DNA from: a virus
IMG/VR virus record: IMGVR_UViG_3300027863_000019
Coordinates: 1 to 64,000 of that record
Strand: one strand, 5' to 3'
Length of the DNA: 64,000 bases
Shown here: positions 1 to 64,000 of the stretch, piece after piece
Layout of the letters: each line of letters starts with the position of its first letter
Numbering within the stretch: position 1 is the stretch's first letter
Made by a program: the position numbers and the translations under genes
Notes under the pieces: model-generated
Databases searched by the model: none
What the model was told of the DNA's origin: nothing
Seen by the model: only the letters and a program-made list of their open reading frames with translations

Positions 1-82
1 ATCCATCAGAATCCATCAGAGTAATTTCTTCTATATATATATGTATGTATGTAGACGATCCTTCATCCATTAGCCTGCATGA

Positions 83-111
83 TTGAATTTTTACTATAAA
101 TATAGTATAAT
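83..111 (+). promoter_or_regulatory. Near-consensus sigma70 promoter facing the repeat array
   Basis: TTGAAT (83-88), 17-nt spacer, TATAAT (106-111). Confidence 0.7.
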
Positions 112-139
112 CAATTATAGATGATTTTGTAAGTCTCCT

Positions 140-1365
140 TTGAAACGACCTAACGACCAAAAAAAACAACGATCTAACAACCAAAAAAAAAAACCCCTTT
201 AACGTTTTGACGTATTGACGATCTAACGATCTAACAACCAAACAACCATACGATCATAACGATCATAACGATCTAACGTCCAAACGATCTAACGTTCTAA
301 CGTTCTAGTTACCTTAACGATCTAACAACCTAACGATCTAACGTATTGATGCATTGATGATCTAACGTATTGACGTTCTAACAACCTAACAACCTAACAA
401 CCTAACAACCAAAAAAAAACCCAACGATCTAACGTTCTAACAACCTAACGATCTAACGTATTGATGCATTGACGTGCTGACCTAACGCATCGACGTTTTG
501 GTGTTCAGAAAAACCTAACGATCTAACGTTCTAACGTTCTAGTTACCTTAACGATCTAACGTTTTGACGTATCGACGTATTGACGTTCTAACGATCTAAC
601 GATCTAACGATCTAACGATCTAACGATCTAACGTTTTGACGTCCAAACAACCATTCGATCATAACGATCTAACGATCTAACGATCTAACGACCTAACGAC
701 CAAAAAAAAACCTTCAACGATCTAACGATCTAACGACCAAAAAAACCCTTCAACGATCATAACGATCTAACGACCAAAAAAAAAAACCAACGATCTAACG
801 ATCATAACAACCTAACGACCAAAAAAAAAACCAACGATCATAACAACCTAACGTCCAAAAAAAAACCAACGACCTAACGTTCTGGTGTTCTAACAACCTT
901 AACGATCTAACAACCAAAAAAACCAACGATCTAACAACCAAAAAAACCAACGATCTAACGTCCAAACAACCAAACGATCTAACAACCAAAAAAAAAAACC
1001 CCCCCTAACGTTTTGACGTATCGACGATCTAACAACCTAACGTTCTAACAACCAAACAACCATACGATCATAACGATCTAACGTTTTGACGTTCTGGTGT
1101 TCTGGTGTTCTAATTACCTTAACGATCTAACGATCTAACGTTCTAGTTACCTTAACGATCTAACAACCTAACGATCTAACAATCTAACGTTCTAGTTACC
1201 TTAACGTTCTAACGTCCAAACAACCTAACGATCTAACGTCCAAACAACCATTCGATCATAACGATCTAACGATCTAACGATCTAACGATCTAACGATCTA
1301 ACGATCTAACGATCTAACGATCTAACGTTTTGACGTTTTGACGTTTTGACGTTCTGGTGTTCAGA
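140..1365. repeat. ~1.2 kb degenerate 8-mer minisatellite (AACGATCT and variants) with oligo-A runs and higher-order blocks
   Basis: 8 perfect AACGATCT copies at 1260-1323; variants CTAACGTT, CTAACAAC, TTGACGTT, TTGACGTA throughout; recurring blocks such as AAACAACCAT(A/T)CGATCATAACGATC and CTAACGTTCTAGTTACCTTAACG. Confidence 0.95.
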
Positions 1366-1501
1366 AAAAATTCCCAACTAATCTGAAAAATCGTGATGAC
1401 TGGGAAGCCCCTCTTTTTTTAGCAATAAAATGGTAATAGAAAATTAAAATGAATGATTTGTTTGTAAAGGGGTGTATAAATTAAAGAAGGAGGAAATTAA
1501 A

Positions 1502-1618
1502 ATGTATGGGTTGTTAAGAAGTGTGGTTATGGTTGTGGTGGTGTTGGGGTGGTTGTGGTGGGAATTAGGATGGGTGTTTGATGAAGTAATGAAGTTGAGT
1601 GAATTGTTAATAAGGTAA
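1502..1618 (+). CDS. 38-aa hydrophobic peptide encoded entirely without cytosine
   Basis: GAAGGAGG SD then ATG; MYGLLRSVVMVVVVLGWLWWELGWVFDEVMKLSELLIR*. Confidence 0.5.
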   Translation: MYGLLRSVVMVVVVLGWLWWELGWVFDEVMKLSELLIR

Positions 1619-1626
1619 AAATGTAT

Positions 1627-1658
1627 GGGTGGGTGGGTGGGTAATAAAGGAGGTAAAA
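1627..1658 (+). promoter_or_regulatory. G-quadruplex-motif leader plus SD, copy 1
   Basis: GGGTGGGTGGGTGGG (1627-1641), TAATAAAGGAGGTAAAA, ATG at 1659. Confidence 0.75.
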
Positions 1659-1868
1659 ATGAACGATTATGATTTTGGTTGGGTAAAGAAGGTTTATACC
1701 AAGAAGGTGGACCCGGTTCCGTCGGGGTGGTGTTTTAAGACGATGGCGGCAGAGTTAGAGTTAGATCGGGCAAAATGGGCGCATCCAAAGTTTCCGGAAT
1801 CTAATAACTCTATCGTCACCGAAGCGGGGTGGCGGGAAGTAGGCCGTTTCCGTGCTGAGAGGTGGTAG
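1659..1868 (+). CDS. Hypothetical early protein
   Basis: Strong SD; true start likely ATG 1659 (MNDYDFGW...) rather than 1629. Confidence 0.7.
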   Translation: MNDYDFGWVKKVYTKKVDPVPSGWCFKTMAAELELDRAKWAHPKFPESNNSIVTEAGWREVGRFRAERW

Positions 1869-1912
1869 GTTAAGAAACGTGGCCTTTTTATATCAACTAA
1901 AGGAGAAGAAAG

Positions 1913-2101
1913 ATGGAAAAGAAACTGTGGGAGGCGAAGAAGTTTTATCGCGAGGAGTTCCAAGACAAGGCGGGTAACAAAGCCTTATTACCCCTAGTGA
2001 TGGAAGATTACAAGAGGTTCCCGTTCCTGAAGGAGCGGGGCTATGAAGCCATCGAGGTCGTCCGCGTGGGACCCAAAGCCCTTAAAGTGAAATTCATCTA
2101 A
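1913..2101 (+). CDS. Hypothetical early protein
   Basis: AAGGAG SD, 62-aa ORF. Confidence 0.7.
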   Translation: MEKKLWEAKKFYREEFQDKAGNKALLPLVMEDYKRFPFLKERGYEAIEVVRVGPKALKVKFI

Positions 2102-2214
2102 CAACTAACAACCAATTGGGGGCGAAGTTGAGGCCCCCTTAACCAGAAGGAGGTGATGTAGTCTATGATACTAACTTAAAGGGTGGTTGGAATTTCTCAA
2201 AAAGGAGGAGAAAC

Positions 2215-2421
2215 ATGAGCTGTGAAAGTTGCAGGTTTAATGATCGTGAGACCTGCTTAATGCAGGTCAACATTAACGTAATCTACGAAGAGGGCAGTCA
2301 AAAGGCTGACTGCCCTTACTGGCAAAGTAAGCATTTTTATAAGGGGCTGCTGTCCTTCGGGGTAGCAGCCCCTGGTTGTTTAATTACACAGAAGGAGAGG
2401 AAAGATGGAAAAGAAACTTGA
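2215..2421 (+). CDS. Small Cys-containing hypothetical protein
   Basis: AAGGAGG SD; CESC...C...CPYW. Confidence 0.6.
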   Translation: MSCESCRFNDRETCLMQVNINVIYEEGSQKADCPYWQSKHFYKGLLSFGVAAPGCLITQKERKDGKET

Positions 2422-2892
2422 GGTTGTATCGAAGGATTCATTTAAGTTTCGGTGTCGGCTAGTTCATGCATGCGGTACTAACATTTGGAAGAACATTCAG
2501 TTTGAGATAGACTACGCTAACAAACTGAAGGAGGAAAAGAAAATTGACCGGCCGTGAACTGCAAAAGGCAAAGGAGAAAATTTATGTTGAAGTATGCGTA
2601 GTTTAATAATAATGGAAAGGAGGTGAATCCTAGATGGGACTAATACAAAGCATCTGGGAGGCGTGTAAAGATGGGCGGACCTTGGAACTTCATAAAGGGA
2701 AAACCCCGGTTGAGAGATAAACATGCAAGCGCTCCCGTATAAGGGATAGGCTAATGGGAGCGCCATGGATGAAGTAGTAATGGATGAAGTATGCGTTGTT
2801 TTGTAATAATAATTGAAAGGAGGTGATGCAGAATGTCTTAAATAACTTATGTCAAGAAGGATTAAAAATCTCAAAAAAGGAGGTGGCGTAAA

Positions 2893-3498
2893 ATGGATGA
2901 CTTCCTCACCCAGTTGATGGCATTCGCTCAGGAGAACGCCGTCGAGGCTGAAGAGGAATTCAAAAGCTACCAGTCGCGTAACTACAAGGCTGGTATCTAT
3001 GAGACGAAAATCGAACTGAACATTAACCTCCCCGGGGCAACCTGGGAAGAGGAGATGCACCGTGTGCAGGAGCGTCGTGGACTGTACGCGGTCACTGAGG
3101 ATGGCGGCAAGAACTTTGAAAGCCGCTATCCTAAAACGTTGAGCGAGTACATGTCGTTTCTAACCGCCATGTGCTCGCAGAATCAATTGGGACCGTTCGA
3201 GCAGCTATGCGTAGCTGTGCGGTTTTGGGATCCCGAATATAAGTTCACGGAGATCACCGTGTATGAAGACGGGATCCCAAAACGAATGAAGGTTGGATCG
3301 TATACCAAGTGGATTAAGTGGGGGAAGGATGAAGAATTTGAGATTACCTTTTCCCCATTTAATCCAATTCGGTTTCTTTACTTCCAACCCAGAAATAAGG
3401 GTTTCCGTGCCCTTATTGATAGGTGGAAGAATGTCGAGAAAGGCGGGCTGGAAGAACTCCTCCGACGTGCGGCGGAGGAGGTCTTTGAAAGAAAGTAA
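2893..3498 (+). CDS. Hypothetical early protein (201 aa)
   Basis: AAGGAGGT SD, long ORF. Confidence 0.8.
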   Translation: MDDFLTQLMAFAQENAVEAEEEFKSYQSRNYKAGIYETKIELNINLPGATWEEEMHRVQERRGLYAVTEDGGKNFESRYPKTLSEYMSFLTAMCSQNQLGPFEQLCVAVRFWDPEYKFTEITVYEDGIPKRMKVGSYTKWIKWGKDEEFEITFSPFNPIRFLYFQPRNKGFRALIDRWKNVEKGGLEELLRRAAEEVFERK

Positions 3499-3506
3499 AA
3501 CTAAAA

Positions 3507-3540
3507 GGGTGGGTGGGTGGGAATTAAAAGGAGGTAAAAA
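3507..3540 (+). promoter_or_regulatory. G-quadruplex-motif leader plus SD, copy 2
   Basis: GGGTGGGTGGGTGGGAATTAAAAGGAGGTAAAAA then ATG 3541. Confidence 0.8.
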
Positions 3541-4014
3541 ATGAGTGAAAATGGCGGTAAAGGCAAAGGCGTGGACATGAGCTTTTTAGCCGCAGTGCAG
3601 GAAGCTCCGGTAGGTCGGCGTGGTGGTGATGCTACTTCTGAGCGCGGCAAGGTTCGGGAGTTCTTTGTAGCTAACGTGTTGGATCCGATGATCGCGTCGC
3701 AGAAAACGGATCATCCGATCCGGATGGTGGAACTCACCGATGTGATCTTTCGGATGCGGAGCATGGCATTCGATAAGGATGGTAAGACCACCATCTACAT
3801 CGCTCTCGACCAGAAGTTGCAACCGGGACAGAAATGGCGCTTCCTGCCAAATGTGACTCCATGGGATGAACGTTACCGTGGGATCAGGAACTACCTGACG
3901 GGGATCTTAAAGACCCGGAAAGAGTTTACACTAGAGAAGCACCCCTCTAAGAAACACGGAGGGAAGGTGCTGACGTTCATCGTCTTCAAGCAGGCTAAGG
4001 CGGTGAAGGCTTAA
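3541..4014 (+). CDS. Hypothetical basic protein, probable paralog of 8821-9207
   Basis: Shared blocks WDERYRGIRNYL / KDDRYNRAYRYL and similar N-terminal pattern. Confidence 0.75.
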   Translation: MSENGGKGKGVDMSFLAAVQEAPVGRRGGDATSERGKVREFFVANVLDPMIASQKTDHPIRMVELTDVIFRMRSMAFDKDGKTTIYIALDQKLQPGQKWRFLPNVTPWDERYRGIRNYLTGILKTRKEFTLEKHPSKKHGGKVLTFIVFKQAKAVKA

Positions 4015-4020
4015 ACAATC

Positions 4021-4074
4021 TAACGCTCCTTAAATGGAGAGGGTGGGTGGGTGGGAATTAAAAGGAGGTAAAAA
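4021..4074 (+). promoter_or_regulatory. Hairpin, G4 motif and SD leader, copy 3
   Basis: TAACGCTCC-TTAAAT-GGAGA GGGTGGGTGGGTGGG AATTAAAAGGAGGTAAAA ATG. Confidence 0.85.
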
Positions 4075-4401
4075 ATGATTTACCTGACGACGACTTTTTC
4101 CCCGGCAATGCTGGGGAAAGTTGAAGCTACGGTCAAGGAAATTTCTCTTGACCAAGTGAAAGAAGGGCTGGAGGTTTTGAACTGGACATCTGCGGTTGGG
4201 CACGAAGCAACCGCAGAAGTTCTCTCAGTCATTTTAAACCGAAAGGTGGAGTTCAACAGGGCCAATCTGACCCTAGAAGCCGGTGACAGGATCTTTTGTG
4301 TCATTCCAAATTTCCGGGCCAATGTGGCTCGGGAATTTTCCAGGGAAGAAGTAGAAGCAGCGGGGTATCGCTGCTTCTTAATTTTGACCCGGAGAGTGTA
4401 G
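4075..4401 (+). CDS. acrIII-1: DUF1874 / AcrIII-1-like viral ring nuclease (anti-type III CRISPR)
   Basis: MIYL..FSPAML, SAVGHEATAEVLS, NR..LTL..GD, R....E...EE motifs typical of STIV B116 / SIRV gp29 / YddF family. Confidence 0.85.
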   Translation: MIYLTTTFSPAMLGKVEATVKEISLDQVKEGLEVLNWTSAVGHEATAEVLSVILNRKVEFNRANLTLEAGDRIFCVIPNFRANVAREFSREEVEAAGYRCFLILTRRV

Positions 4402-4439
4402 GCAGACGTCGGTTTCAAACAGATCTAAAAACTAAAAAA

Positions 4440-4482
4440 GGGAGGCAGGGTGGGAAGGCGGGTAAAAGAAAGGAGGTGCAAA
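4440..4482 (+). promoter_or_regulatory. Variant four-G-tract leader plus SD, copy 4; downstream ORF truncated (MSEVFVGK*)
   Basis: GGGAGGCAGGGTGGGAAGGCGGG TAAAAGAAAGGAGGTGCAAA ATG 4483. Confidence 0.55.
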
Positions 4483-4651
4483 ATGAGTGAAGTCTTCGTT
4501 GGCAAGTAGCGTTGTATACGTTACTATGGTGGGGAAGCCGTTTGAACTACCGTGGCTTCAATCCTACGAAAGGCACCTTCGCTGGTAAGAAGATTGTCTT
4601 CGTCTGGCAAGAACCTATTAAAAAAAGTTTAAAGTTTAAAGGAGGCTTAAT

Positions 4652-4909
4652 ATGAATAGAAAATCTGGTGCTCGTCAACAATTGGAGTGGCCTCTGGAGG
4701 TTCGTTACATTTACGAGATGAGACAGTTCGGCATGGACCAGCACGCGGTTCTTGAACTCCTGCAGGATGAGTTTCCGGAAATGTCGTTATCGGAGATCAA
4801 GCGTCAAATCAAGCCGTTCCGGAAACTAGCGGAGAAGTGGTACTCCGTGGGCGACAAAATCGTCCACGGTATTATCCGCGGCTGGATTATGGCAGCGATG
4901 GAGAAGTAG
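4652..4909 (+). CDS. Hypothetical early protein
   Basis: AAGGAGG SD, 85 aa. Confidence 0.7.
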   Translation: MNRKSGARQQLEWPLEVRYIYEMRQFGMDQHAVLELLQDEFPEMSLSEIKRQIKPFRKLAEKWYSVGDKIVHGIIRGWIMAAMEK

Positions 4910-4937
4910 CCTTTTAAGAAGGAGGTGGTGTAAACTA

Positions 4938-5051
4938 ATGTTACGGGTTAGTAACCCAGATTCGTTTTGGGTGCTGATTGTGCTCCTGTGGATTATGATC
5001 TTTGTGATCCGCGGAGTCAAGAAGCTGTCGAGAGGTAAGTATATCGCTTAA
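4938..5051 (+). CDS. 37-aa single-TM peptide, paralog of 8016-8123
   Basis: MLRVSNPDSFWVLIVLLWIMIFVIRGVKKLSRGKYIA; AAGGAGGT SD. Confidence 0.7.
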   Translation: MLRVSNPDSFWVLIVLLWIMIFVIRGVKKLSRGKYIA

Positions 5052-5060
5052 CTTTAACTA

Positions 5061-5078
5061 GGGGAGCTTCGGCTCCCC
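5061..5078 (+). terminator. UUCG-loop hairpin (terminator or stability hairpin)
   Basis: GGGGAGC-TTCG-GCTCCCC; no U-tract on + strand. Confidence 0.45.
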
Positions 5079-5094
5079 AAAGGAGGGAGGAATC

Positions 5095-5301
5095 ATGACT
5101 AAAGGAATAGACATTGAAGTGAAGCACATTAAAGCGACATCCAGTTTAACAGTGTGTTTCACCTATGAAGCGTTTGCTCAAATGTTGGGTTACGCTTCGA
5201 TGGCTGAGTTGTTGGAAGCTCATGGTTCCATTGATGTTGCCATTGGTTATTGGATAGACAAGTGGCAGGACATGGGCTTGCGGGCGAGAATGGAGGTGTA
5301 G
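5095..5301 (+). CDS. Hypothetical early protein
   Basis: GGAGG SD, 68 aa. Confidence 0.7.
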   Translation: MTKGIDIEVKHIKATSSLTVCFTYEAFAQMLGYASMAELLEAHGSIDVAIGYWIDKWQDMGLRARMEV

Positions 5302-5302
5302 T

Positions 5303-5497
5303 ATGACTGAAGTCCTTGATGAACTAATCACTAAGTTGAGGGGTGAAGTTGAGGAATTGAAACGCCATGCAGAAGGCTACATCGATGGCGTTATTTCCGC
5401 CAAAGAGTACTATCTTAAGACCTTAACGACTGTAGATGAAATAACAGTCGTCTTACAGGAATTGGCCGACTTGGCGATGGATGCGGCTAAGAAGTAA
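5303..5497 (+). CDS. Hypothetical helical protein
   Basis: GGAGGT SD, 64 aa. Confidence 0.7.
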   Translation: MTEVLDELITKLRGEVEELKRHAEGYIDGVISAKEYYLKTLTTVDEITVVLQELADLAMDAAKK

Positions 5498-5502
5498 TCC
5501 TT

Positions 5503-5555
5503 TAACTGCTCCTTAAATGGAGCGGGCGGGTGGGTGGGAAATAAGGAGGATCTAA
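5503..5555 (+). promoter_or_regulatory. Hairpin, G4 motif and SD leader, copy 5
   Basis: TAACTGCTCC-TTAAAT-GGAGC GGGCGGGTGGGTGGG AAATAAGGAGGATCTAA ATG. Confidence 0.85.
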
Positions 5556-5747
5556 ATGAACGATCTGGAAGTAGAGGTTTTTGGTAAGGTTGTTTTCACA
5601 GAGGATGGGGGTGTAATAATCCCCGTTGATCCTCGCAGCTTTATACGGATCCAACGGAAGTTTCCTCGGTATTACGAACAGACAGGCCCTGAGGCCTGTC
5701 CTACACTCCACCACGGCAAGATCTGCGTGGTGTTAAAGAGTGAGTGA
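5556..5747 (+). CDS. Hypothetical early protein
   Basis: Directly follows leader copy 5. Confidence 0.7.
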   Translation: MNDLEVEVFGKVVFTEDGGVIIPVDPRSFIRIQRKFPRYYEQTGPEACPTLHHGKICVVLKSE

Positions 5748-5761
5748 TCGCATGAAGTCTC

Positions 5762-5811
5762 TAACGCCTCTTAAATGAGGAGGGTGGGTGGGTGGGAAGT
5801 AAGGAGGAGTT
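5762..5811 (+). promoter_or_regulatory. Hairpin, G4 motif and SD leader, copy 6 (compensatory stem change)
   Basis: TAACGCCTC-TTAAAT-GAGGA GGGTGGGTGGGTGGG AAGTAAGGAGGAGTT TTG. Confidence 0.85.
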
Positions 5812-6306
5812 TTGAAAGTTGCAAAGAAGTTGAAACCCATTGTGAAGTGTGAAACGTTTGAGCAGCTGGTGGCGGCTGATGAGGAACTCGCTGAACTCTT
5901 CAAACAGAGGTATCAGTTGGAAGTTAAAATCAAAGAAGTCGAGCAGAGGAGGCAGAATATCATACTTCGGGGGTTGCCCCAACCGATTTGGGGTTGGGGG
6001 ACGAAAGTCTACATTGCGGATGGGCGCGAGGTTTTCGGTCCTGAAGAAGGGACTGAAGTTGTCCGCGTTAATAAGGTCATCTTAAACTACGATGACCTTA
6101 TTGACGTCTACGATTTGGCGGGTGTCCGCATCGAGAACGTTGATGATCATAATAAGGGGATGAACTACTACCGAAAGAACCAGGTGCTGTTGAAGTTCGG
6201 TGGTGGTACAGCCTGGCTGTTTGCTGCAGGTCCACATCCCATCGTAACAGATGAAGAATGGTTCTCAATAAAGCGTGGAGTTATTCCGTCTCGCTTAGTG
6301 AAGTAA
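5812..6306 (+). CDS. Hypothetical early protein (164 aa)
   Basis: TTG start after leader copy 6. Confidence 0.75.
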   Translation: MKVAKKLKPIVKCETFEQLVAADEELAELFKQRYQLEVKIKEVEQRRQNIILRGLPQPIWGWGTKVYIADGREVFGPEEGTEVVRVNKVILNYDDLIDVYDLAGVRIENVDDHNKGMNYYRKNQVLLKFGGGTAWLFAAGPHPIVTDEEWFSIKRGVIPSRLVK

Positions 6307-6405
6307 CCCTTACTTATAAGGAGGATCTGTTATGGCGAAAGATTCAATTCCAGATGGCGTGGTAGAAGTTCGGTGCGTGAATTACTTCATCCAGAAGTAA
6401 ACCAT

Positions 6406-6454
6406 TAACTGCTCCTTAATGGAGAGGGTGGGAAGGTGGGAATGGAGGTGTAGT
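6406..6454 (+). promoter_or_regulatory. Hairpin, degenerate G-tract and SD leader, copy 7
   Basis: TAACTGCTCC-TTAAT-GGAGA GGGTGGGAAGGTGGG AATGGAGGTGTAGT ATG. Confidence 0.75.
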
Positions 6455-6709
6455 ATGAGTGAAGAGTGTATTGGCGCCATGTGGAGGAAGATGGTGGGAG
6501 TGGCTCCAAACCCCGACGATGTCGTTGTCCACGAAATTTGTGGACACGGCAGAGTGGTTGGAAGTATTCATCCATATGACCAGGTTGCAAAACCTTCTAC
6601 GATTTTCAGGATGCCGGCCACGTTCACCCCTCCGAAGGGGATGAGGCTGGTTGGCCTCACCATAGGTCATACCAGCTATGACTGGACAGAAGAGGACCCG
6701 AATGCATGA
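6455..6709 (+). CDS. Hypothetical early protein
   Basis: ATG 6455 after leader copy 7 (MSEECIGAMW...). Confidence 0.65.
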   Translation: MSEECIGAMWRKMVGVAPNPDDVVVHEICGHGRVVGSIHPYDQVAKPSTIFRMPATFTPPKGMRLVGLTIGHTSYDWTEEDPNA

Positions 6710-6725
6710 AGCTAAGGTCTAAATC

Positions 6726-6770
6726 TAACGCTCCTTAAATGGAGAGGGTGGGTGGGAAGGGAGGATCTAA
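6726..6770 (+). promoter_or_regulatory. Hairpin, G4 motif and SD leader, copy 8
   Basis: TAACGCTCC-TTAAAT-GGAGA GGGTGGGTGGGAAGGG AGGATCTAA ATG. Confidence 0.85.
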
Positions 6771-7241
6771 ATGAACGATCTTAAAGTGAAGGTTTCTGTC
6801 TTTATCGTCTTTATCGTTTTATACTTTATCCTTTTTACTGACTTTACTTCAGTAACCGTTACTGAAGTTACTGACGGTGACTCGGTTACAGTTAATTACA
6901 GTGAGAAGGTAAGGCTGGGACATATTGATGCCCCAGAATGGAATCAACCATATGGAAAGGAAGCGAGCGAGCGTGTAAAGGAACTTGCCCTTAATAAGAG
7001 GGTAAAAATCAAGCGCTCAGGTAAGGATAAATACGGTCGTACGCTCGCTGAGATATATCTGGCGGATGGTTCGAATCTAAATCATAGGCTAGTTCAGGAG
7101 GGACTAGCTTGGCATTACAGGCAGTTCAGCAACAATAGGTTTTATCAACAGCTCGAGTTTGAGGCTCGAGCGAAACGCAGGGGGCTATGGAAAGATACTA
7201 ATCCGACCGCCCCCTGGAATTGGAGGAGAGGTATGAGATGA
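6771..7241 (+). CDS. Thermonuclease (SNase-like) with N-terminal TM or signal
   Basis: DGDSV, VRLGHIDAPE, DKYGRTLA, LVQEGLAW, AR..RRGLW motifs. Confidence 0.92.
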   Translation: MNDLKVKVSVFIVFIVLYFILFTDFTSVTVTEVTDGDSVTVNYSEKVRLGHIDAPEWNQPYGKEASERVKELALNKRVKIKRSGKDKYGRTLAEIYLADGSNLNHRLVQEGLAWHYRQFSNNRFYQQLEFEARAKRRGLWKDTNPTAPWNWRRGMR

Positions 7242-7292
7242 AATGAAAGTGATCGGGATCCTATTAACATGAACATTAAAAGGAGGTGTAGT

Positions 7293-7523
7293 ATGAAACT
7301 GGTTGGAAGTCTGGTGGTTCTTTATCCGGGAGTGTACGATGCGAATGAGAACTGGATGACGGTTATCATTCCAGCGTACATGGGACAGGTTGAGATTGGA
7401 GTTCAAATCAACTACGTTCATATCGAGAGGGCGCTGTCGGGCCTCAAGGATGAATCGGATGTGTTCGCTTTCTTGAATGCCTACAAGCCGTGGGCATACG
7501 TTAACTATGAGTGCTGGGCATGA
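7293..7523 (+). CDS. Hypothetical early protein
   Basis: AAGGAGGTGTAGT ATG 7293. Confidence 0.65.
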   Translation: MKLVGSLVVLYPGVYDANENWMTVIIPAYMGQVEIGVQINYVHIERALSGLKDESDVFAFLNAYKPWAYVNYECWA

Positions 7524-7687
7524 GATGAAACGACCCCGCCTGGAAAGTAACTTACGAGTATAAACCAATCTAGGGGAGGAGTACATGGTTAAGTTGATTC
7601 ATCCTTCACGTAACTTGGGTTGCTTGGCTGCGGTGTGTGTACGTTGAAGAATAACATGAACATTAAGATGCGAAAGGAGGTAGTGTT

Positions 7688-7963
7688 ATGATGATCGAAA
7701 CGATCGAGTTGGGAAGATCCGCGTTAAGCGGGTCTGGGATCAGTTGGTTCGCAGAACTCTCCATTACCGACGGAGAGTTCCAGTCTATCTGCACTCGGTC
7801 TTTTAGGGGCTTTGGTGCAAAAAGTCCCTGTCATTACATGGTTTATTACCCTCAAATGCCGCTATTATGCCTCACGCGGTTCAAGGGTAAGGTGTCTCAT
7901 GGACATTACATTAATCCAGAAACGGGGGTTCAAACTCAATACACGTATAGCAAACAGGATTGA
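7688..7963 (+). CDS. Hypothetical early protein
   Basis: AAGGAGGT SD, 91 aa. Confidence 0.65.
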   Translation: MMIETIELGRSALSGSGISWFAELSITDGEFQSICTRSFRGFGAKSPCHYMVYYPQMPLLCLTRFKGKVSHGHYINPETGVQTQYTYSKQD

Positions 7964-8015
7964 TGCAGTTCAAGAAAATCTATTATCGCTCTTGGTAAGG
8001 AGGTGATAACTTACT

Positions 8016-8123
8016 TTGTGGATCAACACTAGTGGAGTGAATCCGTCCAGCTTCTGGATCACAATCATTCTGATCTGGATTGCGATCGGAGTGATTCGTG
8101 GTGTGAAGAAGCTTCGTAAGTAG
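8016..8123 (+). CDS. 35-aa single-TM peptide, paralog of 4938-5051
   Basis: TTG start; MWINTSGVNPSSFWITIILIWIAIGVIRGVKKLRK; AAGGAGGTGA SD. Confidence 0.65.
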   Translation: MWINTSGVNPSSFWITIILIWIAIGVIRGVKKLRK

Positions 8124-8136
8124 TTTAACCTTTTAC

Positions 8137-8163
8137 AGGGGATCGAAAGATCCCCTTTCTTTT
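8137..8163 (+). terminator. Rho-independent terminator closing the early array
   Basis: AGGGGATC-GAAA-GATCCCCT followed by TTCTTTT. Confidence 0.85.
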
Positions 8164-8449
8164 AATGTGATGTAAGGAGTGAGTGCACTGCACATTTAAC
8201 GGTTAACCCTTGCAGTACCCAACTAACAAACCTAAAGGTTTGAATTTAGCCCCGTGGTGCCACGGGGTAATTACGTAAGCCCCGTCACCGCACAAATTCA
8301 TTCCGATGTACATAGGCGCCAAAAACTGATTGCCACGAACTTATGTCATGAGTAATTGAACTCAGCCCGGGTAGTGCAACGATGTAAACCAATCACTTTG
8401 TTGATACCCAACTAACCTCCCACCCTGTGTCAACTCCTAAGCTCAAGAT

Positions 8450-8528
8450 AACTTAATGAGCCTCTTAAACCAACTAATCCTTGAGCCCTGAAAAAACTTA
8501 ATGAGCCTCTTAAACCAACTAATCCTTG
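8450..8528. repeat. 34-bp direct repeat, two copies, 45-bp period
   Basis: AACTTAATGAGCCTCTTAAACCAACTAATCCTTG at 8450 and 8495. Confidence 0.85.
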
Positions 8529-8672
8529 GAGTCTTGAAAAAACTTCGTTGAATATTTCCATTTGCCCCAGTTAAAATAAAATAAAAAATTGATGCCAAAT
8601 AATAAATCCCCTAAAGATCAGGAGAGGTGTTCGGGGGAAGCGGATGCTCCAAAAAGAAAATAAGAGCCCCAT

Positions 8673-8714
8673 AAATTTTCCCCCTTTTAAAATGCACTAT
8701 GTACCAGGTATAAT
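8673..8714 (+). promoter_or_regulatory. Phage promoter motif TTTTC(T/C)CCCTTT...TATAAT
   Basis: 24 nt between the CCC and the -10 hexamer, as in other copies. Confidence 0.7.
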
Positions 8715-8820
8715 ATTTTTTAAATAAATAAATAAAATTCCACAATTAATTAACCCAGGCAGGACCCGCTCATTAGAGCGGTAACATAAATAACCCCCAA
8801 ACAATAGGAGGTACCAAACA

Positions 8821-9207
8821 ATGTCTAAAGAAACCAAAACCGAAACTGAAGCGAAGAATGTTGCGTCCGATCTGTCCGCTCTTATGGCGGAAGCATCTCA
8901 TCAGGGTCGCACGGTTTTAGGCGGGGGGATCATGGGTAAGTTCAAAGACCGCCTGATTTCCGTTCTCACAGAAGCGGTCAACGAGGCCAAGCAGACCGGC
9001 GAAGAAGTCAAACCGCTCCCCGCGGGCGCCGTGGTTCGTTTCTTCCTCAAACGGACCGATATTTTTGAAACCTTAAACAAGGACGATAGGTACAATCGGG
9101 CTTACAGATACCTCATACAAGCCAAGAAAACCATCAACCGGATCGGGTGGGACATTGATAAGGTAGGAAAGACTTCCTACCTGATCTACACCGGCAAGAT
9201 AGTTTAA
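8821..9207 (+). CDS. Hypothetical monocistronic protein, possibly DNA-binding
   Basis: AGGAGGT SD, own promoter and terminator; resembles 3541-4014. Confidence 0.8.
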   Translation: MSKETKTETEAKNVASDLSALMAEASHQGRTVLGGGIMGKFKDRLISVLTEAVNEAKQTGEEVKPLPAGAVVRFFLKRTDIFETLNKDDRYNRAYRYLIQAKKTINRIGWDIDKVGKTSYLIYTGKIV

Positions 9208-9213
9208 CTCACT

Positions 9214-9259
9214 AAATACCGGAACGGGAGTTAGTACGATCCCGTTCCGGTATTTTTTT
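9214..9259 (+). terminator. Rho-independent terminator
   Basis: AAATACCGGAACGGGA...TCCCGTTCCGGTATTTTTTT. Confidence 0.9.
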
Positions 9260-9474
9260 GCTCATATCGTATCCACAAAGCCAGGATATCAATTAAGTTC
9301 CCCCGACCTTCGTCCTCTAGCACTCTTATTTCAAACGAACAAGAAAGGAAACGACCGCGGTAAAGAAAACGTATTTACTGCGGTATAGAAAACGTTACAG
9401 GTGGGTGTCTGGATGGACCGCCCAAAATCAAAATATCAAATCCCGTTTTCGAAAATCCATGAAGGAGGCAATAT

Positions 9475-9792
9475 TTAATGAAACGGTAACGTCCAGCATG
9501 GGCAGTTCTTGCACAGGAGGATACATTTGTTAAGTTCACTCAATAAAGCTTTTTTGGGAAGGTGCTTACACTTACTAAACGTAAATTCTTTAGAGGTAGG
9601 ATCTTTACGATAACCACAGACCTGACAACGTCCGCCAAGAAGTTCAACTACCCAAGCCTTCGTCACGTTTTGTTTGGAGCGACAACGCTTACAAAGCAAT
9701 TCAGAAAACCCCTTCTTCTTAATACGGAGATAACTAAAAGGCTTATAACAACGAATACATATAGCATACTTAGTAAATACGATCAGTATCAA
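9475..9792 (-). pseudogene. Degenerate HNH-type homing endonuclease
   Basis: LLGGRCQVCGY...ELNKCILLCKNC pattern with the catalytic HH motif missing. Confidence 0.5.
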
Positions 9793-9999
9793 AAAGGATT
9801 CTTTAATAGATCTACCTTTACCATAAGGCTTACACGTAAAACAATATTTTCTTCCAGTAATGTTTATTCGTTTTCCAGCAGAGTTAATAATAAAGGAAGG
9901 AATGATGGCGGAACACTAAAAGAAATTGGCAGAGTGTCCGTGGAGCTATACCCCCTATTGAACAATATACAATCACGGAAGCAGCACGCACGGGTTGGG

Positions 10000-10335
10000 A
10001 TACTCTCTAAAAAATTAGCTCACCAAAATTTAACTGGGTAAGGTGAATCATGAAATACTTATTATAAAGTGAATACTGAATCATGAAATACTCTCTAAAA
10101 AATTAGCTCACCAAAATTTAACTGGGTAAGGTGAATCATGAAATACTCTCTAAAAAATTAGCTCACCAAAATTTAACTGGGTAAGGTGAATCATGAAATA
10201 CTCTTTAAAAAATTAACACACCAAAAATTAACTGGGTAAGGTGAATCACGAAATGCTCTTTAAAAAATTAATTGGGGAATTTGAATCACGAAATGCTCAC
10301 CAAAAATTAATTGGGGAATTTGAATCATGAAATTC
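10000..10335. repeat. 55-bp AT-rich tandem repeat (about 4 copies) decaying into ~40-bp units
   Basis: GAATCA(T/C)GAAAT at 10045, 10078, 10133, 10188, 10243, 10283, 10322. Confidence 0.92.
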
Positions 10336-10471
10336 AAACGTCTACAAAAAATGCGGCCACCAAAAATTTGGTACCCCAATTCACCTGGGTGAAATTCAAT
10401 GCTCCTGGGAAGGTATATCTAATGGTTATCAATTCTTGGTACTCAGTAAGTGAATGAAACTTAGACCTATT

Positions 10472-10511
10472 ATTTTCTCCCTTTAAAATGTCATCTTTAA
10501 CCAATTAAAAT
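10472..10511 (+). promoter_or_regulatory. Phage promoter motif
   Basis: ATTTTCTCCC-N24-TAAAAT. Confidence 0.7.
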
Positions 10512-10572
10512 ATTATTAACAATTAAGCATAAGGAATACTTGATGGTCACTAGATCGATCATCACTATCTTC

Positions 10573-10598
10573 GGTGTGATAAAGTACTTTATCACACC
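10573..10598. promoter_or_regulatory. Perfect 26-bp palindrome (operator-like)
   Basis: GGTGTGATAAAGT|ACTTTATCACACC. Confidence 0.6.
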
Positions 10599-10612
10599 AA
10601 AAGGGGTGAGCA

Positions 10613-10933
10613 ATGGATATTAGTAGGCTACCAAATGAAAGTGGTATTTATAGGATCACATGCTCGGTAACTAGAACTGTGTACATTGGTAAGGCCGAAG
10701 ATATTCGAATTCGTATCTCCAACCACAAGTCATTACTTAGAAAAGGTAAACATCCAAACAAGTACTTACAGAATGATTGGAACTTATATGGTGCCACTTG
10801 CTTCACGGTAAGGGTACTAAAGAAGGTGCAACGGAATATCGAGCAAGTGGAAAAGAAGGTCTTACTTAGCTACCTAGACGATGGCACCAAGTTGTACAAC
10901 ATCGTTGACTTAGCTCCAACATCTCTATACTAA
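10613..10933 (+). CDS. GIY-YIG nuclease
   Basis: SGIYRI...VYIGKA...R..NH...L...KH.N..LQ.DW..YG...F...E...YN. Confidence 0.9.
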   Translation: MDISRLPNESGIYRITCSVTRTVYIGKAEDIRIRISNHKSLLRKGKHPNKYLQNDWNLYGATCFTVRVLKKVQRNIEQVEKKVLLSYLDDGTKLYNIVDLAPTSLY

Positions 10934-11227
10934 AGGGAGGAACGGAGTATGAAGTTCAATAAGAAAGCTGTGAAAGAAATAACGTTGGAGGGTGGTGAAA
11001 TGGCTGCGGAGATGGAGGAAGCTAAGTGGCCTTCGTAAAGCGAGTATCCGTAGAGCGCTTCGAAGTCGTTATGGTGTAGGCTCCTATTAGCTATACGAGC
11101 CTTCATGGGTTTCGTACTCCTGGATTTTACAATATTGGGTCTCGGTTAATCGAGAAAGGTGAACAGATGCCGAATGATAAGTTTACCTGGAAGGCCTGGT
11201 ACATGCCCGACTTTTAAAGGAGGTAAT

Positions 11228-11617
11228 ATGAGAGACAGAAACCTTTTTGAGGATGGTTATAAGTCATTAGCTGATCAGTTAAGGTATGGTCGACCAAGGA
11301 AACGGTTAACCGAGTTCTTTGGGTCCTCAGAAGCGCAAGACGCCCATTACCTTTCATCAGTAATTGCTTGGCGTCTTAGGTCTTATGAAGGACTCGAAGA
11401 CATGTATGATGATGAACTTGATGATCTTACAACCAGATTAGCTCACGCGTCGAGAGTACCGTGCGAAGAGATCACTGAACGGACTCAAGTACTTTGTTGC
11501 TACAAGAAAAGTCCAAGTGCGCGGATCGAATACAACCTTCATATGGCTGGTAAGTGTCCCCACTTTCAAAACCTTCGCAAACGTCTGAAGGAGAAGTATG
11601 GTGACGAAAGAGATTAA
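11228..11617 (+). CDS. Hypothetical protein
   Basis: AAGGAGGT SD before ATG 11228. Confidence 0.7.
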   Translation: MRDRNLFEDGYKSLADQLRYGRPRKRLTEFFGSSEAQDAHYLSSVIAWRLRSYEGLEDMYDDELDDLTTRLAHASRVPCEEITERTQVLCCYKKSPSARIEYNLHMAGKCPHFQNLRKRLKEKYGDERD

Positions 11618-11713
11618 GGTAAACCAATTAGGAACCTGAGGCTTGTAAAAACAACGACCCATTAAACTTGTTTTGAGCTGCGACGCTGAAAAAAAAAAAG
11701 GAGGAACTAAACG

Positions 11714-11908
11714 ATGGCTCAATGGCGTGCACCTCTAGATCCGGACTGCCCGGAGGTTAAAGAGTTCATGACGACGTTATTCGAGGATCCAATGACTCAG
11801 TATTATGGGTGTGGAGACGAGATAGCAGAGTTGTGGGAATCTAAGCACCGCGCCAAGTGTGCGCGGTGTCAATATTTTGGGGCTGCAAATATCGAAGTGG
11901 AGGTCTAG
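11714..11908 (+). CDS. Small Cys/His hypothetical protein
   Basis: GGAGG SD; H...CARC. Confidence 0.7.
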   Translation: MAQWRAPLDPDCPEVKEFMTTLFEDPMTQYYGCGDEIAELWESKHRAKCARCQYFGAANIEVEV

Positions 11909-11910
11909 TA

Positions 11911-11953
11911 GTAGAAAATAATAGGTCCACCTTTTGGACCTATTATTTTCTAC
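11911..11953. terminator. 19-bp perfect inverted repeat (terminator-like)
   Basis: GTAGAAAATAATAGGTCCA-N5-TGGACCTATTATTTTCTAC. Confidence 0.75.
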
Positions 11954-12000
11954 CTTTAATCCTCCCACTTGCTAGTGTAACATCGGGATATTAACAAGAA

Positions 12001-12231
12001 ATGTCGCACGGAAAAATTAAATGTCCATGGTGTGATTTCCTCCACGTCGTTCAGTTGTGTGGGGTGATGAAATGTACCATAGCGACATGTCCTATCTATA
12101 AAGAGAACTTTAGGGTAGTATTTGCAGCGGTAGAATGTTTAGCATGTAGTAATCCTTGTAAGGAAAAGAAAGTGTGCGTTGAAGACGTTTCACAGAATAG
12201 CACACTTGTTCGGAAAGGAGTTATAATTTGA
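12001..12231 (+). CDS. 7-Cys family zinc-ribbon-like protein (variant)
   Basis: CPWC...CPIY...FRVVF...CLACSNPC. Confidence 0.65.
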   Translation: MSHGKIKCPWCDFLHVVQLCGVMKCTIATCPIYKENFRVVFAAVECLACSNPCKEKKVCVEDVSQNSTLVRKGVII

Positions 12232-12605
12232 CCGTTAAAATTTTAGAGGGTCGAGAACTTCTACGAAGTGAACCAATTGAATTTGTTGTACACTTGGAAT
12301 GGCCCGAGGAAGCTAATGCAGCCCTTTACTTTCCAGAACGTGAGTATGGTAATGAGGCGACTCTTATCTTCCAGGAGCATTTAACTACTGATAGTGGAGG
12401 TTGGGAGATTGATAGTAGTCCTCTTGTCGGTTGGCATATGTGGCCTCACGCTGATTACTATGAAGAGGATCTTAACTTCGTCCATGTGAAAGCGATTGGT
12501 TCGTGGGTCTGGTTTGTAAAGGTCAATGGAATTTATGATATACCAAAAGAAATAGCTGTAGATATCGTCCACGCGTTGGAGAAACATTTGAAAAAGGGAA
12601 GGTAA
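12228..12605 (+). CDS. Hypothetical protein
   Basis: AAGGAG SD, TTG start. Confidence 0.7.
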   Translation: MTVKILEGRELLRSEPIEFVVHLEWPEEANAALYFPEREYGNEATLIFQEHLTTDSGGWEIDSSPLVGWHMWPHADYYEEDLNFVHVKAIGSWVWFVKVNGIYDIPKEIAVDIVHALEKHLKKGR

Positions 12606-13078
12606 TAAAAATGAAAATCACTTTACTTACTTCAAGGAAATCAAAAGTACTTCTACGTCAGCATTGTGTAATTAAGTGGCCTAAAGGAGCTAATGCGGTA
12701 GTTCATTTAGATGGTTTCCCTCGTGCAGGTTAAATATATAGAAAGTAATATAGTTGATATTGTAGCAGATAAGAAAACCATTTAAATGGTGAAGATCATC
12801 CGAACGGTGGAGCAGCTAAAGTTCTTCGGATGGTTTTAACTTCAGGAGGATTTTAATGTACTTCCGGTTTAATCCTCGTCAAGCCCAATTCTTTCACCAG
12901 CAGATGAATCAGCCTCCACGCGAACAGTTGATTCAATGTTCTGATGGAGTCTATCGACCTGCTAGCATGGTCGAGGAGTTTGAAAACTCCAACTCCGTCA
13001 AACTATTAACTGGACCAAATGATCAAGGTTAAAGAAGTTAGCCGTGAAGAGCTGATCATTGATCTTTTTAGGAGGCTT

Positions 13079-13119
13079 AATTTTCTCCCTTTTTGGAGTC
13101 AAATTAAGCCTAATAAAAT
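13079..13119 (+). promoter_or_regulatory. Phage promoter motif
   Basis: AATTTTCTCCC-N24-TAAAAT plus AT-rich tail. Confidence 0.7.
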
Positions 13120-13232
13120 TAATTAATTAATAAATATAAAACAATAAAAAAATTCGATATCAACACCTACAATCGCTATGCAGAAGGCTAACAGAGTCGT
13201 TAAGGATCTAGTATCTTGGAGGATTTTCTAAA

Positions 13233-13661
13233 GTGAAGCCACTAAGGAAATGGAAGGCGGAGTGTCCGTGCTGTACCCAATTCATTACCTATGATGAATT
13301 AGGTAATGAAAAATCTTGCCCTGTCTTTACTTGTAAGGGGTGTAAGACCGAATTCGTGTGTCCAAACTTTAGATTCCATTGTTCGAAGTGTGCAAATAAG
13401 GCAAATTGTATGAGGTTGCCATTAGTTCACCCATTACTGATTCAGTCGACCTGGAAAGCGTTCTTCCAATCTCGCAGGCTGGGGCTTAAAGAGTTGAGCA
13501 AGCGAGATTGGAATTATTTGTATCGTTTAAATCCGGAGGAAGTTCTTAAACTCCCAGATGTTGACGAAGAAATCTTTCAATCGTACAGTAAGCGAAGAGA
13601 CGCAAAGTTAAAGACCCCGATTACGATCTACTTTGGATTCTTTCATGGGAGTGATTTATGA
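13233..13661 (+). CDS. 7-Cys family protein with C-terminal extension
   Basis: CPCC...CKGC...CSKCANKANCMRLP. Confidence 0.75.
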   Translation: MKPLRKWKAECPCCTQFITYDELGNEKSCPVFTCKGCKTEFVCPNFRFHCSKCANKANCMRLPLVHPLLIQSTWKAFFQSRRLGLKELSKRDWNYLYRLNPEEVLKLPDVDEEIFQSYSKRRDAKLKTPITIYFGFFHGSDL

Positions 13662-13804
13662 CAGAGACACCAACAGATATTCAAGTGTCTCTGATTTGGT
13701 TAAGGGACTAAGAATGTTATTCGAGGCCTCCCGTTCGAGTTGTACTCGGACCTTACAATGAGTAAAGCAAGTCTTTAAACTTGCATATGAAAAAGGAGTA
13801 GAAC

Positions 13805-14317
13805 GTGGCCAACAATCTAACCTCCCTAAAAAAGTTGTATGAAAAAGGAGTAGAAATAATGTTAAGGGGTACCGATCCCATCACTGAAAACGATTGGGAA
13901 CGGCTAACCCATTTCTGGGCATATAATCTTGACGCGAGTTCTTTACCTAACTCGCTCGAAACATTGAGCAATATCTTTCGATCACCGCTTCCGAAAGAAC
14001 GCATCACCAAGATTGGTGTATATTATCAACTGTTGGCCTTTAAACGCCAAGATGAAATGTTAAAGAAACTTCTTGGTCAACTAGTAACCCCCGATCATTT
14101 AAAACATTTACGCTCCATCATGTCACGGAATTTGCAATATGAGGATCTGGTAAAGGTATTCAAGAAATCTGGACTTGAACCTTCATGGCCTCAACAAGAC
14201 GACTGGACGCGGCTAGGTAAGCTGTGCAAAGCATTATTTTCAATGACCGGCGAGAAGTTTAAAACCGCTCAAACTGAAATGGCGAAAATCGTTAATGGTG
14301 GGAAAATAAATGAGTGA
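13805..14317 (+). CDS. Hypothetical protein
   Basis: AAGGAG SD, 170 aa. Confidence 0.7.
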   Translation: MANNLTSLKKLYEKGVEIMLRGTDPITENDWERLTHFWAYNLDASSLPNSLETLSNIFRSPLPKERITKIGVYYQLLAFKRQDEMLKKLLGQLVTPDHLKHLRSIMSRNLQYEDLVKVFKKSGLEPSWPQQDDWTRLGKLCKALFSMTGEKFKTAQTEMAKIVNGGKINE

Positions 14318-14903
14318 ATTCGTTAAAGGGTGGATCGTTACTCCTGGGGCGAAAGGTTATGCGGTTGAATTTCAAAAGGAATTAGCCTTTCCAGTTGGCA
14401 TTCCCGTAAAGATCATTGGTGTTGTTGGTGATCAAGTAACCGTCGTCGAGCCACATGGAAAGACGATCACCTTTAAACAGGACGATATCAGCCAGGAGCC
14501 TGATAGCTGTAACTGGCAGGAGGACTGGGATCGCCACGAGAATCCCGAAAGACATCGTTGGAATTTAGTAGAAGCTATCGAGAAGCGGGGTTCTCAAGTC
14601 TTCATCGATTGGGAATGTGGTCCGTATCCCATAAAGAGCTACAAAGAGTTCTTCAAGAAAGTGTTCTCGGCATGTAAGGTTCACTTTAAGGACGATGATC
14701 CCGACTTCAACAATATGTTGATGGACTTGACCTTGCTGATATTGGGTGAGATCGATGACGTCGACTCCTATACGCAAGATCAAATCGATCTCGCAGCGTA
14801 TACTATCGGTCAATTGATTACTTGTAAGACGTACGTTAAGTCGGGGAAAGATTGGACGAACATGAGTGAAGAAGAATTTTTTAACTCGATGGAGGATGAA
14901 TAA
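14310..14903 (+). CDS. Hypothetical acidic protein
   Basis: Coupled ORF, 197 aa. Confidence 0.75.
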   Translation: MSEFVKGWIVTPGAKGYAVEFQKELAFPVGIPVKIIGVVGDQVTVVEPHGKTITFKQDDISQEPDSCNWQEDWDRHENPERHRWNLVEAIEKRGSQVFIDWECGPYPIKSYKEFFKKVFSACKVHFKDDDPDFNNMLMDLTLLILGEIDDVDSYTQDQIDLAAYTIGQLITCKTYVKSGKDWTNMSEEEFFNSMEDE

Positions 14904-14959
14904 AACAGTTCACCGTTCCAGAAGGAGTTAGACTTTCGGAATCCCGAGACGCATTTACA

Positions 14960-15325
14960 TTGGCCCAAGCTGTTGGAGATATGATGACAAGGCGTAAGTA
15001 CATTAGTGGAATACTTCAAGGGATTCCTACGGAATCTCTGATCGCAAACATTCGAGTAAAAGGAGTCATTAAGTACAAGCATTATACCTTTCGCGAGTTT
15101 CAATCGAAGGCGTTTGAATGTCCATTATGTGGAATTTCTATAACAGTTAAAACGAGTTACAAATTTGGAGCTCATATTCGTAGAACGAAATGTCCAGAAT
15201 GCGGTGCAGGCTTCTGTTTAATATTTGAAGACAATCCGAATTGGTGTTCGGTTTGCACTTGTAGGAACCTCGAATGTTTAAAGAGGTTTACTCTACTAGC
15301 GGAGGTGATTGATGAAAAGGGGTAG
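14960..15325 (+). CDS. 7-Cys family protein
   Basis: CPLC...CPEC...CSVCTCRNLECL. Confidence 0.7.
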   Translation: MAQAVGDMMTRRKYISGILQGIPTESLIANIRVKGVIKYKHYTFREFQSKAFECPLCGISITVKTSYKFGAHIRRTKCPECGAGFCLIFEDNPNWCSVCTCRNLECLKRFTLLAEVIDEKG

Positions 15326-15545
15326 ACTAGTTGGCCCGACTCAAAAGGTTCGTTGTAAGGGTGGAAAGCACCATGTCGATCCGACGAGGATCGAAGGACC
15401 TCCACGTCTTCGTACTAGCGGTAGTGCTTGGGACTTGATTGCACTGTACGCTAAACCAAAGGGAACCGGTACCCGAAACTCTCAAGACGCGAGGTTGGAA
15501 AGGCTGTTCTCTAAGACGGCTAAGTCTAAGAAGTAGGAGGGTGAT

Positions 15546-15884
15546 ATGAGAGGATATGTGTTCCGCGTGATGCAGTTAACGCCTTACACTAACCTTCGTG
15601 AGCAAGAAGTAGTAACACCGAGAGAAAGATTAACCGAACTCATCCTTAGCATCGGAACATTGCCCGATCGTAGCTCCTACTGGGATGTATTTTATGTCGA
15701 AGGTGATCCAATTCCTGAGCAGAAAGTAACGCTCGATGACCAATACGCCGCGTTAGATGGCGTATTGGTCAACGTGAAGTTAGTTTTAATGAAGGGTAGC
15801 TTGACATTCACTGATACAGGCTACACATTATACCAGCAATTCAGTACTGTCAGTACTGGAAAGGAAGATGATATTCCCTTCTAA
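15546..15884 (+). CDS. Hypothetical protein with SSB-like acidic tail
   Basis: C-terminus EDDIPF. Confidence 0.65.
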   Translation: MRGYVFRVMQLTPYTNLREQEVVTPRERLTELILSIGTLPDRSSYWDVFYVEGDPIPEQKVTLDDQYAALDGVLVNVKLVLMKGSLTFTDTGYTLYQQFSTVSTGKEDDIPF

Positions 15885-16067
15885 TGAAACCTTAGAAAGA
15901 GTATCCACACTGTGGACGAATGGCCTTCATTGATCCGCTTAATCCCAAAGATGAGCAGGCTATCCATAAATGGATATCAATAGCTGGCTCTAGTGACTTC
16001 AAGATCTATCAACTGATCGTGTCGAAGACGTATATACGGGATGATCAAGCTTATCACTACGATGTAG

Positions 16068-16301
16068 GTGTCTCATTTGATTGAAAAACGCTTGCGTCAA
16101 TTTAGGTGTATCATTTGTCGGGGTGAAAGCTTTGGAATTAGTTCAACGCATGCATTAATTCCGTGTGCATGGGCTTGTAATGATTGTGGGTTAACTCAAA
16201 TTGATCCTCCAGTTGAGGCAATCCGATGCCTCAACTGCGAACACCTGACTGTTTGCTTAGGACTACCTAGAGTGAACATACAGGAGGAAAAACGTGAGTA
16301 A
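16068..16301 (+). CDS. 7-Cys family protein
   Basis: CIIC...CNDC...CLNCEHLTVCLGLP. Confidence 0.7.
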   Translation: MSHLIEKRLRQFRCIICRGESFGISSTHALIPCAWACNDCGLTQIDPPVEAIRCLNCEHLTVCLGLPRVNIQEEKRE

Positions 16302-16420
16302 GAGGGTTTTTAAGGATCCTGAAAGGGAAAGGCTTTCACAAATTCAGGTGGAAGTCCTTTACGAACAAGCCTATATTCCCGCGTTTTAAGTCCGAGCCAT
16401 CACGAATTAAGGAGCGCATC

Positions 16421-17239
16421 ATGACAGTACCTCAGGGAGCGGTAATCTTGAAGAACGGACCTTCCTATATCTTGGGAAGGTATCGTTACTTGACGGAGGA
16501 ATCCGCCAAGGAATTCTTCACTCACGAGATCTTTAAGATCCCGTTTGATGAAGTTTGGCCAAACTTTTTCAGCTTTCACTTAACGAAGTTGAACGATATG
16601 CAAAAGAAGGATCAGCCGAAGTCGCTATTCCTCGAATCGGGATTTCGGGTTGATCTTGCGGACGTGAAGCGCGACCTTTTCATCCCGTGGAATTTCCGCT
16701 ACTTCTTAGTCAGTTACATAATCCCTACTTTGGGTTCTTTTAGTGATGGGTTTTATTGTGACCTTTACTCGACAGATACTCACGTGTTCGTAGATTATCC
16801 TTATCAGATCATCTACATTAATGGTGAGAAAAAAGAGGGTACTCCAGCGAGGAAGCCGCAGAACGCGCCTATGATGGAGAAGCTGTTAGAGATGTATCCT
16901 GATACCGTAAGGTACCGCGGCATAATTTATGCCGCTCTCGAGCACCTCAATCAGCCGCTCGAGATATTACAATTCTATCATGAACTAGTTGCACTAAGAG
17001 TGTTCGCGGACTATCCCGAGGATCTCAAAGATCCTGTTGCTGCGGTACGAAGAAGGATCGCAGCAACATTGCGCTACTTTCATTCCGCACGACAGAAATG
17101 GTGTGATGCTCTCGATCTTAACTTCGAAGTCAAGATGGAATTCCAGGAGTTTAAGCCGATCACCATTCCAAAGGACTTCGACCTCGATGCCGCCATAAGT
17201 GAGTTACAGGGGCCCGATTCGCTTGACTCGATGAAATGA
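16421..17239 (+). CDS. Hypothetical protein (272 aa)
   Basis: AAGGAG SD, long ORF. Confidence 0.8.
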   Translation: MTVPQGAVILKNGPSYILGRYRYLTEESAKEFFTHEIFKIPFDEVWPNFFSFHLTKLNDMQKKDQPKSLFLESGFRVDLADVKRDLFIPWNFRYFLVSYIIPTLGSFSDGFYCDLYSTDTHVFVDYPYQIIYINGEKKEGTPARKPQNAPMMEKLLEMYPDTVRYRGIIYAALEHLNQPLEILQFYHELVALRVFADYPEDLKDPVAAVRRRIAATLRYFHSARQKWCDALDLNFEVKMEFQEFKPITIPKDFDLDAAISELQGPDSLDSMK

Positions 17240-17309
17240 AAGACAATTTTTAACTGATTAATTCCCCGGTCGATAAGCGCTTCGACGTCCGCGAAACAGA
17301 GATGGCCCT

Positions 17310-18062
17310 TTGTTGACGAATACTGCGGGGGTTGCTGTGAAACTTTATAAGGTGCTCGCGGTAGGGCGTAAGTCCTGCCACGGTGGAAGAATGGTCTGGG
17401 AACCATTCCATTGGTACGAGATTTCAGGGGATCTAATCCCCTGTCAGAACGGCTTCCATCTCTGTAGGCCAGAGGACCTCCTGGACTGGCTCCAGGAGGA
17501 AATCTGGAAAGGGCAGGTTCAGCGCGGGTGGGTGTATGGCGACGGCAAAATCGTCGCCGAAAAGGCCCGGATAACCTGGCAATGCCTGGGCTGGAACAAT
17601 CGTACTGCCAGGTTATTCGCAGCCGATTGCGTCCAAAACGTGGCTCACCTTTGCACTCTTAGATCAGTGCAAAGGTATATAGAAACGACCCGGAGGTTTG
17701 CCGAAGGGGCCGTTTCTTATGATGATTTGCTCGCGGCCAGAGACGCCGCCTGGGTCGTAGACAAAGCTAAAGATACACCCTCCTGGGTTGCGGCCATGGA
17801 ATCAAATTATGTGGCCAAGGAGGCTATCTGGAACAGGTCCAGGAACACATTTCAGACGACGGCTATGAACGCGGCTAGGGCTGCGGCTATGGAGATGGCT
17901 CAGAAGGAATCCTGGGCCGCGGCTAAGAAGGCATCCTGGTATGCAGCTTTGGCCGAAGCTCTAGCCCAGGATAAGGGGGATGCTACGAAAGCCGCCTTCC
18001 AGGCGGCTCGGCAAACCCAGACCCGGCAGTTGATGCAGTATCTGGCCGGAGAATATGAATAG
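17310..18062 (+). CDS. Phage hypothetical protein with Ala-rich C-terminus, GC-richer than neighbours
   Basis: YKVL...C.NGFHLC...W...KIVA..AR...RLFAADC pattern common in phage proteins. Confidence 0.7.
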   Translation: MLTNTAGVAVKLYKVLAVGRKSCHGGRMVWEPFHWYEISGDLIPCQNGFHLCRPEDLLDWLQEEIWKGQVQRGWVYGDGKIVAEKARITWQCLGWNNRTARLFAADCVQNVAHLCTLRSVQRYIETTRRFAEGAVSYDDLLAARDAAWVVDKAKDTPSWVAAMESNYVAKEAIWNRSRNTFQTTAMNAARAAAMEMAQKESWAAAKKASWYAALAEALAQDKGDATKAAFQAARQTQTRQLMQYLAGEYE

Positions 18063-18079
18063 GAATTGGATAAAAAGTA

Positions 18080-18799
18080 ATGCAAACAATTCTCTATTGG
18101 ACATGTCCTTACTGTGGCTCGGAGAGATCAGTTCTTAAAGGGCTAATTCACGAGAAGTCAACATGCGTTAACCTTTCATGCCATAAAGACCCAGGCTCTT
18201 TCTATAGGCTCGTTATGGATACTGTAAAGTGCCTTGGATGTCACATAGGATGTAACAAAAAAGCTATCGTCACTAAAGAGGGGAACTTCATTTTGAGAGA
18301 TCTGCCTGATGATATCAATGATATCTATAAAGAAGTGATTCGTCGGGGTACTGAACTTATTGAGCAAGCTGACATCGCTCCCATCAAGAGGCAATGTATT
18401 CTCAATGGGTCTTGGGATCAACTTGACCTCGATTTAATTAAGAATATTTGTTTGGGCGCTGGTGCTCAATGTAGTGTAGGAGATTCCATTTATCATAAAG
18501 ACTTTTTCAAGGCCCTTGATATGAGAGTCGAGATAGTTCAACGGCTCTTTGAAGAATGGGGAATCGAATTTCATTGTTCCTTAAACGTAAATTTAAGCGA
18601 AGATTGGTCCTGTTGTTTTAAATCTGAAGACTCTGCGGGCGTCATTTCAGCTCGTTTCTATGATTGGCAAGATGCTATATATGAAATGCTTGGGATCCTT
18701 AATATGAATGAGTTAGTGAGCCAGGCAATTCTACACTGGAGACGTAGAGAAGATTGGATTAAAGAATTACAATACGTCGACTTCAATACGGATAGCTGA
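18080..18799 (+). CDS. 7-Cys family N-terminal domain fused to an unknown domain
   Basis: CPYC...CVNLSC...CLGCHIGC. Confidence 0.7.
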   Translation: MQTILYWTCPYCGSERSVLKGLIHEKSTCVNLSCHKDPGSFYRLVMDTVKCLGCHIGCNKKAIVTKEGNFILRDLPDDINDIYKEVIRRGTELIEQADIAPIKRQCILNGSWDQLDLDLIKNICLGAGAQCSVGDSIYHKDFFKALDMRVEIVQRLFEEWGIEFHCSLNVNLSEDWSCCFKSEDSAGVISARFYDWQDAIYEMLGILNMNELVSQAILHWRRREDWIKELQYVDFNTDS

Positions 18800-19107
18800 T
18801 GAAGAAAAATACTGAACTCGTTGAATTCTTCGCATGCCCAGACTGTAAGCACTTTAGCTGGGAATGCGTTGATTATGTTCCGCTTAATAGCACTTCAGAA
18901 TACGCCTGCTTAGCAGAGTGTGACCACTGTGGTCAAGAACTTTTGGTCGTTGATACGGCGGCGAGATGTACGAAGTGTAAAAATAAAGTAGAGTGTATGG
19001 CTACGCCGTTAAAGCTTGTTCAGGCGACGGCAATGGCTATTCATAAAGACTCAGTGTCAGAGATCAAAAGAACTATTGAACGGTTGGAGAAACAAAATGG
19101 GCTTTAA
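18799..19107 (+). CDS. 7-Cys family protein
   Basis: CPDC...CDHC...CTKCKNKVECMATP. Confidence 0.75.
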   Translation: MKKNTELVEFFACPDCKHFSWECVDYVPLNSTSEYACLAECDHCGQELLVVDTAARCTKCKNKVECMATPLKLVQATAMAIHKDSVSEIKRTIERLEKQNGL

Positions 19108-19516
19108 AAACCCTTTGGAAGATCCTGAAGTTGTTTCGACACTTTATAAAACTCATTTCTTCGCCGGTGCCCTCACTTTACGCCGGCGAGGAAGAAGTTA
19201 TCACTTGGGAGCATGGGGAGACGTTCGTTGGCCAAAAAATCCGTTTATTACGCCTAGTGAAATGCTTTACGTGATGAAGAAGATCTTTGGTCCACCGAAT
19301 GCGTTTAGCTGCGATAAAGTTACTTTTAATTATGTGTTTAAAAGCGCTATACCCGACGTATACTACGAGATCAGAGATTACTGTGGATTCCTTAGTTGTG
19401 GAATTGGGGTCCCAAAAGATATGCACACTTATATCAATAAGCGCTTAACAGAAAAAATCAATAAAGGGCTGAAAGAATTAATTAAGGAGTGTGTTGTTGC
19501 ATACAACCTAATATAA
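19097..19516 (+). CDS. Hypothetical protein
   Basis: GGAG SD before ATG 19097. Confidence 0.65.
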   Translation: MGFKNPLEDPEVVSTLYKTHFFAGALTLRRRGRSYHLGAWGDVRWPKNPFITPSEMLYVMKKIFGPPNAFSCDKVTFNYVFKSAIPDVYYEIRDYCGFLSCGIGVPKDMHTYINKRLTEKINKGLKELIKECVVAYNLI

Positions 19517-19827
19517 TGGTATTCGCACGAATTTATCTTGTTCATTGTCCACGATGTTCTATGCCAGGAAAGGTGAAGATTTTATTTTTTGAGAAATGTT
19601 TCTGTGGAAGATGCCCTCACTGTCAAGCAATGTTTATGTTCGTGAAAAGATCACGCTCATGCAGCAAGTGTAGTAAACGGGTTTTCTGTTTACTACAATA
19701 TCCTATCTTAGTTGGAGACTCATTGAACTATGCGCAAGAGGAGACGAAAAATAAAAAAGGAGCAAATTCCTTTAAGTGGAGTGAGTATCCCGCGAATGCC
19801 CCTAGGTCCCACCATGATTGTGTCTAA
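19489..19827 (+). CDS. 7-Cys family protein (start may be ~19516)
   Basis: CPRC...CPHC...CSKCSKRVFCLLQYP. Confidence 0.7.
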   Translation: MCCCIQPNIMVFARIYLVHCPRCSMPGKVKILFFEKCFCGRCPHCQAMFMFVKRSRSCSKCSKRVFCLLQYPILVGDSLNYAQEETKNKKGANSFKWSEYPANAPRSHHDCV

Positions 19828-19918
19828 TACGGGATCTTGCGCGCGGGTAATCCAAGGCAAGAAGAAGTATAATCGTAAACGCATCGAACGGAGGATTAAG
19901 CTCTGGGATGATGAGTAA
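19730..19918 (+). CDS. Small basic protein, weakly ArfA-like
   Basis: VIQGKKKYNRKR motif. Confidence 0.4.
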   Translation: MRKRRRKIKKEQIPLSGVSIPRMPLGPTMIVSNTGSCARVIQGKKKYNRKRIERRIKLWDDE

Positions 19919-19940
19919 GTCGTCCTTTTATTTGATCCCA

Positions 19941-19980
19941 AATTTTTTCCCTTTTAAAATCCCAAAGAATCAGTTAAAAT
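19941..19980 (+). promoter_or_regulatory. Phage promoter motif
   Basis: AATTTTTTCCC-N23-TAAAAT. Confidence 0.65.
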
Positions 19981-20163
19981 ATTTTTAATTCAATTAAGGA
20001 TTCCGCAAGGTAAAGGGGAAACGTAATGGCAAAGGTTTTACTGACTGGCATTGAAAAGCCTGATGGACCTCCACCTATCGGAGCTCAAGCGACCTGTCCT
20101 CGCTGCGCTGCGTGTAGATGTTCGAGGGTGTTTATTAAGCAGCTCTAAGCAGCTCGTGGAAAA

Positions 20164-20496
20164 GTGAAACCAGAAACCACCTTCGAATACTTGTGGCTAA
20201 GGCACTTTATACCGCCTTCAATCACGTTACACGGTAAACGGATTGGAGTTCCCTTATCATGCCCATTCTGTAAAAGAACTGGGCGAAAGGTTGTAACGGT
20301 TTATGAATTGAAGGAGGGTAAGGTGGTGGTCATGCAAGGTAAAAGAAGGTGCAATGCCGTACGATGTGGGATGTGTGGTAGTACTTTTATGGCCACCATC
20401 GAGTGCTTAGCTGAAAAATGCGATAACAGATCGTCATGCCTGCAAATGGGAATCTCAAAGATTGACGTGAGTCACTTATATGAGTGGGAAGAATAA
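20164..20496 (+). CDS. 7-Cys family protein
   Basis: CPFC...CGMC...CLAEKCDNRSSCL. Confidence 0.7.
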   Translation: MKPETTFEYLWLRHFIPPSITLHGKRIGVPLSCPFCKRTGRKVVTVYELKEGKVVVMQGKRRCNAVRCGMCGSTFMATIECLAEKCDNRSSCLQMGISKIDVSHLYEWEE

Positions 20497-20701
20497 TATA
20501 CGAAGAGTACGAATTAAACTCTTGATCTGTTCTAAATGTCATAATGTCTTTCCTATTGCACGCAAAAAGTCACATAATCGTTCAACGGGACATATTAAAC
20601 ATTTGTATTGCCCTGTTTGTGAGAAAGTAACTGAACATGTTGAGCACGACGACAACGCTCTCGGTGCTATGTTCTTCAGCGGACAAAACTTAGCATGGTA
20701 G
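20480..20701 (+). CDS. bL33-like zinc-ribbon protein
   Basis: RVRIKLLICSKC...K.LYCPVCEKVTEHVE resembles ribosomal L33 layout. Confidence 0.55.
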   Translation: MSGKNNIRRVRIKLLICSKCHNVFPIARKKSHNRSTGHIKHLYCPVCEKVTEHVEHDDNALGAMFFSGQNLAW

Positions 20702-20733
20702 AGCACTGCTTTGAGATCTAAAATAGTTGATAT

Positions 20734-20810
20734 CTGGGCATAGCTCAATCTGGTAGAGCATAGCCTTTGGGAGGCTAAGGTTGAACGTTCGAATCGTTCT
20801 GCCCAGACCA
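20734..20810 (+). tRNA. tRNA-Pro(TGG)
   Basis: CTGGGCA/TGCCCAG acceptor stem, TAGCC-TTTGGGA-GGCTA anticodon arm, TTCGAAT, CCA. Confidence 0.92.
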
Positions 20811-21227
20811 TTTAAAGGTTCAAATCCTCTCACTACAACCATTTCAAAGGCAACCAGATGACTCAAAGACTGGAGACGGCCAAATGTCCTTTCTGCGATT
20901 CGGATATCGGCTTGGTGAACCAGTTTGAGTTTCCCTGCCCGGAGTGCCTACAGTTGGTAGGAGTATTGTCAGACGGGCCCTCACCGCGCTTGGTACGAGC
21001 GGCTCCTGACTCCCGCAAGCCGTGGGAGCATTCAATTGGAAGCCGGATTCATCCAGCGTCTTGAAGTTTCGGCTTGAGCCGGGGGAGCATTCATGATGGT
21101 TTCGATGATCAATGGTTTGATTGGAGAGGTCTATTAACGGTACTAAGAATACCAAATATGAAGATATCAATTACTATCGAATCTTCCCAGCCAATACTAA
21201 GGTGTTGTTTTCAGATGGAGAAAGAGT

Positions 21228-21434
21228 ATGAAAGAAAAAGTTCACGACAAGTGCATTGGTTGTCAGAAGGTCGACTCCGATCAATTTTGTTTAGTCTATA
21301 GCAAACCTTCTATCTGGTGGGATAAGCGTGGTGGATGTCCAATGGCTACGCATGCTGGAAAGAAAGTAGTTGTTGAGAGTAAGAAAGTTAACCCTCTCAA
21401 AGTTTCACGTAGATCGAAAAGAAGAATCAAATGA
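21228..21434 (+). CDS. PxxKW-family cysteine-rich protein
   Basis: CIGC...FC.VY..P..WW...GCPMATH...KVNPLK.SRR. Confidence 0.75.
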   Translation: MKEKVHDKCIGCQKVDSDQFCLVYSKPSIWWDKRGGCPMATHAGKKVVVESKKVNPLKVSRRSKRRIK

Positions 21435-21436
21435 AC

Positions 21437-21510
21437 GAGCTCGTAGCTCAACGGTAGAGTACATGACTTTTAATCATGAAGAGAAGGTGCGAGTCCTTCC
21501 GAGCCTACCA
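21437..21510 (+). tRNA. tRNA-Lys(TTT), atypical T-loop
   Basis: CATGA-CTTTTAA-TCATG anticodon arm, CCA end; T-loop TGCGAGT and one acceptor mismatch. Confidence 0.75.
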
Positions 21511-21523
21511 TAAGGAAAAGAAA

Positions 21524-21670
21524 ATGCCAATTTACGAATATGAATGTCCGAAATGCAAAACCGTCTTTGAAAGATTCGTTGGTACTAAAGATCCTGAAAC
21601 GACTTACTGCCCCAAGTGTCAGACCGAATCGATTCGGATCATGTCAACTTTTAAGATTGAAATGAAATAG
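21524..21670 (+). CDS. FmdB-family zinc-ribbon protein
   Basis: MPIYEYECPKC...FE...CPKC...RIMS. Confidence 0.85.
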   Translation: MPIYEYECPKCKTVFERFVGTKDPETTYCPKCQTESIRIMSTFKIEMK

Positions 21671-21736
21671 TTGTGTGCTTGGGCTTTTGACTTAAATAAT
21701 CTGAGTGGTGACTGTATTGCGTTAAACAACCCATGC

Positions 21737-21811
21737 TGGGGTGTAGCTCAACGGTAGAGCGCCCGGCTGTTAACCGGATGGTTGTAGGTTCGAGTCCTAC
21801 CACTCCAGCCA
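21737..21811 (+). tRNA. tRNA-Asn(GTT)
   Basis: TGGGGTG/CACTCCA, CCGG-CTGTTAA-CCGG, GGTTCGAGTCC, CCA. Confidence 0.92.
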
Positions 21812-21835
21812 TAACAATCAGGGAGGAAGAGGGGA

Positions 21836-22177
21836 GTGCCAACCACTCCCCTAACTACTATGTTCAATTTCGTTATGTTGTGTTACGGAAGGTTGAGTCT
21901 AAGCTTTTCTGGTCAAGCTTCGACTCCGGATGAGTTCATCGATCGTTATGAAAATGGCGAATTCGATCCTTCTGATGATTCAGAAGTTCTTGAGGAGATA
22001 CTTCATGTTAGAGACTTTCATTGTCCGTTATGTAAGTACGTTACAAATTGGACTCTAGTCATTGATAACTGTAAAATAGAATGTGGGCACTGCGGCAGAT
22101 CATTCGTAATCGACGACAAGAAATGTGATTCATGTAGAAAACGTACCGCGGGATGTCTCGCAGTGAGTCCCCTATAA
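21836..22177 (+). CDS. 7-Cys family protein
   Basis: CPLC...CGHC...CDSCRKRTAGCLAVSP. Confidence 0.65.
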   Translation: MPTTPLTTMFNFVMLCYGRLSLSFSGQASTPDEFIDRYENGEFDPSDDSEVLEEILHVRDFHCPLCKYVTNWTLVIDNCKIECGHCGRSFVIDDKKCDSCRKRTAGCLAVSPL

Positions 22178-22242
22178 TTAGTTTTAACAACGTGTCTGAA
22201 ACAGCAGAAGGTGAATCATGAATAACACTGGAGGGATAATTT

Positions 22243-22767
22243 ATGGCATCAACTTATCGTGGAGTGGTAGTCGGAACCGCTTTTGCAGCCAATAAAAGCA
22301 TGCTGACCCTTTTTAATGGCAGCGGCTCTGGATTGGTGTTGCGGGTCAAGCGAATTTGGATGCTGAATAACCAAACCTCAGCGGTGACTGGTGTATTAAC
22401 CACCATGGAAATCCGCCGTATTTCAGCCTCCAGCGGTGGAACTGCTGGTGGGGTGGTAAAGCACGATTCAACCTCTTCATCGTTGCCTGCCCAGGTTACC
22501 TGCACTACTGGGGCAACGGACACCCTCACGAGCGATCCAGCTTTGATGCGTTTTATGTGGTCAAATGACGAGCCGGCTACCGGAACACTTACTAATGATG
22601 AAATTGAGTGTATCCCAGCTTTTGCTTGTGTATGGGACTGCACTGGTGATAGCGATTTGGAACCGCTGGTGTTGCGTCAGGGAGAAGGGGTTTCGGTTCG
22701 ACATACCGGCTCCTCTACGGTGGGCATTGCGGATGTTATTATTGAATTCACGGCGGCAGCAAGCTAA
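22243..22767 (+). CDS. Beta-rich, possibly virion-associated protein
   Basis: Ser/Thr/Gly-rich; LFNGSGS..LRVKRI and PLVLRQGEG motifs. Confidence 0.75.
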   Translation: MASTYRGVVVGTAFAANKSMLTLFNGSGSGLVLRVKRIWMLNNQTSAVTGVLTTMEIRRISASSGGTAGGVVKHDSTSSSLPAQVTCTTGATDTLTSDPALMRFMWSNDEPATGTLTNDEIECIPAFACVWDCTGDSDLEPLVLRQGEGVSVRHTGSSTVGIADVIIEFTAAAS

Positions 22768-24185
22768 TGGCTAAACGTCAATATCGTTGGTTTTCGCAGG
22801 GGTTGTGGCAGAGCCAATCTGGGAATGCTATCTTGGCTCTGCTCAATCCCTTGGGAAGTGATAAAAAAGTTACGGTAAACCGGGTGGAGGTTTTCAATAA
22901 TAAGCATTATGGCACCTTCCCCACCGTGGACGTGGTGGTTGACTCCACCACCCGCACCGATGGTGATTTGGGGGGCGAGCGAGTGAATGTGGTCTCTATG
23001 GATACTAGCGCCTCCCTGCCTTCTGGTATCACTTTGCGCCGCAATACCAGTATCATTTTCAGTAATACATCTTTTTTGCGGTTATATACTCTTCGGTTAA
23101 CTACTACATCGGCTTTTTATTCATCTGCCTATGGCCCCTCAAAAACCAGGATGCGGAAGAATGGTCGGAGTGGTTGGCATTTTGAAAGCTGGGCCATGGA
23201 CAACATGGACCCAATCACTATCAACCCAGGGGAATTTCTGGCGATAACTAATCTGAATACAGGTGCTAATCAGGAATCCATTCCTTTGGAAGTGCAATTA
23301 AGGTTTAATGTCAATAACCATACTTTTGCAACTGTATTCCCATGTTTTGTGGGGTTCAACGGCACCGCTGCGTTTGTCCTCCTCAATCAATCTACTAGTA
23401 TCGTATATATTAAGCGGCTGTTTTTACGAGAGGTAGGCACAGCAGACACGCCATATTTTCAATTGGTGCCAGTCGGGGCTATAGACCCAAATAGTATAGA
23501 TGATCAATGGCGGCGAGCTTATGGACAACCCTTAGATTCGCAGTATGGTGGGTATCAAAGTGGTGATCCCTATTTTGTGTTAGACGCTCCGATGCTCCCA
23601 TATTTGGTGCCGCATCAGTATCTAGCAGATGGCTCAGCTGGTTCCCCCAAAGGGGTCAATTATCTGCATACTAAAGACTTTTGGGGACCGACATACGGCG
23701 TTTTTTTCCCTGAATTTGCTACCATCCACTCAACTACAGCTTGTCACGGGTTATGCTGGCCACTTGCCTATCGCTATTTTCTCAATCTTTCCTTGGTTTT
23801 GCGGGAGGGAGAGGGTTTAGCTATGGTTTCCTCGGCCGAAACTGCTGTAATCGCATCAGCCATTGGAACATCTGGTTGGCAGCCGTATGAATTTTGCGTT
23901 ACTTACAGCGTTGAACCCAAGAGCATCCCTACCATCAAGGCTACTGGCATGGTCCCAGGGACCCGTTGGGTCATCCAGAAAAAGGCCACCAATCAGTTAG
24001 TTCAGCAGGAGGTCACGACGGATGGCACCATGGAATACACATATTACGAGGAAGATATCCCTCTTGAGATGGTTTTCAAGGCGCGCAAGGCGTCCGAGTC
24101 GCCATATTACAAACCATTTGAGGTTAGTTTTTTGCTAACGGCAGATGGCATTACCATCCCGGTTAGCCAGGTGAAAGATGAGTAG
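22767..24185 (+). CDS. Beta-rich protein with two copies of the 22243 domain
   Basis: LLNPLGSDKKVTVNRV/PITINPGE and LLNQSTSIVYIKRL/LVLREGEG repeats. Confidence 0.75.
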   Translation: MAKRQYRWFSQGLWQSQSGNAILALLNPLGSDKKVTVNRVEVFNNKHYGTFPTVDVVVDSTTRTDGDLGGERVNVVSMDTSASLPSGITLRRNTSIIFSNTSFLRLYTLRLTTTSAFYSSAYGPSKTRMRKNGRSGWHFESWAMDNMDPITINPGEFLAITNLNTGANQESIPLEVQLRFNVNNHTFATVFPCFVGFNGTAAFVLLNQSTSIVYIKRLFLREVGTADTPYFQLVPVGAIDPNSIDDQWRRAYGQPLDSQYGGYQSGDPYFVLDAPMLPYLVPHQYLADGSAGSPKGVNYLHTKDFWGPTYGVFFPEFATIHSTTACHGLCWPLAYRYFLNLSLVLREGEGLAMVSSAETAVIASAIGTSGWQPYEFCVTYSVEPKSIPTIKATGMVPGTRWVIQKKATNQLVQQEVTTDGTMEYTYYEEDIPLEMVFKARKASESPYYKPFEVSFLLTADGITIPVSQVKDE

Positions 24186-24248
24186 AGAGAAACAATATAA
24201 AGCTTTGGCTGAGGATTATCAACGACTGCAGAGAGTGAATGAAAAAGT

Positions 24249-24323
24249 TGGCGGATAGTTCAATGGTAGAACGCAGGTCTTTGGCGCCTGATGTTGAGGG
24301 TTCGAATCCTTCTCCGCCAGCCA
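24249..24323 (+). tRNA. tRNA-Gln(TTG)
   Basis: TGGCGGA/TCCGCCA, CAGGT-CTTTGGC-GCCTG, GGTTCGAATCC, CCA. Confidence 0.9.
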
Positions 24324-24330
24324 ACTAAAA

Positions 24331-24693
24331 ATGTTCAATTGGTTTAAACGCAAAGCTAAAAAGGAGTCGGATGTCGGAGGTTCGAATCCTTCCACCCCCG
24401 CCAAACCAAAGTTTGCAATCTATAAGAAAACCGATGCACTTGGTCGAGCATTGTTAGGAGATTATCGTCATATTCGAATTAGGTGCATAAGGTGTCTTAA
24501 AATGACTGGAATTATTTCCAACATGTGTTGGGAAGAGCGAGATTCTGGTAAACGAGTAGCCGCGGCTTATAGAGTTGGATGTACTCAATGCGGTGAAATA
24601 TTTCGAGTCGTCTTTAACCCGTTGATTTGTTTATCATGTTCAGATCCATGTAATGCGACATCAACTTGGGATAGGTGGGAAGATGATGAATAA
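24331..24693 (+). CDS. 7-Cys family protein whose 5' part overlaps a tRNA relic
   Basis: CIRC...CTQC..IFRVVF...CLSCSDPC. Confidence 0.7.
   Translation: MFNWFKRKAKKESDVGGSNPSTPAKPKFAIYKKTDALGRALLGDYRHIRIRCIRCLKMTGIISNMCWEERDSGKRVAAAYRVGCTQCGEIFRVVFNPLICLSCSDPCNATSTWDRWEDDE
24371..24403 (+). pseudogene. tRNA 3'-half relic
   Basis: GGAGGTTCGAATCCTTCCACCCCCGCCA (T-arm plus CCA) with no intact 5' half. Confidence 0.7.
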
Positions 24694-24890
24694 TTTTGAA
24701 TCAAAGCAGTTTGGTGATGTTCCTCTTGAGGCATACTTTATGACTCGAGATGAGAAAGGGCTTCTTCAATCCTTTCAAAAGAAGGATAGTCAAACAGCGA
24801 AGAACCTGTTGACAAAACAATTAGTAACGTTTAATCTCTTAATTGTAACTATTCAAAGTTTATTAACAAAGGTAAGTGTGTTCATGAATT

Positions 24891-24975
24891 GGGTGAGTCG
24901 GGTAGTGGCGATCCCAGCGGGCTGTAAACCCGCCGCCTCAGGCTAAACACGGAGGTTCGAGTCCTCCCTCACCCA
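24891..24975 (+). tRNA. tRNA-Tyr(GTA)
   Basis: GGGTGAG/CTCACCC, GCGGG-CTGTAAA-CCCGC, long variable arm; followed by CTA rather than CCA; TTGACA upstream at ~24808. Confidence 0.88.
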
Positions 24976-25019
24976 CTATTATCCCCCGCCGCAAGCTACG
25001 AAAAGATTTATTAAACCTA

Positions 25020-25466
25020 ATGGGAGAAACCAACAATATGCAAAAGCCCGTAGGTGTTCTATCCTCGTGGTTAAAGAATGTTAAAGACGCAAAGACCTTT
25101 GATATTAAGGGCGATGGTCAGATGTTGGATAGTCTCCGAATGTTATATCAGTTTGGAGGCTATGGACGGTTTACCGATATTCAGCATAGCCAATATCACG
25201 CTCGAGAGATTCAGAAGTGTTTAATTCTCGGGTTAATTCAACGCGTTAAAAAAGATTGTAGGTTGTGTCCAGGTAGAAAGGGAGATAAAGTTCTATGTCT
25301 GGGCACAAGAAAAAGATGTAGCGCTCGATATCTTTATGCACTAACAGCACTAGGATTTAAAGCAGTAGAAGATTTAATACAGTACATTGGGCAGAAAGGT
25401 TATTATAAAATTGAAATTGAGGTGAGTCCGTACTGGTGGAATTACTTTTGTCATAAGATCTGGTAA
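25020..25466 (+). CDS. Hypothetical protein, possible winged helix with Cys insert
   Basis: LILGLIQR...YLYALTALG. Confidence 0.6.
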   Translation: MGETNNMQKPVGVLSSWLKNVKDAKTFDIKGDGQMLDSLRMLYQFGGYGRFTDIQHSQYHAREIQKCLILGLIQRVKKDCRLCPGRKGDKVLCLGTRKRCSARYLYALTALGFKAVEDLIQYIGQKGYYKIEIEVSPYWWNYFCHKIW

Positions 25467-26130
25467 TGTCAAGACTAATTGGCATAATGCCTCATCAATG
25501 CCCTTTCTGTTCTAAGGATTCTGAGAGTAGCTATTACGATATCACTGTCTATAACATCGTGAGATTCTTCCACTTGTGTTTGGAGAACAACCCAAAACAT
25601 AGTAGATGCCCTCTTCATGCCATATCGCCCATGATCACCGTCGAGAGTCCTTATATAAAGGAGCGTAGCATCATTTTAAAGGTTATGCATACTCTCAGTT
25701 ACACAAGATCTGGACTAAGAACTCAGAAGGAAAGAGAAAGGAAATCGTAGAGAAGTATGGTTTCGACGTTAAGTTTACCTATCATGTTGTACGGTAGCTG
25801 GATGAGGTTGAATAAATCCTCGAGACTTCGATCTCAAATGTTGTCGTGAACAATGTAAGGTAATTCGTTGTAGTGAAGTTCCTTTTAGCTGAAATCGAAC
25901 AGCACTTTGCGATTAAGGAAAAAGCTTTAGAGGAACTTTACCATAAGTCAACTCTTCCATATGGACCTGACGAAGAGAAATTCGGGGGGATCCTTCTGAT
26001 GTGCTTGGAAGAGTTTTACGGAAGCTTAGATAAATGTGTCATTTATCATGTGGATGCCGAAAGTATTCTTTCAGACCTTGAAAATCTAATCCAGAAATAT
26101 CGGGGGAAAATAAATTGCATAAAATTGATT
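25466..26130 (+). pseudogene. Decayed RlaP/YcgL-like (Pol-beta superfamily) nucleotidyltransferase
   Basis: Fragments in different frames: DITVYNIVRFFHLCLENNP; HFKGYAYSQLHK..GKRKEIVEKYGFDVKFTYHVVR*LDEVE*; KEKALEELYHKSTLPYGPDEEK. Confidence 0.75.
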
Positions 26131-26324
26131 GGTCGTTGTTGGTCTACGATCCTTATAAGACAGATCACGAGATGCTCCTCGATCTTTACAACCATCAAGA
26201 TTGGTCGATGGATCGTATTGCGGAGCACTTAGGAGTTAATAAGTTTACAGTAAAGCGTCGGTTAATTGAATTGGGAATTACTATTAAAGGAAGAGGAGGG
26301 AGGCGTCCTGCCTCTATGACCTAA
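26115..26324 (+). CDS. Small HTH protein
   Basis: WSMDRIAEHLGVNKFTVKRRL. Confidence 0.7.
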   Translation: MHKIDWSLLVYDPYKTDHEMLLDLYNHQDWSMDRIAEHLGVNKFTVKRRLIELGITIKGRGGRRPASMT

Positions 26325-26336
26325 CTTTTACTCCAA

Positions 26337-26377
26337 AATTTTCTCCCTTTTATAGGTCACTTAAATCCAGTTAAAAT
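26337..26377 (+). promoter_or_regulatory. Phage promoter motif
   Basis: AATTTTCTCCC-N24-TAAAAT. Confidence 0.7.
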
Positions 26378-26408
26378 ACAATTAAAAATAATTACATGAG
26401 GCAACTAT

Positions 26409-26789
26409 ATGACAACTAGCGGAACCGATGAGAAGGTAACCGTTGCGAATCCTGAACGGGACCTTGGAGTTGAGTACTGTGAATTTTGTCAACAGAACTT
26501 TCCCGTAAGAGTTCGTATTGTTTCTACTCTGGATGCAGGTGTGCACCTTCAAATATCGGGATTCCATATTCACATGAGTATGAATGGTGAACCGATTCCT
26601 TTAGCACCTCGTTTGATTCGCATCGATGATCTTGACGACTTCCGCGATATTGGAAAAGCCCTGAAGGCTGAAACAATTCGAATCGCGCATGAAGTTGAAG
26701 TACGAGATACTTCTCGTAGAGTAGAAGAACTCGAACAGGAAATCTATCCAGAATGTGAGGAGTCAAAAGAATCCGATGAGGCAGCGTAG
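26409..26789 (+). CDS. CxxC/HxH protein, paralog of 31958-32203
   Basis: CEFC...GFHIHMS vs CEEC...GLHLHMS. Confidence 0.7.
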   Translation: MTTSGTDEKVTVANPERDLGVEYCEFCQQNFPVRVRIVSTLDAGVHLQISGFHIHMSMNGEPIPLAPRLIRIDDLDDFRDIGKALKAETIRIAHEVEVRDTSRRVEELEQEIYPECEESKESDEAA

Positions 26790-27129
26790 AGGATACTCCA
26801 CGAGGTTAAGGCGAACTTATTCGTCAAGCAATCGTTACCAATTCTATAAGTTCTTTTGTTTACATTGCAGAGAAGCGGTCTTTGCGAGATCGTCAGAGCT
26901 TTGGGGAGTCTATGGCAGGGTATTTGAGTGTCCAATGTGTCACGGTTTAATAAGGTTATTTAAACGTACTCGTGCCTTTCCTGATAAGTGTAAGGATTGT
27001 GAGAATCCAGCAGCTTGCATGACAGCTCCTACGTTGCAAGTAGGAACTGGAACGAATATTAGAAAGAAGGAGTTTTCTTTTGACGAACTCCGAGGTCATA
27101 TATTGATTCAGAAATCTGAGACTTGTTGA
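26755..27129 (+). CDS. 7-Cys family protein
   Basis: CLHC...CPMC...CKDCENPAACMTAP. Confidence 0.7.
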   Translation: MRSQKNPMRQRRGYSTRLRRTYSSSNRYQFYKFFCLHCREAVFARSSELWGVYGRVFECPMCHGLIRLFKRTRAFPDKCKDCENPAACMTAPTLQVGTGTNIRKKEFSFDELRGHILIQKSETC

Positions 27130-27138
27130 GGAGGAAAT

Positions 27139-29529
27139 ATGGAGATGGAAAAGGAAGATAAATTTATCCTCTGGCTAGATGAGATTGGACTTCAAGATAG
27201 TTCACTAGTGGGAGGAAAGGGCGCATCGCTCGGCGAGATGTTTCAGAACCTTTCAAACATTGTTTCTATTCCACTGGGATTTGTAGTGACAGTTCGTTCA
27301 TATCGAGACTTGATTAAGCACAATAAACTGCAAAAGGTGATCGAATCCGAGTTGAAGGGATTAGATCCAAGCAACTTAATGGATCTAGCTCGACGCGGTA
27401 ACTCCATTCGCAAAGCAATTTATAATGCGAAGTTTCCCGCTGACTTAACAACCAAGATTGCTCAAGCGTACCTGCAACTCTGTGAGCAGTGTGCTACCGA
27501 TGACTTAAATGTAGCAGTTCGTTCATCGGCAACTACTGAAGACCTATCTAATGCGTCCTTTGCGGGACAGCAAGAGACCTTCTTGAACATACGTGGAGTC
27601 GACGCATTATTAGATTCTATTAAGAAGTGTTTTGCCTCATTATTTACAAATCGCGCGATCTGCTACCGCCATGATAAAGGCTTCGATCAGTTTAACATGA
27701 TCGCTGTTGTGGTTCAGCAAATGATCCGTTCTGACTCTGCGGGTTCTGGAGTCATCTTCACTGCTGATACGGAAACTATGCTGCAGGATATTATGCTTAT
27801 TTCAGCTGGTTATGGGCTAGGCGAAGCAATCGTCCAGGGGCTAGTAAGTCCAGATGAATATTATGTTTACAAGCCGTTCCTGAAAGAGGGATCGGAGAAT
27901 GTCATATTGAGTAAACGTGCAGGTAGTGCAACACAGAAGCTCGTCGGCGGTGAGTCTTCTTCGATTGGTTTTGTTCCTCTAACAGAAGAGGAACAAAAGA
28001 GGTTTGTCTTAACCGATCTGGAGATTTTAGAACTTGCTCGTCAAGCATGTGCAATCGAAGATTACTATTCTTCGAAGGTGGGTCATTATACTCCGATGGA
28101 TATTGAGTTTGCGAAGGATGGGGATGGGGTTACTATTGGAACAGGTAAACTCTATATTGTTCAAGCCAGACCAGAGACGGTTCAATCCAATCGTGATCGT
28201 GCTTATATTGAAAGCTATGTACTTGAATGTTGCGGTTCGGAGATCCTTAGGGGTCAAGCGATCGGAAATAAAATTACAAAGGGAATTGTGAACGTTATCA
28301 AGACGCCAGCTCAAATCGAAGAATTTGGTGATGGTGCAATTCTCGTAGCTGAAATGACGGTTCCTGATTGGGAACCGATCATGAGAAGAGCATCGGGGGT
28401 TATTACCGATGCTGGCGGAAGAACTTGTCATGCAGCTATTGTGTCACGTGAGTTAGGCATTCCATGTGTTATCGGAACCTCAAAGGCCACTAAATATCTT
28501 GAGAACAATCAACAGATTACTATTGATTGTTCTCAAGGCGAAACTGGAATTATCTACAATGGGTTCTTGCCTTACAAAGTCGAGAAGATTCCCGTCAAAG
28601 ATCTGCAAGATACAAAGACGAAGGTAATGGTAAACGTCGGAAATCCTGAGTCGGCCTTTATGCTCGGACAGATTCCTAACGATGGAGTAGGAATCGCACC
28701 GATAGAAACTATCATTAACAACTTCGTCGGCGTTCATCCCTACATACTCCTGAATTTTGAAGCATATGAAAAGTGGATGACTGAGGTGCAAGACGAGACG
28801 TCTCTAGTGCATAAGAAGATGGCGATGTTTCGTCGGGCAAAATATATCTCGACTTTTAATCAAATTCTAAATGAAACCAGAGCTTATCGCCATAAACTCG
28901 ACTACTTCGCTGATAAGCTCGCCTATGGAATTGCGCGAATTGCTGCATCTTTCTATCCGAAAGATGTGTTAATTAGGTTGATCGATCCCAAAGCCGAACC
29001 GTTTTATAATACCTTGTTGGGTGGTCAAGTTATAAAAGAAAGCGCGGACTTCCAGGCAGTCAAGAGTACGATTGAACTGGAATGTCAAGCGATTAAAAGA
29101 GTTCGGAGTGAAATGAAATTTCACTCCATAAAAATCGTGTTGCCTCAAATGAGTGATCCTGAAGATATGGATCGCGTCTTGTTGCAACTCGAGAAGTATG
29201 ACCTTATTCGAGGAAAGGATGGATTGGAAATCTTGGCGACTTGGACTATCGGAACAGATTTCGATGAGGGGTTAATTGAACGATTCGATGGAATCTCATT
29301 GATCCTTCTCGATGAGTTAACCGATTCTTGGAAACTAATAAAGAACGCCCTCCAGGTAATTAAGAAGTATGGAAGAAAGGTTTATTTTCATCCTCAGTCT
29401 TTAGATTCGAAGTCGTTCGTACCTGAGTTAATCGATTTGGGTGTGGATTCGATCTGCCTATTCCCGGAGTCATTGATTCTAGTTAAGTTAGCAGTGGTGC
29501 AAAAGGAGAAAGAACTAAAAAAGAACTAA
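27139..29529 (+). CDS. ppsA: PEP synthase-like protein with degenerate C-terminal pyruvate-binding domain
   Basis: VGGKGASLGEM, VAVRSSATTED..ASFAGQQETFLN, DIEFA, QARPETV, GGRTCHAAIVSRELG intact; C-terminal catalytic motifs altered. Confidence 0.88.
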   Translation: MEMEKEDKFILWLDEIGLQDSSLVGGKGASLGEMFQNLSNIVSIPLGFVVTVRSYRDLIKHNKLQKVIESELKGLDPSNLMDLARRGNSIRKAIYNAKFPADLTTKIAQAYLQLCEQCATDDLNVAVRSSATTEDLSNASFAGQQETFLNIRGVDALLDSIKKCFASLFTNRAICYRHDKGFDQFNMIAVVVQQMIRSDSAGSGVIFTADTETMLQDIMLISAGYGLGEAIVQGLVSPDEYYVYKPFLKEGSENVILSKRAGSATQKLVGGESSSIGFVPLTEEEQKRFVLTDLEILELARQACAIEDYYSSKVGHYTPMDIEFAKDGDGVTIGTGKLYIVQARPETVQSNRDRAYIESYVLECCGSEILRGQAIGNKITKGIVNVIKTPAQIEEFGDGAILVAEMTVPDWEPIMRRASGVITDAGGRTCHAAIVSRELGIPCVIGTSKATKYLENNQQITIDCSQGETGIIYNGFLPYKVEKIPVKDLQDTKTKVMVNVGNPESAFMLGQIPNDGVGIAPIETIINNFVGVHPYILLNFEAYEKWMTEVQDETSLVHKKMAMFRRAKYISTFNQILNETRAYRHKLDYFADKLAYGIARIAASFYPKDVLIRLIDPKAEPFYNTLLGGQVIKESADFQAVKSTIELECQAIKRVRSEMKFHSIKIVLPQMSDPEDMDRVLLQLEKYDLIRGKDGLEILATWTIGTDFDEGLIERFDGISLILLDELTDSWKLIKNALQVIKKYGRKVYFHPQSLDSKSFVPELIDLGVDSICLFPESLILVKLAVVQKEKELKKN

Positions 29530-29544
29530 ATTGGATTTCTTAAG

Positions 29545-29762
29545 ATGTTGACTCCACATGAGATCAGCAACCACAACGGAGGATGTCCCGCTTGTGATAG
29601 AAAAACGGGGTAGGAGGATTTTTATAGTGCGTCAGCATCATTTGCCTTGAATGTAACGGACGACAGGTTCTCACTTATCAATGTAATCGTGGGATCTGTC
29701 TGTTCGAGACAGAGTGTTTGGCGTTTCCATACATCGTGAAAATTCCCCGGTATTACAAATAA
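29545..29762 (+). pseudogene. Disrupted 7-Cys family member
   Basis: CPAC...* then frameshift to CLEC...CNRGICLFETECLAFP. Confidence 0.6.
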
Positions 29763-29867
29763 AACAAAGCCCGTATTCATCTGTCGAGGAGGTTAAAAAA
29801 CTAGCGGGTAAATAAAAACACTAATCTAGTTTCCCTAAATCAACAAGCGCCGCACCATGGGAAGCTA

Positions 29868-30449
29868 ATGGGAGGAGCAGCAATGAACACCCCCTTAGCC
29901 ATACTATTGGCTTCGACGATTGTCCTTTGGCCGATCACAAGCTCGTACGGTTCAGTGAAACCACCACCGGAACCGATTAAAATTCAATTCAAGCAACAAC
30001 AACCGAAATTCTCAAACCATGAAACAACGGATAAAATGCTCCAATGTATTGTTGAGTGTGGGAGGAGATATGGAGTAAAACCCGAAATAATCTTAGCAGT
30101 GGCAAAGATTGAGGGCCAGGATCTCAAAGACGGTTTGATCCGTTTAGGTCCGATAGGAAAAGGGACTTACTATGGACCGATGGGCATTTACTGGGGTTTT
30201 AGAGTTGCGCCGTATTACTGGAATATTGACGATCCTTTTGTTAATGTTGAAGTAGGTGCACGAGCACTTAGGGGCAACTTACGATCCAGGTTGAGGAGGT
30301 ATAACAAGAAGTTTACCAAAAGTTACTACAATGAGATTGTATCTCTCTCGAAAAAATATGAAAGAGAAAAGGTGTTCGAGCGATCTGATAATAAGATGAT
30401 GTTTAAGTTTACTACTCAACAGACCGCAACGCTTTTAAAAGCAAAATAA
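29868..30449 (+). CDS. Lytic transglycosylase (SLT-like) with signal peptide
   Basis: RYGVKPEIILAVAKIE, GPMGI, DPFVNVEVGARAL, YN. Confidence 0.75.
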   Translation: MGGAAMNTPLAILLASTIVLWPITSSYGSVKPPPEPIKIQFKQQQPKFSNHETTDKMLQCIVECGRRYGVKPEIILAVAKIEGQDLKDGLIRLGPIGKGTYYGPMGIYWGFRVAPYYWNIDDPFVNVEVGARALRGNLRSRLRRYNKKFTKSYYNEIVSLSKKYEREKVFERSDNKMMFKFTTQQTATLLKAK

Positions 30450-30519
30450 GCCTTTTAATTTCATCACGAATGAGATATAATCAAATTAATAAGTATAACA
30501 TGAGGATTTAAGTTATGGG

Positions 30520-30792
30520 ATGGACATTGATTATATTCTTAATAATCGTGTTCCTAATAAACGAGTGGAGGTGCAACAGATGAAACTACGAGCGTTGCAA
30601 ACAGAAGACGAGTTGTTTAAAATTATCAACCCAGACATCAAAGTCGGAGAGGAATTAACCGGAATAACTTCGCCGCAGGGCATGACTCTGAAGAACACAG
30701 ACGGCGAGGAATTCGTAAAGGAGTGCATGTGGGTAAAGACCGCTTCATCCCAGATCAGCTTTGTGTGCCCTGTGGAGCTGATCGAGAAGTAA
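30520..30792 (+). CDS. Hypothetical protein
   Basis: ORF after AT-rich promoter-like gap. Confidence 0.55.
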   Translation: MDIDYILNNRVPNKRVEVQQMKLRALQTEDELFKIINPDIKVGEELTGITSPQGMTLKNTDGEEFVKECMWVKTASSQISFVCPVELIEK

Positions 30793-31026
30793 CGCAGGTA
30801 GCTAGACAACCTGTTGACTTCTATGGATACGATTTCCTTTGCGGTGGGTGTAAGTTGCAGCAGCTTATACCAAGGTGCATTTACTATGACAGGTGTAGTA
30901 GAGCTAAAAGTGAAGTGCGATATTGCGCCTGTCATAGGATTTGTGTCTATGCTACAAAGTGCGCAGTCATTAAATACTGTGAAGCAAAGAAAGCACCAAT
31001 AACTATATTCGGGGAGGCAACCCTAA

Positions 31027-31704
31027 ATGACATTTGAATGTGATGAAGATTTAAGAGTCGTCGAACAGTTTTACTCAATTCAAGGTGAGTCGACATTTGC
31101 GGGAATGCCTTGCCATTTCGTTCGGTTACATGGATGTAATTTACGTTGTGAGTACTGTGATACACCTTACGCGTATGATAAGGACTCGAAGTTTTTTTCC
31201 TTACCAGTTAAAGAATTTATTAAGTTCTATCTGGAGTCCGATGTGAAGCTCATCGAGATTACGGGTGGAGAACCATTACTACAATTAGAACCGGTAGTTA
31301 AAGCCTGTCAAGCGCTTGTCGATCGTTGTACGATTCTAATTGAAACGAATGGATCGATCGATATCTCAGCGTTTAAGATGGCACCTCAATCGCTCGTCTT
31401 GATAATGGATGTTAAAACTCCATCGTCAGGAATGAGTTCGAAAATCAATTATGAGAACTTTAAACATTTAAGACCTGTCGATGAGATTAAGTTCGTCGTC
31501 GGCAATTATGAAGACTTCGAATTCGCGAAACAGATTTGCGAAAAGTATTCGTTGGCAACACGGTGCAAACCTTTAGTCTCTCCAGTATTTGGTCAAATTA
31601 GTTTACCTGACCTGGCGAGTTGGGTATTAAACGAAACACCATATATGAGGATGCAAGTACAATTGCAAAAGTGGATCTGGGATTTTTCCACTAGAGGCGT
31701 TTAA
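31027..31704 (+). CDS. queE: 7-carboxy-7-deazaguanine synthase (radical SAM)
   Basis: FYSIQGE...FVRLHGCNLRCEYCDT, ITGGEPLLQ, IETNG, MDVKTPSSG, EIKFVV, QLQKWIW. Confidence 0.93.
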   Translation: MTFECDEDLRVVEQFYSIQGESTFAGMPCHFVRLHGCNLRCEYCDTPYAYDKDSKFFSLPVKEFIKFYLESDVKLIEITGGEPLLQLEPVVKACQALVDRCTILIETNGSIDISAFKMAPQSLVLIMDVKTPSSGMSSKINYENFKHLRPVDEIKFVVGNYEDFEFAKQICEKYSLATRCKPLVSPVFGQISLPDLASWVLNETPYMRMQVQLQKWIWDFSTRGV

Positions 31705-31957
31705 ACATTGAATAAACATATTACTTCATGTGGAGTCTAAGTTGACACATTCATAGTTAAGGAGAACTTAACTATGAATGAAAAAAAAAAAAGCTACAAA
31801 ATCGTTCAAATCAAGTTGATGTCTTTCACTTGGCTGCGAAGTGGTATGCGTCGTATCAAATCGCAAAGTTAATAATAAACTGTTCGCACAGAGCTATTCA
31901 AAAGTATCTCAAGCGGCTAAGAAAAAGTAACTATCCCAATAAAAGAGGAGAATCAGT

Positions 31958-32203
31958 ATGGGGCAAGCATCACACGAATTAAAGTGGTTCTGTGAGGAGT
32001 GCGACGAAGATTTTAGCCTTATCGTCGAGCATGATCCTCACGCTAGCGTGGGTGGCTTCTACATTAAGGGACTCCACCTACACATGTCTGGAGAGACCGT
32101 CGAGCTTCCAGCTATCTACGTTACAGTAGATTCTATGGTTGCCTTCAAGGACTTCGCTGAGGTGATGCGTCGCGTTCGCGCAGACGTCGAAGACAACGAG
32201 TAG
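31958..32203 (+). CDS. CxxC/HxH protein, paralog of 26409-26789
   Basis: See paralog; GAGGAG SD. Confidence 0.7.
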   Translation: MGQASHELKWFCEECDEDFSLIVEHDPHASVGGFYIKGLHLHMSGETVELPAIYVTVDSMVAFKDFAEVMRRVRADVEDNE

Positions 32204-32208
32204 AATCA

Positions 32209-33402
32209 ATGGGATTTTCAAAAGACCAAACACTTACGTTACGTAGGTTGAACGTGATGCTCTTACAAGATCATCCGTTCTATGGTCACATAATGGCCAG
32301 TTGCCGCTGGGATCATGACAATGAGATGCCAGCGGTAGCTGGGCTTAACATCCGCACTGACTATCTTACAATCCTCATCGCAGACGAATTCTTTAAGATG
32401 GACTTCAATGATCAACGGTTCGTGATAATGCACGAACTGTTGCACTTCTTGTTCCAGCATCCTATACGGATGGGTAAGTTCTGCGACTTGGTAAAGAATA
32501 TTGCGGGTGACCTAGCTGTCAACAGTTACATCGTGCAAAGTTCAAGACTTCAAAAAGTGGATGGTTGTTTATATCCGAAACAATTTAATCTCCCCGATAA
32601 CCGTACTTATGAGTTCTATCTTAAAGAACTTAATAAGATGATCCAGAAGAACGAGCTACAACTTCCGGAAGGAATGGGTGGCGGTCAAGGTCAATGTGGC
32701 GGCGGCAAAGGGGAGAAAGCTAAAAGCGGTGAGGGTGGCGAGCACTACTGGGTAATTGAAGGGACTCCAGAAGAAGCGAATGAGCTTGCTCGTCGGATGT
32801 TTAACGTCGCGAAGTCGGTTGGAACTGTTCCTGCAGGCGCGCTCCGTGACTTATATGAAGCGGAAGCGAAGATCAGTTGGGAAGAGTTAGTCATTCAGTC
32901 TTCGCAAAGCTCTGAGATGTCTGAAGAGTGGCGGTTTACAAAACGTCACTACTCTCGTAGGTATCATACCATTCCTGGCGTCGTCCACGAGTATCGTGGA
33001 CGAATGAAGATGTGCGTTGATACTTCGGGTTCTATGGGACCTAAAGAGATTGGCGCATGTTTCAGTGTCGTAGATAAGATGGATGGACTAGGATATGATA
33101 TCGATATCTTTGAGTTTGACGCCGACTTCCAGCGCGAGTATAAGTACTCCGGAATTCCACCCAAAGTTAAAGGCGGAGGCGGAACTCAAATTACGAGCAC
33201 CTTTAAGTACATCGCGGCAGAACATCCCGATACAACTCAAGTGTTCGTGTTTACTGATGGGATGATTTTCGATCTTGACTCAGCAAAAGCAATCGCTGAT
33301 GAGAATGGCTGGGATGTAGTCTTTATTCTAACTGCCGACTATGATGTACCGTTTGGTCAAAAAATCGTCATGGATATTGAAGGTGATATCGATGGCATGT
33401 AA
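32209..33402 (+). CDS. DUF2201-type metallopeptidase plus VWA domain
   Basis: HELLH..FQHP.R, NIAGDLAVN, DTSGSM, GGGGT, FTDG. Confidence 0.88.
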   Translation: MGFSKDQTLTLRRLNVMLLQDHPFYGHIMASCRWDHDNEMPAVAGLNIRTDYLTILIADEFFKMDFNDQRFVIMHELLHFLFQHPIRMGKFCDLVKNIAGDLAVNSYIVQSSRLQKVDGCLYPKQFNLPDNRTYEFYLKELNKMIQKNELQLPEGMGGGQGQCGGGKGEKAKSGEGGEHYWVIEGTPEEANELARRMFNVAKSVGTVPAGALRDLYEAEAKISWEELVIQSSQSSEMSEEWRFTKRHYSRRYHTIPGVVHEYRGRMKMCVDTSGSMGPKEIGACFSVVDKMDGLGYDIDIFEFDADFQREYKYSGIPPKVKGGGGTQITSTFKYIAAEHPDTTQVFVFTDGMIFDLDSAKAIADENGWDVVFILTADYDVPFGQKIVMDIEGDIDGM

Positions 33403-33414
33403 AGGAGGAACTTA

Positions 33415-34497
33415 ATGGCTGAAGTAACGTTGAAAGAAGCAGTAGAACTTCTTGAGTTCATGTCGATGGAAGAGCCGCGACTCGTAACGGCATGCCTTGA
33501 AGGAGCTGCTGGCCTTGGGAAATCTTCTGTTGGTAAGCAGTTTGCCGAGAAGATGGGTTATCCCTTGGTCTTCGTTAACACTGCCGCCGTTCTCACCGAG
33601 CCGGGTGATATCTTAGGACTCCCGATTGAGAAGGATGGCGTAACACATTACGCCCCACCGTTCTGGGTAGTTGAGTGTCAGAAGCTCGCCGCGGATCCTC
33701 AAATCAAGAAGATCGTCCTCATGTTCGACGACTTTTCAAGGGTGCCCGCTCAGATCCTACAATCGATGATGTCGATCTTCTTAGATCGTAAGATCGGCGC
33801 CGCAAGCCTGCCGGAGAAAGTTTTCTTACTCTTAACCGGTAACCCCTCCAAGAAGAAAGAGTACGCAACGCGAGCGCTCGATAGAGCACAGCAAGAACGT
33901 ATTCAGGTTATCAACGTTCGTTTCGATTTGGAATGCTTTTTACAGTACGCCAATACTCATGACTTCAATCCTGAATGGATGGCCTACTGCGCCGCCTACA
34001 GTGAAAACTTCATGGATGATGGAAAGAAGGGTGCTGCGATGTCTCCTCGTACCGCTGAGTTCGCATCGCAAGCTCTCAACGCTATCAAGAAGAAAGGCTA
34101 CCCGCTCGATCATCGGATTGCGAAGACGCGTCTCGATTCGATCGTCGGTGAAACCATTCGTGAGTCTTTCCTCGTCTGTTTGAAACATCAACAAGATATC
34201 ATCTCGCCGGATAAGATTCTTGAAGGATCCTACGAGGATAAGTCCTTCAATGAAATGATGAAACGGCCGGACTTGATGTACTTGACCTACACTCGACTGG
34301 CTTCTGAGTTGACGAAGCTTTCAAACAACAATAAGATCTCACAGCTGAGCATTAAGAATCTTCGTCGTTTCATCATGCGGGTTGAGAGGGATGAGATGAA
34401 CTTCTTGTTCCTGAACATCATCCCACAAAAAGCCTCCAAGGCGATTCTCGATGGTGACACGTTCACCGTTATGAGAAATCGATTGTGGGGTGGATAG
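33415..34497 (+). CDS. MoxR-like AAA+ ATPase
   Basis: GAAGLGKS, GDILGLP, LMFDDFSR, TGNP, SPRT. Confidence 0.88.
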   Translation: MAEVTLKEAVELLEFMSMEEPRLVTACLEGAAGLGKSSVGKQFAEKMGYPLVFVNTAAVLTEPGDILGLPIEKDGVTHYAPPFWVVECQKLAADPQIKKIVLMFDDFSRVPAQILQSMMSIFLDRKIGAASLPEKVFLLLTGNPSKKKEYATRALDRAQQERIQVINVRFDLECFLQYANTHDFNPEWMAYCAAYSENFMDDGKKGAAMSPRTAEFASQALNAIKKKGYPLDHRIAKTRLDSIVGETIRESFLVCLKHQQDIISPDKILEGSYEDKSFNEMMKRPDLMYLTYTRLASELTKLSNNNKISQLSIKNLRRFIMRVERDEMNFLFLNIIPQKASKAILDGDTFTVMRNRLWGG

Positions 34498-34814
34498 ATT
34501 TCCTTTTTCTAACATTAACCTCTAACTGTGGGGGGAGAATAAAACTCCCCCCCACACTCTCGGAGCTTCAAATGTCAAGACGTTTAGGACCTATAGAAGA
34601 CATTAGGGAACCAATTAAAGATCTACACATGAAGCTTATTAATGAAAAGTTACCCCACATTATCGCAGTATTAGAAGGCGATTCAGTGCATGTAGTTATT
34701 GCTGGAAAGATGGAAGATCGTAAACAAGTGTTACAAGCAATTTTAGCGAATAAAGATTGGCAGGACCTGGGAAAATGATTCCAAAAATTCCAAAAATTTC
34801 AAACTTTGCTCACA

Positions 34815-34855
34815 AATTTTCTCCCTTTTTGGCTTCAAATGAAGCCTAATAAAAT
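34815..34855 (+). promoter_or_regulatory. Phage promoter motif
   Basis: AATTTTCTCCC-N24-TAAAAT; closely similar to the 13079 copy including AAGCCTAATAAAAT. Confidence 0.75.
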
Positions 34856-35181
34856 AAATAAATAAATATAAAACAATAAAGAAAAAAAAGGATTCCTTGT
34901 GTCATACATACTTTGTAGTGAATGTAAAGTTACCTTACGATGTGTAAAGAATGAAAAAGTTGTAAGGATGGGTGGCGCAGAAATAAAATGGGGTGATGAA
35001 TATAAATGCCCCAAATGTGGTATCATGGTTATTACAGGATTTGGTTCGTCGTTGATGCCATGGGATGTACATTACGCAGAGCATGTTCCAGAAATTGAAG
35101 TTGAGGGAGCTTACGATTGATGTAACTGAAAAAGAAAGCTCAGGCATTACAAATCCTTAATAGCAAAGGAGATAAAGAAAC

Positions 35182-35442
35182 ATGCAGACAAAAACGCAAA
35201 CGCTACACAATAACGTTCCGGTCGAAGAGATCATTTCTGAGACTGCTCCGCATTCAGTTGAGTTAAGTCGCAATGCAAAGGGTCAGTTCAGCTGGACGAT
35301 CAAGATGTACTTCAAGGAAGAAGACAAGGGAGCGATAGTTAATGAAATCGAGAAGCTGAATAACATCATGCTTCTCACCTTCCCCAATGTCGATGACACT
35401 GAGAAGTTAACAAAGCTCGATAAGAAGGTCCAAGGAAAGTAA
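35182..35442 (+). CDS. Hypothetical protein
   Basis: AAGGAG SD; SVELSRNAKGQFSWTIKMY. Confidence 0.7.
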   Translation: MQTKTQTLHNNVPVEEIISETAPHSVELSRNAKGQFSWTIKMYFKEEDKGAIVNEIEKLNNIMLLTFPNVDDTEKLTKLDKKVQGK

Positions 35443-35732
35443 TATGTTATACAAAGGTCGTATGATGTGCCAGAAGTGTGGAGAGCGCGAAGCTACGGAG
35501 ACGTGGACGACTGATATAATGTCGTTCATTCATGGTATGTCTCAGCAGTGGTGCAAGTATTGTGTGATCAAAGAGCAATTGGACTTTGCACGCAAACAAG
35601 CTGAACGCGTTCCACAACTTGAGGAAGAGCTTAAACGCGAACTCCTAAAAACGGAATTAGAGCAGAAAAAATCAGTTGATTAATAGTAATAATTGATTAA
35701 TAATATAAGTAAAAATATTAGGAGGTTCCTCA

Positions 35733-36233
35733 ATGGGAGACTTAATGGATGCCATCTTGTCGGGTAGCACAAAACAAAAAACGGAGTACGTTGAAGCTCC
35801 GGAAGTCCAGGAACTGTCAGAGAAGCTGATTGAAGATTTCGGTTTCATTGACGCGAGCATGGCTCGCGTCAAGTACTTATTCAAGATCTCGGAGAAGTCC
35901 AAGTTCGCAGGCAAGATTTCGAGATCTGGCCCGAAGTGGAAACACATCACTGGTTACGATTACGTCTTTGAAGTGTGGAAGAGCTTCTGGGAAGCGGAGC
36001 CTCACAATCGCAATGCGATGATATATCACGAGCTCAGCCATATTGAGCGTGAGGAAACTAAGAAGGGTATTCGCTGGAAAGTCAAGGATCACCCGATCGA
36101 AGCCTTCCCGGATGAGATCAAGATGTTCGGTCCTTGGAGCCCACAGCTAAAACATGCGGTCGAAGCGTTGGATGATTTCAACTCTGAGGTCGCTAAACCG
36201 GTGAAAGGGGATACAACCGAAGCAACAGTGTAG
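35733..36233 (+). CDS. Putative phage metallopeptidase
   Basis: YDYVFEV..FW...AMIYHELSH...DHPIEAF. Confidence 0.75.
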   Translation: MGDLMDAILSGSTKQKTEYVEAPEVQELSEKLIEDFGFIDASMARVKYLFKISEKSKFAGKISRSGPKWKHITGYDYVFEVWKSFWEAEPHNRNAMIYHELSHIEREETKKGIRWKVKDHPIEAFPDEIKMFGPWSPQLKHAVEALDDFNSEVAKPVKGDTTEATV

Positions 36234-36306
36234 TTCGCAGTAAAACGTTTGGGGGTAGAGAAGGTGAGGATTTTCCTCGCCTTCTCTTATTTTAAAAGGA
36301 GACACC

Positions 36307-36522
36307 ATGAAAGTAACAAAAATCGAAGTAGGCGTCGACAAAAAACTTAGTGTGAATTATCAGTCATTGGGTCTGCATATTGGTATGGTAGCTGAAGTTG
36401 GTGAAGACGAATCAGCTGAATTATGCGCTCAAGAATTAAAGAAGGTGGTTGAGGGGATCCTTGACCCAATGCTTATCGATTCCGCTAAGAGCTTGGCCGA
36501 TCTCACCAAGCAAATGAAGTGA
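36307..36522 (+). CDS. Hypothetical protein
   Basis: AAGGAG SD. Confidence 0.65.
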   Translation: MKVTKIEVGVDKKLSVNYQSLGLHIGMVAEVGEDESAELCAQELKKVVEGILDPMLIDSAKSLADLTKQMK

Positions 36523-36596
36523 AGTAAAGTAATGAAGTGATGGGGTGAAATGAAGTAAAATGTTGGACCATTCCAAAATACGGAGAACTACTTCCT

Positions 36597-37640
36597 GTGA
36601 AAGCTCTCAAGACTCATCTCCTGTTACCACCAATTCCGGAGGAGAGAAAAGATGGTGAATCATTGAGACTGGCAACCGTTTACCTAACAAAGCACCCGAT
36701 AGCAAAAGAAAACTTCGGGGGAGTTCAATGGCAATGGCGTACCGCAAAACGCTTTTATATGATCACGCCTCGAATTGTAACTCTTGACGCGATCGCCGAG
36801 AACGTCACGAAGTATAACGAGTCCGAAGTTTGCTCCTTATGCGCAGAAAGACCACAATGCTTAGGGAAGGAGGAAGAACTCTACGCGAAGTGTTACAGAA
36901 GAATTAGGGATGCGCGTATTAGACATCACTCGTTAGACTTCGATAGGTTCCTCTTATCATCTTTGTTTGATGAGTCAGAGAACTTAAAGATCATTCGCAA
37001 CTGGACGATCCATGACATCTATGAACGGAGGTGCGCCGTTGAGCAGATGTTACGATTCTGTAACGAGGATTCAATTCCATCACGTTGTGATGGATGTTTC
37101 CTCGTGAATCAGTGTCCGCAGAATTTTAAGTTAAGAGCGTTGACTGGGAGATGCTTTCCGGCTGATATGAATTGGATCAAAGAGAGGTTGACGAACGCCC
37201 ATTGCGTGAAAGTAAAAGGCGAATTAACCTTTGATTTCAATTGGTTAAGTTTTATGCATTGGAATTTAGTTACGTACTTAGTATTTAAGCCAGCGTGGAT
37301 TTGTCGTGATAACTCAAAGGTGTATGGGAGTCGTTTAGTTGATCACGACTTCCTTTGCAAGACAAAACACCTTTCATATTGGAATACAGCGCTAACAATT
37401 GATCAGATAACGTTTCATCCGATTGAAACCGACTTCGACATCTTTTATGTACTGAAGTCGTTGGCAAGGCAAGCAAGAAGTTTATGTATCATTGGGACGA
37501 CGCAAGGTGGTAATCTTGGGCCACATACAAAAGGTGAAACGGTTAGTTCAATCCTCAGAGAAATTTCTTATTACTGGCCTATAATCCGTCAAGCGTTAGC
37601 GCGGGGAGTTGATGTGTGGAATTTAAGTCATATGTCTTAG
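36597..37640 (+). CDS. Cys-containing hypothetical protein
   Basis: 347-aa ORF with CSLCAERPQCL and CDGCFLVNQC. Confidence 0.75.
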   Translation: MKALKTHLLLPPIPEERKDGESLRLATVYLTKHPIAKENFGGVQWQWRTAKRFYMITPRIVTLDAIAENVTKYNESEVCSLCAERPQCLGKEEELYAKCYRRIRDARIRHHSLDFDRFLLSSLFDESENLKIIRNWTIHDIYERRCAVEQMLRFCNEDSIPSRCDGCFLVNQCPQNFKLRALTGRCFPADMNWIKERLTNAHCVKVKGELTFDFNWLSFMHWNLVTYLVFKPAWICRDNSKVYGSRLVDHDFLCKTKHLSYWNTALTIDQITFHPIETDFDIFYVLKSLARQARSLCIIGTTQGGNLGPHTKGETVSSILREISYYWPIIRQALARGVDVWNLSHMS

Positions 37641-37713
37641 GAAGCTTTAAAATTGGGGCCACGCTTAATCTCGCGTAGAATGCGTTTTAACTATGAAAAA
37701 ATCGCAAGACTGA

Positions 37714-39201
37714 ATGAAAGATCAACCTGAAATTGAAGTTAAGCCACATGAATCTACAGAGCCGAAAAAGTTTGAGTGGACTTCATGCGGTACATCAAGC
37801 GTATGGTATAATGATTCATTGATATCAACATCGTCATCGTCATATATTTATGGTAACTATTGTGTCGGAAACTGGAATGTCTATCAACCCGGATGTGTGA
37901 TTGTTGGTCCACATTCACCAACGATAGGAGAAGATCCTATGTCTGTGGCTAAAGATTCAACTAATAAGACCTTAAAGGAGTACCTTGAGGAGTTTCAGCA
38001 GGAGTGTAATCTCCTAGATCAGCTGGTCCTCGAGCAAGCTGCGAAGCACAGTAAGAAGTACGAACATGAATTCATTGAATTCAAGAAGGCTTTGGAGTGT
38101 GAAGAGCAAAAAGCTGACTCGCCTATCTACGCGATCGAGTTCGCAACCGCGAAGGTTTTCTTACAGTACTATGCAAACATGGCGTTACAGAAGCCACTGC
38201 CCCAATTAAAGAGCGAGCAAGTGATGCAAGTATCGAAGTATCTCGCGGCTACTATTACGTGTGAGCTTCGACATCGAAATCTGAGGTGCAAGAGCTTTTG
38301 GTCTCGAGCGATTTATTTGTGGGATTTGCTCGATGAGTGGGGTATTAATGATCAGATCAGCCGGCGCGATGCCGGCTTAGCGTTTTTAAGAAGCTCTGCC
38401 GATTGGGATGGCTTCATGATAGAACAATATTTGAGGCTTGGAGCCTACATCTTCGGCGGCAGATGGGAAGGTAGTTATGGTGGTTGGCCGTGGGCTTCAG
38501 TTGCTTGGTATGCAAGCGAGTGGGTCTCCAACGCGATCACTAAAGGTGAGATTCCGGTTATCCTTTGGGAGAAGATGTTAAACGCTGCCCATAATAATGG
38601 GCGGTGGATGAATAAGTTAGGAATGGGAAATGTCATGGGCGTTCTAAACATGGGCGCTAATGCAAGTCCTGCAATCATCACCGGGATCGCAAAGAAAGCC
38701 CTTCTCATTGATAATCCGAATGATTTCCGGAGAATCATTCGGAAGTGGACTCACTGTAGTTTACCTGGTAAAAAGAATGAGCTTGAACTTCCTGATCCTG
38801 GTGTGCTTGTTGACACTACGACCTTCAGACGCAGCAAACGCGAGACCTTTATCAAGAAGATAAAAGAAAAAGAAAAGGAGTTGAAAGAGAAATCCAAAGC
38901 GATCGTTCTTGATGCTCCTGATAAGGCTCCAGTTGAATTGAAGGAAGTTGAGGAAGCGAAGAAACCATCCACTCACGAACAAGTCGATAAGAAACTAACA
39001 GTCAAAGCCGACTTTAAGAAGATTGAAGAAATGGTTATCTTAAAGTCTTCATCATGGAAAGAAATGACATCTAAGAAGGAGGATACGGATCCAAATAAGT
39101 ATTCAACAAAAGACGATGGATTTACATTAGCCGAGGAGTGGACTTTAATGAGACCCCAAACGAAAGAAGGAGGTATCAATGAGCAAGTGGCAACAGGGTA
39201 A
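37714..39201 (+). CDS. Hypothetical protein (495 aa)
   Basis: CELRH, YGGWPW, HNNG motifs; charged C-terminal tail. Confidence 0.75.
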   Translation: MKDQPEIEVKPHESTEPKKFEWTSCGTSSVWYNDSLISTSSSSYIYGNYCVGNWNVYQPGCVIVGPHSPTIGEDPMSVAKDSTNKTLKEYLEEFQQECNLLDQLVLEQAAKHSKKYEHEFIEFKKALECEEQKADSPIYAIEFATAKVFLQYYANMALQKPLPQLKSEQVMQVSKYLAATITCELRHRNLRCKSFWSRAIYLWDLLDEWGINDQISRRDAGLAFLRSSADWDGFMIEQYLRLGAYIFGGRWEGSYGGWPWASVAWYASEWVSNAITKGEIPVILWEKMLNAAHNNGRWMNKLGMGNVMGVLNMGANASPAIITGIAKKALLIDNPNDFRRIIRKWTHCSLPGKKNELELPDPGVLVDTTTFRRSKRETFIKKIKEKEKELKEKSKAIVLDAPDKAPVELKEVEEAKKPSTHEQVDKKLTVKADFKKIEEMVILKSSSWKEMTSKKEDTDPNKYSTKDDGFTLAEEWTLMRPQTKEGGINEQVATG

Positions 39202-39853
39202 GCAACCCACAGGTTTTAAACACGGTGAGGGATCGAATCTTCCCGCGGCTTCTATAAGGGGAAGCTATTGGGATAAGTGGAACAAAGGCTCCAGCTATAG
39301 AAGTGCTATAGCTTCCTGTAGGCCACATCAAGAGTGGTTAAAGATCGGCAACGACGAAGAGTCTTATGAAGTTTGGTTGAAGTCGGCCGGCGGCTACATT
39401 CACAAAGACGTTGATATCTTTCTGGATCTCGCGTTGGCGTATAACGCCAAGACGATTCCACCAGACCTCACAAAATACTTACCATCCAATGCGGTAAAGA
39501 CGCGGAGAGTCTGTTACGTGATCGACGATGGAAAGACCGATCCATACATTGGTGAATTCATTCTTAATATGCTCCGTGACGGACTCAAGCTTGGTTGGGG
39601 TTGCATCGGCGGTCACGGTAGAACAGGTTGGGTAGCCGCGAAGGTGCATCAAATGATCACCGGCTGCACTGGTGATGAAGCGGTAGCTTACATTCGTAAG
39701 AACTATTGCGATAACGCGATAGAGACACAAATCCAGTTGGATGACTTGGGGGCTAAGACATCGAAGCCGGGAAAGTTTGAGTGCTCGGTAGTGCATGTTC
39801 GAAGCTACGAGACGGTTGGTTTTGATCCAGAAAGTGGAACTCCGCTACGCTGA
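39179..39853 (+). CDS. PTP / dual-specificity phosphatase-like protein
   Basis: CX5R motif GCIGGHGRTG; AVAYIRKNYC..AIET..Q. Confidence 0.85.
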   Translation: MSKWQQGKQPTGFKHGEGSNLPAASIRGSYWDKWNKGSSYRSAIASCRPHQEWLKIGNDEESYEVWLKSAGGYIHKDVDIFLDLALAYNAKTIPPDLTKYLPSNAVKTRRVCYVIDDGKTDPYIGEFILNMLRDGLKLGWGCIGGHGRTGWVAAKVHQMITGCTGDEAVAYIRKNYCDNAIETQIQLDDLGAKTSKPGKFECSVVHVRSYETVGFDPESGTPLR

Positions 39854-39861
39854 GAAGAGGT

Positions 39862-39906
39862 TCAAATCCTCCAAACTATAACTTAAAACTAGTTTGGAGG
39901 ATTTGA
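39862..39906. other. 17-bp perfect inverted repeat
   Basis: TCAAATCCTCCAAACTA-N11-TAGTTTGGAGGATTTGA. Confidence 0.75.
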
Positions 39907-40075
39907 GCAATGCTAAAGAAATATTTTAAATGAAATCGAAAAATGTACCGTGCGATGACATTCACAGCATCGCAAGCTTACATCAGAGATGTTTAATTGG
40001 AAGAAGTTTTAAACCGGCTAAACCCGAAGGTACCTTCGGCTAAGCATAACCCAAATCTCTCGAGGGAGGAACATC

Positions 40076-40324
40076 ATGGCCGTACAAAAAGTAAAATCTT
40101 GGGCTGGTACCAACGAGTATTACGTTGGTAATAACTGCTTTCGTATCCGGAAGCTCGGAAGCGACCGCGTGCGTTTGCATCTACGTCGTGATATTGTCCG
40201 CGTTCGCGATGAGTATATCGCGGTCGATCCGAAGGTGGAAGATCTGATTGCCGCCTTCAAGGAGCTCGATCTGCTTCCCGAAGAAGTAGCCAAGCCATAC
40301 AAAGACCCGTTTGAAGACTGCTAA
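40076..40324 (+). CDS. Hypothetical protein
   Basis: GGAGG SD, followed by terminator. Confidence 0.7.
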   Translation: MAVQKVKSWAGTNEYYVGNNCFRIRKLGSDRVRLHLRRDIVRVRDEYIAVDPKVEDLIAAFKELDLLPEEVAKPYKDPFEDC

Positions 40325-40335
40325 ATGGGTGTAGC

Positions 40336-40373
40336 AAGATAGGAGGAACTCTTTAGAGGGTTCCTCCTATCTT
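40336..40373 (+). terminator. Long stem-loop terminator
   Basis: AAGATAGGAGGAACTCT...AGGGTTCCTCCTATCTT. Confidence 0.75.
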
Positions 40374-40620
40374 TCGTTATGTAATCTTTGTGAGTTAGCA
40401 TTCTGTCTTCTTCCTACTACTATTAGTGAGAATTGTCCCAACTTCCTCAGTGGGGAGGAGTGTGCTCAATATTCTTTTGTCGACTCTATAAAGTTTCTGG
40501 AAATAGAAAAATTAATCAAAATAGACGTTGTAACCAAAGAAAGGATTGTCAAATATACTTTTAAATTTTTTGATGCGTCGCATCTCTATTTTTTTATATA
40601 TACATATATTTTAATTTTTT

Positions 40621-40701
<81 letters not shown>

Positions 40702-41114
40702 TATACCCCACGGTCGTTGTTTTTTTTTTTAGAATAGATTTTAATTGGGAATGGGAAAGTTTAAAGGGAAGGAGGAAGATTATGAAAAAAGGGCCCGATC
40801 ATAATTATTTTTGACTTCGTAGAAGTTGAGGCCTCGACTAGCTTCCCAGAAATAGAACCGAAGCTTTCTACTTCAGCAGAGAGAGAGAGAGCATTCACAA
40901 ACTTTGATAGCGGGGAAGTCGATTAAAAAAACATCGTAATAGGAGGCCATAAGTGGAAGGTAGAGAAATGCAGAAACGGATGAGACGATCAAAAATCGTT
41001 CTCTTCGTCATCACCGGCGCAATCATTATAGCGGAGATATTCAAGTTCTTCTTCGATCATCAATGAACGACTCATATGATAATTCACTTCCTGTTGCAGC
41101 TCTTGACTTTTCTT

Positions 41115-41182
41115 GGTCCTATAGCTCAACAGTAGAGCAGACTCCTCATTAGACTTAGGTTCAATTCCTAACAGGACTATCA
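41115..41182 (+). pseudogene. Degenerate tRNA (CAT anticodon, Met/Ile2-like)
   Basis: GGTCCTATAGCTCAACAGTAGAGCA...CTCATTA...GGTTCAATTCC...AGGACT; anticodon stem broken, no CCA. Confidence 0.6.
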
Positions 41183-41184
41183 CA

Positions 41185-41526
41185 TTGAAAGACAGAATTG
41201 GTAAACCATTCCATACTTTCGGTCAATTCAGTACTGTAAGATCTCATAAACCGGTTTGTAAGATATCCTGTCCTGCATGTAATCATATAAGTTATTCACA
41301 TTATATCCCTGGTTCATGTATTTCTATAACTTGCGTTAATTGTGAAACTAAGTTTATGGGAACTGTTGAACTTGGTAAGTGTGGCGAATGTGAACAAAGA
41401 GTTCGCTGTCTCGGCTTAATACCAGTTAAGTTTGAAACAGTTGATGATAATTTCGATCGTATTCCATCTGAAAATATTTCAACCTCAACTGGGGTTTTTG
41501 ATGTTTTGCGGAAGCGTTTCATTTAG
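41185..41526 (+). CDS. 7-Cys family protein
   Basis: CPAC...CVNC...CGECEQRVRCLGLIP. Confidence 0.75.
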   Translation: MKDRIGKPFHTFGQFSTVRSHKPVCKISCPACNHISYSHYIPGSCISITCVNCETKFMGTVELGKCGECEQRVRCLGLIPVKFETVDDNFDRIPSENISTSTGVFDVLRKRFI

Positions 41527-41599
41527 GTATCACGATTAATATCGTGACTCACAGATTCTTTGAAAAGCAGTTAAAGGTGAGTCCACGCGTTAGGTCGCA

Positions 41600-41974
41600 A
41601 TGAAAATTCCCAGTAAGCTTAGAAAAATCTTGAATGGATTACCGCCATGCCAAGAAAAACAAATCTCGACTTGGTATCACTCTCCGCAAACAGTAGAACC
41701 GTTTATCTTTTGTAAGGATCACGCTTGCGAAGAATGTATACTTCATAAAGCGACTATGATTACTAAATGCCCTTATTGTGGTACTTCAGTAGCAACAACT
41801 GTAGTCGTAGCTAAGAATGGATTTACATTATGTAGAATTGTGCAATGTGTTTGTAGACAACAATTTCGTGTAGTCTTTTGTGACATCTTTTGCAACTCTT
41901 GTAAATGTAAAGCGCAGTGTCTTTCAGTTCCTGCCGTGAAGCCTGATATTAGACTTCATGAAAAAATTAAATGA
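41600..41974 (+). CDS. 7-Cys family protein
   Basis: CPYC...CVC..QFRVVF...CNSCKCKAQCLSVP. Confidence 0.75.
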   Translation: MKIPSKLRKILNGLPPCQEKQISTWYHSPQTVEPFIFCKDHACEECILHKATMITKCPYCGTSVATTVVVAKNGFTLCRIVQCVCRQQFRVVFCDIFCNSCKCKAQCLSVPAVKPDIRLHEKIK

Positions 41975-42060
41975 TTGTAACTTTTTACTTGACTTTCTAT
42001 CTCAGATAAGACAAATTGAATTAACAATAGGAGGAGGTCTATTGGAAGGAAATAAAAACT

Positions 42061-42543
42061 ATGAGCTTAAAATTTATTGGTAAGGTAGGACGTAATTTCG
42101 GTTACGGATTTAAAGTGGTTAGAAGAATTGATGACAATACATTCGCACCGTATTTCGAATATTTTTTAAGAGGTGGAGGAGGACCAACTGTATTACCAGA
42201 TAATCCAACACCTGAATTCATGCGGCGAATAGTTAAAACGAAAATTACATATCGGATGTTTGAGAAGGCAAGACTTCGACATCGTCGATTAACTCGAACG
42301 ATGGTTCCTCCAGAGAAGATTTATTTAGCAGGATTTCATCTTTGGAAGGATTTAGATTATGCTAAAGAGCGACTCGAAGTTTTAAAGATCTTCAGTCCAG
42401 AGTTAGATCTTGCGCTGGTCAAATGTAGCTGGTCACAACCAATAGCTGCTGATGACGATACAGTGGTAGTAAAATCGTTTACTCCACTGGAGGAAATCAC
42501 AACTCAGGAGGTTGTTCATGCTCAAGAAGAAGGCAGGCGGTAA
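42061..42543 (+). CDS. Hypothetical protein
   Basis: GYGFKVV...YLAGFHLW pattern; TTGACT promoter-like site upstream. Confidence 0.7.
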   Translation: MSLKFIGKVGRNFGYGFKVVRRIDDNTFAPYFEYFLRGGGGPTVLPDNPTPEFMRRIVKTKITYRMFEKARLRHRRLTRTMVPPEKIYLAGFHLWKDLDYAKERLEVLKIFSPELDLALVKCSWSQPIAADDDTVVVKSFTPLEEITTQEVVHAQEEGRR

Positions 42544-42931
42544 GCGGTTTTGGTTTAGCTTAGATACTCCTTATAAGATGGCTATGGCTTGTAAGAGTAT
42601 CCGGCCGTATTTTACAGCTCATCAAATCGCAGAGGCAACTGGTCTCGCCTTTTCTCATGTCGCCAAAACGTTGCACGTGTGGAAGAACGCCGGCCTTATC
42701 GAAGATACCGGCATTGGCAAGCGCGGAGAAGGAAGGCAATCACCACCATTCTTTCTTTACTCCACCACTAAGGTCTTCGACGCTCGCTTGAAAGAAGCTA
42801 CCGCTAAGCGGCTTGCAACTTCTTCGAAAGTTGAAAAACCGGAGCTTGTAGAGACGATTCCTTCACTAGTGCTGGCTCACTTGAAGAAAATCTCTAAAAG
42901 CTTCCAAGAATTGGATAAGCTCATCGGGTAA
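42512..42931 (+). CDS. Winged-helix DNA-binding protein
   Basis: FTAHQIAEATGLAFSHVAKTL..W..AGLIE. Confidence 0.7.
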   Translation: MFMLKKKAGGKRFWFSLDTPYKMAMACKSIRPYFTAHQIAEATGLAFSHVAKTLHVWKNAGLIEDTGIGKRGEGRQSPPFFLYSTTKVFDARLKEATAKRLATSSKVEKPELVETIPSLVLAHLKKISKSFQELDKLIG

Positions 42932-42934
42932 CAC

Positions 42935-43345
42935 TTGTTATACTTAGTACACGCCTGCACACGTCAAGTTGGAGACAGAATCATTAGCCTTTGTGGCGGA
43001 TGGTGCTGCTACAAGTTGGACTTTAGTCAATTTCCAAACGGAAGGTGGTTTGGAGAGCATTGTTCCTCCCTCATCGACGGGATATGCTCAGACTATGAAA
43101 CACGTCCCTTGGCGTGTGTAGGTGCTCCATTTTACGACGGAAGCTTTGAAGAATACCCACCGAATAAGTTTATTGTTCCGTGGTGTTGTTTTCGTAAGCC
43201 GATCCTTGATAGGTTTGGTATCCCATATGAAATCTTACCAACCGGCGATGATTGTATTATCGCTTATACTGAACAAGGTTTAGGTGATTTCGAAAGATGG
43301 CAAGCAAGAAGGTTTTACCAGAAGCAGACAATATTTTGGGAATAA
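42935..43345 (+). CDS. YkgJ/CxxCxxCC-like Cys-cluster protein, paralog of 50786
   Basis: CGGWCC...CSSL..GIC..YETRPLAC. Confidence 0.7.
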   Translation: MLYLVHACTRQVGDRIISLCGGWCCYKLDFSQFPNGRWFGEHCSSLIDGICSDYETRPLACVGAPFYDGSFEEYPPNKFIVPWCCFRKPILDRFGIPYEILPTGDDCIIAYTEQGLGDFERWQARRFYQKQTIFWE

Positions 43346-43372
43346 GACAAATTTTGTTTAGGATTAACTCAC

Positions 43373-43735
43373 ATGAAATGGGACGACGTAAAAGACCAAT
43401 TCTTTCAAGCAGCCGACAGGCTGAACGCGAATGTCGACTACATTACCAGAGTCGGACAGGCATTTGAAGACTTAGTAAAAATTCTTTACGAGAGAGAACC
43501 GAACTCTTGTATTGATCAAATCAATAAAGATGCGGAAGTAATCGGACAGATCTTCACTGTTGAAGATCCCGAGAAAGTACCTGTTGATGCAATTAATGCA
43601 TCGTCTCAAGCTCTCACCAACACTCAGAAGTTTCTTTTTACCTTTCTTCGAGTAGCAGCTTTTTTTCAAGCTCATACTGCATCGGGAGCGGATCCCTCAG
43701 ACTTTACGATGCCGCCGGATGCAAAGGTACACTAA
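43373..43735 (+). CDS. Hypothetical protein
   Basis: 120-aa ORF. Confidence 0.7.
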   Translation: MKWDDVKDQFFQAADRLNANVDYITRVGQAFEDLVKILYEREPNSCIDQINKDAEVIGQIFTVEDPEKVPVDAINASSQALTNTQKFLFTFLRVAAFFQAHTASGADPSDFTMPPDAKVH

Positions 43736-43737
43736 TC

Positions 43738-44166
43738 ATGTCCTTTAAAGTTTATGTAACTTGCCCTCGCTGTTTTAAAACAGTGGAGACGAAGCTCTCG
43801 GCTTTCTTTGGAGAAGGAAAGACTGAAGTTGAAGGATTTTGTACTTCGTGCTGTAAGCCTTTTATCTTCTCCGCAAGTTTCAGTACTGCGCTAGTTGACC
43901 AAGTTAAAATTCACAAAGCAGATGATTTACAGGTGTCTGCGGCTTTTAAAAATTTCGACAAGGCCCAACCTCGGCGCGAACAAAACAAGCGAATTAGGAT
44001 GTGGCGGACGATCGCTTCGGCTTGTAAGAGAATGAAACGAGTCGTTGATTTGATCGCAGGGGAAGTTCCTGCATGTGCACAACAGATGGAATTACTCCAC
44101 AACCACGTTAAGTATACTCGCGCGAGGTTAAAAGCTGAAGGAGTAATTTCAGATGGCAAAGGGTGA
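43738..44166 (+). CDS. Zinc-ribbon protein, paralog of 44855
   Basis: CPRC...FFGEG...FCTSC. Confidence 0.7.
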   Translation: MSFKVYVTCPRCFKTVETKLSAFFGEGKTEVEGFCTSCCKPFIFSASFSTALVDQVKIHKADDLQVSAAFKNFDKAQPRREQNKRIRMWRTIASACKRMKRVVDLIAGEVPACAQQMELLHNHVKYTRARLKAEGVISDGKG

Positions 44167-44848
44167 AGATATCGTAAAGATCCTTATGGATCATGAAGGC
44201 GATGAATATATCTTTGGGGCGTTGACTCCGGTTGGTGCAGAAGATCCTCACGTCTTCGATTGTAGTAAGTTTGTTTCTTGGGGTGTTTATCAAGCATCCA
44301 AAATTATCTACGGTTGTGAGAATGATGATGGTGATCCCATGTCGCAATATGGTGGAACCATTTATTGGGGCCGTGATGTTAAAACAAAGGGAAAAGCCAT
44401 CTCTATCGAACAAGCAGCTGGGATTCCTGGAGCAGCTCTGCTAAGATTAGCTTCAGGTAGTGAATATGGTCATATCGTAGTAAGTCAAGGAAACGGTAAA
44501 ACGATTGAAGCTGCAAGTCACTCGTTAGGCGTAGTACAGTTATCTGTACATAATCGTCGTTGGACAACTGGAGTTCTTGTTCCTGGAATTCAGTATGATA
44601 CTTCATACTCCCCAGTTCCAGTAACTCCACATGGTGTAGTTTATCATATTGGAATGACGGATCCCGCGATTGCGAAGATCCAAGAATTCTTGAAAGTTAC
44701 TCCCGCGAGTGGAATTTTTGGTCCTAAGACTGAACAAGCGGTTATGAACTTTCAAAAGAATTACGTCGATCCAGCTGGTAAGTTACATCTAATCGTAGAT
44801 GGTGAAGTTGGTCCTCTAACTCTTCAAGCAATGGGTATCACTGTTTAA
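44153..44848 (+). CDS. Endolysin: NlpC/P60-like catalytic domain plus peptidoglycan-binding domain
   Basis: YIFGA...FDCS, GHIVVS..G.TIEA; GIFGPKTEQAV..FQ...DGEVGPLT. Confidence 0.85.
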   Translation: MAKGEDIVKILMDHEGDEYIFGALTPVGAEDPHVFDCSKFVSWGVYQASKIIYGCENDDGDPMSQYGGTIYWGRDVKTKGKAISIEQAAGIPGAALLRLASGSEYGHIVVSQGNGKTIEAASHSLGVVQLSVHNRRWTTGVLVPGIQYDTSYSPVPVTPHGVVYHIGMTDPAIAKIQEFLKVTPASGIFGPKTEQAVMNFQKNYVDPAGKLHLIVDGEVGPLTLQAMGITV

Positions 44849-44854
44849 ACATCA

Positions 44855-45403
44855 ATGGCTAGAACATTCTCGAAGGGTTTCGAACTCACAGGATTTAGAG
44901 CTCGAAACCCTTTAGATCCTTCTATGACCCTATTCCTTGTAGTCAAGTGTCCTAATTGTCAAAGGTTAATAAGGTTCTCATTGAACGGTATATTTGGTGA
45001 AGGTTGGTCCATGAGAACCTTTTTCTGTAAAGGGTGCAATCAAACTCACGCAATCACGATGTTCTTTGAATCGAAGACAGGAACAGTATTAAGTGACACT
45101 GCTAATTATACTAATCTAACTGAATCTCTTCTTAGGGCGAGTGGATCACGCCAACTTCATAAAGCCCATTCGCTTTTGCCAGGTCAAGTGAGATTAGATG
45201 ATCCTGCTAAGATGTTAGGTTATCCAACTGCAACGCTCGCAAAGTTTCTATCTATCTATGTAAAAACATTTGAAAAGCATGTAAATAGCACCATTTGGGA
45301 AAAGAAGCTTCATCCTATCGAAGTAGAGAGCCTCAAGATGATCAGTAGTATTTTACTATGCATGAAAAATATGCTGAAAAAATTTACCGGGGAGGAACCT
45401 TAA
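44855..45403 (+). CDS. Zinc-ribbon protein, paralog of 43738
   Basis: CPNC...IFGEG...FCKGC. Confidence 0.7.
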   Translation: MARTFSKGFELTGFRARNPLDPSMTLFLVVKCPNCQRLIRFSLNGIFGEGWSMRTFFCKGCNQTHAITMFFESKTGTVLSDTANYTNLTESLLRASGSRQLHKAHSLLPGQVRLDDPAKMLGYPTATLAKFLSIYVKTFEKHVNSTIWEKKLHPIEVESLKMISSILLCMKNMLKKFTGEEP

Positions 45404-45734
45404 AATGGGACTTCAGTTAACAATGAATGTTCAATATGATCCAAATATAGACATTTACTTTATCAATGGTGCTAGTAGCGAGATCTTCGAGAAGATGGAT
45501 ACCGCCGATCCTATAGCAGATCATTTAAAGTTTATGGAACTTCAAGGGCAGAAATTCAATGACTTGAAATATCTACTTGAATTACTAAAGTCGTTTGGAT
45601 TTCAATACATTATCCGTGGAAAGCGTGCGGCAGATAAATTGATTTGCTAATTCAAAGGAGTCTTGCTTCGAAATACCATCTCAAGTTATAATACTCTCAT
45701 CGATTGACAAATTCGAGGTGGGAGGAATCCTGCG

Positions 45735-46325
45735 GTGACAGCAAAGACGCATGATGAATTGGTATTAGAAAATCGCGGCTTTGTTTATGACATGGCCAAG
45801 AACTACTCTTCGAGTGGAGTTCCATTTAATGATCTTGTGAACGCTGGAATGTTGGGCTTAGTAATTGCAGCGAAGAAGTACGATGAGAAACGCGAAGTAA
45901 AGTTTATCTCCTTTGCTACTTGTTGGGTCCAACATGAAATGATAAAAGTTATTCGCGAGACAAGATTTCCTTGTCGCGTTCCTTTAAACCTTAACAAAGT
46001 TATTAATCAAGCAAGACGCGGGGAGCTCGAAGATAATGATCCAACATTAGTAGATATCATGCCTCTATTAAAGACTCCGGAGGCGTTACAGCTTAATGAC
46101 ACTGTAACATTTGGTCAAGGAGTTGTAGATAAGGTAAGTATCCGACAAGCTCTTGAGGCTGTGGATTATAGAACGCGTGAAATGATTAAGATGTTATTTG
46201 GGATTGATAGAAATGATTCTTGCAACATCCCAGAAATATCTGAAGCGTTTCATCTTTCAAAACAACGAGTCCGGAACATTATCAAAGCCGGACTCGTTAT
46301 CATCAAGAAAACCTTGGAAAGATAG
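45735..46325 (+). CDS. Sigma70-family RNA polymerase sigma factor
   Basis: DLVNAGMLGL..AA.KYD....KFISFA..W; region 4 EISEAFHLSKQRVRNI. Confidence 0.88.
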   Translation: MTAKTHDELVLENRGFVYDMAKNYSSSGVPFNDLVNAGMLGLVIAAKKYDEKREVKFISFATCWVQHEMIKVIRETRFPCRVPLNLNKVINQARRGELEDNDPTLVDIMPLLKTPEALQLNDTVTFGQGVVDKVSIRQALEAVDYRTREMIKMLFGIDRNDSCNIPEISEAFHLSKQRVRNIIKAGLVIIKKTLER

Positions 46326-46327
46326 TT

Positions 46328-46504
46328 ATGAGAATCTGCGATCACTGTCACGGTAAAGGAAAGTTTGAGGCGCATGATCTTGAGTATGAAGGTAAAACTA
46401 TTCATGTGCCTGAACTAAAATGTCATGCTTGTGATGGTAAAGGTTATATCGTTGCGCCTCAAATGGGTGAAGGCCATCCTCCAGTCATAGGGTGCAAACT
46501 ATGA
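46328..46504 (+). CDS. Small DnaJ-type zinc-finger protein
   Basis: CDHCHGKG...CHACDGKG. Confidence 0.65.
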   Translation: MRICDHCHGKGKFEAHDLEYEGKTIHVPELKCHACDGKGYIVAPQMGEGHPPVIGCKL

Positions 46505-46646
46505 GATTTCTAACAACTCATGACAAATTTAGTTTCGTAAAGAGCGGTCTACGTATTGTAGGCTGTCTTTGTCTTTGGTGGTCAACCTCAATGTTTATTG
46601 TCTTTATGGTAGCGGCTGAAGTCCTAGGAATTATGGAAGAATTATA

Positions 46647-46913
46647 ATGATAAAGAATTCAGATATTCCAATCGTATACCCAAAACGTGAAGTAGCCAAG
46701 ATCTTTCGGATTTCAGTTAAACGATTGAATGTCTTAATCAATGAAGGGTCGATCAAAGTAATCGATCTTGCAGGAAAGATTTTAATTCCAAGAAGTGAGA
46801 TTGAAAGAATTCTCGGCGCTGATCTACGTTATGTAGATCTATCTGGACTTGGAGTTAGAATTAAAAGAAAAACCTTACCTGTGAAGACGGGTGAAATACG
46901 CGTGCTAAAATAA
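46647..46913 (+). CDS. Excisionase-like HTH protein
   Basis: EVAKIFRIS...LINEGSIK..LAGKILIPRSEIER. Confidence 0.75.
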   Translation: MIKNSDIPIVYPKREVAKIFRISVKRLNVLINEGSIKVIDLAGKILIPRSEIERILGADLRYVDLSGLGVRIKRKTLPVKTGEIRVLK

Positions 46914-47070
46914 AGAGTTACCGCCCTAGATGCAGTTTTGTTGTTAATTGTTTATGGTCTAAAGAATGTCACGCATGGTGTACGCATTGCGAGATAAAAT
47001 TAATTCAACCTTTTTGCTGACTGTAATAACTTGTGAATATAATCCAGCTTAATGTCTAGGGTATCAGAGA

Positions 47071-47289
47071 GTGATAGAAAGTACGCCCATCTATGGATGG
47101 ATGTGTCCAAGATGCAATAGATTAATAACAACAATCGAATCTTGGCCAGCTCAAACTGATCAATGCCGTTTGTATTGTCAAAGATGTAACATAAAGGTTG
47201 TGATTAAGACTCATGACCTTTGTGATGCGTGTGATGCAAGAGTTGAATGCTTGGGATTGTCTCAAGCAATTAGAAAATTACTGGATTAA
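47071..47289 (+). CDS. 7-Cys family protein
   Basis: CPRC...CQRC...CDACDARVECLGL. Confidence 0.7.
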   Translation: MIESTPIYGWMCPRCNRLITTIESWPAQTDQCRLYCQRCNIKVVIKTHDLCDACDARVECLGLSQAIRKLLD

Positions 47290-47293
47290 TAAA

Positions 47294-48664
47294 ATGAGTA
47301 ACTTTAAAGTACACATTGAGAATTCGTGGAGTTATATTAGGGGAAGTGAATCCCTGCCTGCCGATTTTCTCAAGCTCTTATCTTATATAGATAAACAACA
47401 AACCTTTAAGTCCTATGCCTGGTCTGGCGTTTATGATCCAGTTAGAAAGTATTTAATCAATCGTCGTAATAAAGCATTCCCGACAGGACTCCTACCAATC
47501 GTCCAAGCAAACTTTCCTAATTGGGAATATCTTGATGAGAGAGAAAAGCCCGATGTAGAATGGCAACCATTTCCAAAAGAGATGGAATATAAAGAAGGAC
47601 ATCAAGCAGCAGCATTACGGAAAATGATTGAAATGGAACGAGGTACTATTGAAGGTATCACGGCCATGGGAAAGAGTTACCTTGAAGCGGGATTCGCTTC
47701 AGTCTTCGAACATCCAGTCTTAATTATATCTCACCGAAAAGAAATAGCTAAAAACATTTTAGAAAAGTGTCAAGACATTGTTGGAAACGGCGATGTGGGA
47801 TGTGTCTTTGCAAATAAAGTAAAACCAAATCGAGTTACAGTTGGGATGATTGGATCTCTAGCTGCTCGTATGGATAGTCTAAAAGATTGGATGAGTAAGA
47901 TCAGAGCAATTCTGGTCGATGAATCTCATCACTGTTCTGTAGGTTCTCAATACTTTACGTTTATCCAAGCATGTAAAAATGCTTATTATCGTTACGGATT
48001 AACAGCTTCACCGTGGAGAGAGCAAGGAGATACATTATCGATCTTTGCTTTAACTGGTCCTGTTATCTTTACTTATCCATATGCTCAAGCGTTGCAAGAA
48101 GGAGTTGTAGTTCCGATCGAAGTTTATATGTCGATGGTTCCTTCTAATATTCAAATGCCCATTCTGAATACTTTTGGAATAGTTTATCAGAAGGGCGTCG
48201 TACAGAATGAACATCGAAATAAACAAGTCTCGAAAATTGTAAACCATCTTTATAAGAAAGGAGAGAATGTTTTAGTCTTGGTTTGGCAAGTGGAGCACGG
48301 AAGACTTCTCAGTGAACTACTAACTGATGTTCCTCATGAGTACATTCATGGATCGTCTACGAATAGGGAGAGCGCTAAGGAATCTTTTGAGCGAGGAGAC
48401 AATCAAATTTTGATCGCCTCATCAATCTATGATGAAGGTGTAGATATCGAACGCGTGCAAAACGTCGTTGTAGCCGCAGGATATAAAGCTCCCAGGCTTT
48501 TAATTCAAAGAGTTGGCAGAGGGATGAGACCATCTGAAGGTAAAGATAAGTGTCGCGTTTTCGACTTCTTTGACACCTGCCATACGAGCTTACAGAAGCA
48601 TTCTCAGGAACGGTTAAAATTCTATAAGAAGATGGGATTTAAAGTTTCGGAATTACATTTATAG
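47294..48664 (+). CDS. SF2 DExH helicase (UvsW-like)
   Basis: TAMGKS, DESHH, GLTASP, DEGVDI, QRVGRGMR. Confidence 0.9.
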   Translation: MSNFKVHIENSWSYIRGSESLPADFLKLLSYIDKQQTFKSYAWSGVYDPVRKYLINRRNKAFPTGLLPIVQANFPNWEYLDEREKPDVEWQPFPKEMEYKEGHQAAALRKMIEMERGTIEGITAMGKSYLEAGFASVFEHPVLIISHRKEIAKNILEKCQDIVGNGDVGCVFANKVKPNRVTVGMIGSLAARMDSLKDWMSKIRAILVDESHHCSVGSQYFTFIQACKNAYYRYGLTASPWREQGDTLSIFALTGPVIFTYPYAQALQEGVVVPIEVYMSMVPSNIQMPILNTFGIVYQKGVVQNEHRNKQVSKIVNHLYKKGENVLVLVWQVEHGRLLSELLTDVPHEYIHGSSTNRESAKESFERGDNQILIASSIYDEGVDIERVQNVVVAAGYKAPRLLIQRVGRGMRPSEGKDKCRVFDFFDTCHTSLQKHSQERLKFYKKMGFKVSELHL

Positions 48665-48734
48665 GATTTTGACAAATTGGTTTGTGAATCAAGAATTCAC
48701 GTTGTAAACTTCTCTCTAAGGGGTTTTATCGTTC

Positions 48735-49703
48735 ATGAGATCATCGCAAGAGCTGCTCGAACGTTTTGCCGAAATTTTAAGAATATATCAAATCACAAGT
48801 TCCACAGAGTACGATAATTTAAAGATCGAAAACAAGCCCGCCAGAGGTACGCTATCTAAAATCTTCGGGAGTTGGGCAGATGCACTAAACGCAGCAATGA
48901 ATCTTCAGAGTGAGAAGGTTGATGTCTCAATCCTGAAGAAGCAATTAGAAGAACTCACTCGCTCAATCCATACTCCGCAGCTTCATCTTTCTGGTGAAAA
49001 AATCTCGCTCGGTATCCTATCTGATACTCATATGGGAAGTCGATTCGCAGATCTGGGATTACTGGATTTCGCATATGAGACTTTCGCTGACTTCGGAATC
49101 GAGACGGTCCTACACGCTGGAGACATCCTAGACGGTCAACGAATGTATAAAGGTCAAGAGTTTGAGCTCGACAAATTCGGCGCAGATACTCAAGTTGAAT
49201 TCTGCATTAATCGTTATCCGCGAAAAGAAGGTATCACGACTTACTTCATTGATGGGAATCATGATCGTTCGTTCTGGAAGGATGCCGGAAATAATACAGG
49301 TAAAAAAATTTCACAAGCTAGAGACGACATGGTTTATCTAGGATACCAGGAAGCAGAAGTTGTTCTTGGCGATCCAGATAATGGAAAGAAAGCAACTGCA
49401 AGAATCTTTCATGGTGAAGATGGATCTGCTTATGCGATCAGTTATCGCCCTCAAAGATATCTTACTGAATTACCTGGGAAATCAAAACCCGATATGTTGA
49501 TCTTAGGGCACTACCATAAAGCAGAAATCCTTTACTATCAAGGGGTTATTGCAGTGCAAGCAGGTACAACTCAACGTCAAACACCCTTCATGAGAGGGAG
49601 AAGAATTAGTGCAGCTTTAGGATTTTGGATTGTTAATATGACAATTAATGAAAATGGAATAGCGAGAATTGGATTCGAATTCTTTCCCGCGGATCCTAGA
49701 TAG
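48735..49703 (+). CDS. Calcineurin-like metallophosphoesterase
   Basis: SDTH, AGDILDG, GNHD, H, GHYH. Confidence 0.9.
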   Translation: MRSSQELLERFAEILRIYQITSSTEYDNLKIENKPARGTLSKIFGSWADALNAAMNLQSEKVDVSILKKQLEELTRSIHTPQLHLSGEKISLGILSDTHMGSRFADLGLLDFAYETFADFGIETVLHAGDILDGQRMYKGQEFELDKFGADTQVEFCINRYPRKEGITTYFIDGNHDRSFWKDAGNNTGKKISQARDDMVYLGYQEAEVVLGDPDNGKKATARIFHGEDGSAYAISYRPQRYLTELPGKSKPDMLILGHYHKAEILYYQGVIAVQAGTTQRQTPFMRGRRISAALGFWIVNMTINENGIARIGFEFFPADPR

Positions 49704-49707
49704 TGGA

Positions 49708-49821
49708 ATGAGCGATAGTTTTTTTTTTCAACGTATTGACTCCGAAGAAAAAGCATACTGGCTCGGTTTTATTTATGCGGATGGTTGTCCCCGTAAGGGA
49801 AAACGCTCAAAATTTTTATAA
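49708..49821 (+). pseudogene. LAGLIDADG homing endonuclease N-terminal relic
   Basis: FFQRIDSEEKAYWLGFIYADGC then early stop. Confidence 0.75.
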
Positions 49822-49871
49822 GAAGGCAAGTCGCACAAATTAATGATTGAATTTTTCCCGGTAGGATCGTA

Positions 49872-50120
49872 ATGGTCATTTCAATTATCTCTTGGAAGAA
49901 TACATGGCGCGTGAAGAAGCGCGGAGCTCAGCGCGCCATGAAAGTTTTTAAAACTCTTAAAGATGCTGAAGTCTATGCTAAGGGTTTAAAAGACGTCGAA
50001 GAGATTTTCATTCACCGTAAAGATGGATCCGTTGCAAGACGTATTACAATTTTAATCGAAGAAGGGAGAAAGACTACCGTTATCGATTTCTTTTCAAAGG
50101 AGTCCACAAATGGAATCTAA
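49872..50120 (+). CDS. DUF2188-like protein
   Basis: WRVKKRGAQRA..F.T..A...A...E.FIHRKDG. Confidence 0.75.
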   Translation: MVISIISWKNTWRVKKRGAQRAMKVFKTLKDAEVYAKGLKDVEEIFIHRKDGSVARRITILIEEGRKTTVIDFFSKESTNGI

Positions 50121-50343
50121 ATCACTATTCGGAATCCTTTGGGACTTCGTTAAAAGTCTTTGGGGTTGGTTTTCAGCTCGTAAGAAAGAACAACAAGCTG
50201 AACGCGAACAACTAAACGAACAAACAGAAACTAAAGTCCAAGAGGATATTCAGAAGGTTGATGAACAACACAAAGAAAAGCAAGATGAAATCAATAACCT
50301 TAAAACTGGCAATGATATCGCTAACAGCTTTAATAAGCTTTAG
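50110..50343 (+). CDS. i-spanin-like protein
   Basis: N-terminal hydrophobic segment plus coiled coil, overlapping a lipoprotein gene. Confidence 0.5.
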   Translation: MESKSLFGILWDFVKSLWGWFSARKKEQQAEREQLNEQTETKVQEDIQKVDEQHKEKQDEINNLKTGNDIANSFNKL

Positions 50344-50599
50344 TTGTGCGAGTGTTCCTACTAAACCAACATACGTTTCAAAGAATGTGGTTCAGTTTGA
50401 GCATGTATTAAAACCCGAGAAGATTGGGGATCTTAATGCGTTCTCACTAGTAGATCCTAAGTATGGGACAATCGTTTGCTTTACGGCTGAGAAGGCTAAG
50501 AAGTTACGCCTCTATATCGATCAGCAAGATCAAGCTATCGATAGAGCCAACGTAATTATCAATAATGCAAACGCTTACATCAAATCACTCAATAAGTGA
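50285..50599 (+). CDS. Lipoprotein, o-spanin-like
   Basis: Signal peptide with lipobox-like LISFSC. Confidence 0.55.
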   Translation: MKSITLKLAMISLTALISFSCASVPTKPTYVSKNVVQFEHVLKPEKIGDLNAFSLVDPKYGTIVCFTAEKAKKLRLYIDQQDQAIDRANVIINNANAYIKSLNK

Positions 50600-50864
50600 T
50601 CAGCCAGTAACTTTAATTAAATTATCTGTCACTTGTCCCATTTGTGGGTGGTATTACTCTGGTCATTTAAGGTTCCCGGAACCACCCTACTGTAACGATA
50701 AACAGTGTACTGGATGTAAAACAATTTTTAAGGTGAGATATAAGCTCTCATCTGAAGTCTGCGACGAGTGTAATCATAAGTTAAGATGCTTATCAATGCC
50801 CGTTGCAGATGTCAAAGAAAATATTCAACACGCGATGTTAGGAGATATAAATTGGAGTACATAG
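50565..50864 (+). CDS. 7-Cys family protein
   Basis: CPIC...CTGC...CDECNHKLRCLSMP. Confidence 0.7.
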   Translation: MQTLTSNHSISDQPVTLIKLSVTCPICGWYYSGHLRFPEPPYCNDKQCTGCKTIFKVRYKLSSEVCDECNHKLRCLSMPVADVKENIQHAMLGDINWST

Positions 50865-51499
50865 TAATTGACTGTGAGCACTGTGGCGGTTGGTGCTGTA
50901 AGAGTCTCAATCGATCTGGCGTCGAACGTTCATACTGGATTAGTCTTAAACCTGATGAAGTAATCGAACTGAATCCTTGGATTCCAGTAAATATGTCTTT
51001 GGATAAGTACGACTTTTGTAAGTGTCAGCACCTTGATATTCATGGTCTTTGTAAATTCTATACTTATCGAGATGAAGCATGTAGAAATTATCCAAACTTG
51101 GAATTCTTCTTTATGGAATATCTCGAAGGTGATGCTGAGTTCTATGTCCCTTTCTGTACCTATCGATCATATATTTTACAAGCAAAGAATATTCCGTTTG
51201 AGGTGTGTTTAACTGGGGAAGAATGTCAACAAAAGTATTTAGAGCAATTTCGTTCTACTCCTGAAGATGCACTACAATTTCATGGATCTAAAATTTTATT
51301 GTATCAAGCTGGATATAGTTGTCATCAAATTGCAAAGTTAATTAAGTCTACATATTATGACGTTTACAAAGATCTTAAAAAGAGTGGAATTTTTCAATCC
51401 CAATCCCCAGCTCGTTTGAATCGGGCATCTTTTAACCGGCTCTCTAAAAAGCCCTCTGAAGCTGAGGGAGCATTCACAAAGAAAGCGGCTGATTTTTGA
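50786..51499 (+). CDS. YkgJ/CxxCxxCC-like protein with C-terminal HTH
   Basis: CEHCGGWCC...CQHL...C..Y..R..ACRNYP; GYSCHQIAKLI. Confidence 0.7.
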   Translation: MLINARCRCQRKYSTRDVRRYKLEYIVIDCEHCGGWCCKSLNRSGVERSYWISLKPDEVIELNPWIPVNMSLDKYDFCKCQHLDIHGLCKFYTYRDEACRNYPNLEFFFMEYLEGDAEFYVPFCTYRSYILQAKNIPFEVCLTGEECQQKYLEQFRSTPEDALQFHGSKILLYQAGYSCHQIAKLIKSTYYDVYKDLKKSGIFQSQSPARLNRASFNRLSKKPSEAEGAFTKKAADF

Positions 51500-51511
51500 G
51501 ACAATAATCAA

Positions 51512-51928
51512 ATGAAACTAATCCGAGTCACGGATACAGATGAGTTCATGGGGTGGGATGTTGGTGACATCTCTGATACTGCTTTAATCTTTGAACTTAA
51601 ACACGCATGGAAAGATTATTTTAAGAAACACTCCTGTCCTTTAACTGTAGCGGCAGCAACGTTACATCCCGCAAGAGACTTTTGTAAACGAATAGGAATC
51701 CCATTTAGATTCTTCATTCGTTGCAGTATTCAAATCTTAGGGCAGTTTCCAAAGCCGTGGGAACTAAATCTTCGTTGGTTACAAGAAGAGATTGAAATCA
51801 TTTGGCTTTCAATGAAGGATACGCTCATTCCCGTTATTCAAGAGACGGATGAAGCTCAAAAAATTTTGCGGTCTCATAAGAAAAGTGAAAAGCGTAATTT
51901 ACATCATTCAAAATTTAGTGGATCATAG
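51512..51928 (+). CDS. Hypothetical protein upstream of helicase
   Basis: 138-aa ORF. Confidence 0.65.
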   Translation: MKLIRVTDTDEFMGWDVGDISDTALIFELKHAWKDYFKKHSCPLTVAAATLHPARDFCKRIGIPFRFFIRCSIQILGQFPKPWELNLRWLQEEIEIIWLSMKDTLIPVIQETDEAQKILRSHKKSEKRNLHHSKFSGS

Positions 51929-51935
51929 AGTTTAT

Positions 51936-52075
51936 ATGGGATCTGCTCAAGGAAAAATTCGTTCGACTAAAACTCGTCGAAAAAACGAGTAAAAAGCAAA
52001 GAAAGGTAATCAGAGTTGGTTTGGGAGAAAGCACTCTGAAGAATCTAAAGATAAAATGAAACAATCTAAACAAAA
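51936..52075 (+). pseudogene. NUMOD3-repeat homing endonuclease relic
   Basis: KKGNQSWFGRKHSEESKDKMKQSK fragment with no intact ORF. Confidence 0.55.
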
Positions 52076-52083
52076 GGCGCATC

Positions 52084-53328
52084 GTGCAAATTCCAGACAA
52101 CCAAATCGTTAGCGCGATCTTTATCGACAGATTCGCACCAGTTTTATTAGCTCGATTTCGTAGTGAATGGCTTGGCGCAAAAGAACTGCAGCTAATCTTC
52201 TCAGAAGCCCAACGCTATTTCACTCAATTCCGAGAAACTCCAACTAAAGAATCCCTTATGACCTTTATCAAGATCGAGGGAAGGGTTCCGACTAATCAAT
52301 GTACTCAACTCGAGGAGATACTGTCATCACTGCCAATTGTATCCCAACCGGAATTTTTCGAGTTTGAGTTAAGCCATATTCTACAAGGTAAAGCATTGAG
52401 TAGTGCTTTACGAGATGCCATCCCCCTATATCAGGAGGAGAAGTTTGAAAATATTTTCGAGTTATTTGCGAGAGCGAAAGCCAGTGCAATTACCAAAAAA
52501 GAAGCTATTGGCTCGTTCTGGGATGATTGGGAGCAACGTGACGTTTCATTTCGCGGCGAACCAAGCCCCACGGGATTTACAACACTCGACTCAATTATGG
52601 GGGGAGGCTTGTATCCAGGTGAGTCAATGCTTACAATTGGTCTCAAGTCAACTGGCAAAACTTTCTTTGCCGTCTGGGTTGCTCGAGCTGCCTTAGTCTT
52701 TAATAAGTTTAACATCATCTATACGATGGAGATTTCCCGTTCAGACTTTTTAAAACGGCTTGACTGTTCAATTGTTGAAATGGATTTTGATGTCTATATG
52801 GATCACAAGGATGAGATTCGTGATCTCATTATGGCAAAAAGAGAGGAGCTCGAAGGTAATTTAATCGTCGTAGAATATCCTTCCGGCTATCCTACAGTGC
52901 CGATCATTGAGAACCAGACATTAGAGCTCGAACAGAAATACGGTCGTAAGGTTAATAGCGTTGTAATTGATTATGTTGACCTTTTAAAAGGAACGGTAGT
53001 AGGTGCTGAATCATCTGCTAGATTCGGTTTGATTTCTACTACAGTTGAACTTCGCGGAATGTGTGGAAAGAACGATTGGTCCGCGATAATCTTAACTCAG
53101 TCAAACGCAATGGGTAAGAAGAAACCTTTTATTGAGTCTGAGAATGCCGCTGAAGGTTACGGCAAGTCGTGGAGTAGTGACTTTGTCGTCAGCATTAATG
53201 AAGTTGTTGGCAGGCCAGATTTAAGAAGACTTTATATTGCTGACTCACGTCGAACTCAAAAGAAAGTTTCAATTTTATATGAAGTAGACTTTAGTAAGTC
53301 GATTTGGAAAGAATGTTCCGGGTTTTGA
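52084..53328 (+). CDS. DnaB-like replicative helicase
   Basis: PTGFTTLD..MGGGL, GLKSTGKT, TME, VIDYVDLL, LTQSN. Confidence 0.9.
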   Translation: MQIPDNQIVSAIFIDRFAPVLLARFRSEWLGAKELQLIFSEAQRYFTQFRETPTKESLMTFIKIEGRVPTNQCTQLEEILSSLPIVSQPEFFEFELSHILQGKALSSALRDAIPLYQEEKFENIFELFARAKASAITKKEAIGSFWDDWEQRDVSFRGEPSPTGFTTLDSIMGGGLYPGESMLTIGLKSTGKTFFAVWVARAALVFNKFNIIYTMEISRSDFLKRLDCSIVEMDFDVYMDHKDEIRDLIMAKREELEGNLIVVEYPSGYPTVPIIENQTLELEQKYGRKVNSVVIDYVDLLKGTVVGAESSARFGLISTTVELRGMCGKNDWSAIILTQSNAMGKKKPFIESENAAEGYGKSWSSDFVVSINEVVGRPDLRRLYIADSRRTQKKVSILYEVDFSKSIWKECSGF

Positions 53329-53390
53329 AATCCAACTAGAAGCCCTCCGAAGCAGGGGGAGTATTCACTAATTGTAAACTGGAATTAACT

Positions 53391-55337
53391 GTGAATCATC
53401 ACCAACAATTCAAGACAACTGGCTCAAGGGAGATCCGTTTCAACTGCCCAATGTGTCCAAGCGGTGATTCGGGATATCATCTCTATTACAACCCCGTAAA
53501 GAGTGTTTTCTTTTGTTTACCTCCTTACTCTTTAGTGAGGTTAGCCCGAGGATTTTTTCCGATCGAGCAAGTAAAAATCGGCGATAAAGTCATCTCTTCA
53601 GATGGATTTCTGAGTAATGTAATTGATATTTGGAGTTCAAATTCTTCTAAGCCATTAGTAAGGGTAGTTCTTGAAAAAATGTCTGGACTGCCTTTAGAGT
53701 GTACGATTGATCATCCTATCTTTTGTATTAGAGATGGAGTTGAACAATATGTTGAAGCTGGTAAATTGCGTGAAAGTGACTATGTCTGTCTTTCCCATTT
53801 TTGTCATATAAAGGATCTCGAGGAAATTCAAATTGAAAGCTCCCGCTCCCGACTTTACAAGGATTCTTTAGGATCAGAATATGCAACAAAGGAAGGTGAC
53901 ACCCAAAAAAGAATTATTAAAGTCTCAAATGATTTTATGTATTTTTTAGGTTTATGGTTAGGCGACGGATTTTCAGCTAAAGGAAATGAAATTGGGATTT
54001 GTACTAGTCAAGAAAATGTTGATTTGATTTCATGTTTAGCTAAAAAAGTTTTGGGTAAATCATCCATTACTACAGGTAATGGAGCTCTATGTGTTCATGT
54101 TTGTGATACTTTTATCTCCCGCTTTTTCGTAAATCATTTTAGAGATTGTAACGGTGGTAAGTTTATACCTATTTGGATTTCACAATTACCAATCGAAAAA
54201 CTGCGTCATTTATTAGCTGGATTAATAGATAGTGATGGCTCGAGTCAAAATGAGGGTCGGTTTGTAAGTTTACAACAAACCGAAAAAAATAAGCAGCTCC
54301 TGTTCGCAGCATTTGAGATTTTCCAAAAATGTGGGGTTCCAGTCTCACTTCAATTCACGAGAGATAAGTATATAAATCATTCAGACAGATGGAATTTGCA
54401 AATGTCAGTAAATTTTGTCGCTGATTTACCTTTAAGAATCAAGCAGGCGCAGTTGACGAAGTGGGAAGATAATGTTAAAAATTTTAAGCATCTCAAGCTT
54501 AAAGATTGTTTTGCGTACAAGGTTAAAACAGTAGAAGTTTTAAAACAAGTGTCCGGTTTGGTATATGATTTAACAGTCGAGGGTGACCCTTCGTTCGCAG
54601 CGCCGTTTGCGATAGTCCACAATTGTCATAGATGTCATTACAGTGGATATGGTTTTCCTCAACTCGTTAAGACTTCTCTGCCTTTAGTAACTCCTACCAA
54701 GGAAGTAAAAGCAAAAGACCTCGAGTGGCAACCCCTTCATTGGCCTCCGACTGGTATTCTCGAATCCACCGTTTGGGATTATTTACTTACAACTAGGGGA
54801 ATCTCTGCGAATGTTATTGAACACTTTAAATTAGGTTGGACTCACAAGATTCCTTTAGCAGTAGTAATTCCATTAATTCAAGATGGAGATATTAGAGCAT
54901 TACAAGTGAGATTTTTAAGTAGCCAAATGAAACCCAAGTATTTGAATTATGCCATTGGAGATAAACCAATGGTGAAGTCCGAGATGATATTTAATATTGA
55001 TTCTGTTATTAAGGGTGTTAGTAAGTTATATATAATGGAAGGTGTCTTTGATGTAATGAAATCGGGTATCTGGAATGGTGTTTGTACTTTTGGAAAAATA
55101 ATTTCATCTGCGCAGTTAGTAATAATTAATAAGATACCTAAAGAAAAACTCGTGTTATCATTTGATTTCGATGTTAAAATAAAAGAAATCATCGAATCAA
55201 TTAAATCGTTGGAATCATTTGGAACCGTTTTTATTAAGAAAATTCCTGAAGGAAAGGATCCTGGAGATTTCGATCCCGATGCATTCGAACTACTGCCTGA
55301 AATTACAACACAAGAATATATGTTGGGGGTGCTCTAA
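53391..55337 (+). CDS. DNA primase (Zn finger plus Toprim) containing an intein
   Basis: CPMC...H...[intein]CHRC; KYLN, EGVFD, FDFD, KDPGD. Confidence 0.88.
   Translation: MNHHQQFKTTGSREIRFNCPMCPSGDSGYHLYYNPVKSVFFCLPPYSLVRLARGFFPIEQVKIGDKVISSDGFLSNVIDIWSSNSSKPLVRVVLEKMSGLPLECTIDHPIFCIRDGVEQYVEAGKLRESDYVCLSHFCHIKDLEEIQIESSRSRLYKDSLGSEYATKEGDTQKRIIKVSNDFMYFLGLWLGDGFSAKGNEIGICTSQENVDLISCLAKKVLGKSSITTGNGALCVHVCDTFISRFFVNHFRDCNGGKFIPIWISQLPIEKLRHLLAGLIDSDGSSQNEGRFVSLQQTEKNKQLLFAAFEIFQKCGVPVSLQFTRDKYINHSDRWNLQMSVNFVADLPLRIKQAQLTKWEDNVKNFKHLKLKDCFAYKVKTVEVLKQVSGLVYDLTVEGDPSFAAPFAIVHNCHRCHYSGYGFPQLVKTSLPLVTPTKEVKAKDLEWQPLHWPPTGILESTVWDYLLTTRGISANVIEHFKLGWTHKIPLAVVIPLIQDGDIRALQVRFLSSQMKPKYLNYAIGDKPMVKSEMIFNIDSVIKGVSKLYIMEGVFDVMKSGIWNGVCTFGKIISSAQLVIINKIPKEKLVLSFDFDVKIKEIIESIKSLESFGTVFIKKIPEGKDPGDFDPDAFELLPEITTQEYMLGVL
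53514..54623 (+). mobile_element. Intein with LAGLIDADG endonuclease (370 aa)
   Basis: N-terminal CLPP, block B TIDHP, LGLWLGDG, LAGLIDSDG, VYDLTVEG, VHN/C junction. Confidence 0.92.
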
Positions 55338-55759
55338 TGATCGCGATTATTGAAAAGGGAGTGTTAGGAAATCGGGATGGTGATCCGATCTATTCGATCG
55401 TCATTGATGACGAGACGGATACTGAAGTTAACTTTATGACGCAAATGCAAATCGATGGAACGTTATCAGATTTGGAAGAGGAGTTTGATTTTAATCCTGA
55501 TCTGATTAAAGCATTGGAACGACTTCCAATTTATGGAAGTCTAGAAGTGCAAATTAAACTCGAATTGGATAACGTAAGATGACACCAAGAATAAGATTCC
55601 TAATCCACGAGTTCGCGAAGGCATTCCGCGATGGTCAAGATCCATTTAAGGATGACTTCCTTCACGCAAAGAAGGTTAATTCAGCTGAACTAGTTGCACT
55701 AAGAGAGTTCGCGGGAAATGTCTTTATGATTTATTTGAAACAATCAGGAGGCGTACCCG

Positions 55760-56455
55760 ATGAGTCTGCCTAAAATGGCCTTTGAGGTTCCGAAGAAGAA
55801 TCTCGCATTTGGAAGACAGTATGCAGATTACTTATTCGTCCTTGCACATTTAATGCACATTCAAGAATACCGAAGTGAAGTGTATTCGTGTCAAGATGCG
55901 GGAATGGATATCTATCTGGATAACTCTGCCTTTGAACTCAAAGAGTCGGTGAGCTTAGATTCTTATATTGGATTGATTCTCGAATTAAATCCAACAGTAG
56001 TTATCGTTCCTGATGCTATTGGTGATCTCGTTAAGACTCTAAAATTGACTCGACAGTTCTATGAAGGGGTTCCCGAACGATTCTTTCAAAAGTATAAGTT
56101 TATGATTGTACTTCAAGGGCAAGATAATCGAGAGAGAATGAAATGCTTTCATATCATTCGTTCTTTTGGTTATCCGTTTCATTTTGTTGGACTTCCAAGA
56201 CATGCATGTCCAAATCGAGTTGAACTACTAAATGCGGTGAAGAGGTTCACAGGAAAGAAACCAATTCACTTCCTCGGGCTTCCAGATCCAAAAGAATTGA
56301 AGGGGATTGGAAATGCAATCGACTCGTTAGACACTTCTTGGGTTTCTAAGTATTCAATTGGTAAAGGTGCCAATGACTATTTAGACTTTGAGAATGATGA
56401 AATTAACGAGCAAAAATTTGTTGAAGGTTATAATATAATAAAAAACAGCTTCTGA
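55760..56455 (+). CDS. TGT-fold, DpdA-like DNA-guanine transglycosylase candidate
   Basis: YLDNSAFE, VPDAIGD...T, VLQG, IHFLG, SLDTS; adjacent to DNA polymerase; queD and queE present. Confidence 0.65.
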   Translation: MSLPKMAFEVPKKNLAFGRQYADYLFVLAHLMHIQEYRSEVYSCQDAGMDIYLDNSAFELKESVSLDSYIGLILELNPTVVIVPDAIGDLVKTLKLTRQFYEGVPERFFQKYKFMIVLQGQDNRERMKCFHIIRSFGYPFHFVGLPRHACPNRVELLNAVKRFTGKKPIHFLGLPDPKELKGIGNAIDSLDTSWVSKYSIGKGANDYLDFENDEINEQKFVEGYNIIKNSF

Positions 56456-56467
56456 AAGGGAAGTTTT

Positions 56468-58861
56468 ATGTCAACGATTCCAGATTATGTAAAGAACCTG
56501 CTTCTGCAGAGTTCTCCTAACGCTATTGTACCTCCGCAAAAACCTGTAAGACCATTTAATGGATTAGCCTTTGTAGGCATTGCTCCAGGCTCAGATGAAG
56601 TTGAGCAAGGTCAAGTCTTCTGCGGCCCTTCTGGGCAGATCTTAAATAAGGCTCTTTACTTTTCTGGTATTGATAGAACTGAATGTTGGGTTGGAAATTT
56701 AATTCCTTGTAAACTCCCGGGTAATAGAACTCCATCGAAAGGTGAAGTTATGTTATTTCGTGGGCAGTTAATTCAAGCGTTGAAAGAAATTCAACCTAAA
56801 GTTATTGTCACGATGGGAGCTGAACCAACTAGAGCATTCTTTCCTGAGACTGATATTCAAATAATGACGATGCGATCTCACGTCTTAGAATGTCCAGAAC
56901 TTCCTGGCGTTCAAATAATGCCAACAATTCATCCCTCGTATATCCTTCGCCAAAGTCTTTCTTTAGCAGCACTGTTAATAAACGACTTAATGATCTCAAA
57001 AGAGTTGTTACAAGGTAAGCCAAGATATCGTCCTTGGACTTATGAGTTTATTACAAGTCTTGAACAACTTGATTCTATCCTTACTGCGAATAAAGGAACA
57101 TTAATGTTCCTTGATACGGAAGCTACAAGTACTAATCCGCATCAAGCTGAACTCTTCATGATTAGTTTTTGCTTTGCGGATAATATCGATAAGGGTTATT
57201 GCATTCATACTCCATCATTATATTACGATGGTTTAATGGGACCAGAAGAATTACTTGATGGAACAAGTCATCTAACACCAAGAGAAAAAGCTCTTGAGGT
57301 TTTCAAGAGACATAATTTCCAAACTGGAGTCTTTAACATGTTATATGACTATGTGTTATTGCAACGGTTTGGATATTCACCTGATGTCTATGTTGATCCA
57401 ATGTATGCGTTTACGCTGATCGATGAGAACTGTCCTAAGAGCTTATCTAATCTTGGAAGCTTCTTCAGCGGTATTGGTCCATACACGATGGACTATACGT
57501 CGGTAGATATCGATCAATGGATTCCTTATGCAGCATGTGACGCTGTGAACTCAGCTCGAGTTTGGGAAGCAACGAAAAAACACTTTGAAGAACTCCCAAA
57601 GAAAAATCTACTGTTCAAATATTTAATGCCGTTGCTCAGAACCTTGGCGAAAGTTTCAATTAATGGTCTTGGAGTTAATCTTGAAAAGCTAGGAGAGGTT
57701 GACAAACATCTCTCGAGAGAGATTGGCAGTAAAGTTCATATGATGCAGCAAGCCGTTGGCTTTAGTTTCAATCATCGATCTAGTGATCAGCTCGCGAAGG
57801 TTTTTCAAAAGTTAGGAATTCCAATTCGTGGAAAGACTAAGACCGGTAAGCCGAGTTTTAATAAAGAGGTATTAAGTGGCTTATCAGAAAGATACCCATT
57901 CGTACAAACGCTCTTAGAAGTTAAGTCGATGGAGAAAATGCACTCTTCTTATGTGAAGAATATTCAGAACTATGTTGATTCTAATAATCGTGTTCATACG
58001 AACTTCGATATTAAGAAGACGGGTAGATTATCTGCAACTGAGCCAGCGTTACAGACTCTACCACGTAAGTCCATTATCTTGGAATTGTTCGCCGCGAAAC
58101 CAAATCATACTTTAATTAAGTGTGACTTTAGCGCCGCTGAGTTGAGATGGATGGGATTCTTATCAGGTCAACACGAATGGTTAGATCCTACGATCGATAT
58201 TCACGTGAACAATGCATCGTTCTTCTTTAAGGTTCCTCGTGAATCGGTTTCAAGTGAGATGAGAACGAAAGTAAAGTTTATTGCGTTTGGTAAAATTTAT
58301 GGTTCGTCTGATTCTCTTCTCGCGAAGCAATTAAAAACATCTGAACATGAGGCGAAGAAGTTAAACGAAATATTCTTTAAGACCTTTCCTAAAGTCTATG
58401 AGTATATGGTTCGTACTGAGGAAAAGGTTAATGAGATTGGCACACTCCAAAACTGGTATGGTCTTGAAAGGCATTTCTTCTTTGATATGCAATTTGGCGC
58501 ACCTGGTGATAGAGCTAGGGCGGTTCGTGAAGGATATAATTTTGGACCACAATCAACGGTAGCAATGTGGACGAATATGTCTTTGATGAAGGTACATAAT
58601 TGGTTGGAAAAGAATATGCCCGAAGCGAAAGTCGTTCTCCAGATTCATGATGCTATAATCGTTGAATGTCCGAATGATTTGTTACCTAAAGCTATTAACG
58701 CGATCTGGCAAATTCTACGTAGACCAATCTGTAAGAAGACTGGATTCTTTCTCCCGGTTGATACTTCAATTGGTCCTGATCTCTTACATCAGGAGCTGAT
58801 CATTCCCTTTTATGTACAAAATTTAGAAGAGATCGGAGGAGGCTTACAAAAGGCGTCATGA
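56468..58861 (+). CDS. Family A DNA polymerase with N-terminal family-4 UDG domain and 3'-5' exonuclease
   Basis: VGIAPG..E...FCGPSG, NRTP, HPSYILR; DTE; TGRLS, DFSAAELR, K...FG..YG, QIHDA. Confidence 0.92.
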   Translation: MSTIPDYVKNLLLQSSPNAIVPPQKPVRPFNGLAFVGIAPGSDEVEQGQVFCGPSGQILNKALYFSGIDRTECWVGNLIPCKLPGNRTPSKGEVMLFRGQLIQALKEIQPKVIVTMGAEPTRAFFPETDIQIMTMRSHVLECPELPGVQIMPTIHPSYILRQSLSLAALLINDLMISKELLQGKPRYRPWTYEFITSLEQLDSILTANKGTLMFLDTEATSTNPHQAELFMISFCFADNIDKGYCIHTPSLYYDGLMGPEELLDGTSHLTPREKALEVFKRHNFQTGVFNMLYDYVLLQRFGYSPDVYVDPMYAFTLIDENCPKSLSNLGSFFSGIGPYTMDYTSVDIDQWIPYAACDAVNSARVWEATKKHFEELPKKNLLFKYLMPLLRTLAKVSINGLGVNLEKLGEVDKHLSREIGSKVHMMQQAVGFSFNHRSSDQLAKVFQKLGIPIRGKTKTGKPSFNKEVLSGLSERYPFVQTLLEVKSMEKMHSSYVKNIQNYVDSNNRVHTNFDIKKTGRLSATEPALQTLPRKSIILELFAAKPNHTLIKCDFSAAELRWMGFLSGQHEWLDPTIDIHVNNASFFFKVPRESVSSEMRTKVKFIAFGKIYGSSDSLLAKQLKTSEHEAKKLNEIFFKTFPKVYEYMVRTEEKVNEIGTLQNWYGLERHFFFDMQFGAPGDRARAVREGYNFGPQSTVAMWTNMSLMKVHNWLEKNMPEAKVVLQIHDAIIVECPNDLLPKAINAIWQILRRPICKKTGFFLPVDTSIGPDLLHQELIIPFYVQNLEEIGGGLQKAS

Positions 58862-59121
58862 GATTAATTCTGGCAGTACTGTTACTGACACTTTTTAGCG
58901 GATGTACAACAGTCGCTTTACTGACTGTCGATCTATACGATGGATGCCGAGTACAATATGTTGTCGGAAAAGTTTCAAGTCCTTTTAGAACTGGAATGAT
59001 TTGGTGCGATCGTTGGTATTACGATTCAGCAACACAGAAGTCGGCGCTCGTTCGATCTGATGCAACCAGAACAGATAGCGAAAAACCAAGTCTTCCAACA
59101 ATTCCGGTGATACCTTTTTAA
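58858..59121 (+). CDS. Lipoprotein
   Basis: LLLTLFSGC lipobox. Confidence 0.65.
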   Translation: MRLILAVLLLTLFSGCTTVALLTVDLYDGCRVQYVVGKVSSPFRTGMIWCDRWYYDSATQKSALVRSDATRTDSEKPSLPTIPVIPF

Positions 59122-59125
59122 AGGA

Positions 59126-59440
59126 TTGATTATGTTATCCGAACTTCATCGAATCTATGAAACGTGTTTCGCGTTAATCCTGGCGTCACATAATGCAAAT
59201 ATACTTATTACGCTTTTGAATTCGTTTTTTAATTTCGCTAACTTTATCATTACCATCGCGATAATCACATCGATCATTCGTTTTCATAGGAAGTCGGCAG
59301 TACGTGATGCGGATAAGGTTCATCGTATTGAAGAATTTAAAAGGATTGATTTCGAGAAACTAAGCAATATTTCGACGCAGTTGAATCGCATCGAAGATTA
59401 TGTTAAAACTCGATATCCAGAAGATGAGAAGGAACTATGA
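59126..59440 (+). CDS. Single-TM protein, tandem paralog of 59437
   Basis: TM segment then D...EEFK...QLNRIE. Confidence 0.65.
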   Translation: MIMLSELHRIYETCFALILASHNANILITLLNSFFNFANFIITIAIITSIIRFHRKSAVRDADKVHRIEEFKRIDFEKLSNISTQLNRIEDYVKTRYPEDEKEL

Positions 59441-59781
59441 TAAATTTCGATGCTATACAATGGACGATACAATGGTGGACTAGCGTTGAAGCTTTACCTG
59501 CTAGGTCTATTGTAACCTTAGTTAATATGGGATTGAGTCTCGTCAATCTCTTAGTTATTATTTCCGTTATCATTACAATGAGGAAGTTTCGAAAAAGAGT
59601 TTCTGTACAAGATGCTAGTAGAATTGCATACCTTGAAGAGTTTAAAGTTTATGTGAAAAACTTTTTTACAAAGCTTGACTCCATGGCAGAACAGCTTGAT
59701 CGAATCGAAAATAGACAGAGAGGTCAAAAATGTGGGTGCGGCTCGGAGAATGCAGAAGATGCGGACAATGCTGTCACTTAA
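59437..59781 (+). CDS. Single-TM protein, tandem paralog of 59126
   Basis: TM segment then D...EEFK...QLDRIE. Confidence 0.65.
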   Translation: MINFDAIQWTIQWWTSVEALPARSIVTLVNMGLSLVNLLVIISVIITMRKFRKRVSVQDASRIAYLEEFKVYVKNFFTKLDSMAEQLDRIENRQRGQKCGCGSENAEDADNAVT

Positions 59782-59999
59782 AGAACTTATTAAAATCTTC
59801 TGTGCATCAAAGTGGAACACAATGTAGTCATCCTGATGCTGTCTGTAAACATCTTAAAATAGGTGTAGAGGGCGAAGAAGCTACATGTCTTATTTTTGGA
59901 AAACCAAATAGACCAATTGCATGTTCGCTACATCCTAGCAGTCCAGATTCGTTGACTCCGGGGTGCAGTTATACTTTTGTCTGGGTAATCGGGAGTTAA
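59730..59999 (+). CDS. YkgJ/CxxCxxCC-like protein
   Basis: CRRCGQCC...CKHL...CLIF...RPIAC..HP. Confidence 0.75.
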   Translation: MWVRLGECRRCGQCCHLKNLLKSSVHQSGTQCSHPDAVCKHLKIGVEGEEATCLIFGKPNRPIACSLHPSSPDSLTPGCSYTFVWVIGS

Positions 60000-60144
60000 G
60001 ACGTTATGACTACCTGCACTAGTTGTAGGAGATGCGTTTTTATTGTGGATGCTTGGACTACAGATGGTCAAAATACTTTATGTGAGAGAGCATTCACGTC
60101 TTGACAAAGACGATCAAATAAAAAAAACGTTTAAGGAATAAAAT

Positions 60145-60558
60145 ATGTTCACAATCAAACGCCGCGCTTCATTTGAGTATGCTCATCGCCTTTTAAACCA
60201 TCCAGCTTTATGTCAGTACTTGCATGGTCATTCAGGGCATGCTGAAGTTGAAATTATGTCTAACGCCTTAGACGATCAGGGAATGGTGGAAGACTTTTCT
60301 GTATTGAAGAAAGCTATGAACGCCGTTCTTGATCAATGGGATCACGCAACTTTATTGCAAGCGACCGATCCATTAAAACCAATCTTCGATCTACACAATC
60401 AAAGAGTTTATACGTTCGAAGAGCCTCCTACTGCCGAAGTAATGTCAAGGACGCTTTTCAATAAACTACAAGATTTCTTTCCTGGTCGTGTGAAGAGAGT
60501 GACAATAAGTGAGACAGAGAACAATCAAGCGACTTTCGAGAGAGGAATTGATTCATGA
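60145..60558 (+). CDS. queD: 6-carboxytetrahydropterin synthase
   Basis: FEYAHRL..H...C..LHGHS, GMV.DF, WDHA.L, PTAE, ISETE. Confidence 0.93.
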   Translation: MFTIKRRASFEYAHRLLNHPALCQYLHGHSGHAEVEIMSNALDDQGMVEDFSVLKKAMNAVLDQWDHATLLQATDPLKPIFDLHNQRVYTFEEPPTAEVMSRTLFNKLQDFFPGRVKRVTISETENNQATFERGIDS

Positions 60559-60860
60559 TCACTCAGGCAGAAATAATTGAAGTTCTCAAGATGCAATCGA
60601 TCTTGAATGGTTCAATCTGTTTACTTATTGCATTGATAGGTCTTGCTGGATTGCTCGGCGCCTATACGATCATCAGAAATGGATTGCAGGTGGATGATGC
60701 GGACTCGAAACGATGGATGACTTCCTTGGGCATTACTTTAGGAATTATCTCCTTAGCAGGTTTCTGTGTCTTCTTTTGGATGGGATTAACTCGCGTAGCT
60801 AATCCTGGAATGGCAGCGATTGACTTTATCGTTCGTACAGCTCAAGGCAAGTTGTTCTAA
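60555..60860 (+). CDS. Two-TM membrane protein
   Basis: Two hydrophobic segments. Confidence 0.7.
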   Translation: MITQAEIIEVLKMQSILNGSICLLIALIGLAGLLGAYTIIRNGLQVDDADSKRWMTSLGITLGIISLAGFCVFFWMGLTRVANPGMAAIDFIVRTAQGKLF

Positions 60861-60863
60861 AGA

Positions 60864-60980
60864 TTTGGAGAGCGACCTCCTGCCGGTACAAGCGAGCCCG
60901 CCGGTTACTTTGACTCCCACTTCACGAGTGTTCAAGGCTCTCCAAAAATTCCCATGACCAACACTCGTGAAGGGGCTCGC
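60864..60980 (+). ncRNA. Candidate structured cis-regulatory or pseudoknotted RNA
   Basis: Three perfect complementary pairs of 10, 8 and 13 bp with crossing topology. Confidence 0.45.
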
Positions 60981-60988
60981 ACTTAACT

Positions 60989-61219
60989 ATGGCCACATTC
61001 GTTGAATTATATTTAGATGGTAAAGTTGAATTAGAAGACATCGATCGGTTCATCGAAGTGTGGTATTCGGATCGTCTTGAAGAAAGATCACTCCATGAAT
61101 TTTTAGGATTGACAGAGAAAGAGTACGACCAATGGGTAGAAAACCCGAACGTATTTCGAGTACTAAGAGCTGTAAACCCGGAACAACAGCCAAGGCACAA
61201 AAGAAGCGCATCAAAGTAA
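60989..61219 (+). CDS. Hypothetical protein
   Basis: DIDRFIEVW...LHEFLGLTEKEYDQWV. Confidence 0.7.
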   Translation: MATFVELYLDGKVELEDIDRFIEVWYSDRLEERSLHEFLGLTEKEYDQWVENPNVFRVLRAVNPEQQPRHKRSASK

Positions 61220-61593
61220 GTTCTGCTAAAGCTAAGGGTAGAAATCTGCAGCATTGGGCTTGTCAGAAGATTAGTGATCTTACTGGACTACCGTGGGGGA
61301 AAGACGAACATATTGCATCCCGTGAAGGTGGTCAATCAGGCGTTGATGTTAAGTTAATTGGTAAAGCGAGAAAGTTATTTCCATTTAGCGTGGAATGTAA
61401 GAATCATAAGACGTGGCGTATAAAAGAATGGATCGAACAAGCTATTTCAAATTGTATGCCAGAAACTTACTGGTTGCTTATTTTGAGAAAGTCAGATAAA
61501 ATTAAAAAGAATAGAATTGAAAATATTGTAGTCATGGATGCAAACGATTTTTTCGAATTGATTTCTCGCCTCGGGGGTTTTGAGGATAAGTAA
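61132..61593 (+). CDS. Holliday junction resolvase (PD-(D/E)XK)
   Basis: SAKAKGRNLQ, GVDVKL, FPFSVECKN, QA..N. Confidence 0.8.
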   Translation: MGRKPERISSTKSCKPGTTAKAQKKRIKVSSAKAKGRNLQHWACQKISDLTGLPWGKDEHIASREGGQSGVDVKLIGKARKLFPFSVECKNHKTWRIKEWIEQAISNCMPETYWLLILRKSDKIKKNRIENIVVMDANDFFELISRLGGFEDK

Positions 61594-61953
61594 TGAGTTT
61601 ATCTGAACCGATTATTACACTCGATCACTCAAATAAACATAGAGTCTATATTTATTCAAGAAACGCGAGCGATGGGATGGAAAGTATTTCTAGATTTAAA
61701 AACGCATGAAACCCAATCCACTACAATTCAAGTTATAGATTGGGTAGGGAAAAGTAGAATAGATTTAATGACAGTCGTATATACTCCTGAAACAAGAATA
61801 AATATTAAGCACAAGAGATATGCCAAAGAACTCGCAGTTAAAACATTAACGACCTCATCAATGATAGAAGAGAAATCATTTAAGAATCGGGTATCGAAAG
61901 TCCACGCAGCTAATTTTGATGGCATCGTTTGTCCAGCAATTGCTGCATTGTAG
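61593..61953 (+). pseudogene. pyrF: Decayed orotidine-5'-phosphate decarboxylase
   Basis: PIITLD in one frame; VFLDLKTHE, DLMTV, LAVKTLT, DGIVC in another; large deletions. Confidence 0.65.
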
Positions 61954-62058
61954 ACAAGAGAAGTTTTTCCTGGCGCTACTTGAAGAAAATCCACGATCGA
62001 AATATTCTACTGAACAGCTAAAATTTCATCTCGACAGGCTGCAAAAAGGACATCGCAC

Positions 62059-62538
62059 ATGGAAAATTCAACCGAAGTTCTAATGGGCTTTGATGCAAAG
62101 TCAGCTTTGGCGGAGATTCGCGCGGACGAGAAACCAAGACGTGGGAGAAAGAAAGGAAGTCGAAATAAACGCGAGACGAAGTTTTCAAGTGATGCAAACG
62201 AAACAAAGAGAGAGTTAATCAGGAAGATCGAACTAATCTACAAACAGTTTTCGTTTGAACGTAGTGAAGAGTCTCCATTAACTAATTTCTCCGAAAGAGA
62301 TTTGCAGGTTCACTTTAATCGTTTACAATGGGGTCAGAATTCTATAACAAAAGGTGTATGCGTTCTCGAACCTGAGCAGATACCTGAGAATGGATTCTAC
62401 TGTAATTGTCCTCCATTCCATAAAATCTGGACTAATGCATTTTACTGTCAAATGAGAATTGTATATCCAAGTCTCTATCCTGGATGTACTTCATGCGAGA
62501 GGTGGAGGGAACATGAAGAAGATAGTTCCAGTGCCTGA
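62059..62538 (+). CDS. Hypothetical protein with C-terminal Cys cluster
   Basis: 159-aa ORF. Confidence 0.65.
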   Translation: MENSTEVLMGFDAKSALAEIRADEKPRRGRKKGSRNKRETKFSSDANETKRELIRKIELIYKQFSFERSEESPLTNFSERDLQVHFNRLQWGQNSITKGVCVLEPEQIPENGFYCNCPPFHKIWTNAFYCQMRIVYPSLYPGCTSCERWREHEEDSSSA

Positions 62539-62760
62539 TGGTTTTTCGGTTGATATCCCAGATTTTAATCTGGTGTTCAATGTATCACCATTTCCAGTTA
62601 TCAAACCCGTTGTACTAACTGAAACTCCCTACGAAGTAGAAGATCACTTAGTATGGGTTCATATGAATAATAAACTTTACGGACTCTTTGATCGTAAAGT
62701 GTTAAATAAACATCGCTGCCCTACTTGTGGACAAGAGTGGCATTATGAAGGAGAGATATC

Positions 62761-63576
62761 GTGAAACCAGTAATCGTTGATGATGCTCGTGACTTGCCCG
62801 AGGCATGGATGAATCTTCTCAGAGCAATCTTTACACAAGGAAGAGAATATGAAGTTATCGAAGGCTCTCGTGCGGGGGAACGTCGCAAAACTATTGACGG
62901 TCTTGGATATATTGTGCATCCGGATCATCGTCCTCTCGCACCGATGCCTAGGGCTGGGCTCGCAACGCCAACTTCTATTGACGGCATCCAAGAATATTTC
63001 AACGATTATCTCGTTCGAGAAGATGGACCTCCAGGGTCAAAAGCTCATTACGTCTATGGTAAATGGATCGCTCCCATGATTGAATGGTCTGCCAAATATC
63101 TTGCAAATTGGGGACCTGGTCAAGCTCATTGTTGTATTAGAGTAGGAGATGCTTGTGATGCAAAGCAGTACGATACTGACTATAAGGTTCAGTGTCCTTG
63201 GTGTATTGAAGCTAAACCAAATCCAGAGTGCATGCTTTGCAGGGGAACTGGTTTTATGAAAGATGAGACCAAACGAATTACGACTCCATGTTTGGTGAAT
63301 ATGTCATTGCAAATCGTTCCACATACTGATGGAAACTTTTATCTCAAGCATCATATCACTTATCGTTCATGGGATGCCTTTAATGGTTGGCCTGAGAATA
63401 TGGGTGGATTTCAATTAGTTAAAGAAACTATCTATGATTTGATGCATCAATTCGAGCCCTTTGAGTGGTTGCCCAAAAACGCTAAGTTTCTCAACGGTCC
63501 TGCTACATGGAGATGTTGGGATGTGCATGTATACTCTGCGGATTATGATGCTGCCAAAGCTTGGATTGGAATGTAG
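62761..63576 (+). CDS. thyA: Thymidylate synthase-like protein with Cys4 insertion
   Basis: YVYG, TPCL, YRSWD..GWPEN, HVY; insertion CPWC...CMLCRGTG. Confidence 0.75.
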   Translation: MKPVIVDDARDLPEAWMNLLRAIFTQGREYEVIEGSRAGERRKTIDGLGYIVHPDHRPLAPMPRAGLATPTSIDGIQEYFNDYLVREDGPPGSKAHYVYGKWIAPMIEWSAKYLANWGPGQAHCCIRVGDACDAKQYDTDYKVQCPWCIEAKPNPECMLCRGTGFMKDETKRITTPCLVNMSLQIVPHTDGNFYLKHHITYRSWDAFNGWPENMGGFQLVKETIYDLMHQFEPFEWLPKNAKFLNGPATWRCWDVHVYSADYDAAKAWIGM

Positions 63577-63618
63577 AGTTTCTGAAGAATTACGACAAGA
63601 TAACTAAGAGAGGACCGC

Positions 63619-64000
63619 ATGACTGTCGAACTTGTTAAAGCTTACTTAAAGCGCCACATACACTTTGGAGAGTTTGAATTACACTCGGGAGTAGTGACAA
63701 ATTACTATATCGATATCCGTCCTCTCTTTCTCGATTCCTTGATCACTTATGACACTGCAATGATGATGTTTACAAAGTTGAATCCTGATATTCAATTCAT
63801 CGCTGGAGTCGAAAAAAGCGGTTTCATTATCGTTCCAAGTTTGATCGCGATTTGTCATCATCGTCCTTTGAAGGGAGTTCTTGTTCGTAAGATTCCAAAG
63901 ATGCATGGACTCTGTCGAATGGTCGAAGGAGATAGAATTCCTCTAGGAAGTAAGATGGCAATCGTAGATGATATCATTACAACTGGTGCATCGCTAAGGT
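63619..64000 (+). CDS. pyrE: Orotate phosphoribosyltransferase (runs off window)
   Basis: FGEFELHSG..NYYIDIR, VRK..K.HG...VEG, IVDDIITTGAS. Confidence 0.88.
   Translation, partial: MTVELVKAYLKRHIHFGEFELHSGVVTNYYIDIRPLFLDSLITYDTAMMMFTKLNPDIQFIAGVEKSGFIIVPSLIAICHHRPLKGVLVRKIPKMHGLCRMVEGDRIPLGSKMAIVDDIITTGASLR

Follow-up and report, generated by a model that had tools for sequence, protein, structure and literature searches.

The early block and its leaders

The window, that is, the whole 64-kb stretch of DNA analysed here, comes from a large, uncultured phage of ~155 kb. Eight leaders, in each of which a tract of G runs stands ahead of a Shine-Dalgarno sequence (SD), belong to one early block, a single predicted transcription unit extending from the promoter at 83–111 to the terminator at 8137–8156. 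The features of this block are as follows.

83–111, +, sigma-70-like promoter opening the block, TTGAAT-17-TATAAT (consensus scan, 10/12 matches; predicted)
120–1370, +, non-coding 8-mer array, 1.2 kb, with 39 copies of TCTAACG (motif counts)
1612–1658, +, leader 1, no hairpin: A/T-rich run, perfect G tract 1627–1641, SD GGAGG 1649–1653, start 1659
1659–1868, +, cassette gene, 69 aa, no family
3498–3540, +, leader 2, no hairpin: perfect G tract 3507–3521, SD 3530–3534, start 3541
3541–4014, +, cassette gene g0, 157 aa, kept in all relatives
4018–4074, +, leader 3: ATCTAACG 4018–4025, CTCC 4026–4029, loop 4030–4035, GGAG 4036–4039, perfect G tract 4041–4055, SD 4064–4068, start 4075
4075–4401, +, cassette gene, 108 aa, DUF1874/STIV_B116-like (AcrIII-1 family)
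4429–4482, +, leader 4, no hairpin: G tract 4440–4462 (GGG ×4, loops 5, 1, 5), SD 4472–4476, start 4483
4483–4509, +, 8-codon stub behind leader 4 (sequence)
5503–5555, +, leader 5: TAACTG 5503–5508, GCTCC 5508–5512, loop 5513–5518, GGAGC 5519–5523, G tract 5524–5538, SD 5545–5549, start 5556
5556–5747, +, cassette gene, 63 aa
5760–5811, +, leader 6: TCTAACG 5760–5766, CCTC 5767–5770, loop 5771–5776, GAGG 5777–5780 (compensated stem), perfect G tract 5782–5796, SD 5803–5807, TTG start 5812
5812–6306, +, cassette gene, 164 aa, no family, TTG start at 5812
6406–6454, +, leader 7: TAACTG 6406–6411, CTCC 6412–6415, loop TTAAT 6416–6420, GGAG 6421–6424, G tract 6426–6440 (third run GG), SD 6444–6448, start 6455
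6455–6709, +, cassette gene g4, 84 aa
6723–6770, +, leader 8: ATCTAACG 6723–6730, CTCC 6731–6734, loop 6735–6740, GGAG 6741–6744, G tract 6746–6761, its fourth run overlapping the SD 6759–6764, start 6771
6771–7241, +, cassette gene, 156 aa, staphylococcal-nuclease homologue (Pfam PF00565, 95.4 bits)
8137–8156, +, intrinsic-terminator-like hairpin and T run at the end of the block (predicted)

The array has a G content of 11.6% and no GGG. Its TCTAACG motif also marks the starts of three hairpin leaders (4019, 5760 and 6724) and occurs once on the + strand of the remaining 56 kb.

The DUF1874 product matches Pfam PF08960 with 50.5 bits (cut-off 26), has the PDB relatives 2j6b, 2x4i and 2j85, and carries a GH motif that aligns with His47 of SIRV1 gp29, the catalytic His (10.1101/778746). 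Membership of the AcrIII-1 family and the presence of this residue agree with the original prediction that one cassette is an anti-CRISPR. The same prediction listed the other cassettes as anti-defence candidates. This came from position alone and, the staphylococcal-nuclease homologue apart, no family or fold says so; the anti-defence label is supported for one cassette only. The structure model of the g0 protein gave a winged-helix-like fold with Z of 5–7 only. Around the stub, window positions 4448–4559 align with 687–795 of the related contig L015, which has ATA at the start-codon position, and the stub appears to be the remnant of a decayed cassette.

G tracts of the window

Scanning both strands of the 64 kb for G3+N1–7 ×4 gave sites at 1627, 3507, 4041, 4440, 5524, 5782 and 6746 only, and the degenerate tract at 6426, with one GG run, was recovered by a relaxed search. 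The G-quadruplex-type motifs of the window are thus eight, all on the + strand from 1627 to 6761 and each ending 9–20 nt 5' of a start codon. Four are perfect GGGTGGGTGGGTGGG tracts (1627, 3507, 4041 and 5782), three are four-tract variants (5524, 4440 and 6746) and one is degenerate, in line with the places and counts first read from the letters. A search for (GGGT)3GGG with up to two mismatches yielded 11 overlapping matches at 7 sites of the 64-kb window, again all on the + strand, where 0.04 were expected.

In five of the eight leaders a hairpin of 4–5 bp abuts the tract, with the form CTCC-TTAA(A)T-GGAG at 4026, 5509, 6412 and 6731 and CCTC-TTAAAT-GAGG at 5767; the window search found no further such hairpins in that context. 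The positions originally given for these leaders (4021, 5503, 5762, 6406 and 6726) are their TAAC starts, and their G tracts begin at 4041, 5524, 5782, 6426 and 6746. With 18 hairpin leaders as input, a covariance model recovered all eight window copies, five in full and three in part (leader 1 at 1612–1649). It gave no other match at E<0.1, either in the 64 kb or in the 8 kb that precede the window; in the first reading of the letters, too, no such motif was noticed elsewhere in the window. The leaders read the same, letter for letter, in three independent assemblies (L008, L009 and L010) and are therefore not assembly artefacts.

Conservation of G runs and stem pairing

The comparison set comprised nine related metagenomic contigs, perhaps five or six lineages. 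From the window and six relatives, 29 leaders were tabulated, many of them orthologous or paralogous copies, and further copies are present in L112–L114. A perfect G3N1G3N1G3N1G3 tract is found in 14 of the 29 (loop letters T 33, C 7, A 2) and the canonical three-tetrad motif in 17; in the other 12, a G-quadruplex would have to have two tiers or a bulge. None of the 29 leaders has fewer than four runs of GG or longer. The core tract opens and closes with GGG in every copy but one (L011 2977), while its inner runs can be as short as GG. All 29 have one orientation, with 9–20 nt from tract end to start codon, and the tract is always immediately preceded by an A-rich run or a hairpin. G runs with free loops of 1–2 nt are the textbook G-quadruplex signature, and constant runs with variable loop letters fit a G-quadruplex better than a fixed sequence.

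The hairpin is missing in 11 of the 29 tabulated leaders, about two thirds of the copies having one. Four stem sequences were observed (CTCC/GGAG, CCTC/GAGG, GCTC/GAGC and GCC/GGC), the second of which, found in leader 6, recurs in L015 at 1543–1589. The four core stem pairs show zero unpaired cells and compensatory change in two pairs, with ~3 independent compensatory events. The covariation score was reached by 0 of 500 shuffles and stem pairing was 86%, versus 23–63% in slid controls, bearing out the covariation first noticed at a single leader. Loops vary widely (TTAAAT, TTAAT, TTAACT, TTTACT, GTAA, TCT, ATAT, ATAG and AACT). By this pattern, selection preserves G runs and stem pairing, not letters. 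The leader is, as predicted, a phage cis-element, specific to the coding strand, confined to the early block and conserved even in relatives with coding DNA too divergent for blastn to detect.

The leaders might give each cassette its own promoter, as the PeSL (promoter-early stem-loop) elements of T4-type phages do (PMC2839356), read by an RNA polymerase that the phage encodes or modifies, with the G tract and the A/T-rich segment upstream as recognition sequence. A repeated motif does stand ahead of each gene, and TTAAAT/TAAAAT-like hexamers lie ~5 nt upstream of several tracts, but the consensus scan found no sigma-70-like site (−35/−10 pair) at any of the eight leaders, relatives have TCT, GTAA, ATAT or AACT in place of the TTAAAT loop, a sequence-specific promoter would not be expected to keep its runs while its loop letters vary, and a strong promoter and a terminator already frame the block, all of which makes this reading highly improbable. 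It is likewise very doubtful that the leaders are sites for a protein reading GGG repeats or GGA motifs with no G-quadruplex, such as a phage translational repressor or a CsrA/Hfq-type host factor. One GGA motif in the 3' arm of the hairpin and another in the SD stand 25–30 nt apart, the block encodes the basic, winged-helix-like 157-aa protein, and the array, which shares TCTAACG with the leaders, could titrate a factor; however, no candidate protein was identified, other stems have GAGC or GGC where the arm has GGA, and the run-and-loop signature is that of a G-quadruplex.

Cassette exchange at the leaders

Homology blocks between relatives end within leaders. When the window is compared with L023, the leaders are the only blastn-detectable DNA, the flanking proteins being homologous at 39–43% identity. 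Breakpoints between L011 and the window, respectively, lie at 2043 = 4040, 2448 = 3505, 3002 = 4068, 2998 = 5292 and 3261 = 5550, and crossovers fall either where the tract begins on its 5' side or between tract and SD. The DUF1874 gene occupies two different junctions. In the window it follows g0, a junction from which it is missing in the other relatives; L011 has it with g1 on one side and g0 on the other, and in L015, a contig that begins inside this gene, g0 comes next after it. The hairpin leader that follows g0 is succeeded by five different genes. Cassettes of 63 and 48 aa are present or absent among relatives, the 63-aa gene being missing at its window junction in L011 and present in L015, and the hairpin travels together with the end of the gene that precedes it.

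As the breaks in homology fall within leaders, cassettes of one gene each, made up of G tract, SD, gene and hairpin, have been reordered, inserted and lost there, which sustains the earlier proposal of a recombination junction of the PeSL type. The 3' halves of leaders 2 and 3 are identical (22 nt at 100%), a trace of recent exchange. The exchange looks like homologous recombination in shared sequence. Breakpoints alone are no proof of a selected recombination role, as any repeat would collect crossovers.

T4-type PeSLs are ~100 bp long and combine a consensus sigma-70 promoter with a strong stem-loop terminator (PMC2839356, PMC4122927). Both they and the present leaders are repeated composite intergenic motifs that run up to the SD and start codon of the gene behind them, are concentrated among small orphan early genes, and contain the crossovers of indels and replacements between close relatives. 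In contrast to PeSLs, the leaders are ~50 nt long, with no promoter-like hexamers, no terminator and a hairpin of only 3–5 bp; their core is a tract predicted to form a G-quadruplex, and their cassettes are promoterless within one operon. Integron gene cassettes, separated by attC sites (imperfect palindromes of 57–141 bp), are also promoterless, co-oriented single genes behind one promoter, and their separating elements are likewise conserved in structure more than in sequence; unlike in integrons, no integrase domain is recorded here among the genes within 10 kb on either side.

In Neisseria gonorrhoeae, the pilE G-quadruplex and the gar R-loop initiate pilin gene conversion, with RecA/RecQ dependence shown for that system (PMC3547852, PMC13463697); its loop pattern is 1-2-1 with T (PMC6614823). 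The leaders resemble it in that their non-transcribed strand carries a G3 tract with short T loops, adjoining recombination sites, at a locus that recombination diversifies under immune pressure. The pilE element differs in being one site per locus, upstream of one gene, with its own small-RNA promoter and no SD link. By analogy, the leaders could be a purely DNA-level recombination device, in which transcription of the early block frees the G-rich non-template strand to form a G-quadruplex, the C strand being held in an R-loop, and cassette exchange is promoted because replication stalls or recombinases are attracted, proximity to the SD merely reflecting the small intergenic space. The crossover positions at the tract, the motif of pilE kind (G3 runs, T loops of 1–2 nt; PMC6614823), the matching strand geometry (PMC3547852, PMC13463697) and the constant runs with free loop letters speak for such a device. 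Nevertheless, it seems quite unlikely: a second-order benefit would have to hold all 29 copies in one orientation 9–20 nt from a start, hairpin covariation and fixed SD spacing are left unexplained, and homologous recombination does not require a G-quadruplex.

Leaders in the mRNA

Many genes of the early block have an equally strong SD without a G tract, and therefore initiation as such does not require the tract. A first account of the leaders in RNA, the main idea of the original prediction, is a G-quadruplex-assisted anti-SD switch that times early-gene translation: CUCCUU would pair either locally with GGAG, leaving the SD free, or with AAGGAG across the folded G-quadruplex, masking it, in response to potassium, temperature or a helicase. 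CTCCTT is indeed the exact reverse complement of AAGGAG, and CCTT occurs in or just 5' of most hairpin leaders. ViennaRNA with G-quadruplex energies predicted the long-range clamp in some leaders only (window 5782 and 6426; L011 3237 and 4195; L015 1567; L023 1769), with a mean probability of an unpaired SD of 0.34 in hairpin leaders versus 0.55 in hairpin-less ones. The complementarity is nonetheless far from universal: neither hairpin nor pyrimidine arm is present in 11 of the 29 tabulated leaders, stems of the GCTC and GCC types do not match the SD, and some leaders with those stems lack CCTT. As, in addition, the energy model for a G-quadruplex inside a loop is heuristic and the local hairpin has four pairs only, we regard the switch as unlikely.

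The early operon of T7, transcribed by the host polymerase from a strong promoter and starting with anti-defence functions, has intercistronic RNase III sites, and with the 5' stabilisers of Bacillus phage mRNAs these are precedents for a role in RNA processing or stability. As in T7, a conserved RNA element occupies each gap of a promoter-driven early block; the T7 sites, however, are long imperfect duplexes, whereas here stems have 3–5 bp and the conserved part is the G tract. In such a scheme the early RNA would be cut in the A/U-rich stretch or hairpin loop 5' of the tract, the G-quadruplex and SD-bound ribosome would shield the 5' end of the downstream cistron from 5'-dependent decay, and the small hairpin would close the upstream cistron at its 3' end. 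The presence of a single element in each intercistronic gap of one transcription unit, the constant A-rich run or hairpin immediately 5' of the tract, the hairpin that travels with the upstream gene and the G+C-rich hairpins just 5' of the SD in other gaps (2342–2373 and 5064–5081) are compatible with it. Yet RNase III would need longer stems, which are also marginal here for protecting a 3' end, and an engineered RNA G-quadruplex left mRNA lifetime unchanged (PMC11087576), so that processing is rather improbable.

[quoted passage not shown] (2024) proposed a physical-barrier model (PMC11087576). The order in the mRNA (hairpin, G-quadruplex, RBS) is that of our leaders. The synthetic 5' untranslated region has its G-quadruplex 43 nt from the RBS and a hairpin of 4–12 bp, with larger effects from longer loops (PMC11087576), whereas the leaders are natural and repeated, with a minimal predicted G-quadruplex (1-nt loops) 1–8 nt from the SD. 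With a minimal G-quadruplex so close to the RBS, the effect could be of opposite sign.

We give an even chance to the reading that the leaders are a portable intercistronic module, with a translation-initiation role in the mRNA and a crossover site for cassette exchange; the module most likely acts on translation initiation, in mRNA. It would consist of a 3–5-bp hairpin, a 15–23-nt tract of four G runs and a strong SD. In the mRNA, the tract may form an RNA G-quadruplex at the 5' edge of the ribosome-binding site and serve as a compact structural barrier or insulator for initiation, so that an incoming cassette would gain its own strong, context-independent initiation site, the hairpin adding to the effect. 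In the DNA, the repeated 30–55 bp would be a substrate for homologous exchange, possibly stimulated by G-quadruplex/R-loop formation on the non-template strand.

Leaders in the early gene block

All eight intercistronic leaders named in the original prediction were found by pattern scans and by a covariance model. Seven plus-strand sites match (GGGT)3GGG with at most two mismatches, against 0.04 expected (window scan). The motif G3+N1–7 ×4, sought on both strands of the 64 kb, occurs at 1627, 3507, 4041, 4440, 5524, 5782 and 6746 only, the tract at 6426 being a variant with one GG run. A start codon lies 9–20 nt 3′ of every tract end, with a strong Shine–Dalgarno sequence (SD) between. The eight copies fall within 5.2 kb, with none elsewhere in 64 kb. 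A covariance model made from 18 hairpin leaders recovered exactly these copies and gave no further match across the window and the 8 kb preceding it; together with the both-strand G3 scan, this confirmed the claim that the window holds no such motif elsewhere. Identical leaders are present in three independent assemblies. Rfam covariance models gave no leader match at E up to 1 (window 1–9000).

The window belongs to a metagenomic phage contig of ∼155.6 kb. Its large ORFs are all on the plus strand, and it codes for a family A DNA polymerase fused to UDG, a DnaB-like helicase, an intein, a PEP-synthase homologue and four tRNAs. Megablast gave no match to named phages, the DNA polymerase is <26% identical to that of any named phage, and relatives in IMG/VR were found for the polymerase region only. 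Matches to the PEP-synthase homologue come from genomes of many phyla, at 43% identity or less, and point to no one host. Amino-acid composition suggests a mesophilic host, at about 33 °C; thermophily, which would void a 4-bp hairpin, was rejected on this prediction.

The block containing the leaders is bounded by two features:

83–111, plus strand, sigma-70-like promoter (consensus scan)
8137–8156, plus strand, strong terminator-like hairpin (promoter/terminator scan)

Between them lie a 1.2 kb non-coding 8-mer array and then ∼22 small genes (1472–8123). Sigma-70 promoters at the leaders were ruled out by the promoter scan. Because no sigma-70-like hexamer pair coincides with any leader, the simplest reading is that the leaders separate the cistrons of a polycistronic early RNA, which would carry the G tract in the sense orientation.

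Other parts of the block were also inspected. In the assembly L009 (1–6500, upstream of the window start), genes beyond the array run the opposite way (ribonucleotide reductase with an intein, 5′–3′ exonuclease), which places the array and promoter at a divergence point of the genome, not at a physical contig end. The motif (A)TCTAACG opens three hairpin leaders (4018–4025, 5760–5766 and 6723–6730) and is also the unit of the array (120–1370), where it has 39 copies, all on the plus strand, against one in the other 56 kb of that strand. RNA from the array would be C-rich, G-poor (G 11.6%, no GGG) and untranslated; given this composition and the shared motif, a candidate role for the array is that of a decoy for some factor contacting the leaders as well, or of a Rho-loading or Rho-trapping stretch. 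Further gaps in the block carry G+C-rich hairpins without a T run shortly 5′ of the SD (2342–2373, 2110–2130 and 5064–5081), one example being GGGGAGC-TTCG-GCTCCCC followed by AAAGGAGG. Since such gaps have stable hairpins near the SD, the common requirement may be a stable structure next to the SD, the G tract being one way to supply it. A stretch of ∼320 nt (2571–2890) with very short ORFs only contains two copies of a 40-nt unit (2588–2626 and 2785–2826) ending in a strong SD; immediately 5′ of the first unit, the related contig L011 has an insertion, a 48-aa gene preceded by a G-tract leader of its own. The first small ORF of the block (1502–1618), in G/T-rich DNA just 5′ of leader 1, codes for a hydrophobic 38-aa peptide rich in Trp, Val and Leu.

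Conservation of the G tract

Relatives were found via homologues of the 157-aa protein encoded behind leader 2, one free-stem metagenome pattern scan and contig look-ups; a second homologue search, with the 201-aa protein, gave no new contigs, and no homologue of the 157-aa protein was found in IMG/VR. The set of nine related contigs (given as L011–L017, L023 and L112–L114) is small and has some redundancy. In all, 29 leaders were tabulated, from the window and six of the related contigs, and L112–L114 contain several more.

Four runs of at least GG are present in all 29 tabulated leaders, always on the coding strand and 9–20 nt 5′ of the start codon. The canonical three-tetrad motif (G3 ×4) occurs in 17 of the 29; in the remainder one inner run is GG and the adjoining loop is longer. 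Fourteen of the 29 have a perfect G3N1G3N1G3N1G3, with loop letters T (33), C (7) and A (2). The core tract begins and ends with GGG in every tabulated copy except that at L011 2977. Among the seven orthologous leaders before the 157-aa gene, which include GGGTGGGTGGGTGGG, GGGAGGGTGGGTGGG, GGGAGGGTGGGCGGG, GGGAGGTAGGGTGGG and GGGTGGAAGGGAGGG, the runs are kept and the letters vary. At the sequence level this run pattern agrees with selection for a G-quadruplex (G4) or for some factor that reads GGG repeats. Kept G runs with free letters fit neither pairing with a fixed partner nor a sequence-specific promoter, and a Chi-like site was dismissed on position and orientation, by reasoning only. 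Depletion of C runs, a sign of selection for G4 folding, was not seen in the early block. Between the window and L023, the leader is the only DNA detectable by blastn, the flanking proteins being homologous at 39–43% identity; the leader thus appears to outlast its surroundings.

A hairpin adjoining the tract

TAAC(T)G and a 4–5 bp hairpin adjoin the tract in five of the eight window leaders, the stem being CCTC/GAGG at 5767–5780 and CTCC/GGAG in the remaining hairpin leaders. The covariation proposed from these stems was borne out in the relatives, where four stem types (CTCC/GGAG, CCTC/GAGG, GCTC/GAGC and GCC/GGC) are all perfectly paired and all adjoin the tract. The loops are TTAAAT, TTAAT, TTAACT, TTTACT, GTAA, TCT, ATAT, ATAG and AACT, and the −10-like loop is not conserved among relatives. 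An alignment of the hairpin leaders (A1) has 0 unpaired cells in the four core pairs and compensatory change in two pairs. Its covariation score was reached by 0 of 500 shuffles, and 86% of cells are paired in the true register versus 23–63% in slid registers. These comparisons point to a real conservation of the hairpin as a structure, with support that is modest because independent events number about three. The free-stem metagenome scan gave 15 matches, among which the relatives were L017 and L023 only; it yielded no unbiased new stems, the new stems coming from other leaders on these two contigs. Stems are 3–5 bp without a T run, and the hairpin is missing from 11 of the 29 tabulated leaders.

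Turnover of cassettes at the leaders

When gene content between leaders was compared in relatives, the leaders were conserved and the cassettes (single small genes behind a leader) differed. In the comparison of the window with L011, blastn blocks break off either at a tract's first G or at the SD:

L011 2043 = window 4040, block end
L011 2448 = window 3505, block end
L011 3002 = window 4068, block end
L011 2998 = window 5292, block end
L011 3261 = window 5550, block end

The first two of these breakpoints lie at most 2 nt from the first G, a position for which homology alone could suffice. Each upstream gene brings its hairpin type, each downstream gene its spacer and SD; therefore, the exchanged unit is tract–SD–gene–hairpin.

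Relatives share a skeleton of 201-aa gene, leader, 157-aa gene, further genes, 84-aa gene and nuclease, with different inserts. The position of the DUF1874 gene varies: 3′ of the 157-aa gene (window), between that gene and the 201-aa gene (L011) or immediately 5′ of the 157-aa homologue (L015). In the other relatives it is missing from these junctions. The hairpin leader of the 157-aa gene has five different genes downstream among relatives, and cassettes of 63 aa (window) and 48 aa (with its own leader, L011 929–1097) are present or absent. Leaders 2 and 3 of the window have an identical 3′ half, which we read as the trace of a swap. Block ends and the cassette map show, by sequence comparison, that cassettes turn over at the leaders, as anticipated in the proposal of junctions for single-gene cassette shuffling.

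Two junctions have unusual contents. Behind leader 4, the segment 4483–4650 contains an 8-codon ORF only, and the homologous segment of L015 (687–835) has ATA at the place of the start codon; the cassette looks decayed, with the leader kept in both the window phage and L015. In L023, a 165-aa protein (1393–1890, minus strand) whose match to a methyltransferase domain is weak (20 bits, slightly below cut-off) stands where other relatives have the nuclease cassette.

Genes carried in the cassettes

One cassette had been called an anti-CRISPR, and its family assignment was upheld. The 108-aa product of 4075–4401 matches PF08960 (50.5 bits against a cut-off of 26, E 2.4e-13), and its GH motif aligns with the GH of 2x4i and 2j6b; the catalytic His47 of SIRV1 gp29 is absolutely conserved (10.1101/778746). 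By sequence it is a member of the DUF1874/AcrIII-1 family with the catalytic histidine, and family membership makes it a putative ring nuclease, predicted to cleave cyclic tetra-adenylate and block type III CRISPR.

The extension of an anti-defence role to the other cassettes fared less well: most of the flanked genes have no family in Pfam or PHROGs. Taken from position and timing, ‘anti-defence cassettes’ is a reasonable guess. The last cassette codes for a staphylococcal-nuclease homologue. The 157-aa protein (3541–4014), kept in all relatives, has a winged-helix-like domain in its model (pLDDT 77). VIA-align gave generic winged-helix matches only (Z 5–7), the best including winged helices of kleisin and Wadjet JetA and winged-helix domains of replication and transcription factors, and Foldseek gave no match at E 1e-3. 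The central segment of this protein is repeated eight times in one 1447-aa protein of the representative library (P0013). An atlas search with the 164-aa protein was uninformative as to function.

Possible modes of action

Unlike cassette turnover, action of the leader at the RNA level is something we infer throughout. An RNA G4 in a bacterial 5′UTR raises translation (Lee et al. 2024, PMC11087576); an upstream hairpin adds to this, up to 12-fold, the G4 being required for the hairpin effect. No change was seen in ribosome affinity, in RBS accessibility or in mRNA lifetime, and a physical-barrier model was proposed (PMC11087576). The phage leaders show the same part order as this engineered hairpin–G4–RBS 5′UTR, and for this reason we chose to read them as translation-initiation elements. 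We put at about even the chance that the leader would serve as a compact insulator or barrier bordering the SD on its 5′ side and so make the initiation of each cassette independent of upstream sequence. The effect may go either way, up or down, because the G4 is minimal and only 1–8 nt from the SD.

An anti-SD switch had also been proposed; in it CUCCUU would pair with AAGGAG, the folded G4 lying between the two. ViennaRNA with G4 energies predicts this pairing in several hairpin leaders, and the SD is left unpaired with a mean probability of 0.34 in hairpin leaders versus 0.55 in hairpin-less ones, heuristic G4 terms being used. As 11 of the 29 tabulated leaders are without the pyrimidine arm and GCTC and GCC stems are not SD-complementary, such a switch is not general; as a prediction it stays alive for a subset of hairpin leaders.

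Two serious rivals to the translation-initiation reading are a role in RNA processing or stability and a DNA G4/R-loop that triggers recombination, as at pilE (PMC3547852, PMC13463697). The strand geometry suits the latter, the G-rich strand being the probable non-template strand by gene orientation and the promoter/terminator scan, and breakpoints lie at or next to the tract, although homology alone could give the same. A role in DNA only would explain neither the covariation of the hairpin nor why the start codon lies at a fixed distance. It is conceivable, if rather improbable, that the two levels combine, with the G tract serving both as DNA and as RNA at the centre of a promoterless cassette system that has no integrase. 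In the DNA, a G4 on the non-template strand of an early operon under heavy transcription would actively trigger single-gene exchange between co-infecting relatives; in the RNA, a G4 abutting the SD would ensure immediate translation of the gene landing behind it. The tract would then be a self-contained ‘plug-and-play’ socket for anti-defence genes.

Comparison with known systems

The promoter-early stem-loop (PeSL) of T4-type phages is a repeated junction serving both expression and modular shuffling of small early genes (PMC2839356, PMC4122927). The leaders resemble it as a repeated intergenic motif around small orphan genes in a plastic early region, with indel and replacement breakpoints between relatives inside the motif. 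PeSLs, however, have a sigma-70 consensus early promoter and a stable terminator or attenuator stem-loop. As the leaders have neither, with stems of a few base pairs and no T run, they are not PeSLs but a different solution of the same kind. They carry the PeSL concept, in which gene shuffling in phage accessory regions is driven by repeated regulatory junctions, over to a chemically different junction, and show an AcrIII-1-type gene moving between such junctions.

Integrons have an adjacent tyrosine-recombinase integrase and attC sites of 57–141 bp. An integron array was rejected: no integrase domain occurs among the called genes within 10 kb on either side, and the 3–5 bp hairpins include no attC-sized palindrome. 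VIPR guide-RNA arrays are long runs of alternating GGY/NN with a 5-nt period (10.64898/2026.04.26.720920); a VIPR array was rejected, the tracts having a 4-nt period and a length of 15–23 nt and forming no tandem blocks.

With 5′UTR RNA G4 elements the leaders share four short-loop G runs on the sense strand, upstream of the RBS. Stable short-loop G4 motifs are reported to be rare in bacterial genomes (PMC6614823), and the literature searched contained no natural array of such motifs tied to RBSs. In the phage clade one element exists in ∼35 natural forms (perfect or with a G vacancy, with or without hairpin, four stem types), a ready-made mutational series on the effect of an SD-adjacent RNA G4 in bacteria. 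Provided that the leaders mark the first cassettes to be expressed in infection, they offer a sequence handle for new early, possibly counter-defence, genes in metagenomes.

Two IMG/VR pattern scans (3 and 41 single matches, mostly G+C-rich or poly-G) revealed no other contig with a leader array. An unrelated 41 kb viral contig (L001, IMGVR_UViG_3300036980_000356) has a single intercistronic junction of the same build (11146–11200, minus strand), in the order stop codon, 6–7 bp hairpin (AGTCCC/GGGGACT), (GGGT)3GGG, TTAA, AGGAGG and GTG start.

Follow-up and report, generated by a model that had tools for sequence, protein, structure and literature searches.

A multiplied eight-cysteine domain, predicted to bind two metal ions, in a large uncultivated sediment phage

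The record IMGVR_UViG_3300027863_000019 represents a large uncultivated sediment phage. The stretch analysed here, its first 64,000 nucleotides (the window), contains 15 intact and two decayed copies of one small domain. The 15 genes occupy 39 kb, and intact and decayed copies are all on the coding strand. A preliminary description made from the letters alone had listed 15 ORFs as a family, several with fused domains; all were found where it placed them, on the plus strand, with one domain common to them, and several do carry extensions. The copies are as follows, with E denoting the result of a leave-one-out hidden Markov model (HMM) search.

12001–12231, + strand: 76 aa, FRVVF subtype; E 2.7e-5; Cys5 missing (CPIY), end CLACSNPC, another Cys 5 residues further.
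13233–13661, + strand: 142 aa, N-terminal domain; E 6.5e-7; C-terminal extension of ~80 aa, conserved in P0157 and L013:918-1421.
14960–15325, + strand: 121 aa; E 7.5e-4; without Cys3, compensating Cys 4 residues after Cys5 (CPECGAGFC); ortholog L013:3232-3624, 59% identity.
16068–16301, + strand: 77 aa, eight Cys complete; E 5.5e-4; ortholog L013:6641-6883, 44% identity.
18080–18799, + strand: divergent, 239 aa (CPYC, C-x4-C-H, CLGCHIGC); not detected; fused acidic C-terminal domain of ~180 aa, matching a separate 178-aa protein, P0160, on a 33,369-bp contig.
18799–19107, + strand: 102 aa, eight Cys complete; E 1.8e-8; seven related sequences at 55–60% identity, with many conserved non-Cys residues in common.
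19489–19827, + strand: 112 aa, basic core (+10); E 4.5e-8; ortholog L014:5438-5815, 55% identity.
20164–20496, + strand: 110 aa, long ribbon loop, upstream of tRNA-Pro; E 4.2e-8; nearest relative P0052, 48% identity.
21836–22177, + strand: 113 aa, acidic N-terminus; start 25 nt after tRNA-Asn; E 7.4e-7.
24331–24693, + strand: 120 aa, FRVVF subtype, end CLSCSDPC, Cys3 shifted upstream; E 4.3e-4; start 8 nt after tRNA-Gln, tRNA-like remnant overlapping the 5' end.
26755–27129, + strand: 124 aa, Arg-rich N-terminus; not detected; without Cys3, Cys in the C-terminal tail, likewise in its three closest relatives.
29545–29760, + strand: probable pseudogene with a frameshift, first knuckle read in frame 1, the rest in frame 3.
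40335–40560, + strand: second decayed copy, without the first knuckle, CxxC degraded.
41185–41526, + strand: 113 aa; TTG start 6 nt after a tRNA at 41115–41179; E 2.8e-7; ortholog in contig G001, 39% identical.
41600–41974, + strand: 124 aa, FRVVF with canonical x5 ending; E 1e-7; additional N-terminal Cys/His cluster, conserved in P0037 and P0100.
47071–47289, + strand: minimal, 72 aa, overlapping the start of an SNF2-type helicase gene; E 1.3e-8; AF2 pLDDT 75.8.
50565–50864, + strand: 99 aa; E 2.1e-6; syntenic orthologs in G001, L005, L006 and a 117-kb contig.

The copy at 29545 had already been called a pseudogene, plausibly so. In frame 1 a CPAC is followed by a stop, whereas frame 3 reads C-x4-CLEC and then C-x4-C-x5-CLxFP; the HMM score is weak (E 0.9). 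The second decayed copy, absent from the preliminary description, shares 46% identity with an intact member carried by the related contig G001; a poly-T run of ~75 nt follows the decayed copy. Members are neighboured by replication genes and small accessory genes, and several lie at tRNA junctions and in variable regions. The 120 nt upstream of members contain no common 8-mer or promoter-like element. A candidate gene for ribosomal protein bL33 at 20480–20701 gained no support from Pfam and was rejected. On related contigs, a member-rich stretch of L020 contains an Acb2/Tad1-hairpin gene, and G001 encodes stand-alone CxxC-x5-CL motifs fused to hydrophobic, probably membrane-spanning segments.

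Eleven of 645 six-frame ORFs match the cysteine pattern as a regular expression, against a mean of 0.005 expected from 200 residue shuffles. Detection of members by leave-one-out HMMs was partial. Ten of the 15 were recovered at E ≤ 3e-5, three (14960, 16068 and 24331) were marginal at about 5e-4, near the scores of generic zinc ribbons within the window, and 18080 and 26755 scored below those ribbons. Independent evidence supports the latter two: (i) a database-wide profile search gave three full-length relatives of 26755 (P0062, P0102 and P0113); (ii) 18080 reaches E 1.9e-4 against a profile built without it; and (iii) BLAST groups 18080 with 12001 and 24331. The preliminary description did not recognise the family, and indeed no Pfam or PHROG family covers the domain. 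In a Pfam scan of ten members the best scores were 10–17 bits against cut-offs of 21–40, and none of the zinc ribbon families reached its threshold with the members scanned. No PHROG family matches more than two of 59 family sequences. Searches by tblastn with member 50565 against 50,697 GenBank phage records (E ≤ 1), by blastn with window positions 27139–33402 against phages, and by word index for homologs of 26755 each returned no match. For host inference, a scan of genome contigs with P0038 gave no match, and the polymerase found relatives at only 29–31%, in unrelated MAGs.

About 45 full-length single-stretch relatives were found among 1.84 billion representatives, all of them on phage-like metagenome contigs. 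Related contigs carry 5–18 copies per 6–16 kb (one has ~18 matches in 15.6 kb), and G001 has extra copies within a 6-kb stretch. With the 18799 group as query, three related loci were found in metagenomes and none in IMG/VR. The only near-identical copies, L008–L010, are 100% identical to the window, and the remaining orthologs have diverged too far for dS to be reliable. The family is genuine and has multiplied across this phage lineage; its domain of ~60 residues appears specific to the clade. Paralogs within the window are at most 33% identical (best local match). Nearest relatives elsewhere are 44–77% identical for 12 of the 14 members compared, and just 35–39%, over short alignments, for 21836 and 24331. 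By the same comparison, the window ORFs appear to be old paralogs.

Orthologs retain many non-Cys residues, so that each paralog looks functionally fixed and not hypervariable; the 18799 group has 34 invariant columns. Conservation of members is 39–65% against 43–55% for other small ORFs nearby, and because members are no less conserved than these neighbours, nothing points to an arms race. The repertoire would be shaped by gene birth and death, as suggested by the two decayed copies, the extra copies in G001 and the copy density on related contigs, with each copy then retained by purifying selection.

The cysteine pattern itself required revision. The seven-cysteine pattern of the preliminary description was right in that members share a pattern, but eight Cys are conserved, CPxC-x(15-34)-C-x(3-4)-CxxC-x(9-19)-CxxC-x5-C-L, the extra one lying 3–4 residues before the second CxxC. 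Among 96 distinct domains, occupancy of Cys1 to Cys8 is 100, 100, 89, 100, 94, 99, 100 and 96%, and in 95 of them the number of Cys is eight or more. At the C-terminal cluster, 77 of 92 domains read CxxC-x5-C and three read CxxC-x3-C. The proposed subtype ending in CxxCxxxC, often after FRVVF, survives in part: 12001, 18080 and 24331 have this ending, but 41600 has FRVVF with the ordinary x5 ending. Cys3 is absent in eleven domains, and in all eleven a replacement Cys appears elsewhere in the chain: (i) 4–7 residues after Cys5 in five domains (the 14960 group, P0068, L020:1940 and L019:3044); (ii) within the C-terminal tail in the four domains of the 26755 group; and (iii) upstream of where Cys3 normally lies in two (24331 and L020:5635). 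A lost Cys3 is compensated from the facing strand or from the C-terminal tail.

Judged from this pattern, two metal ions, most likely zinc, would be held in two Cys4 sites of one chain. Site 1 would correspond to a standard zinc ribbon built from Cys1, Cys2, Cys4 and Cys5 (CPxC and CxxC at two β-hairpin turns), so assigned because the four ligands of Elf1 align with these residues. Strands flank the two knuckles in the AF2 models, and Cys1, Cys2 and Cys4 are invariant. In site 2, Cys3, located on the strand that runs into the second knuckle, would join the C-terminal CxxC-x5-C, which is carried by two short helices. The division of Cys between the sites has alignment and compensation as its basis, and the ligands may instead split into Cys1–4 and Cys5–8.

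The preliminary description had paired a zinc ribbon with an open three-Cys site, holding either zinc shared in dimers or Fe-S. If the C-terminal CxxC-x5-C were open in this way, completed by a dimer or binding Fe-S or iron, members could be redox or metal-handling proteins. The domain does close with three closely spaced Cys, a few members (e.g. P0048) have only seven Cys, and lone CxxC-x5-CL motifs occur on the hydrophobic segments in G001. Of 96 domains, however, 95 have the eighth Cys or a substitute for it, so that a complete Cys4 site can form in one chain and two such sites are to be preferred. 4Fe-4S ferredoxins have the spacing CxxCxxCxxxCP, from which the family cluster differs, and at least 15 divergent copies per genome are hard to square with an electron carrier. 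An open site is thus very improbable. A homodimer prediction for the 72-aa member with four zinc ions scored 0.00, the partner fold being uncertain, and speaks neither for nor against a dimer.

Compensation for a lost ligand also argues for selection on the fold. It bears on a further alternative, in which the copies would for the most part be dispensable or selfish small genes, duplicated in permissive regions without specific function. Copy number does vary among related phages, two copies have decayed, and several are located at tRNA junctions and in variable regions. Such an origin is nonetheless very improbable: old as the paralogs are, 12 of the 14 compared still have relatives at 44–77% identity with conserved non-Cys residues, and Pfam found no nuclease or mobility domain in members or extended relatives. 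Ten extended relatives gave no Pfam domain besides a sub-threshold AAA_15 fragment at L013:2721-3287.

Two AF2 models (pLDDT 75.8 and 78.3) show the same order of elements, in which four strands are followed by two short helices and a final strand. The last four residues in the model of 26755 have a pLDDT of 57, so that docking of its tail Cys is without support from the model. None of the solved and predicted structures searched matches the whole domain. The fold would be held in place by the metals together with a small hydrophobic core (F after knuckle 2, h-x-C-L at the end), and nearly all other positions could vary. A constant scaffold with a divergent remainder had been proposed from the outset, and the alignment agrees: Cys and hydrophobic columns are conserved and other sequence is variable. 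Besides Cys, Pro, Gly and hydrophobic columns, a single column is conserved (K/R, 72%), and the net charge of the domains spans −7 to +11.

This one K/R column and the spread of charge are the reasons for viewing the surface as variable. There is an even chance that the genes are old paralogs of a two-metal Cys4 domain, each a fixed scaffold with its own binding surface. In the likeliest mechanism, each paralog would form a rigid mini-scaffold, sometimes lengthened by a tail or extra domain, and would have a protein or nucleic-acid target of its own, to be bound during expression of early and replication genes. A broader proposal is offered tentatively. The phage clade may keep a repertoire of dozens of small, rigid binders, each with two zinc ions, on a ribbon-plus-knuckle fold not seen before. 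Every binder would be adapted to a separate macromolecule of host or phage and would serve host takeover, the fourth ligand of a plastic second site having moved to at least three places.

Members could also be specific DNA- or RNA-binding regulators or architectural proteins, acting in transcription, replication or RNA processing, as hypothesized for the ribbons of Bacillus phage G (PMC7824862). Net charge is positive in 68 of 96 domains and in 13 of the 15 window cores, the 26755 group has an Arg-rich N-terminal tail, members adjoin tRNA and replication genes, and the closest sequence match (Elf1) and closest structures (ribosomal zinc-ribbon proteins) point the same way. On the other hand, full-protein charge is no different from the window median (pI 9.0), 23 of 96 domains are net acidic, the lone K/R column provides no family-wide basic patch, and Pfam detected no DNA-binding domain at threshold in members or extended relatives. 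Such a nucleic-acid-binding role is possible but doubtful.

Small proteins without an assigned role take up much of the coding space of large phages, and in this window 15 genes encode the one domain. It is compact and probably very stable, and its relocated ligand would allow a direct test of how a metal site can be rebuilt in evolution. If members are specific binders, they would be pointers to the host processes targeted by these phages and a compact natural scaffold for binder design.

Several known systems resemble parts of the domain. The Cys4 ribbons of Elf1, TFIIS, RPA12 and ribosomal proteins (eS27, eL43 and bL32 types) are alike in the first half only, with CPxC and CxxC-G at β-hairpin turns. 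Elf1 matches the family profile at E 2e-4 over profile positions 3–46, and in structure the domain comes nearest to ribosomal zinc ribbons and to the two-zinc protein YfgJ (Z 3.0–3.2). These ribbons have four ligands, whereas eight are found here, Cys3 and CxxC-x5-C-L on two short helices being added. RING domains and the IBR/RING2 domains of RBR ligases (HOIP, HOIL-1) are likewise ~60 residues long with eight metal ligands. The RING2 domains of HOIP and HOIL-1 are among the top non-significant Foldseek matches for both models (E 0.9–6, TM 0.2–0.36, 36–40 columns). RING and IBR ligand patterns, C3HC4 or C6HC, include a His; the family pattern, C2-C-C2-C2-C, has no conserved His and a different ligand spacing. 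The best whole-domain shape match is a zinc-binding insert in Planctomycetota ValRS-family proteins from ESM Atlas clusters (TM 0.65 by query, 62 residues, rmsd 2.4), a likeness of shape only, between two predicted models of a very small domain.

For the expansion itself, the closest parallel is Bacillus phage G. Paralog expansion on this scale had been thought unusual in phages, which is only partly right, since phage G has ~35 copies of another, gp32-like zinc ribbon (PMC7824862). In both cases one large phage holds many diverged small zinc-ribbon paralogs, dozens in phage G, where they are proposed to be specific binders (PMC7824862). A search of the phage G genome with the family profile yields a single weak, partial hit (E 0.04, positions 2–41). 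The phage G copies examined have a ribbon and a helical tail ending in a conserved KYWKENDRYL, without a second Cys cluster, and this motif is missing from all family members. The phage G expansion is a precedent, but its family is a different one, and the two together suggest that expanded families of zinc mini-proteins recur in large phages.

The small cysteine-rich domain encoded repeatedly in the window is a real, undescribed eight-cysteine family, found in expanded form across an uncultivated phage clade. All 15 ORFs named in the preliminary description, designated here by their start positions, are present, and their cores align as one common domain. Among the 645 six-frame ORFs with 40 residues or more, a regular expression for the cysteine pattern matches 11, each on the plus strand, compared with 0.005 per residue shuffle. 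Reciprocal detection held for most of the set. Leave-one-out HMMs recovered 10 of the 15 members at E <= 3e-5; 14960, 16068 and 24331 reached only about 5e-4, on par with unrelated zinc ribbons of the window, and 18080 and 26755 ranked under these. Membership of the last two is supported by evidence from outside the window. Three full-length relatives of the 26755 type were found independently by a database-wide profile search; a profile that left 18080 out scores it at E 1.9e-4, and BLAST pairs it with 12001 and 24331.

The claim that the family was unrecognised is borne out. The 10 members scanned match no Pfam family at its threshold, no PHROG matches more than 2 of 59 family sequences, and tblastn of 50565 against GenBank phages gave no match at E <= 1. 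Searched against 1.84 billion representatives, the profile yielded 146 matches at E < 1e-3. About 45 are small proteins with end-to-end alignments; the others, repeats of ordinary ribbons, align with its first half only. Each of the ten clusters checked held one or two sequences, drawn from JGI, Logan, ENA and NCBI metagenome-type assemblies. All contexts examined are phage-like, with genes on one strand, and several share synteny with the window. Copies were counted in related DNA, each piece at its own E-value limit.

Family copies in related contigs and loci
G001, 31.6 kb: 9 matches (E <= 0.01); polymerase 82% identical; extra copies in a 6-kb stretch missing from the window
L013, 10.6 kb: 8 (E < 2e-5); contig with 18799 ortholog
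L014, 10.9 kb: 10 (E < 1e-6); contig with 18799 ortholog
L007, 6 kb: 5 (E < 3e-6); more distant, DnaB flanked by members
L019, 20 kb: 8 (E < 3e-6); from a syntenic 88-kb contig
L020, 15.6 kb: about 18 matches (E < 1e-3), several with the C-terminal motif alone; NCBI metagenome-type assembly

A member-rich stretch of L020 also contains an ORF (8921-9142) with an Acb2/Tad1-hairpin Pfam match (anti-CBASS/Thoeris sponge).

Seven cysteines had been counted; the domain has eight. Pooling the window, six related loci and 42 database representatives gave 96 distinct full-length domains, in which the eight profile positions hold cysteine in 100, 100, 89, 100, 94, 99, 100 and 96% of cases. These positions follow the pattern C-P-x-C, x15-34, C, x3-4, C-x2-C, x9-19 (mode 12), C-x2-C, x5, C-L. 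Cysteine losses are compensated, as expected if a fourth ligand is under selection. None of the four 26755-type proteins has Cys3, and each has a cysteine within its last 1-8 residues. The 14960 type, the database relative P0068 and one L020 member also lack Cys3 and have a new cysteine 4 residues after Cys5 (7 residues in one L019 member). This residue would sit in the second hairpin, on the partner of the Cys3 strand. In the Cys5-less subtype (12001, P0101, some L014 members), an additional cysteine lies near Cys3 or in the C-terminal cluster. Such compensation, and the presence of at least eight cysteines in 95 of 96 domains, tail included, argue against the open three-cysteine site proposed earlier. 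The domain probably binds two zinc ions. The family profile places the four zinc ligands of Elf1 on Cys1, 2, 4 and 5, which makes a ribbon site of these residues and a second site of Cys3/6/7/8 the likely division of ligands. Of the domain, two minus-strand ORFs of G001 (L012:3642-4082 and L012:6563-7012) contain just the C-terminal CxxC-x5-CLG motif, after which come hydrophobic segments that probably span the membrane; the C-terminal knuckle may therefore also act as an independent module.

AlphaFold2 models of 47071 (pLDDT 75.8) and 26755 (78.3; core blocks 83-93) share one order of elements: two hairpins built of four strands, then a pair of short helices on which Cys6/7 and Cys8 sit, and a last strand. 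No significant whole-domain structural match was found in the PDB (Foldseek, best E 0.85-0.9), 48,161 VIA-align chains (best Z 3.2), BFVD viral structures (best E 0.18) or the ESM Atlas (best TM 0.65, an insert of Planctomycetota ValRS-like proteins). The weak neighbours comprise generic zinc ribbons, RBR RING2 domains and YfgJ, a two-zinc protein.

The window is phage-like DNA with essentially all genes on the plus strand; no DNA-level resemblance to any GenBank phage was found, and three other samples contain window-identical stretches. Genes of the window code for a family A DNA polymerase whose N-terminal domain is UDG-like, for one DnaB-type and one SNF2-type helicase and for a metallophosphatase. 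Six tRNAs are present, two of which (21437-21507 and 41115-41179) came from Rfam and were missed by ARAGORN. Members 21836, 24331 and 41185 start 6-25 nt past a tRNA 3' end; this junction of a tRNA and a small zinc gene recurs, and some relatives, P0087 and L014 ORFs, have tRNA-like translations at their starts. Other features are as follows.

21228-21434: small cysteine protein between tRNAs, DUF6811 (E 5e-15)
21524-21670: small cysteine protein between tRNAs, FmdB-type Zn_ribbon_8 (E 2e-13)
24331-24405: first ~25 codons of ORF 24331, overlapping a 5'-truncated tRNA-like sequence (T-arm GGTTCGAATCC and acceptor 3' strand) directly 3' of an intact tRNA-Gln
27139-29529: full-length PEP-synthase/PPDK-like protein; N-terminal and phospho-His domains score strongly, C-terminal PEP-binding domain a weak partial match (E 4.6e-7)
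31027-31704: QueE-like radical-SAM protein
42935-43345: cysteine-rich, without Pfam match
43738-44166 and 44855-45403: two paralogs with an N-terminal four-cysteine ribbon (CPxC, then F[FC]CxxC) and helical C-terminal half, both kept in G001; only the ribbon half matches the family profile (E 1e-4 and 0.018)
45735-46325: sigma-factor-like, positioned as the Sigma70-domain genes of two related contigs
50786-51499: putative metal-chelating CxxCxxCC protein (YkgJ-type, PF03692, E 2.7e-6), overlapping the end of 50565
53391-55337: intein-bearing, 648 aa (Pfam Intein_splicing E 1e-11), LAGLIDADG-like insert in the intein

The tRNA-like overlap makes the true start of 24331 uncertain. The G001 counterpart of 53391-55337 begins with a DnaG-type zinc ribbon, and its alignment, just 247 residues long, would fit an intein-free gene. 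The QueE-like gene, with PTPS (QueD-like) genes in related contigs (e.g. L019:19499-19894), hints at 7-deazaguanine DNA modification in this clade.

Window paralogs are at most 33% identical (best local match), and the best outside relatives reach 44-77% for 12 of 14 members (for 21836 and 24331 no more than 35-39%, in short alignments); the duplications are therefore older than the split of these phages. The 18799 group has 34 invariant columns, many non-cysteine, which points to purifying selection on each paralog. An arms race is not indicated, because members are conserved no less than neighbouring small ORFs. A 178-aa protein called on its own, P0160, matches the C-terminal domain of 18080; it lies on a contig of 33,369 bp, as long as the one from which L013 comes. 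Gains, losses and two relics show that birth and death of copies are still under way. The pseudogene suggested at 29545 is plausible.

29545: knuckle 1 in frame 1, then a stop; in frame 3, Cys3-x4-CLEC and a degenerate C-terminal cluster
40335-40560: second relic, knuckle 1 gone; an intact gene in a related contig shares 46% identity with it

An uninterrupted run of ~75 T (40623-40698), 3' of this decayed member, may be real or an assembly artefact.

No catalytic-looking invariant residues occur in the family, no shared upstream motif was found among members, and Pfam recognized no fused domains in members scanned or extended relatives. Beyond cysteine, proline, glycine and core hydrophobics, one column is conserved, a K/R position (72%) two residues past Cys7. 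Domain net charge runs from -7 to +11, with a median of +2. The evidence best supports reading the domain as a metal-stapled scaffold that would present paralog-specific binding surfaces, whose targets may be proteins or nucleic acids. Nucleic acids are favoured by the mostly basic cores, by the arginine-rich tail of the 26755 group and by the tRNA and replication genes nearby. Varied targets are favoured by the acidic members, by the variants in which hydrophobic segments, probably spanning the membrane, are fused on, and by the accessory-gene context.

Bacillus phage G carries ~35 copies of a zinc ribbon, suggested to be transcription factors or structural DNA binders (Iyer et al., PMC7824862). 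The phage G genome was searched with the family profile and several of its copies were read. These combine a ribbon with a KYWKENDRYL helical tail and lack the second cysteine cluster, which marks them as a different family. Expansion of zinc mini-proteins in a phage is already known in kind; the eight-cysteine family itself is undescribed.
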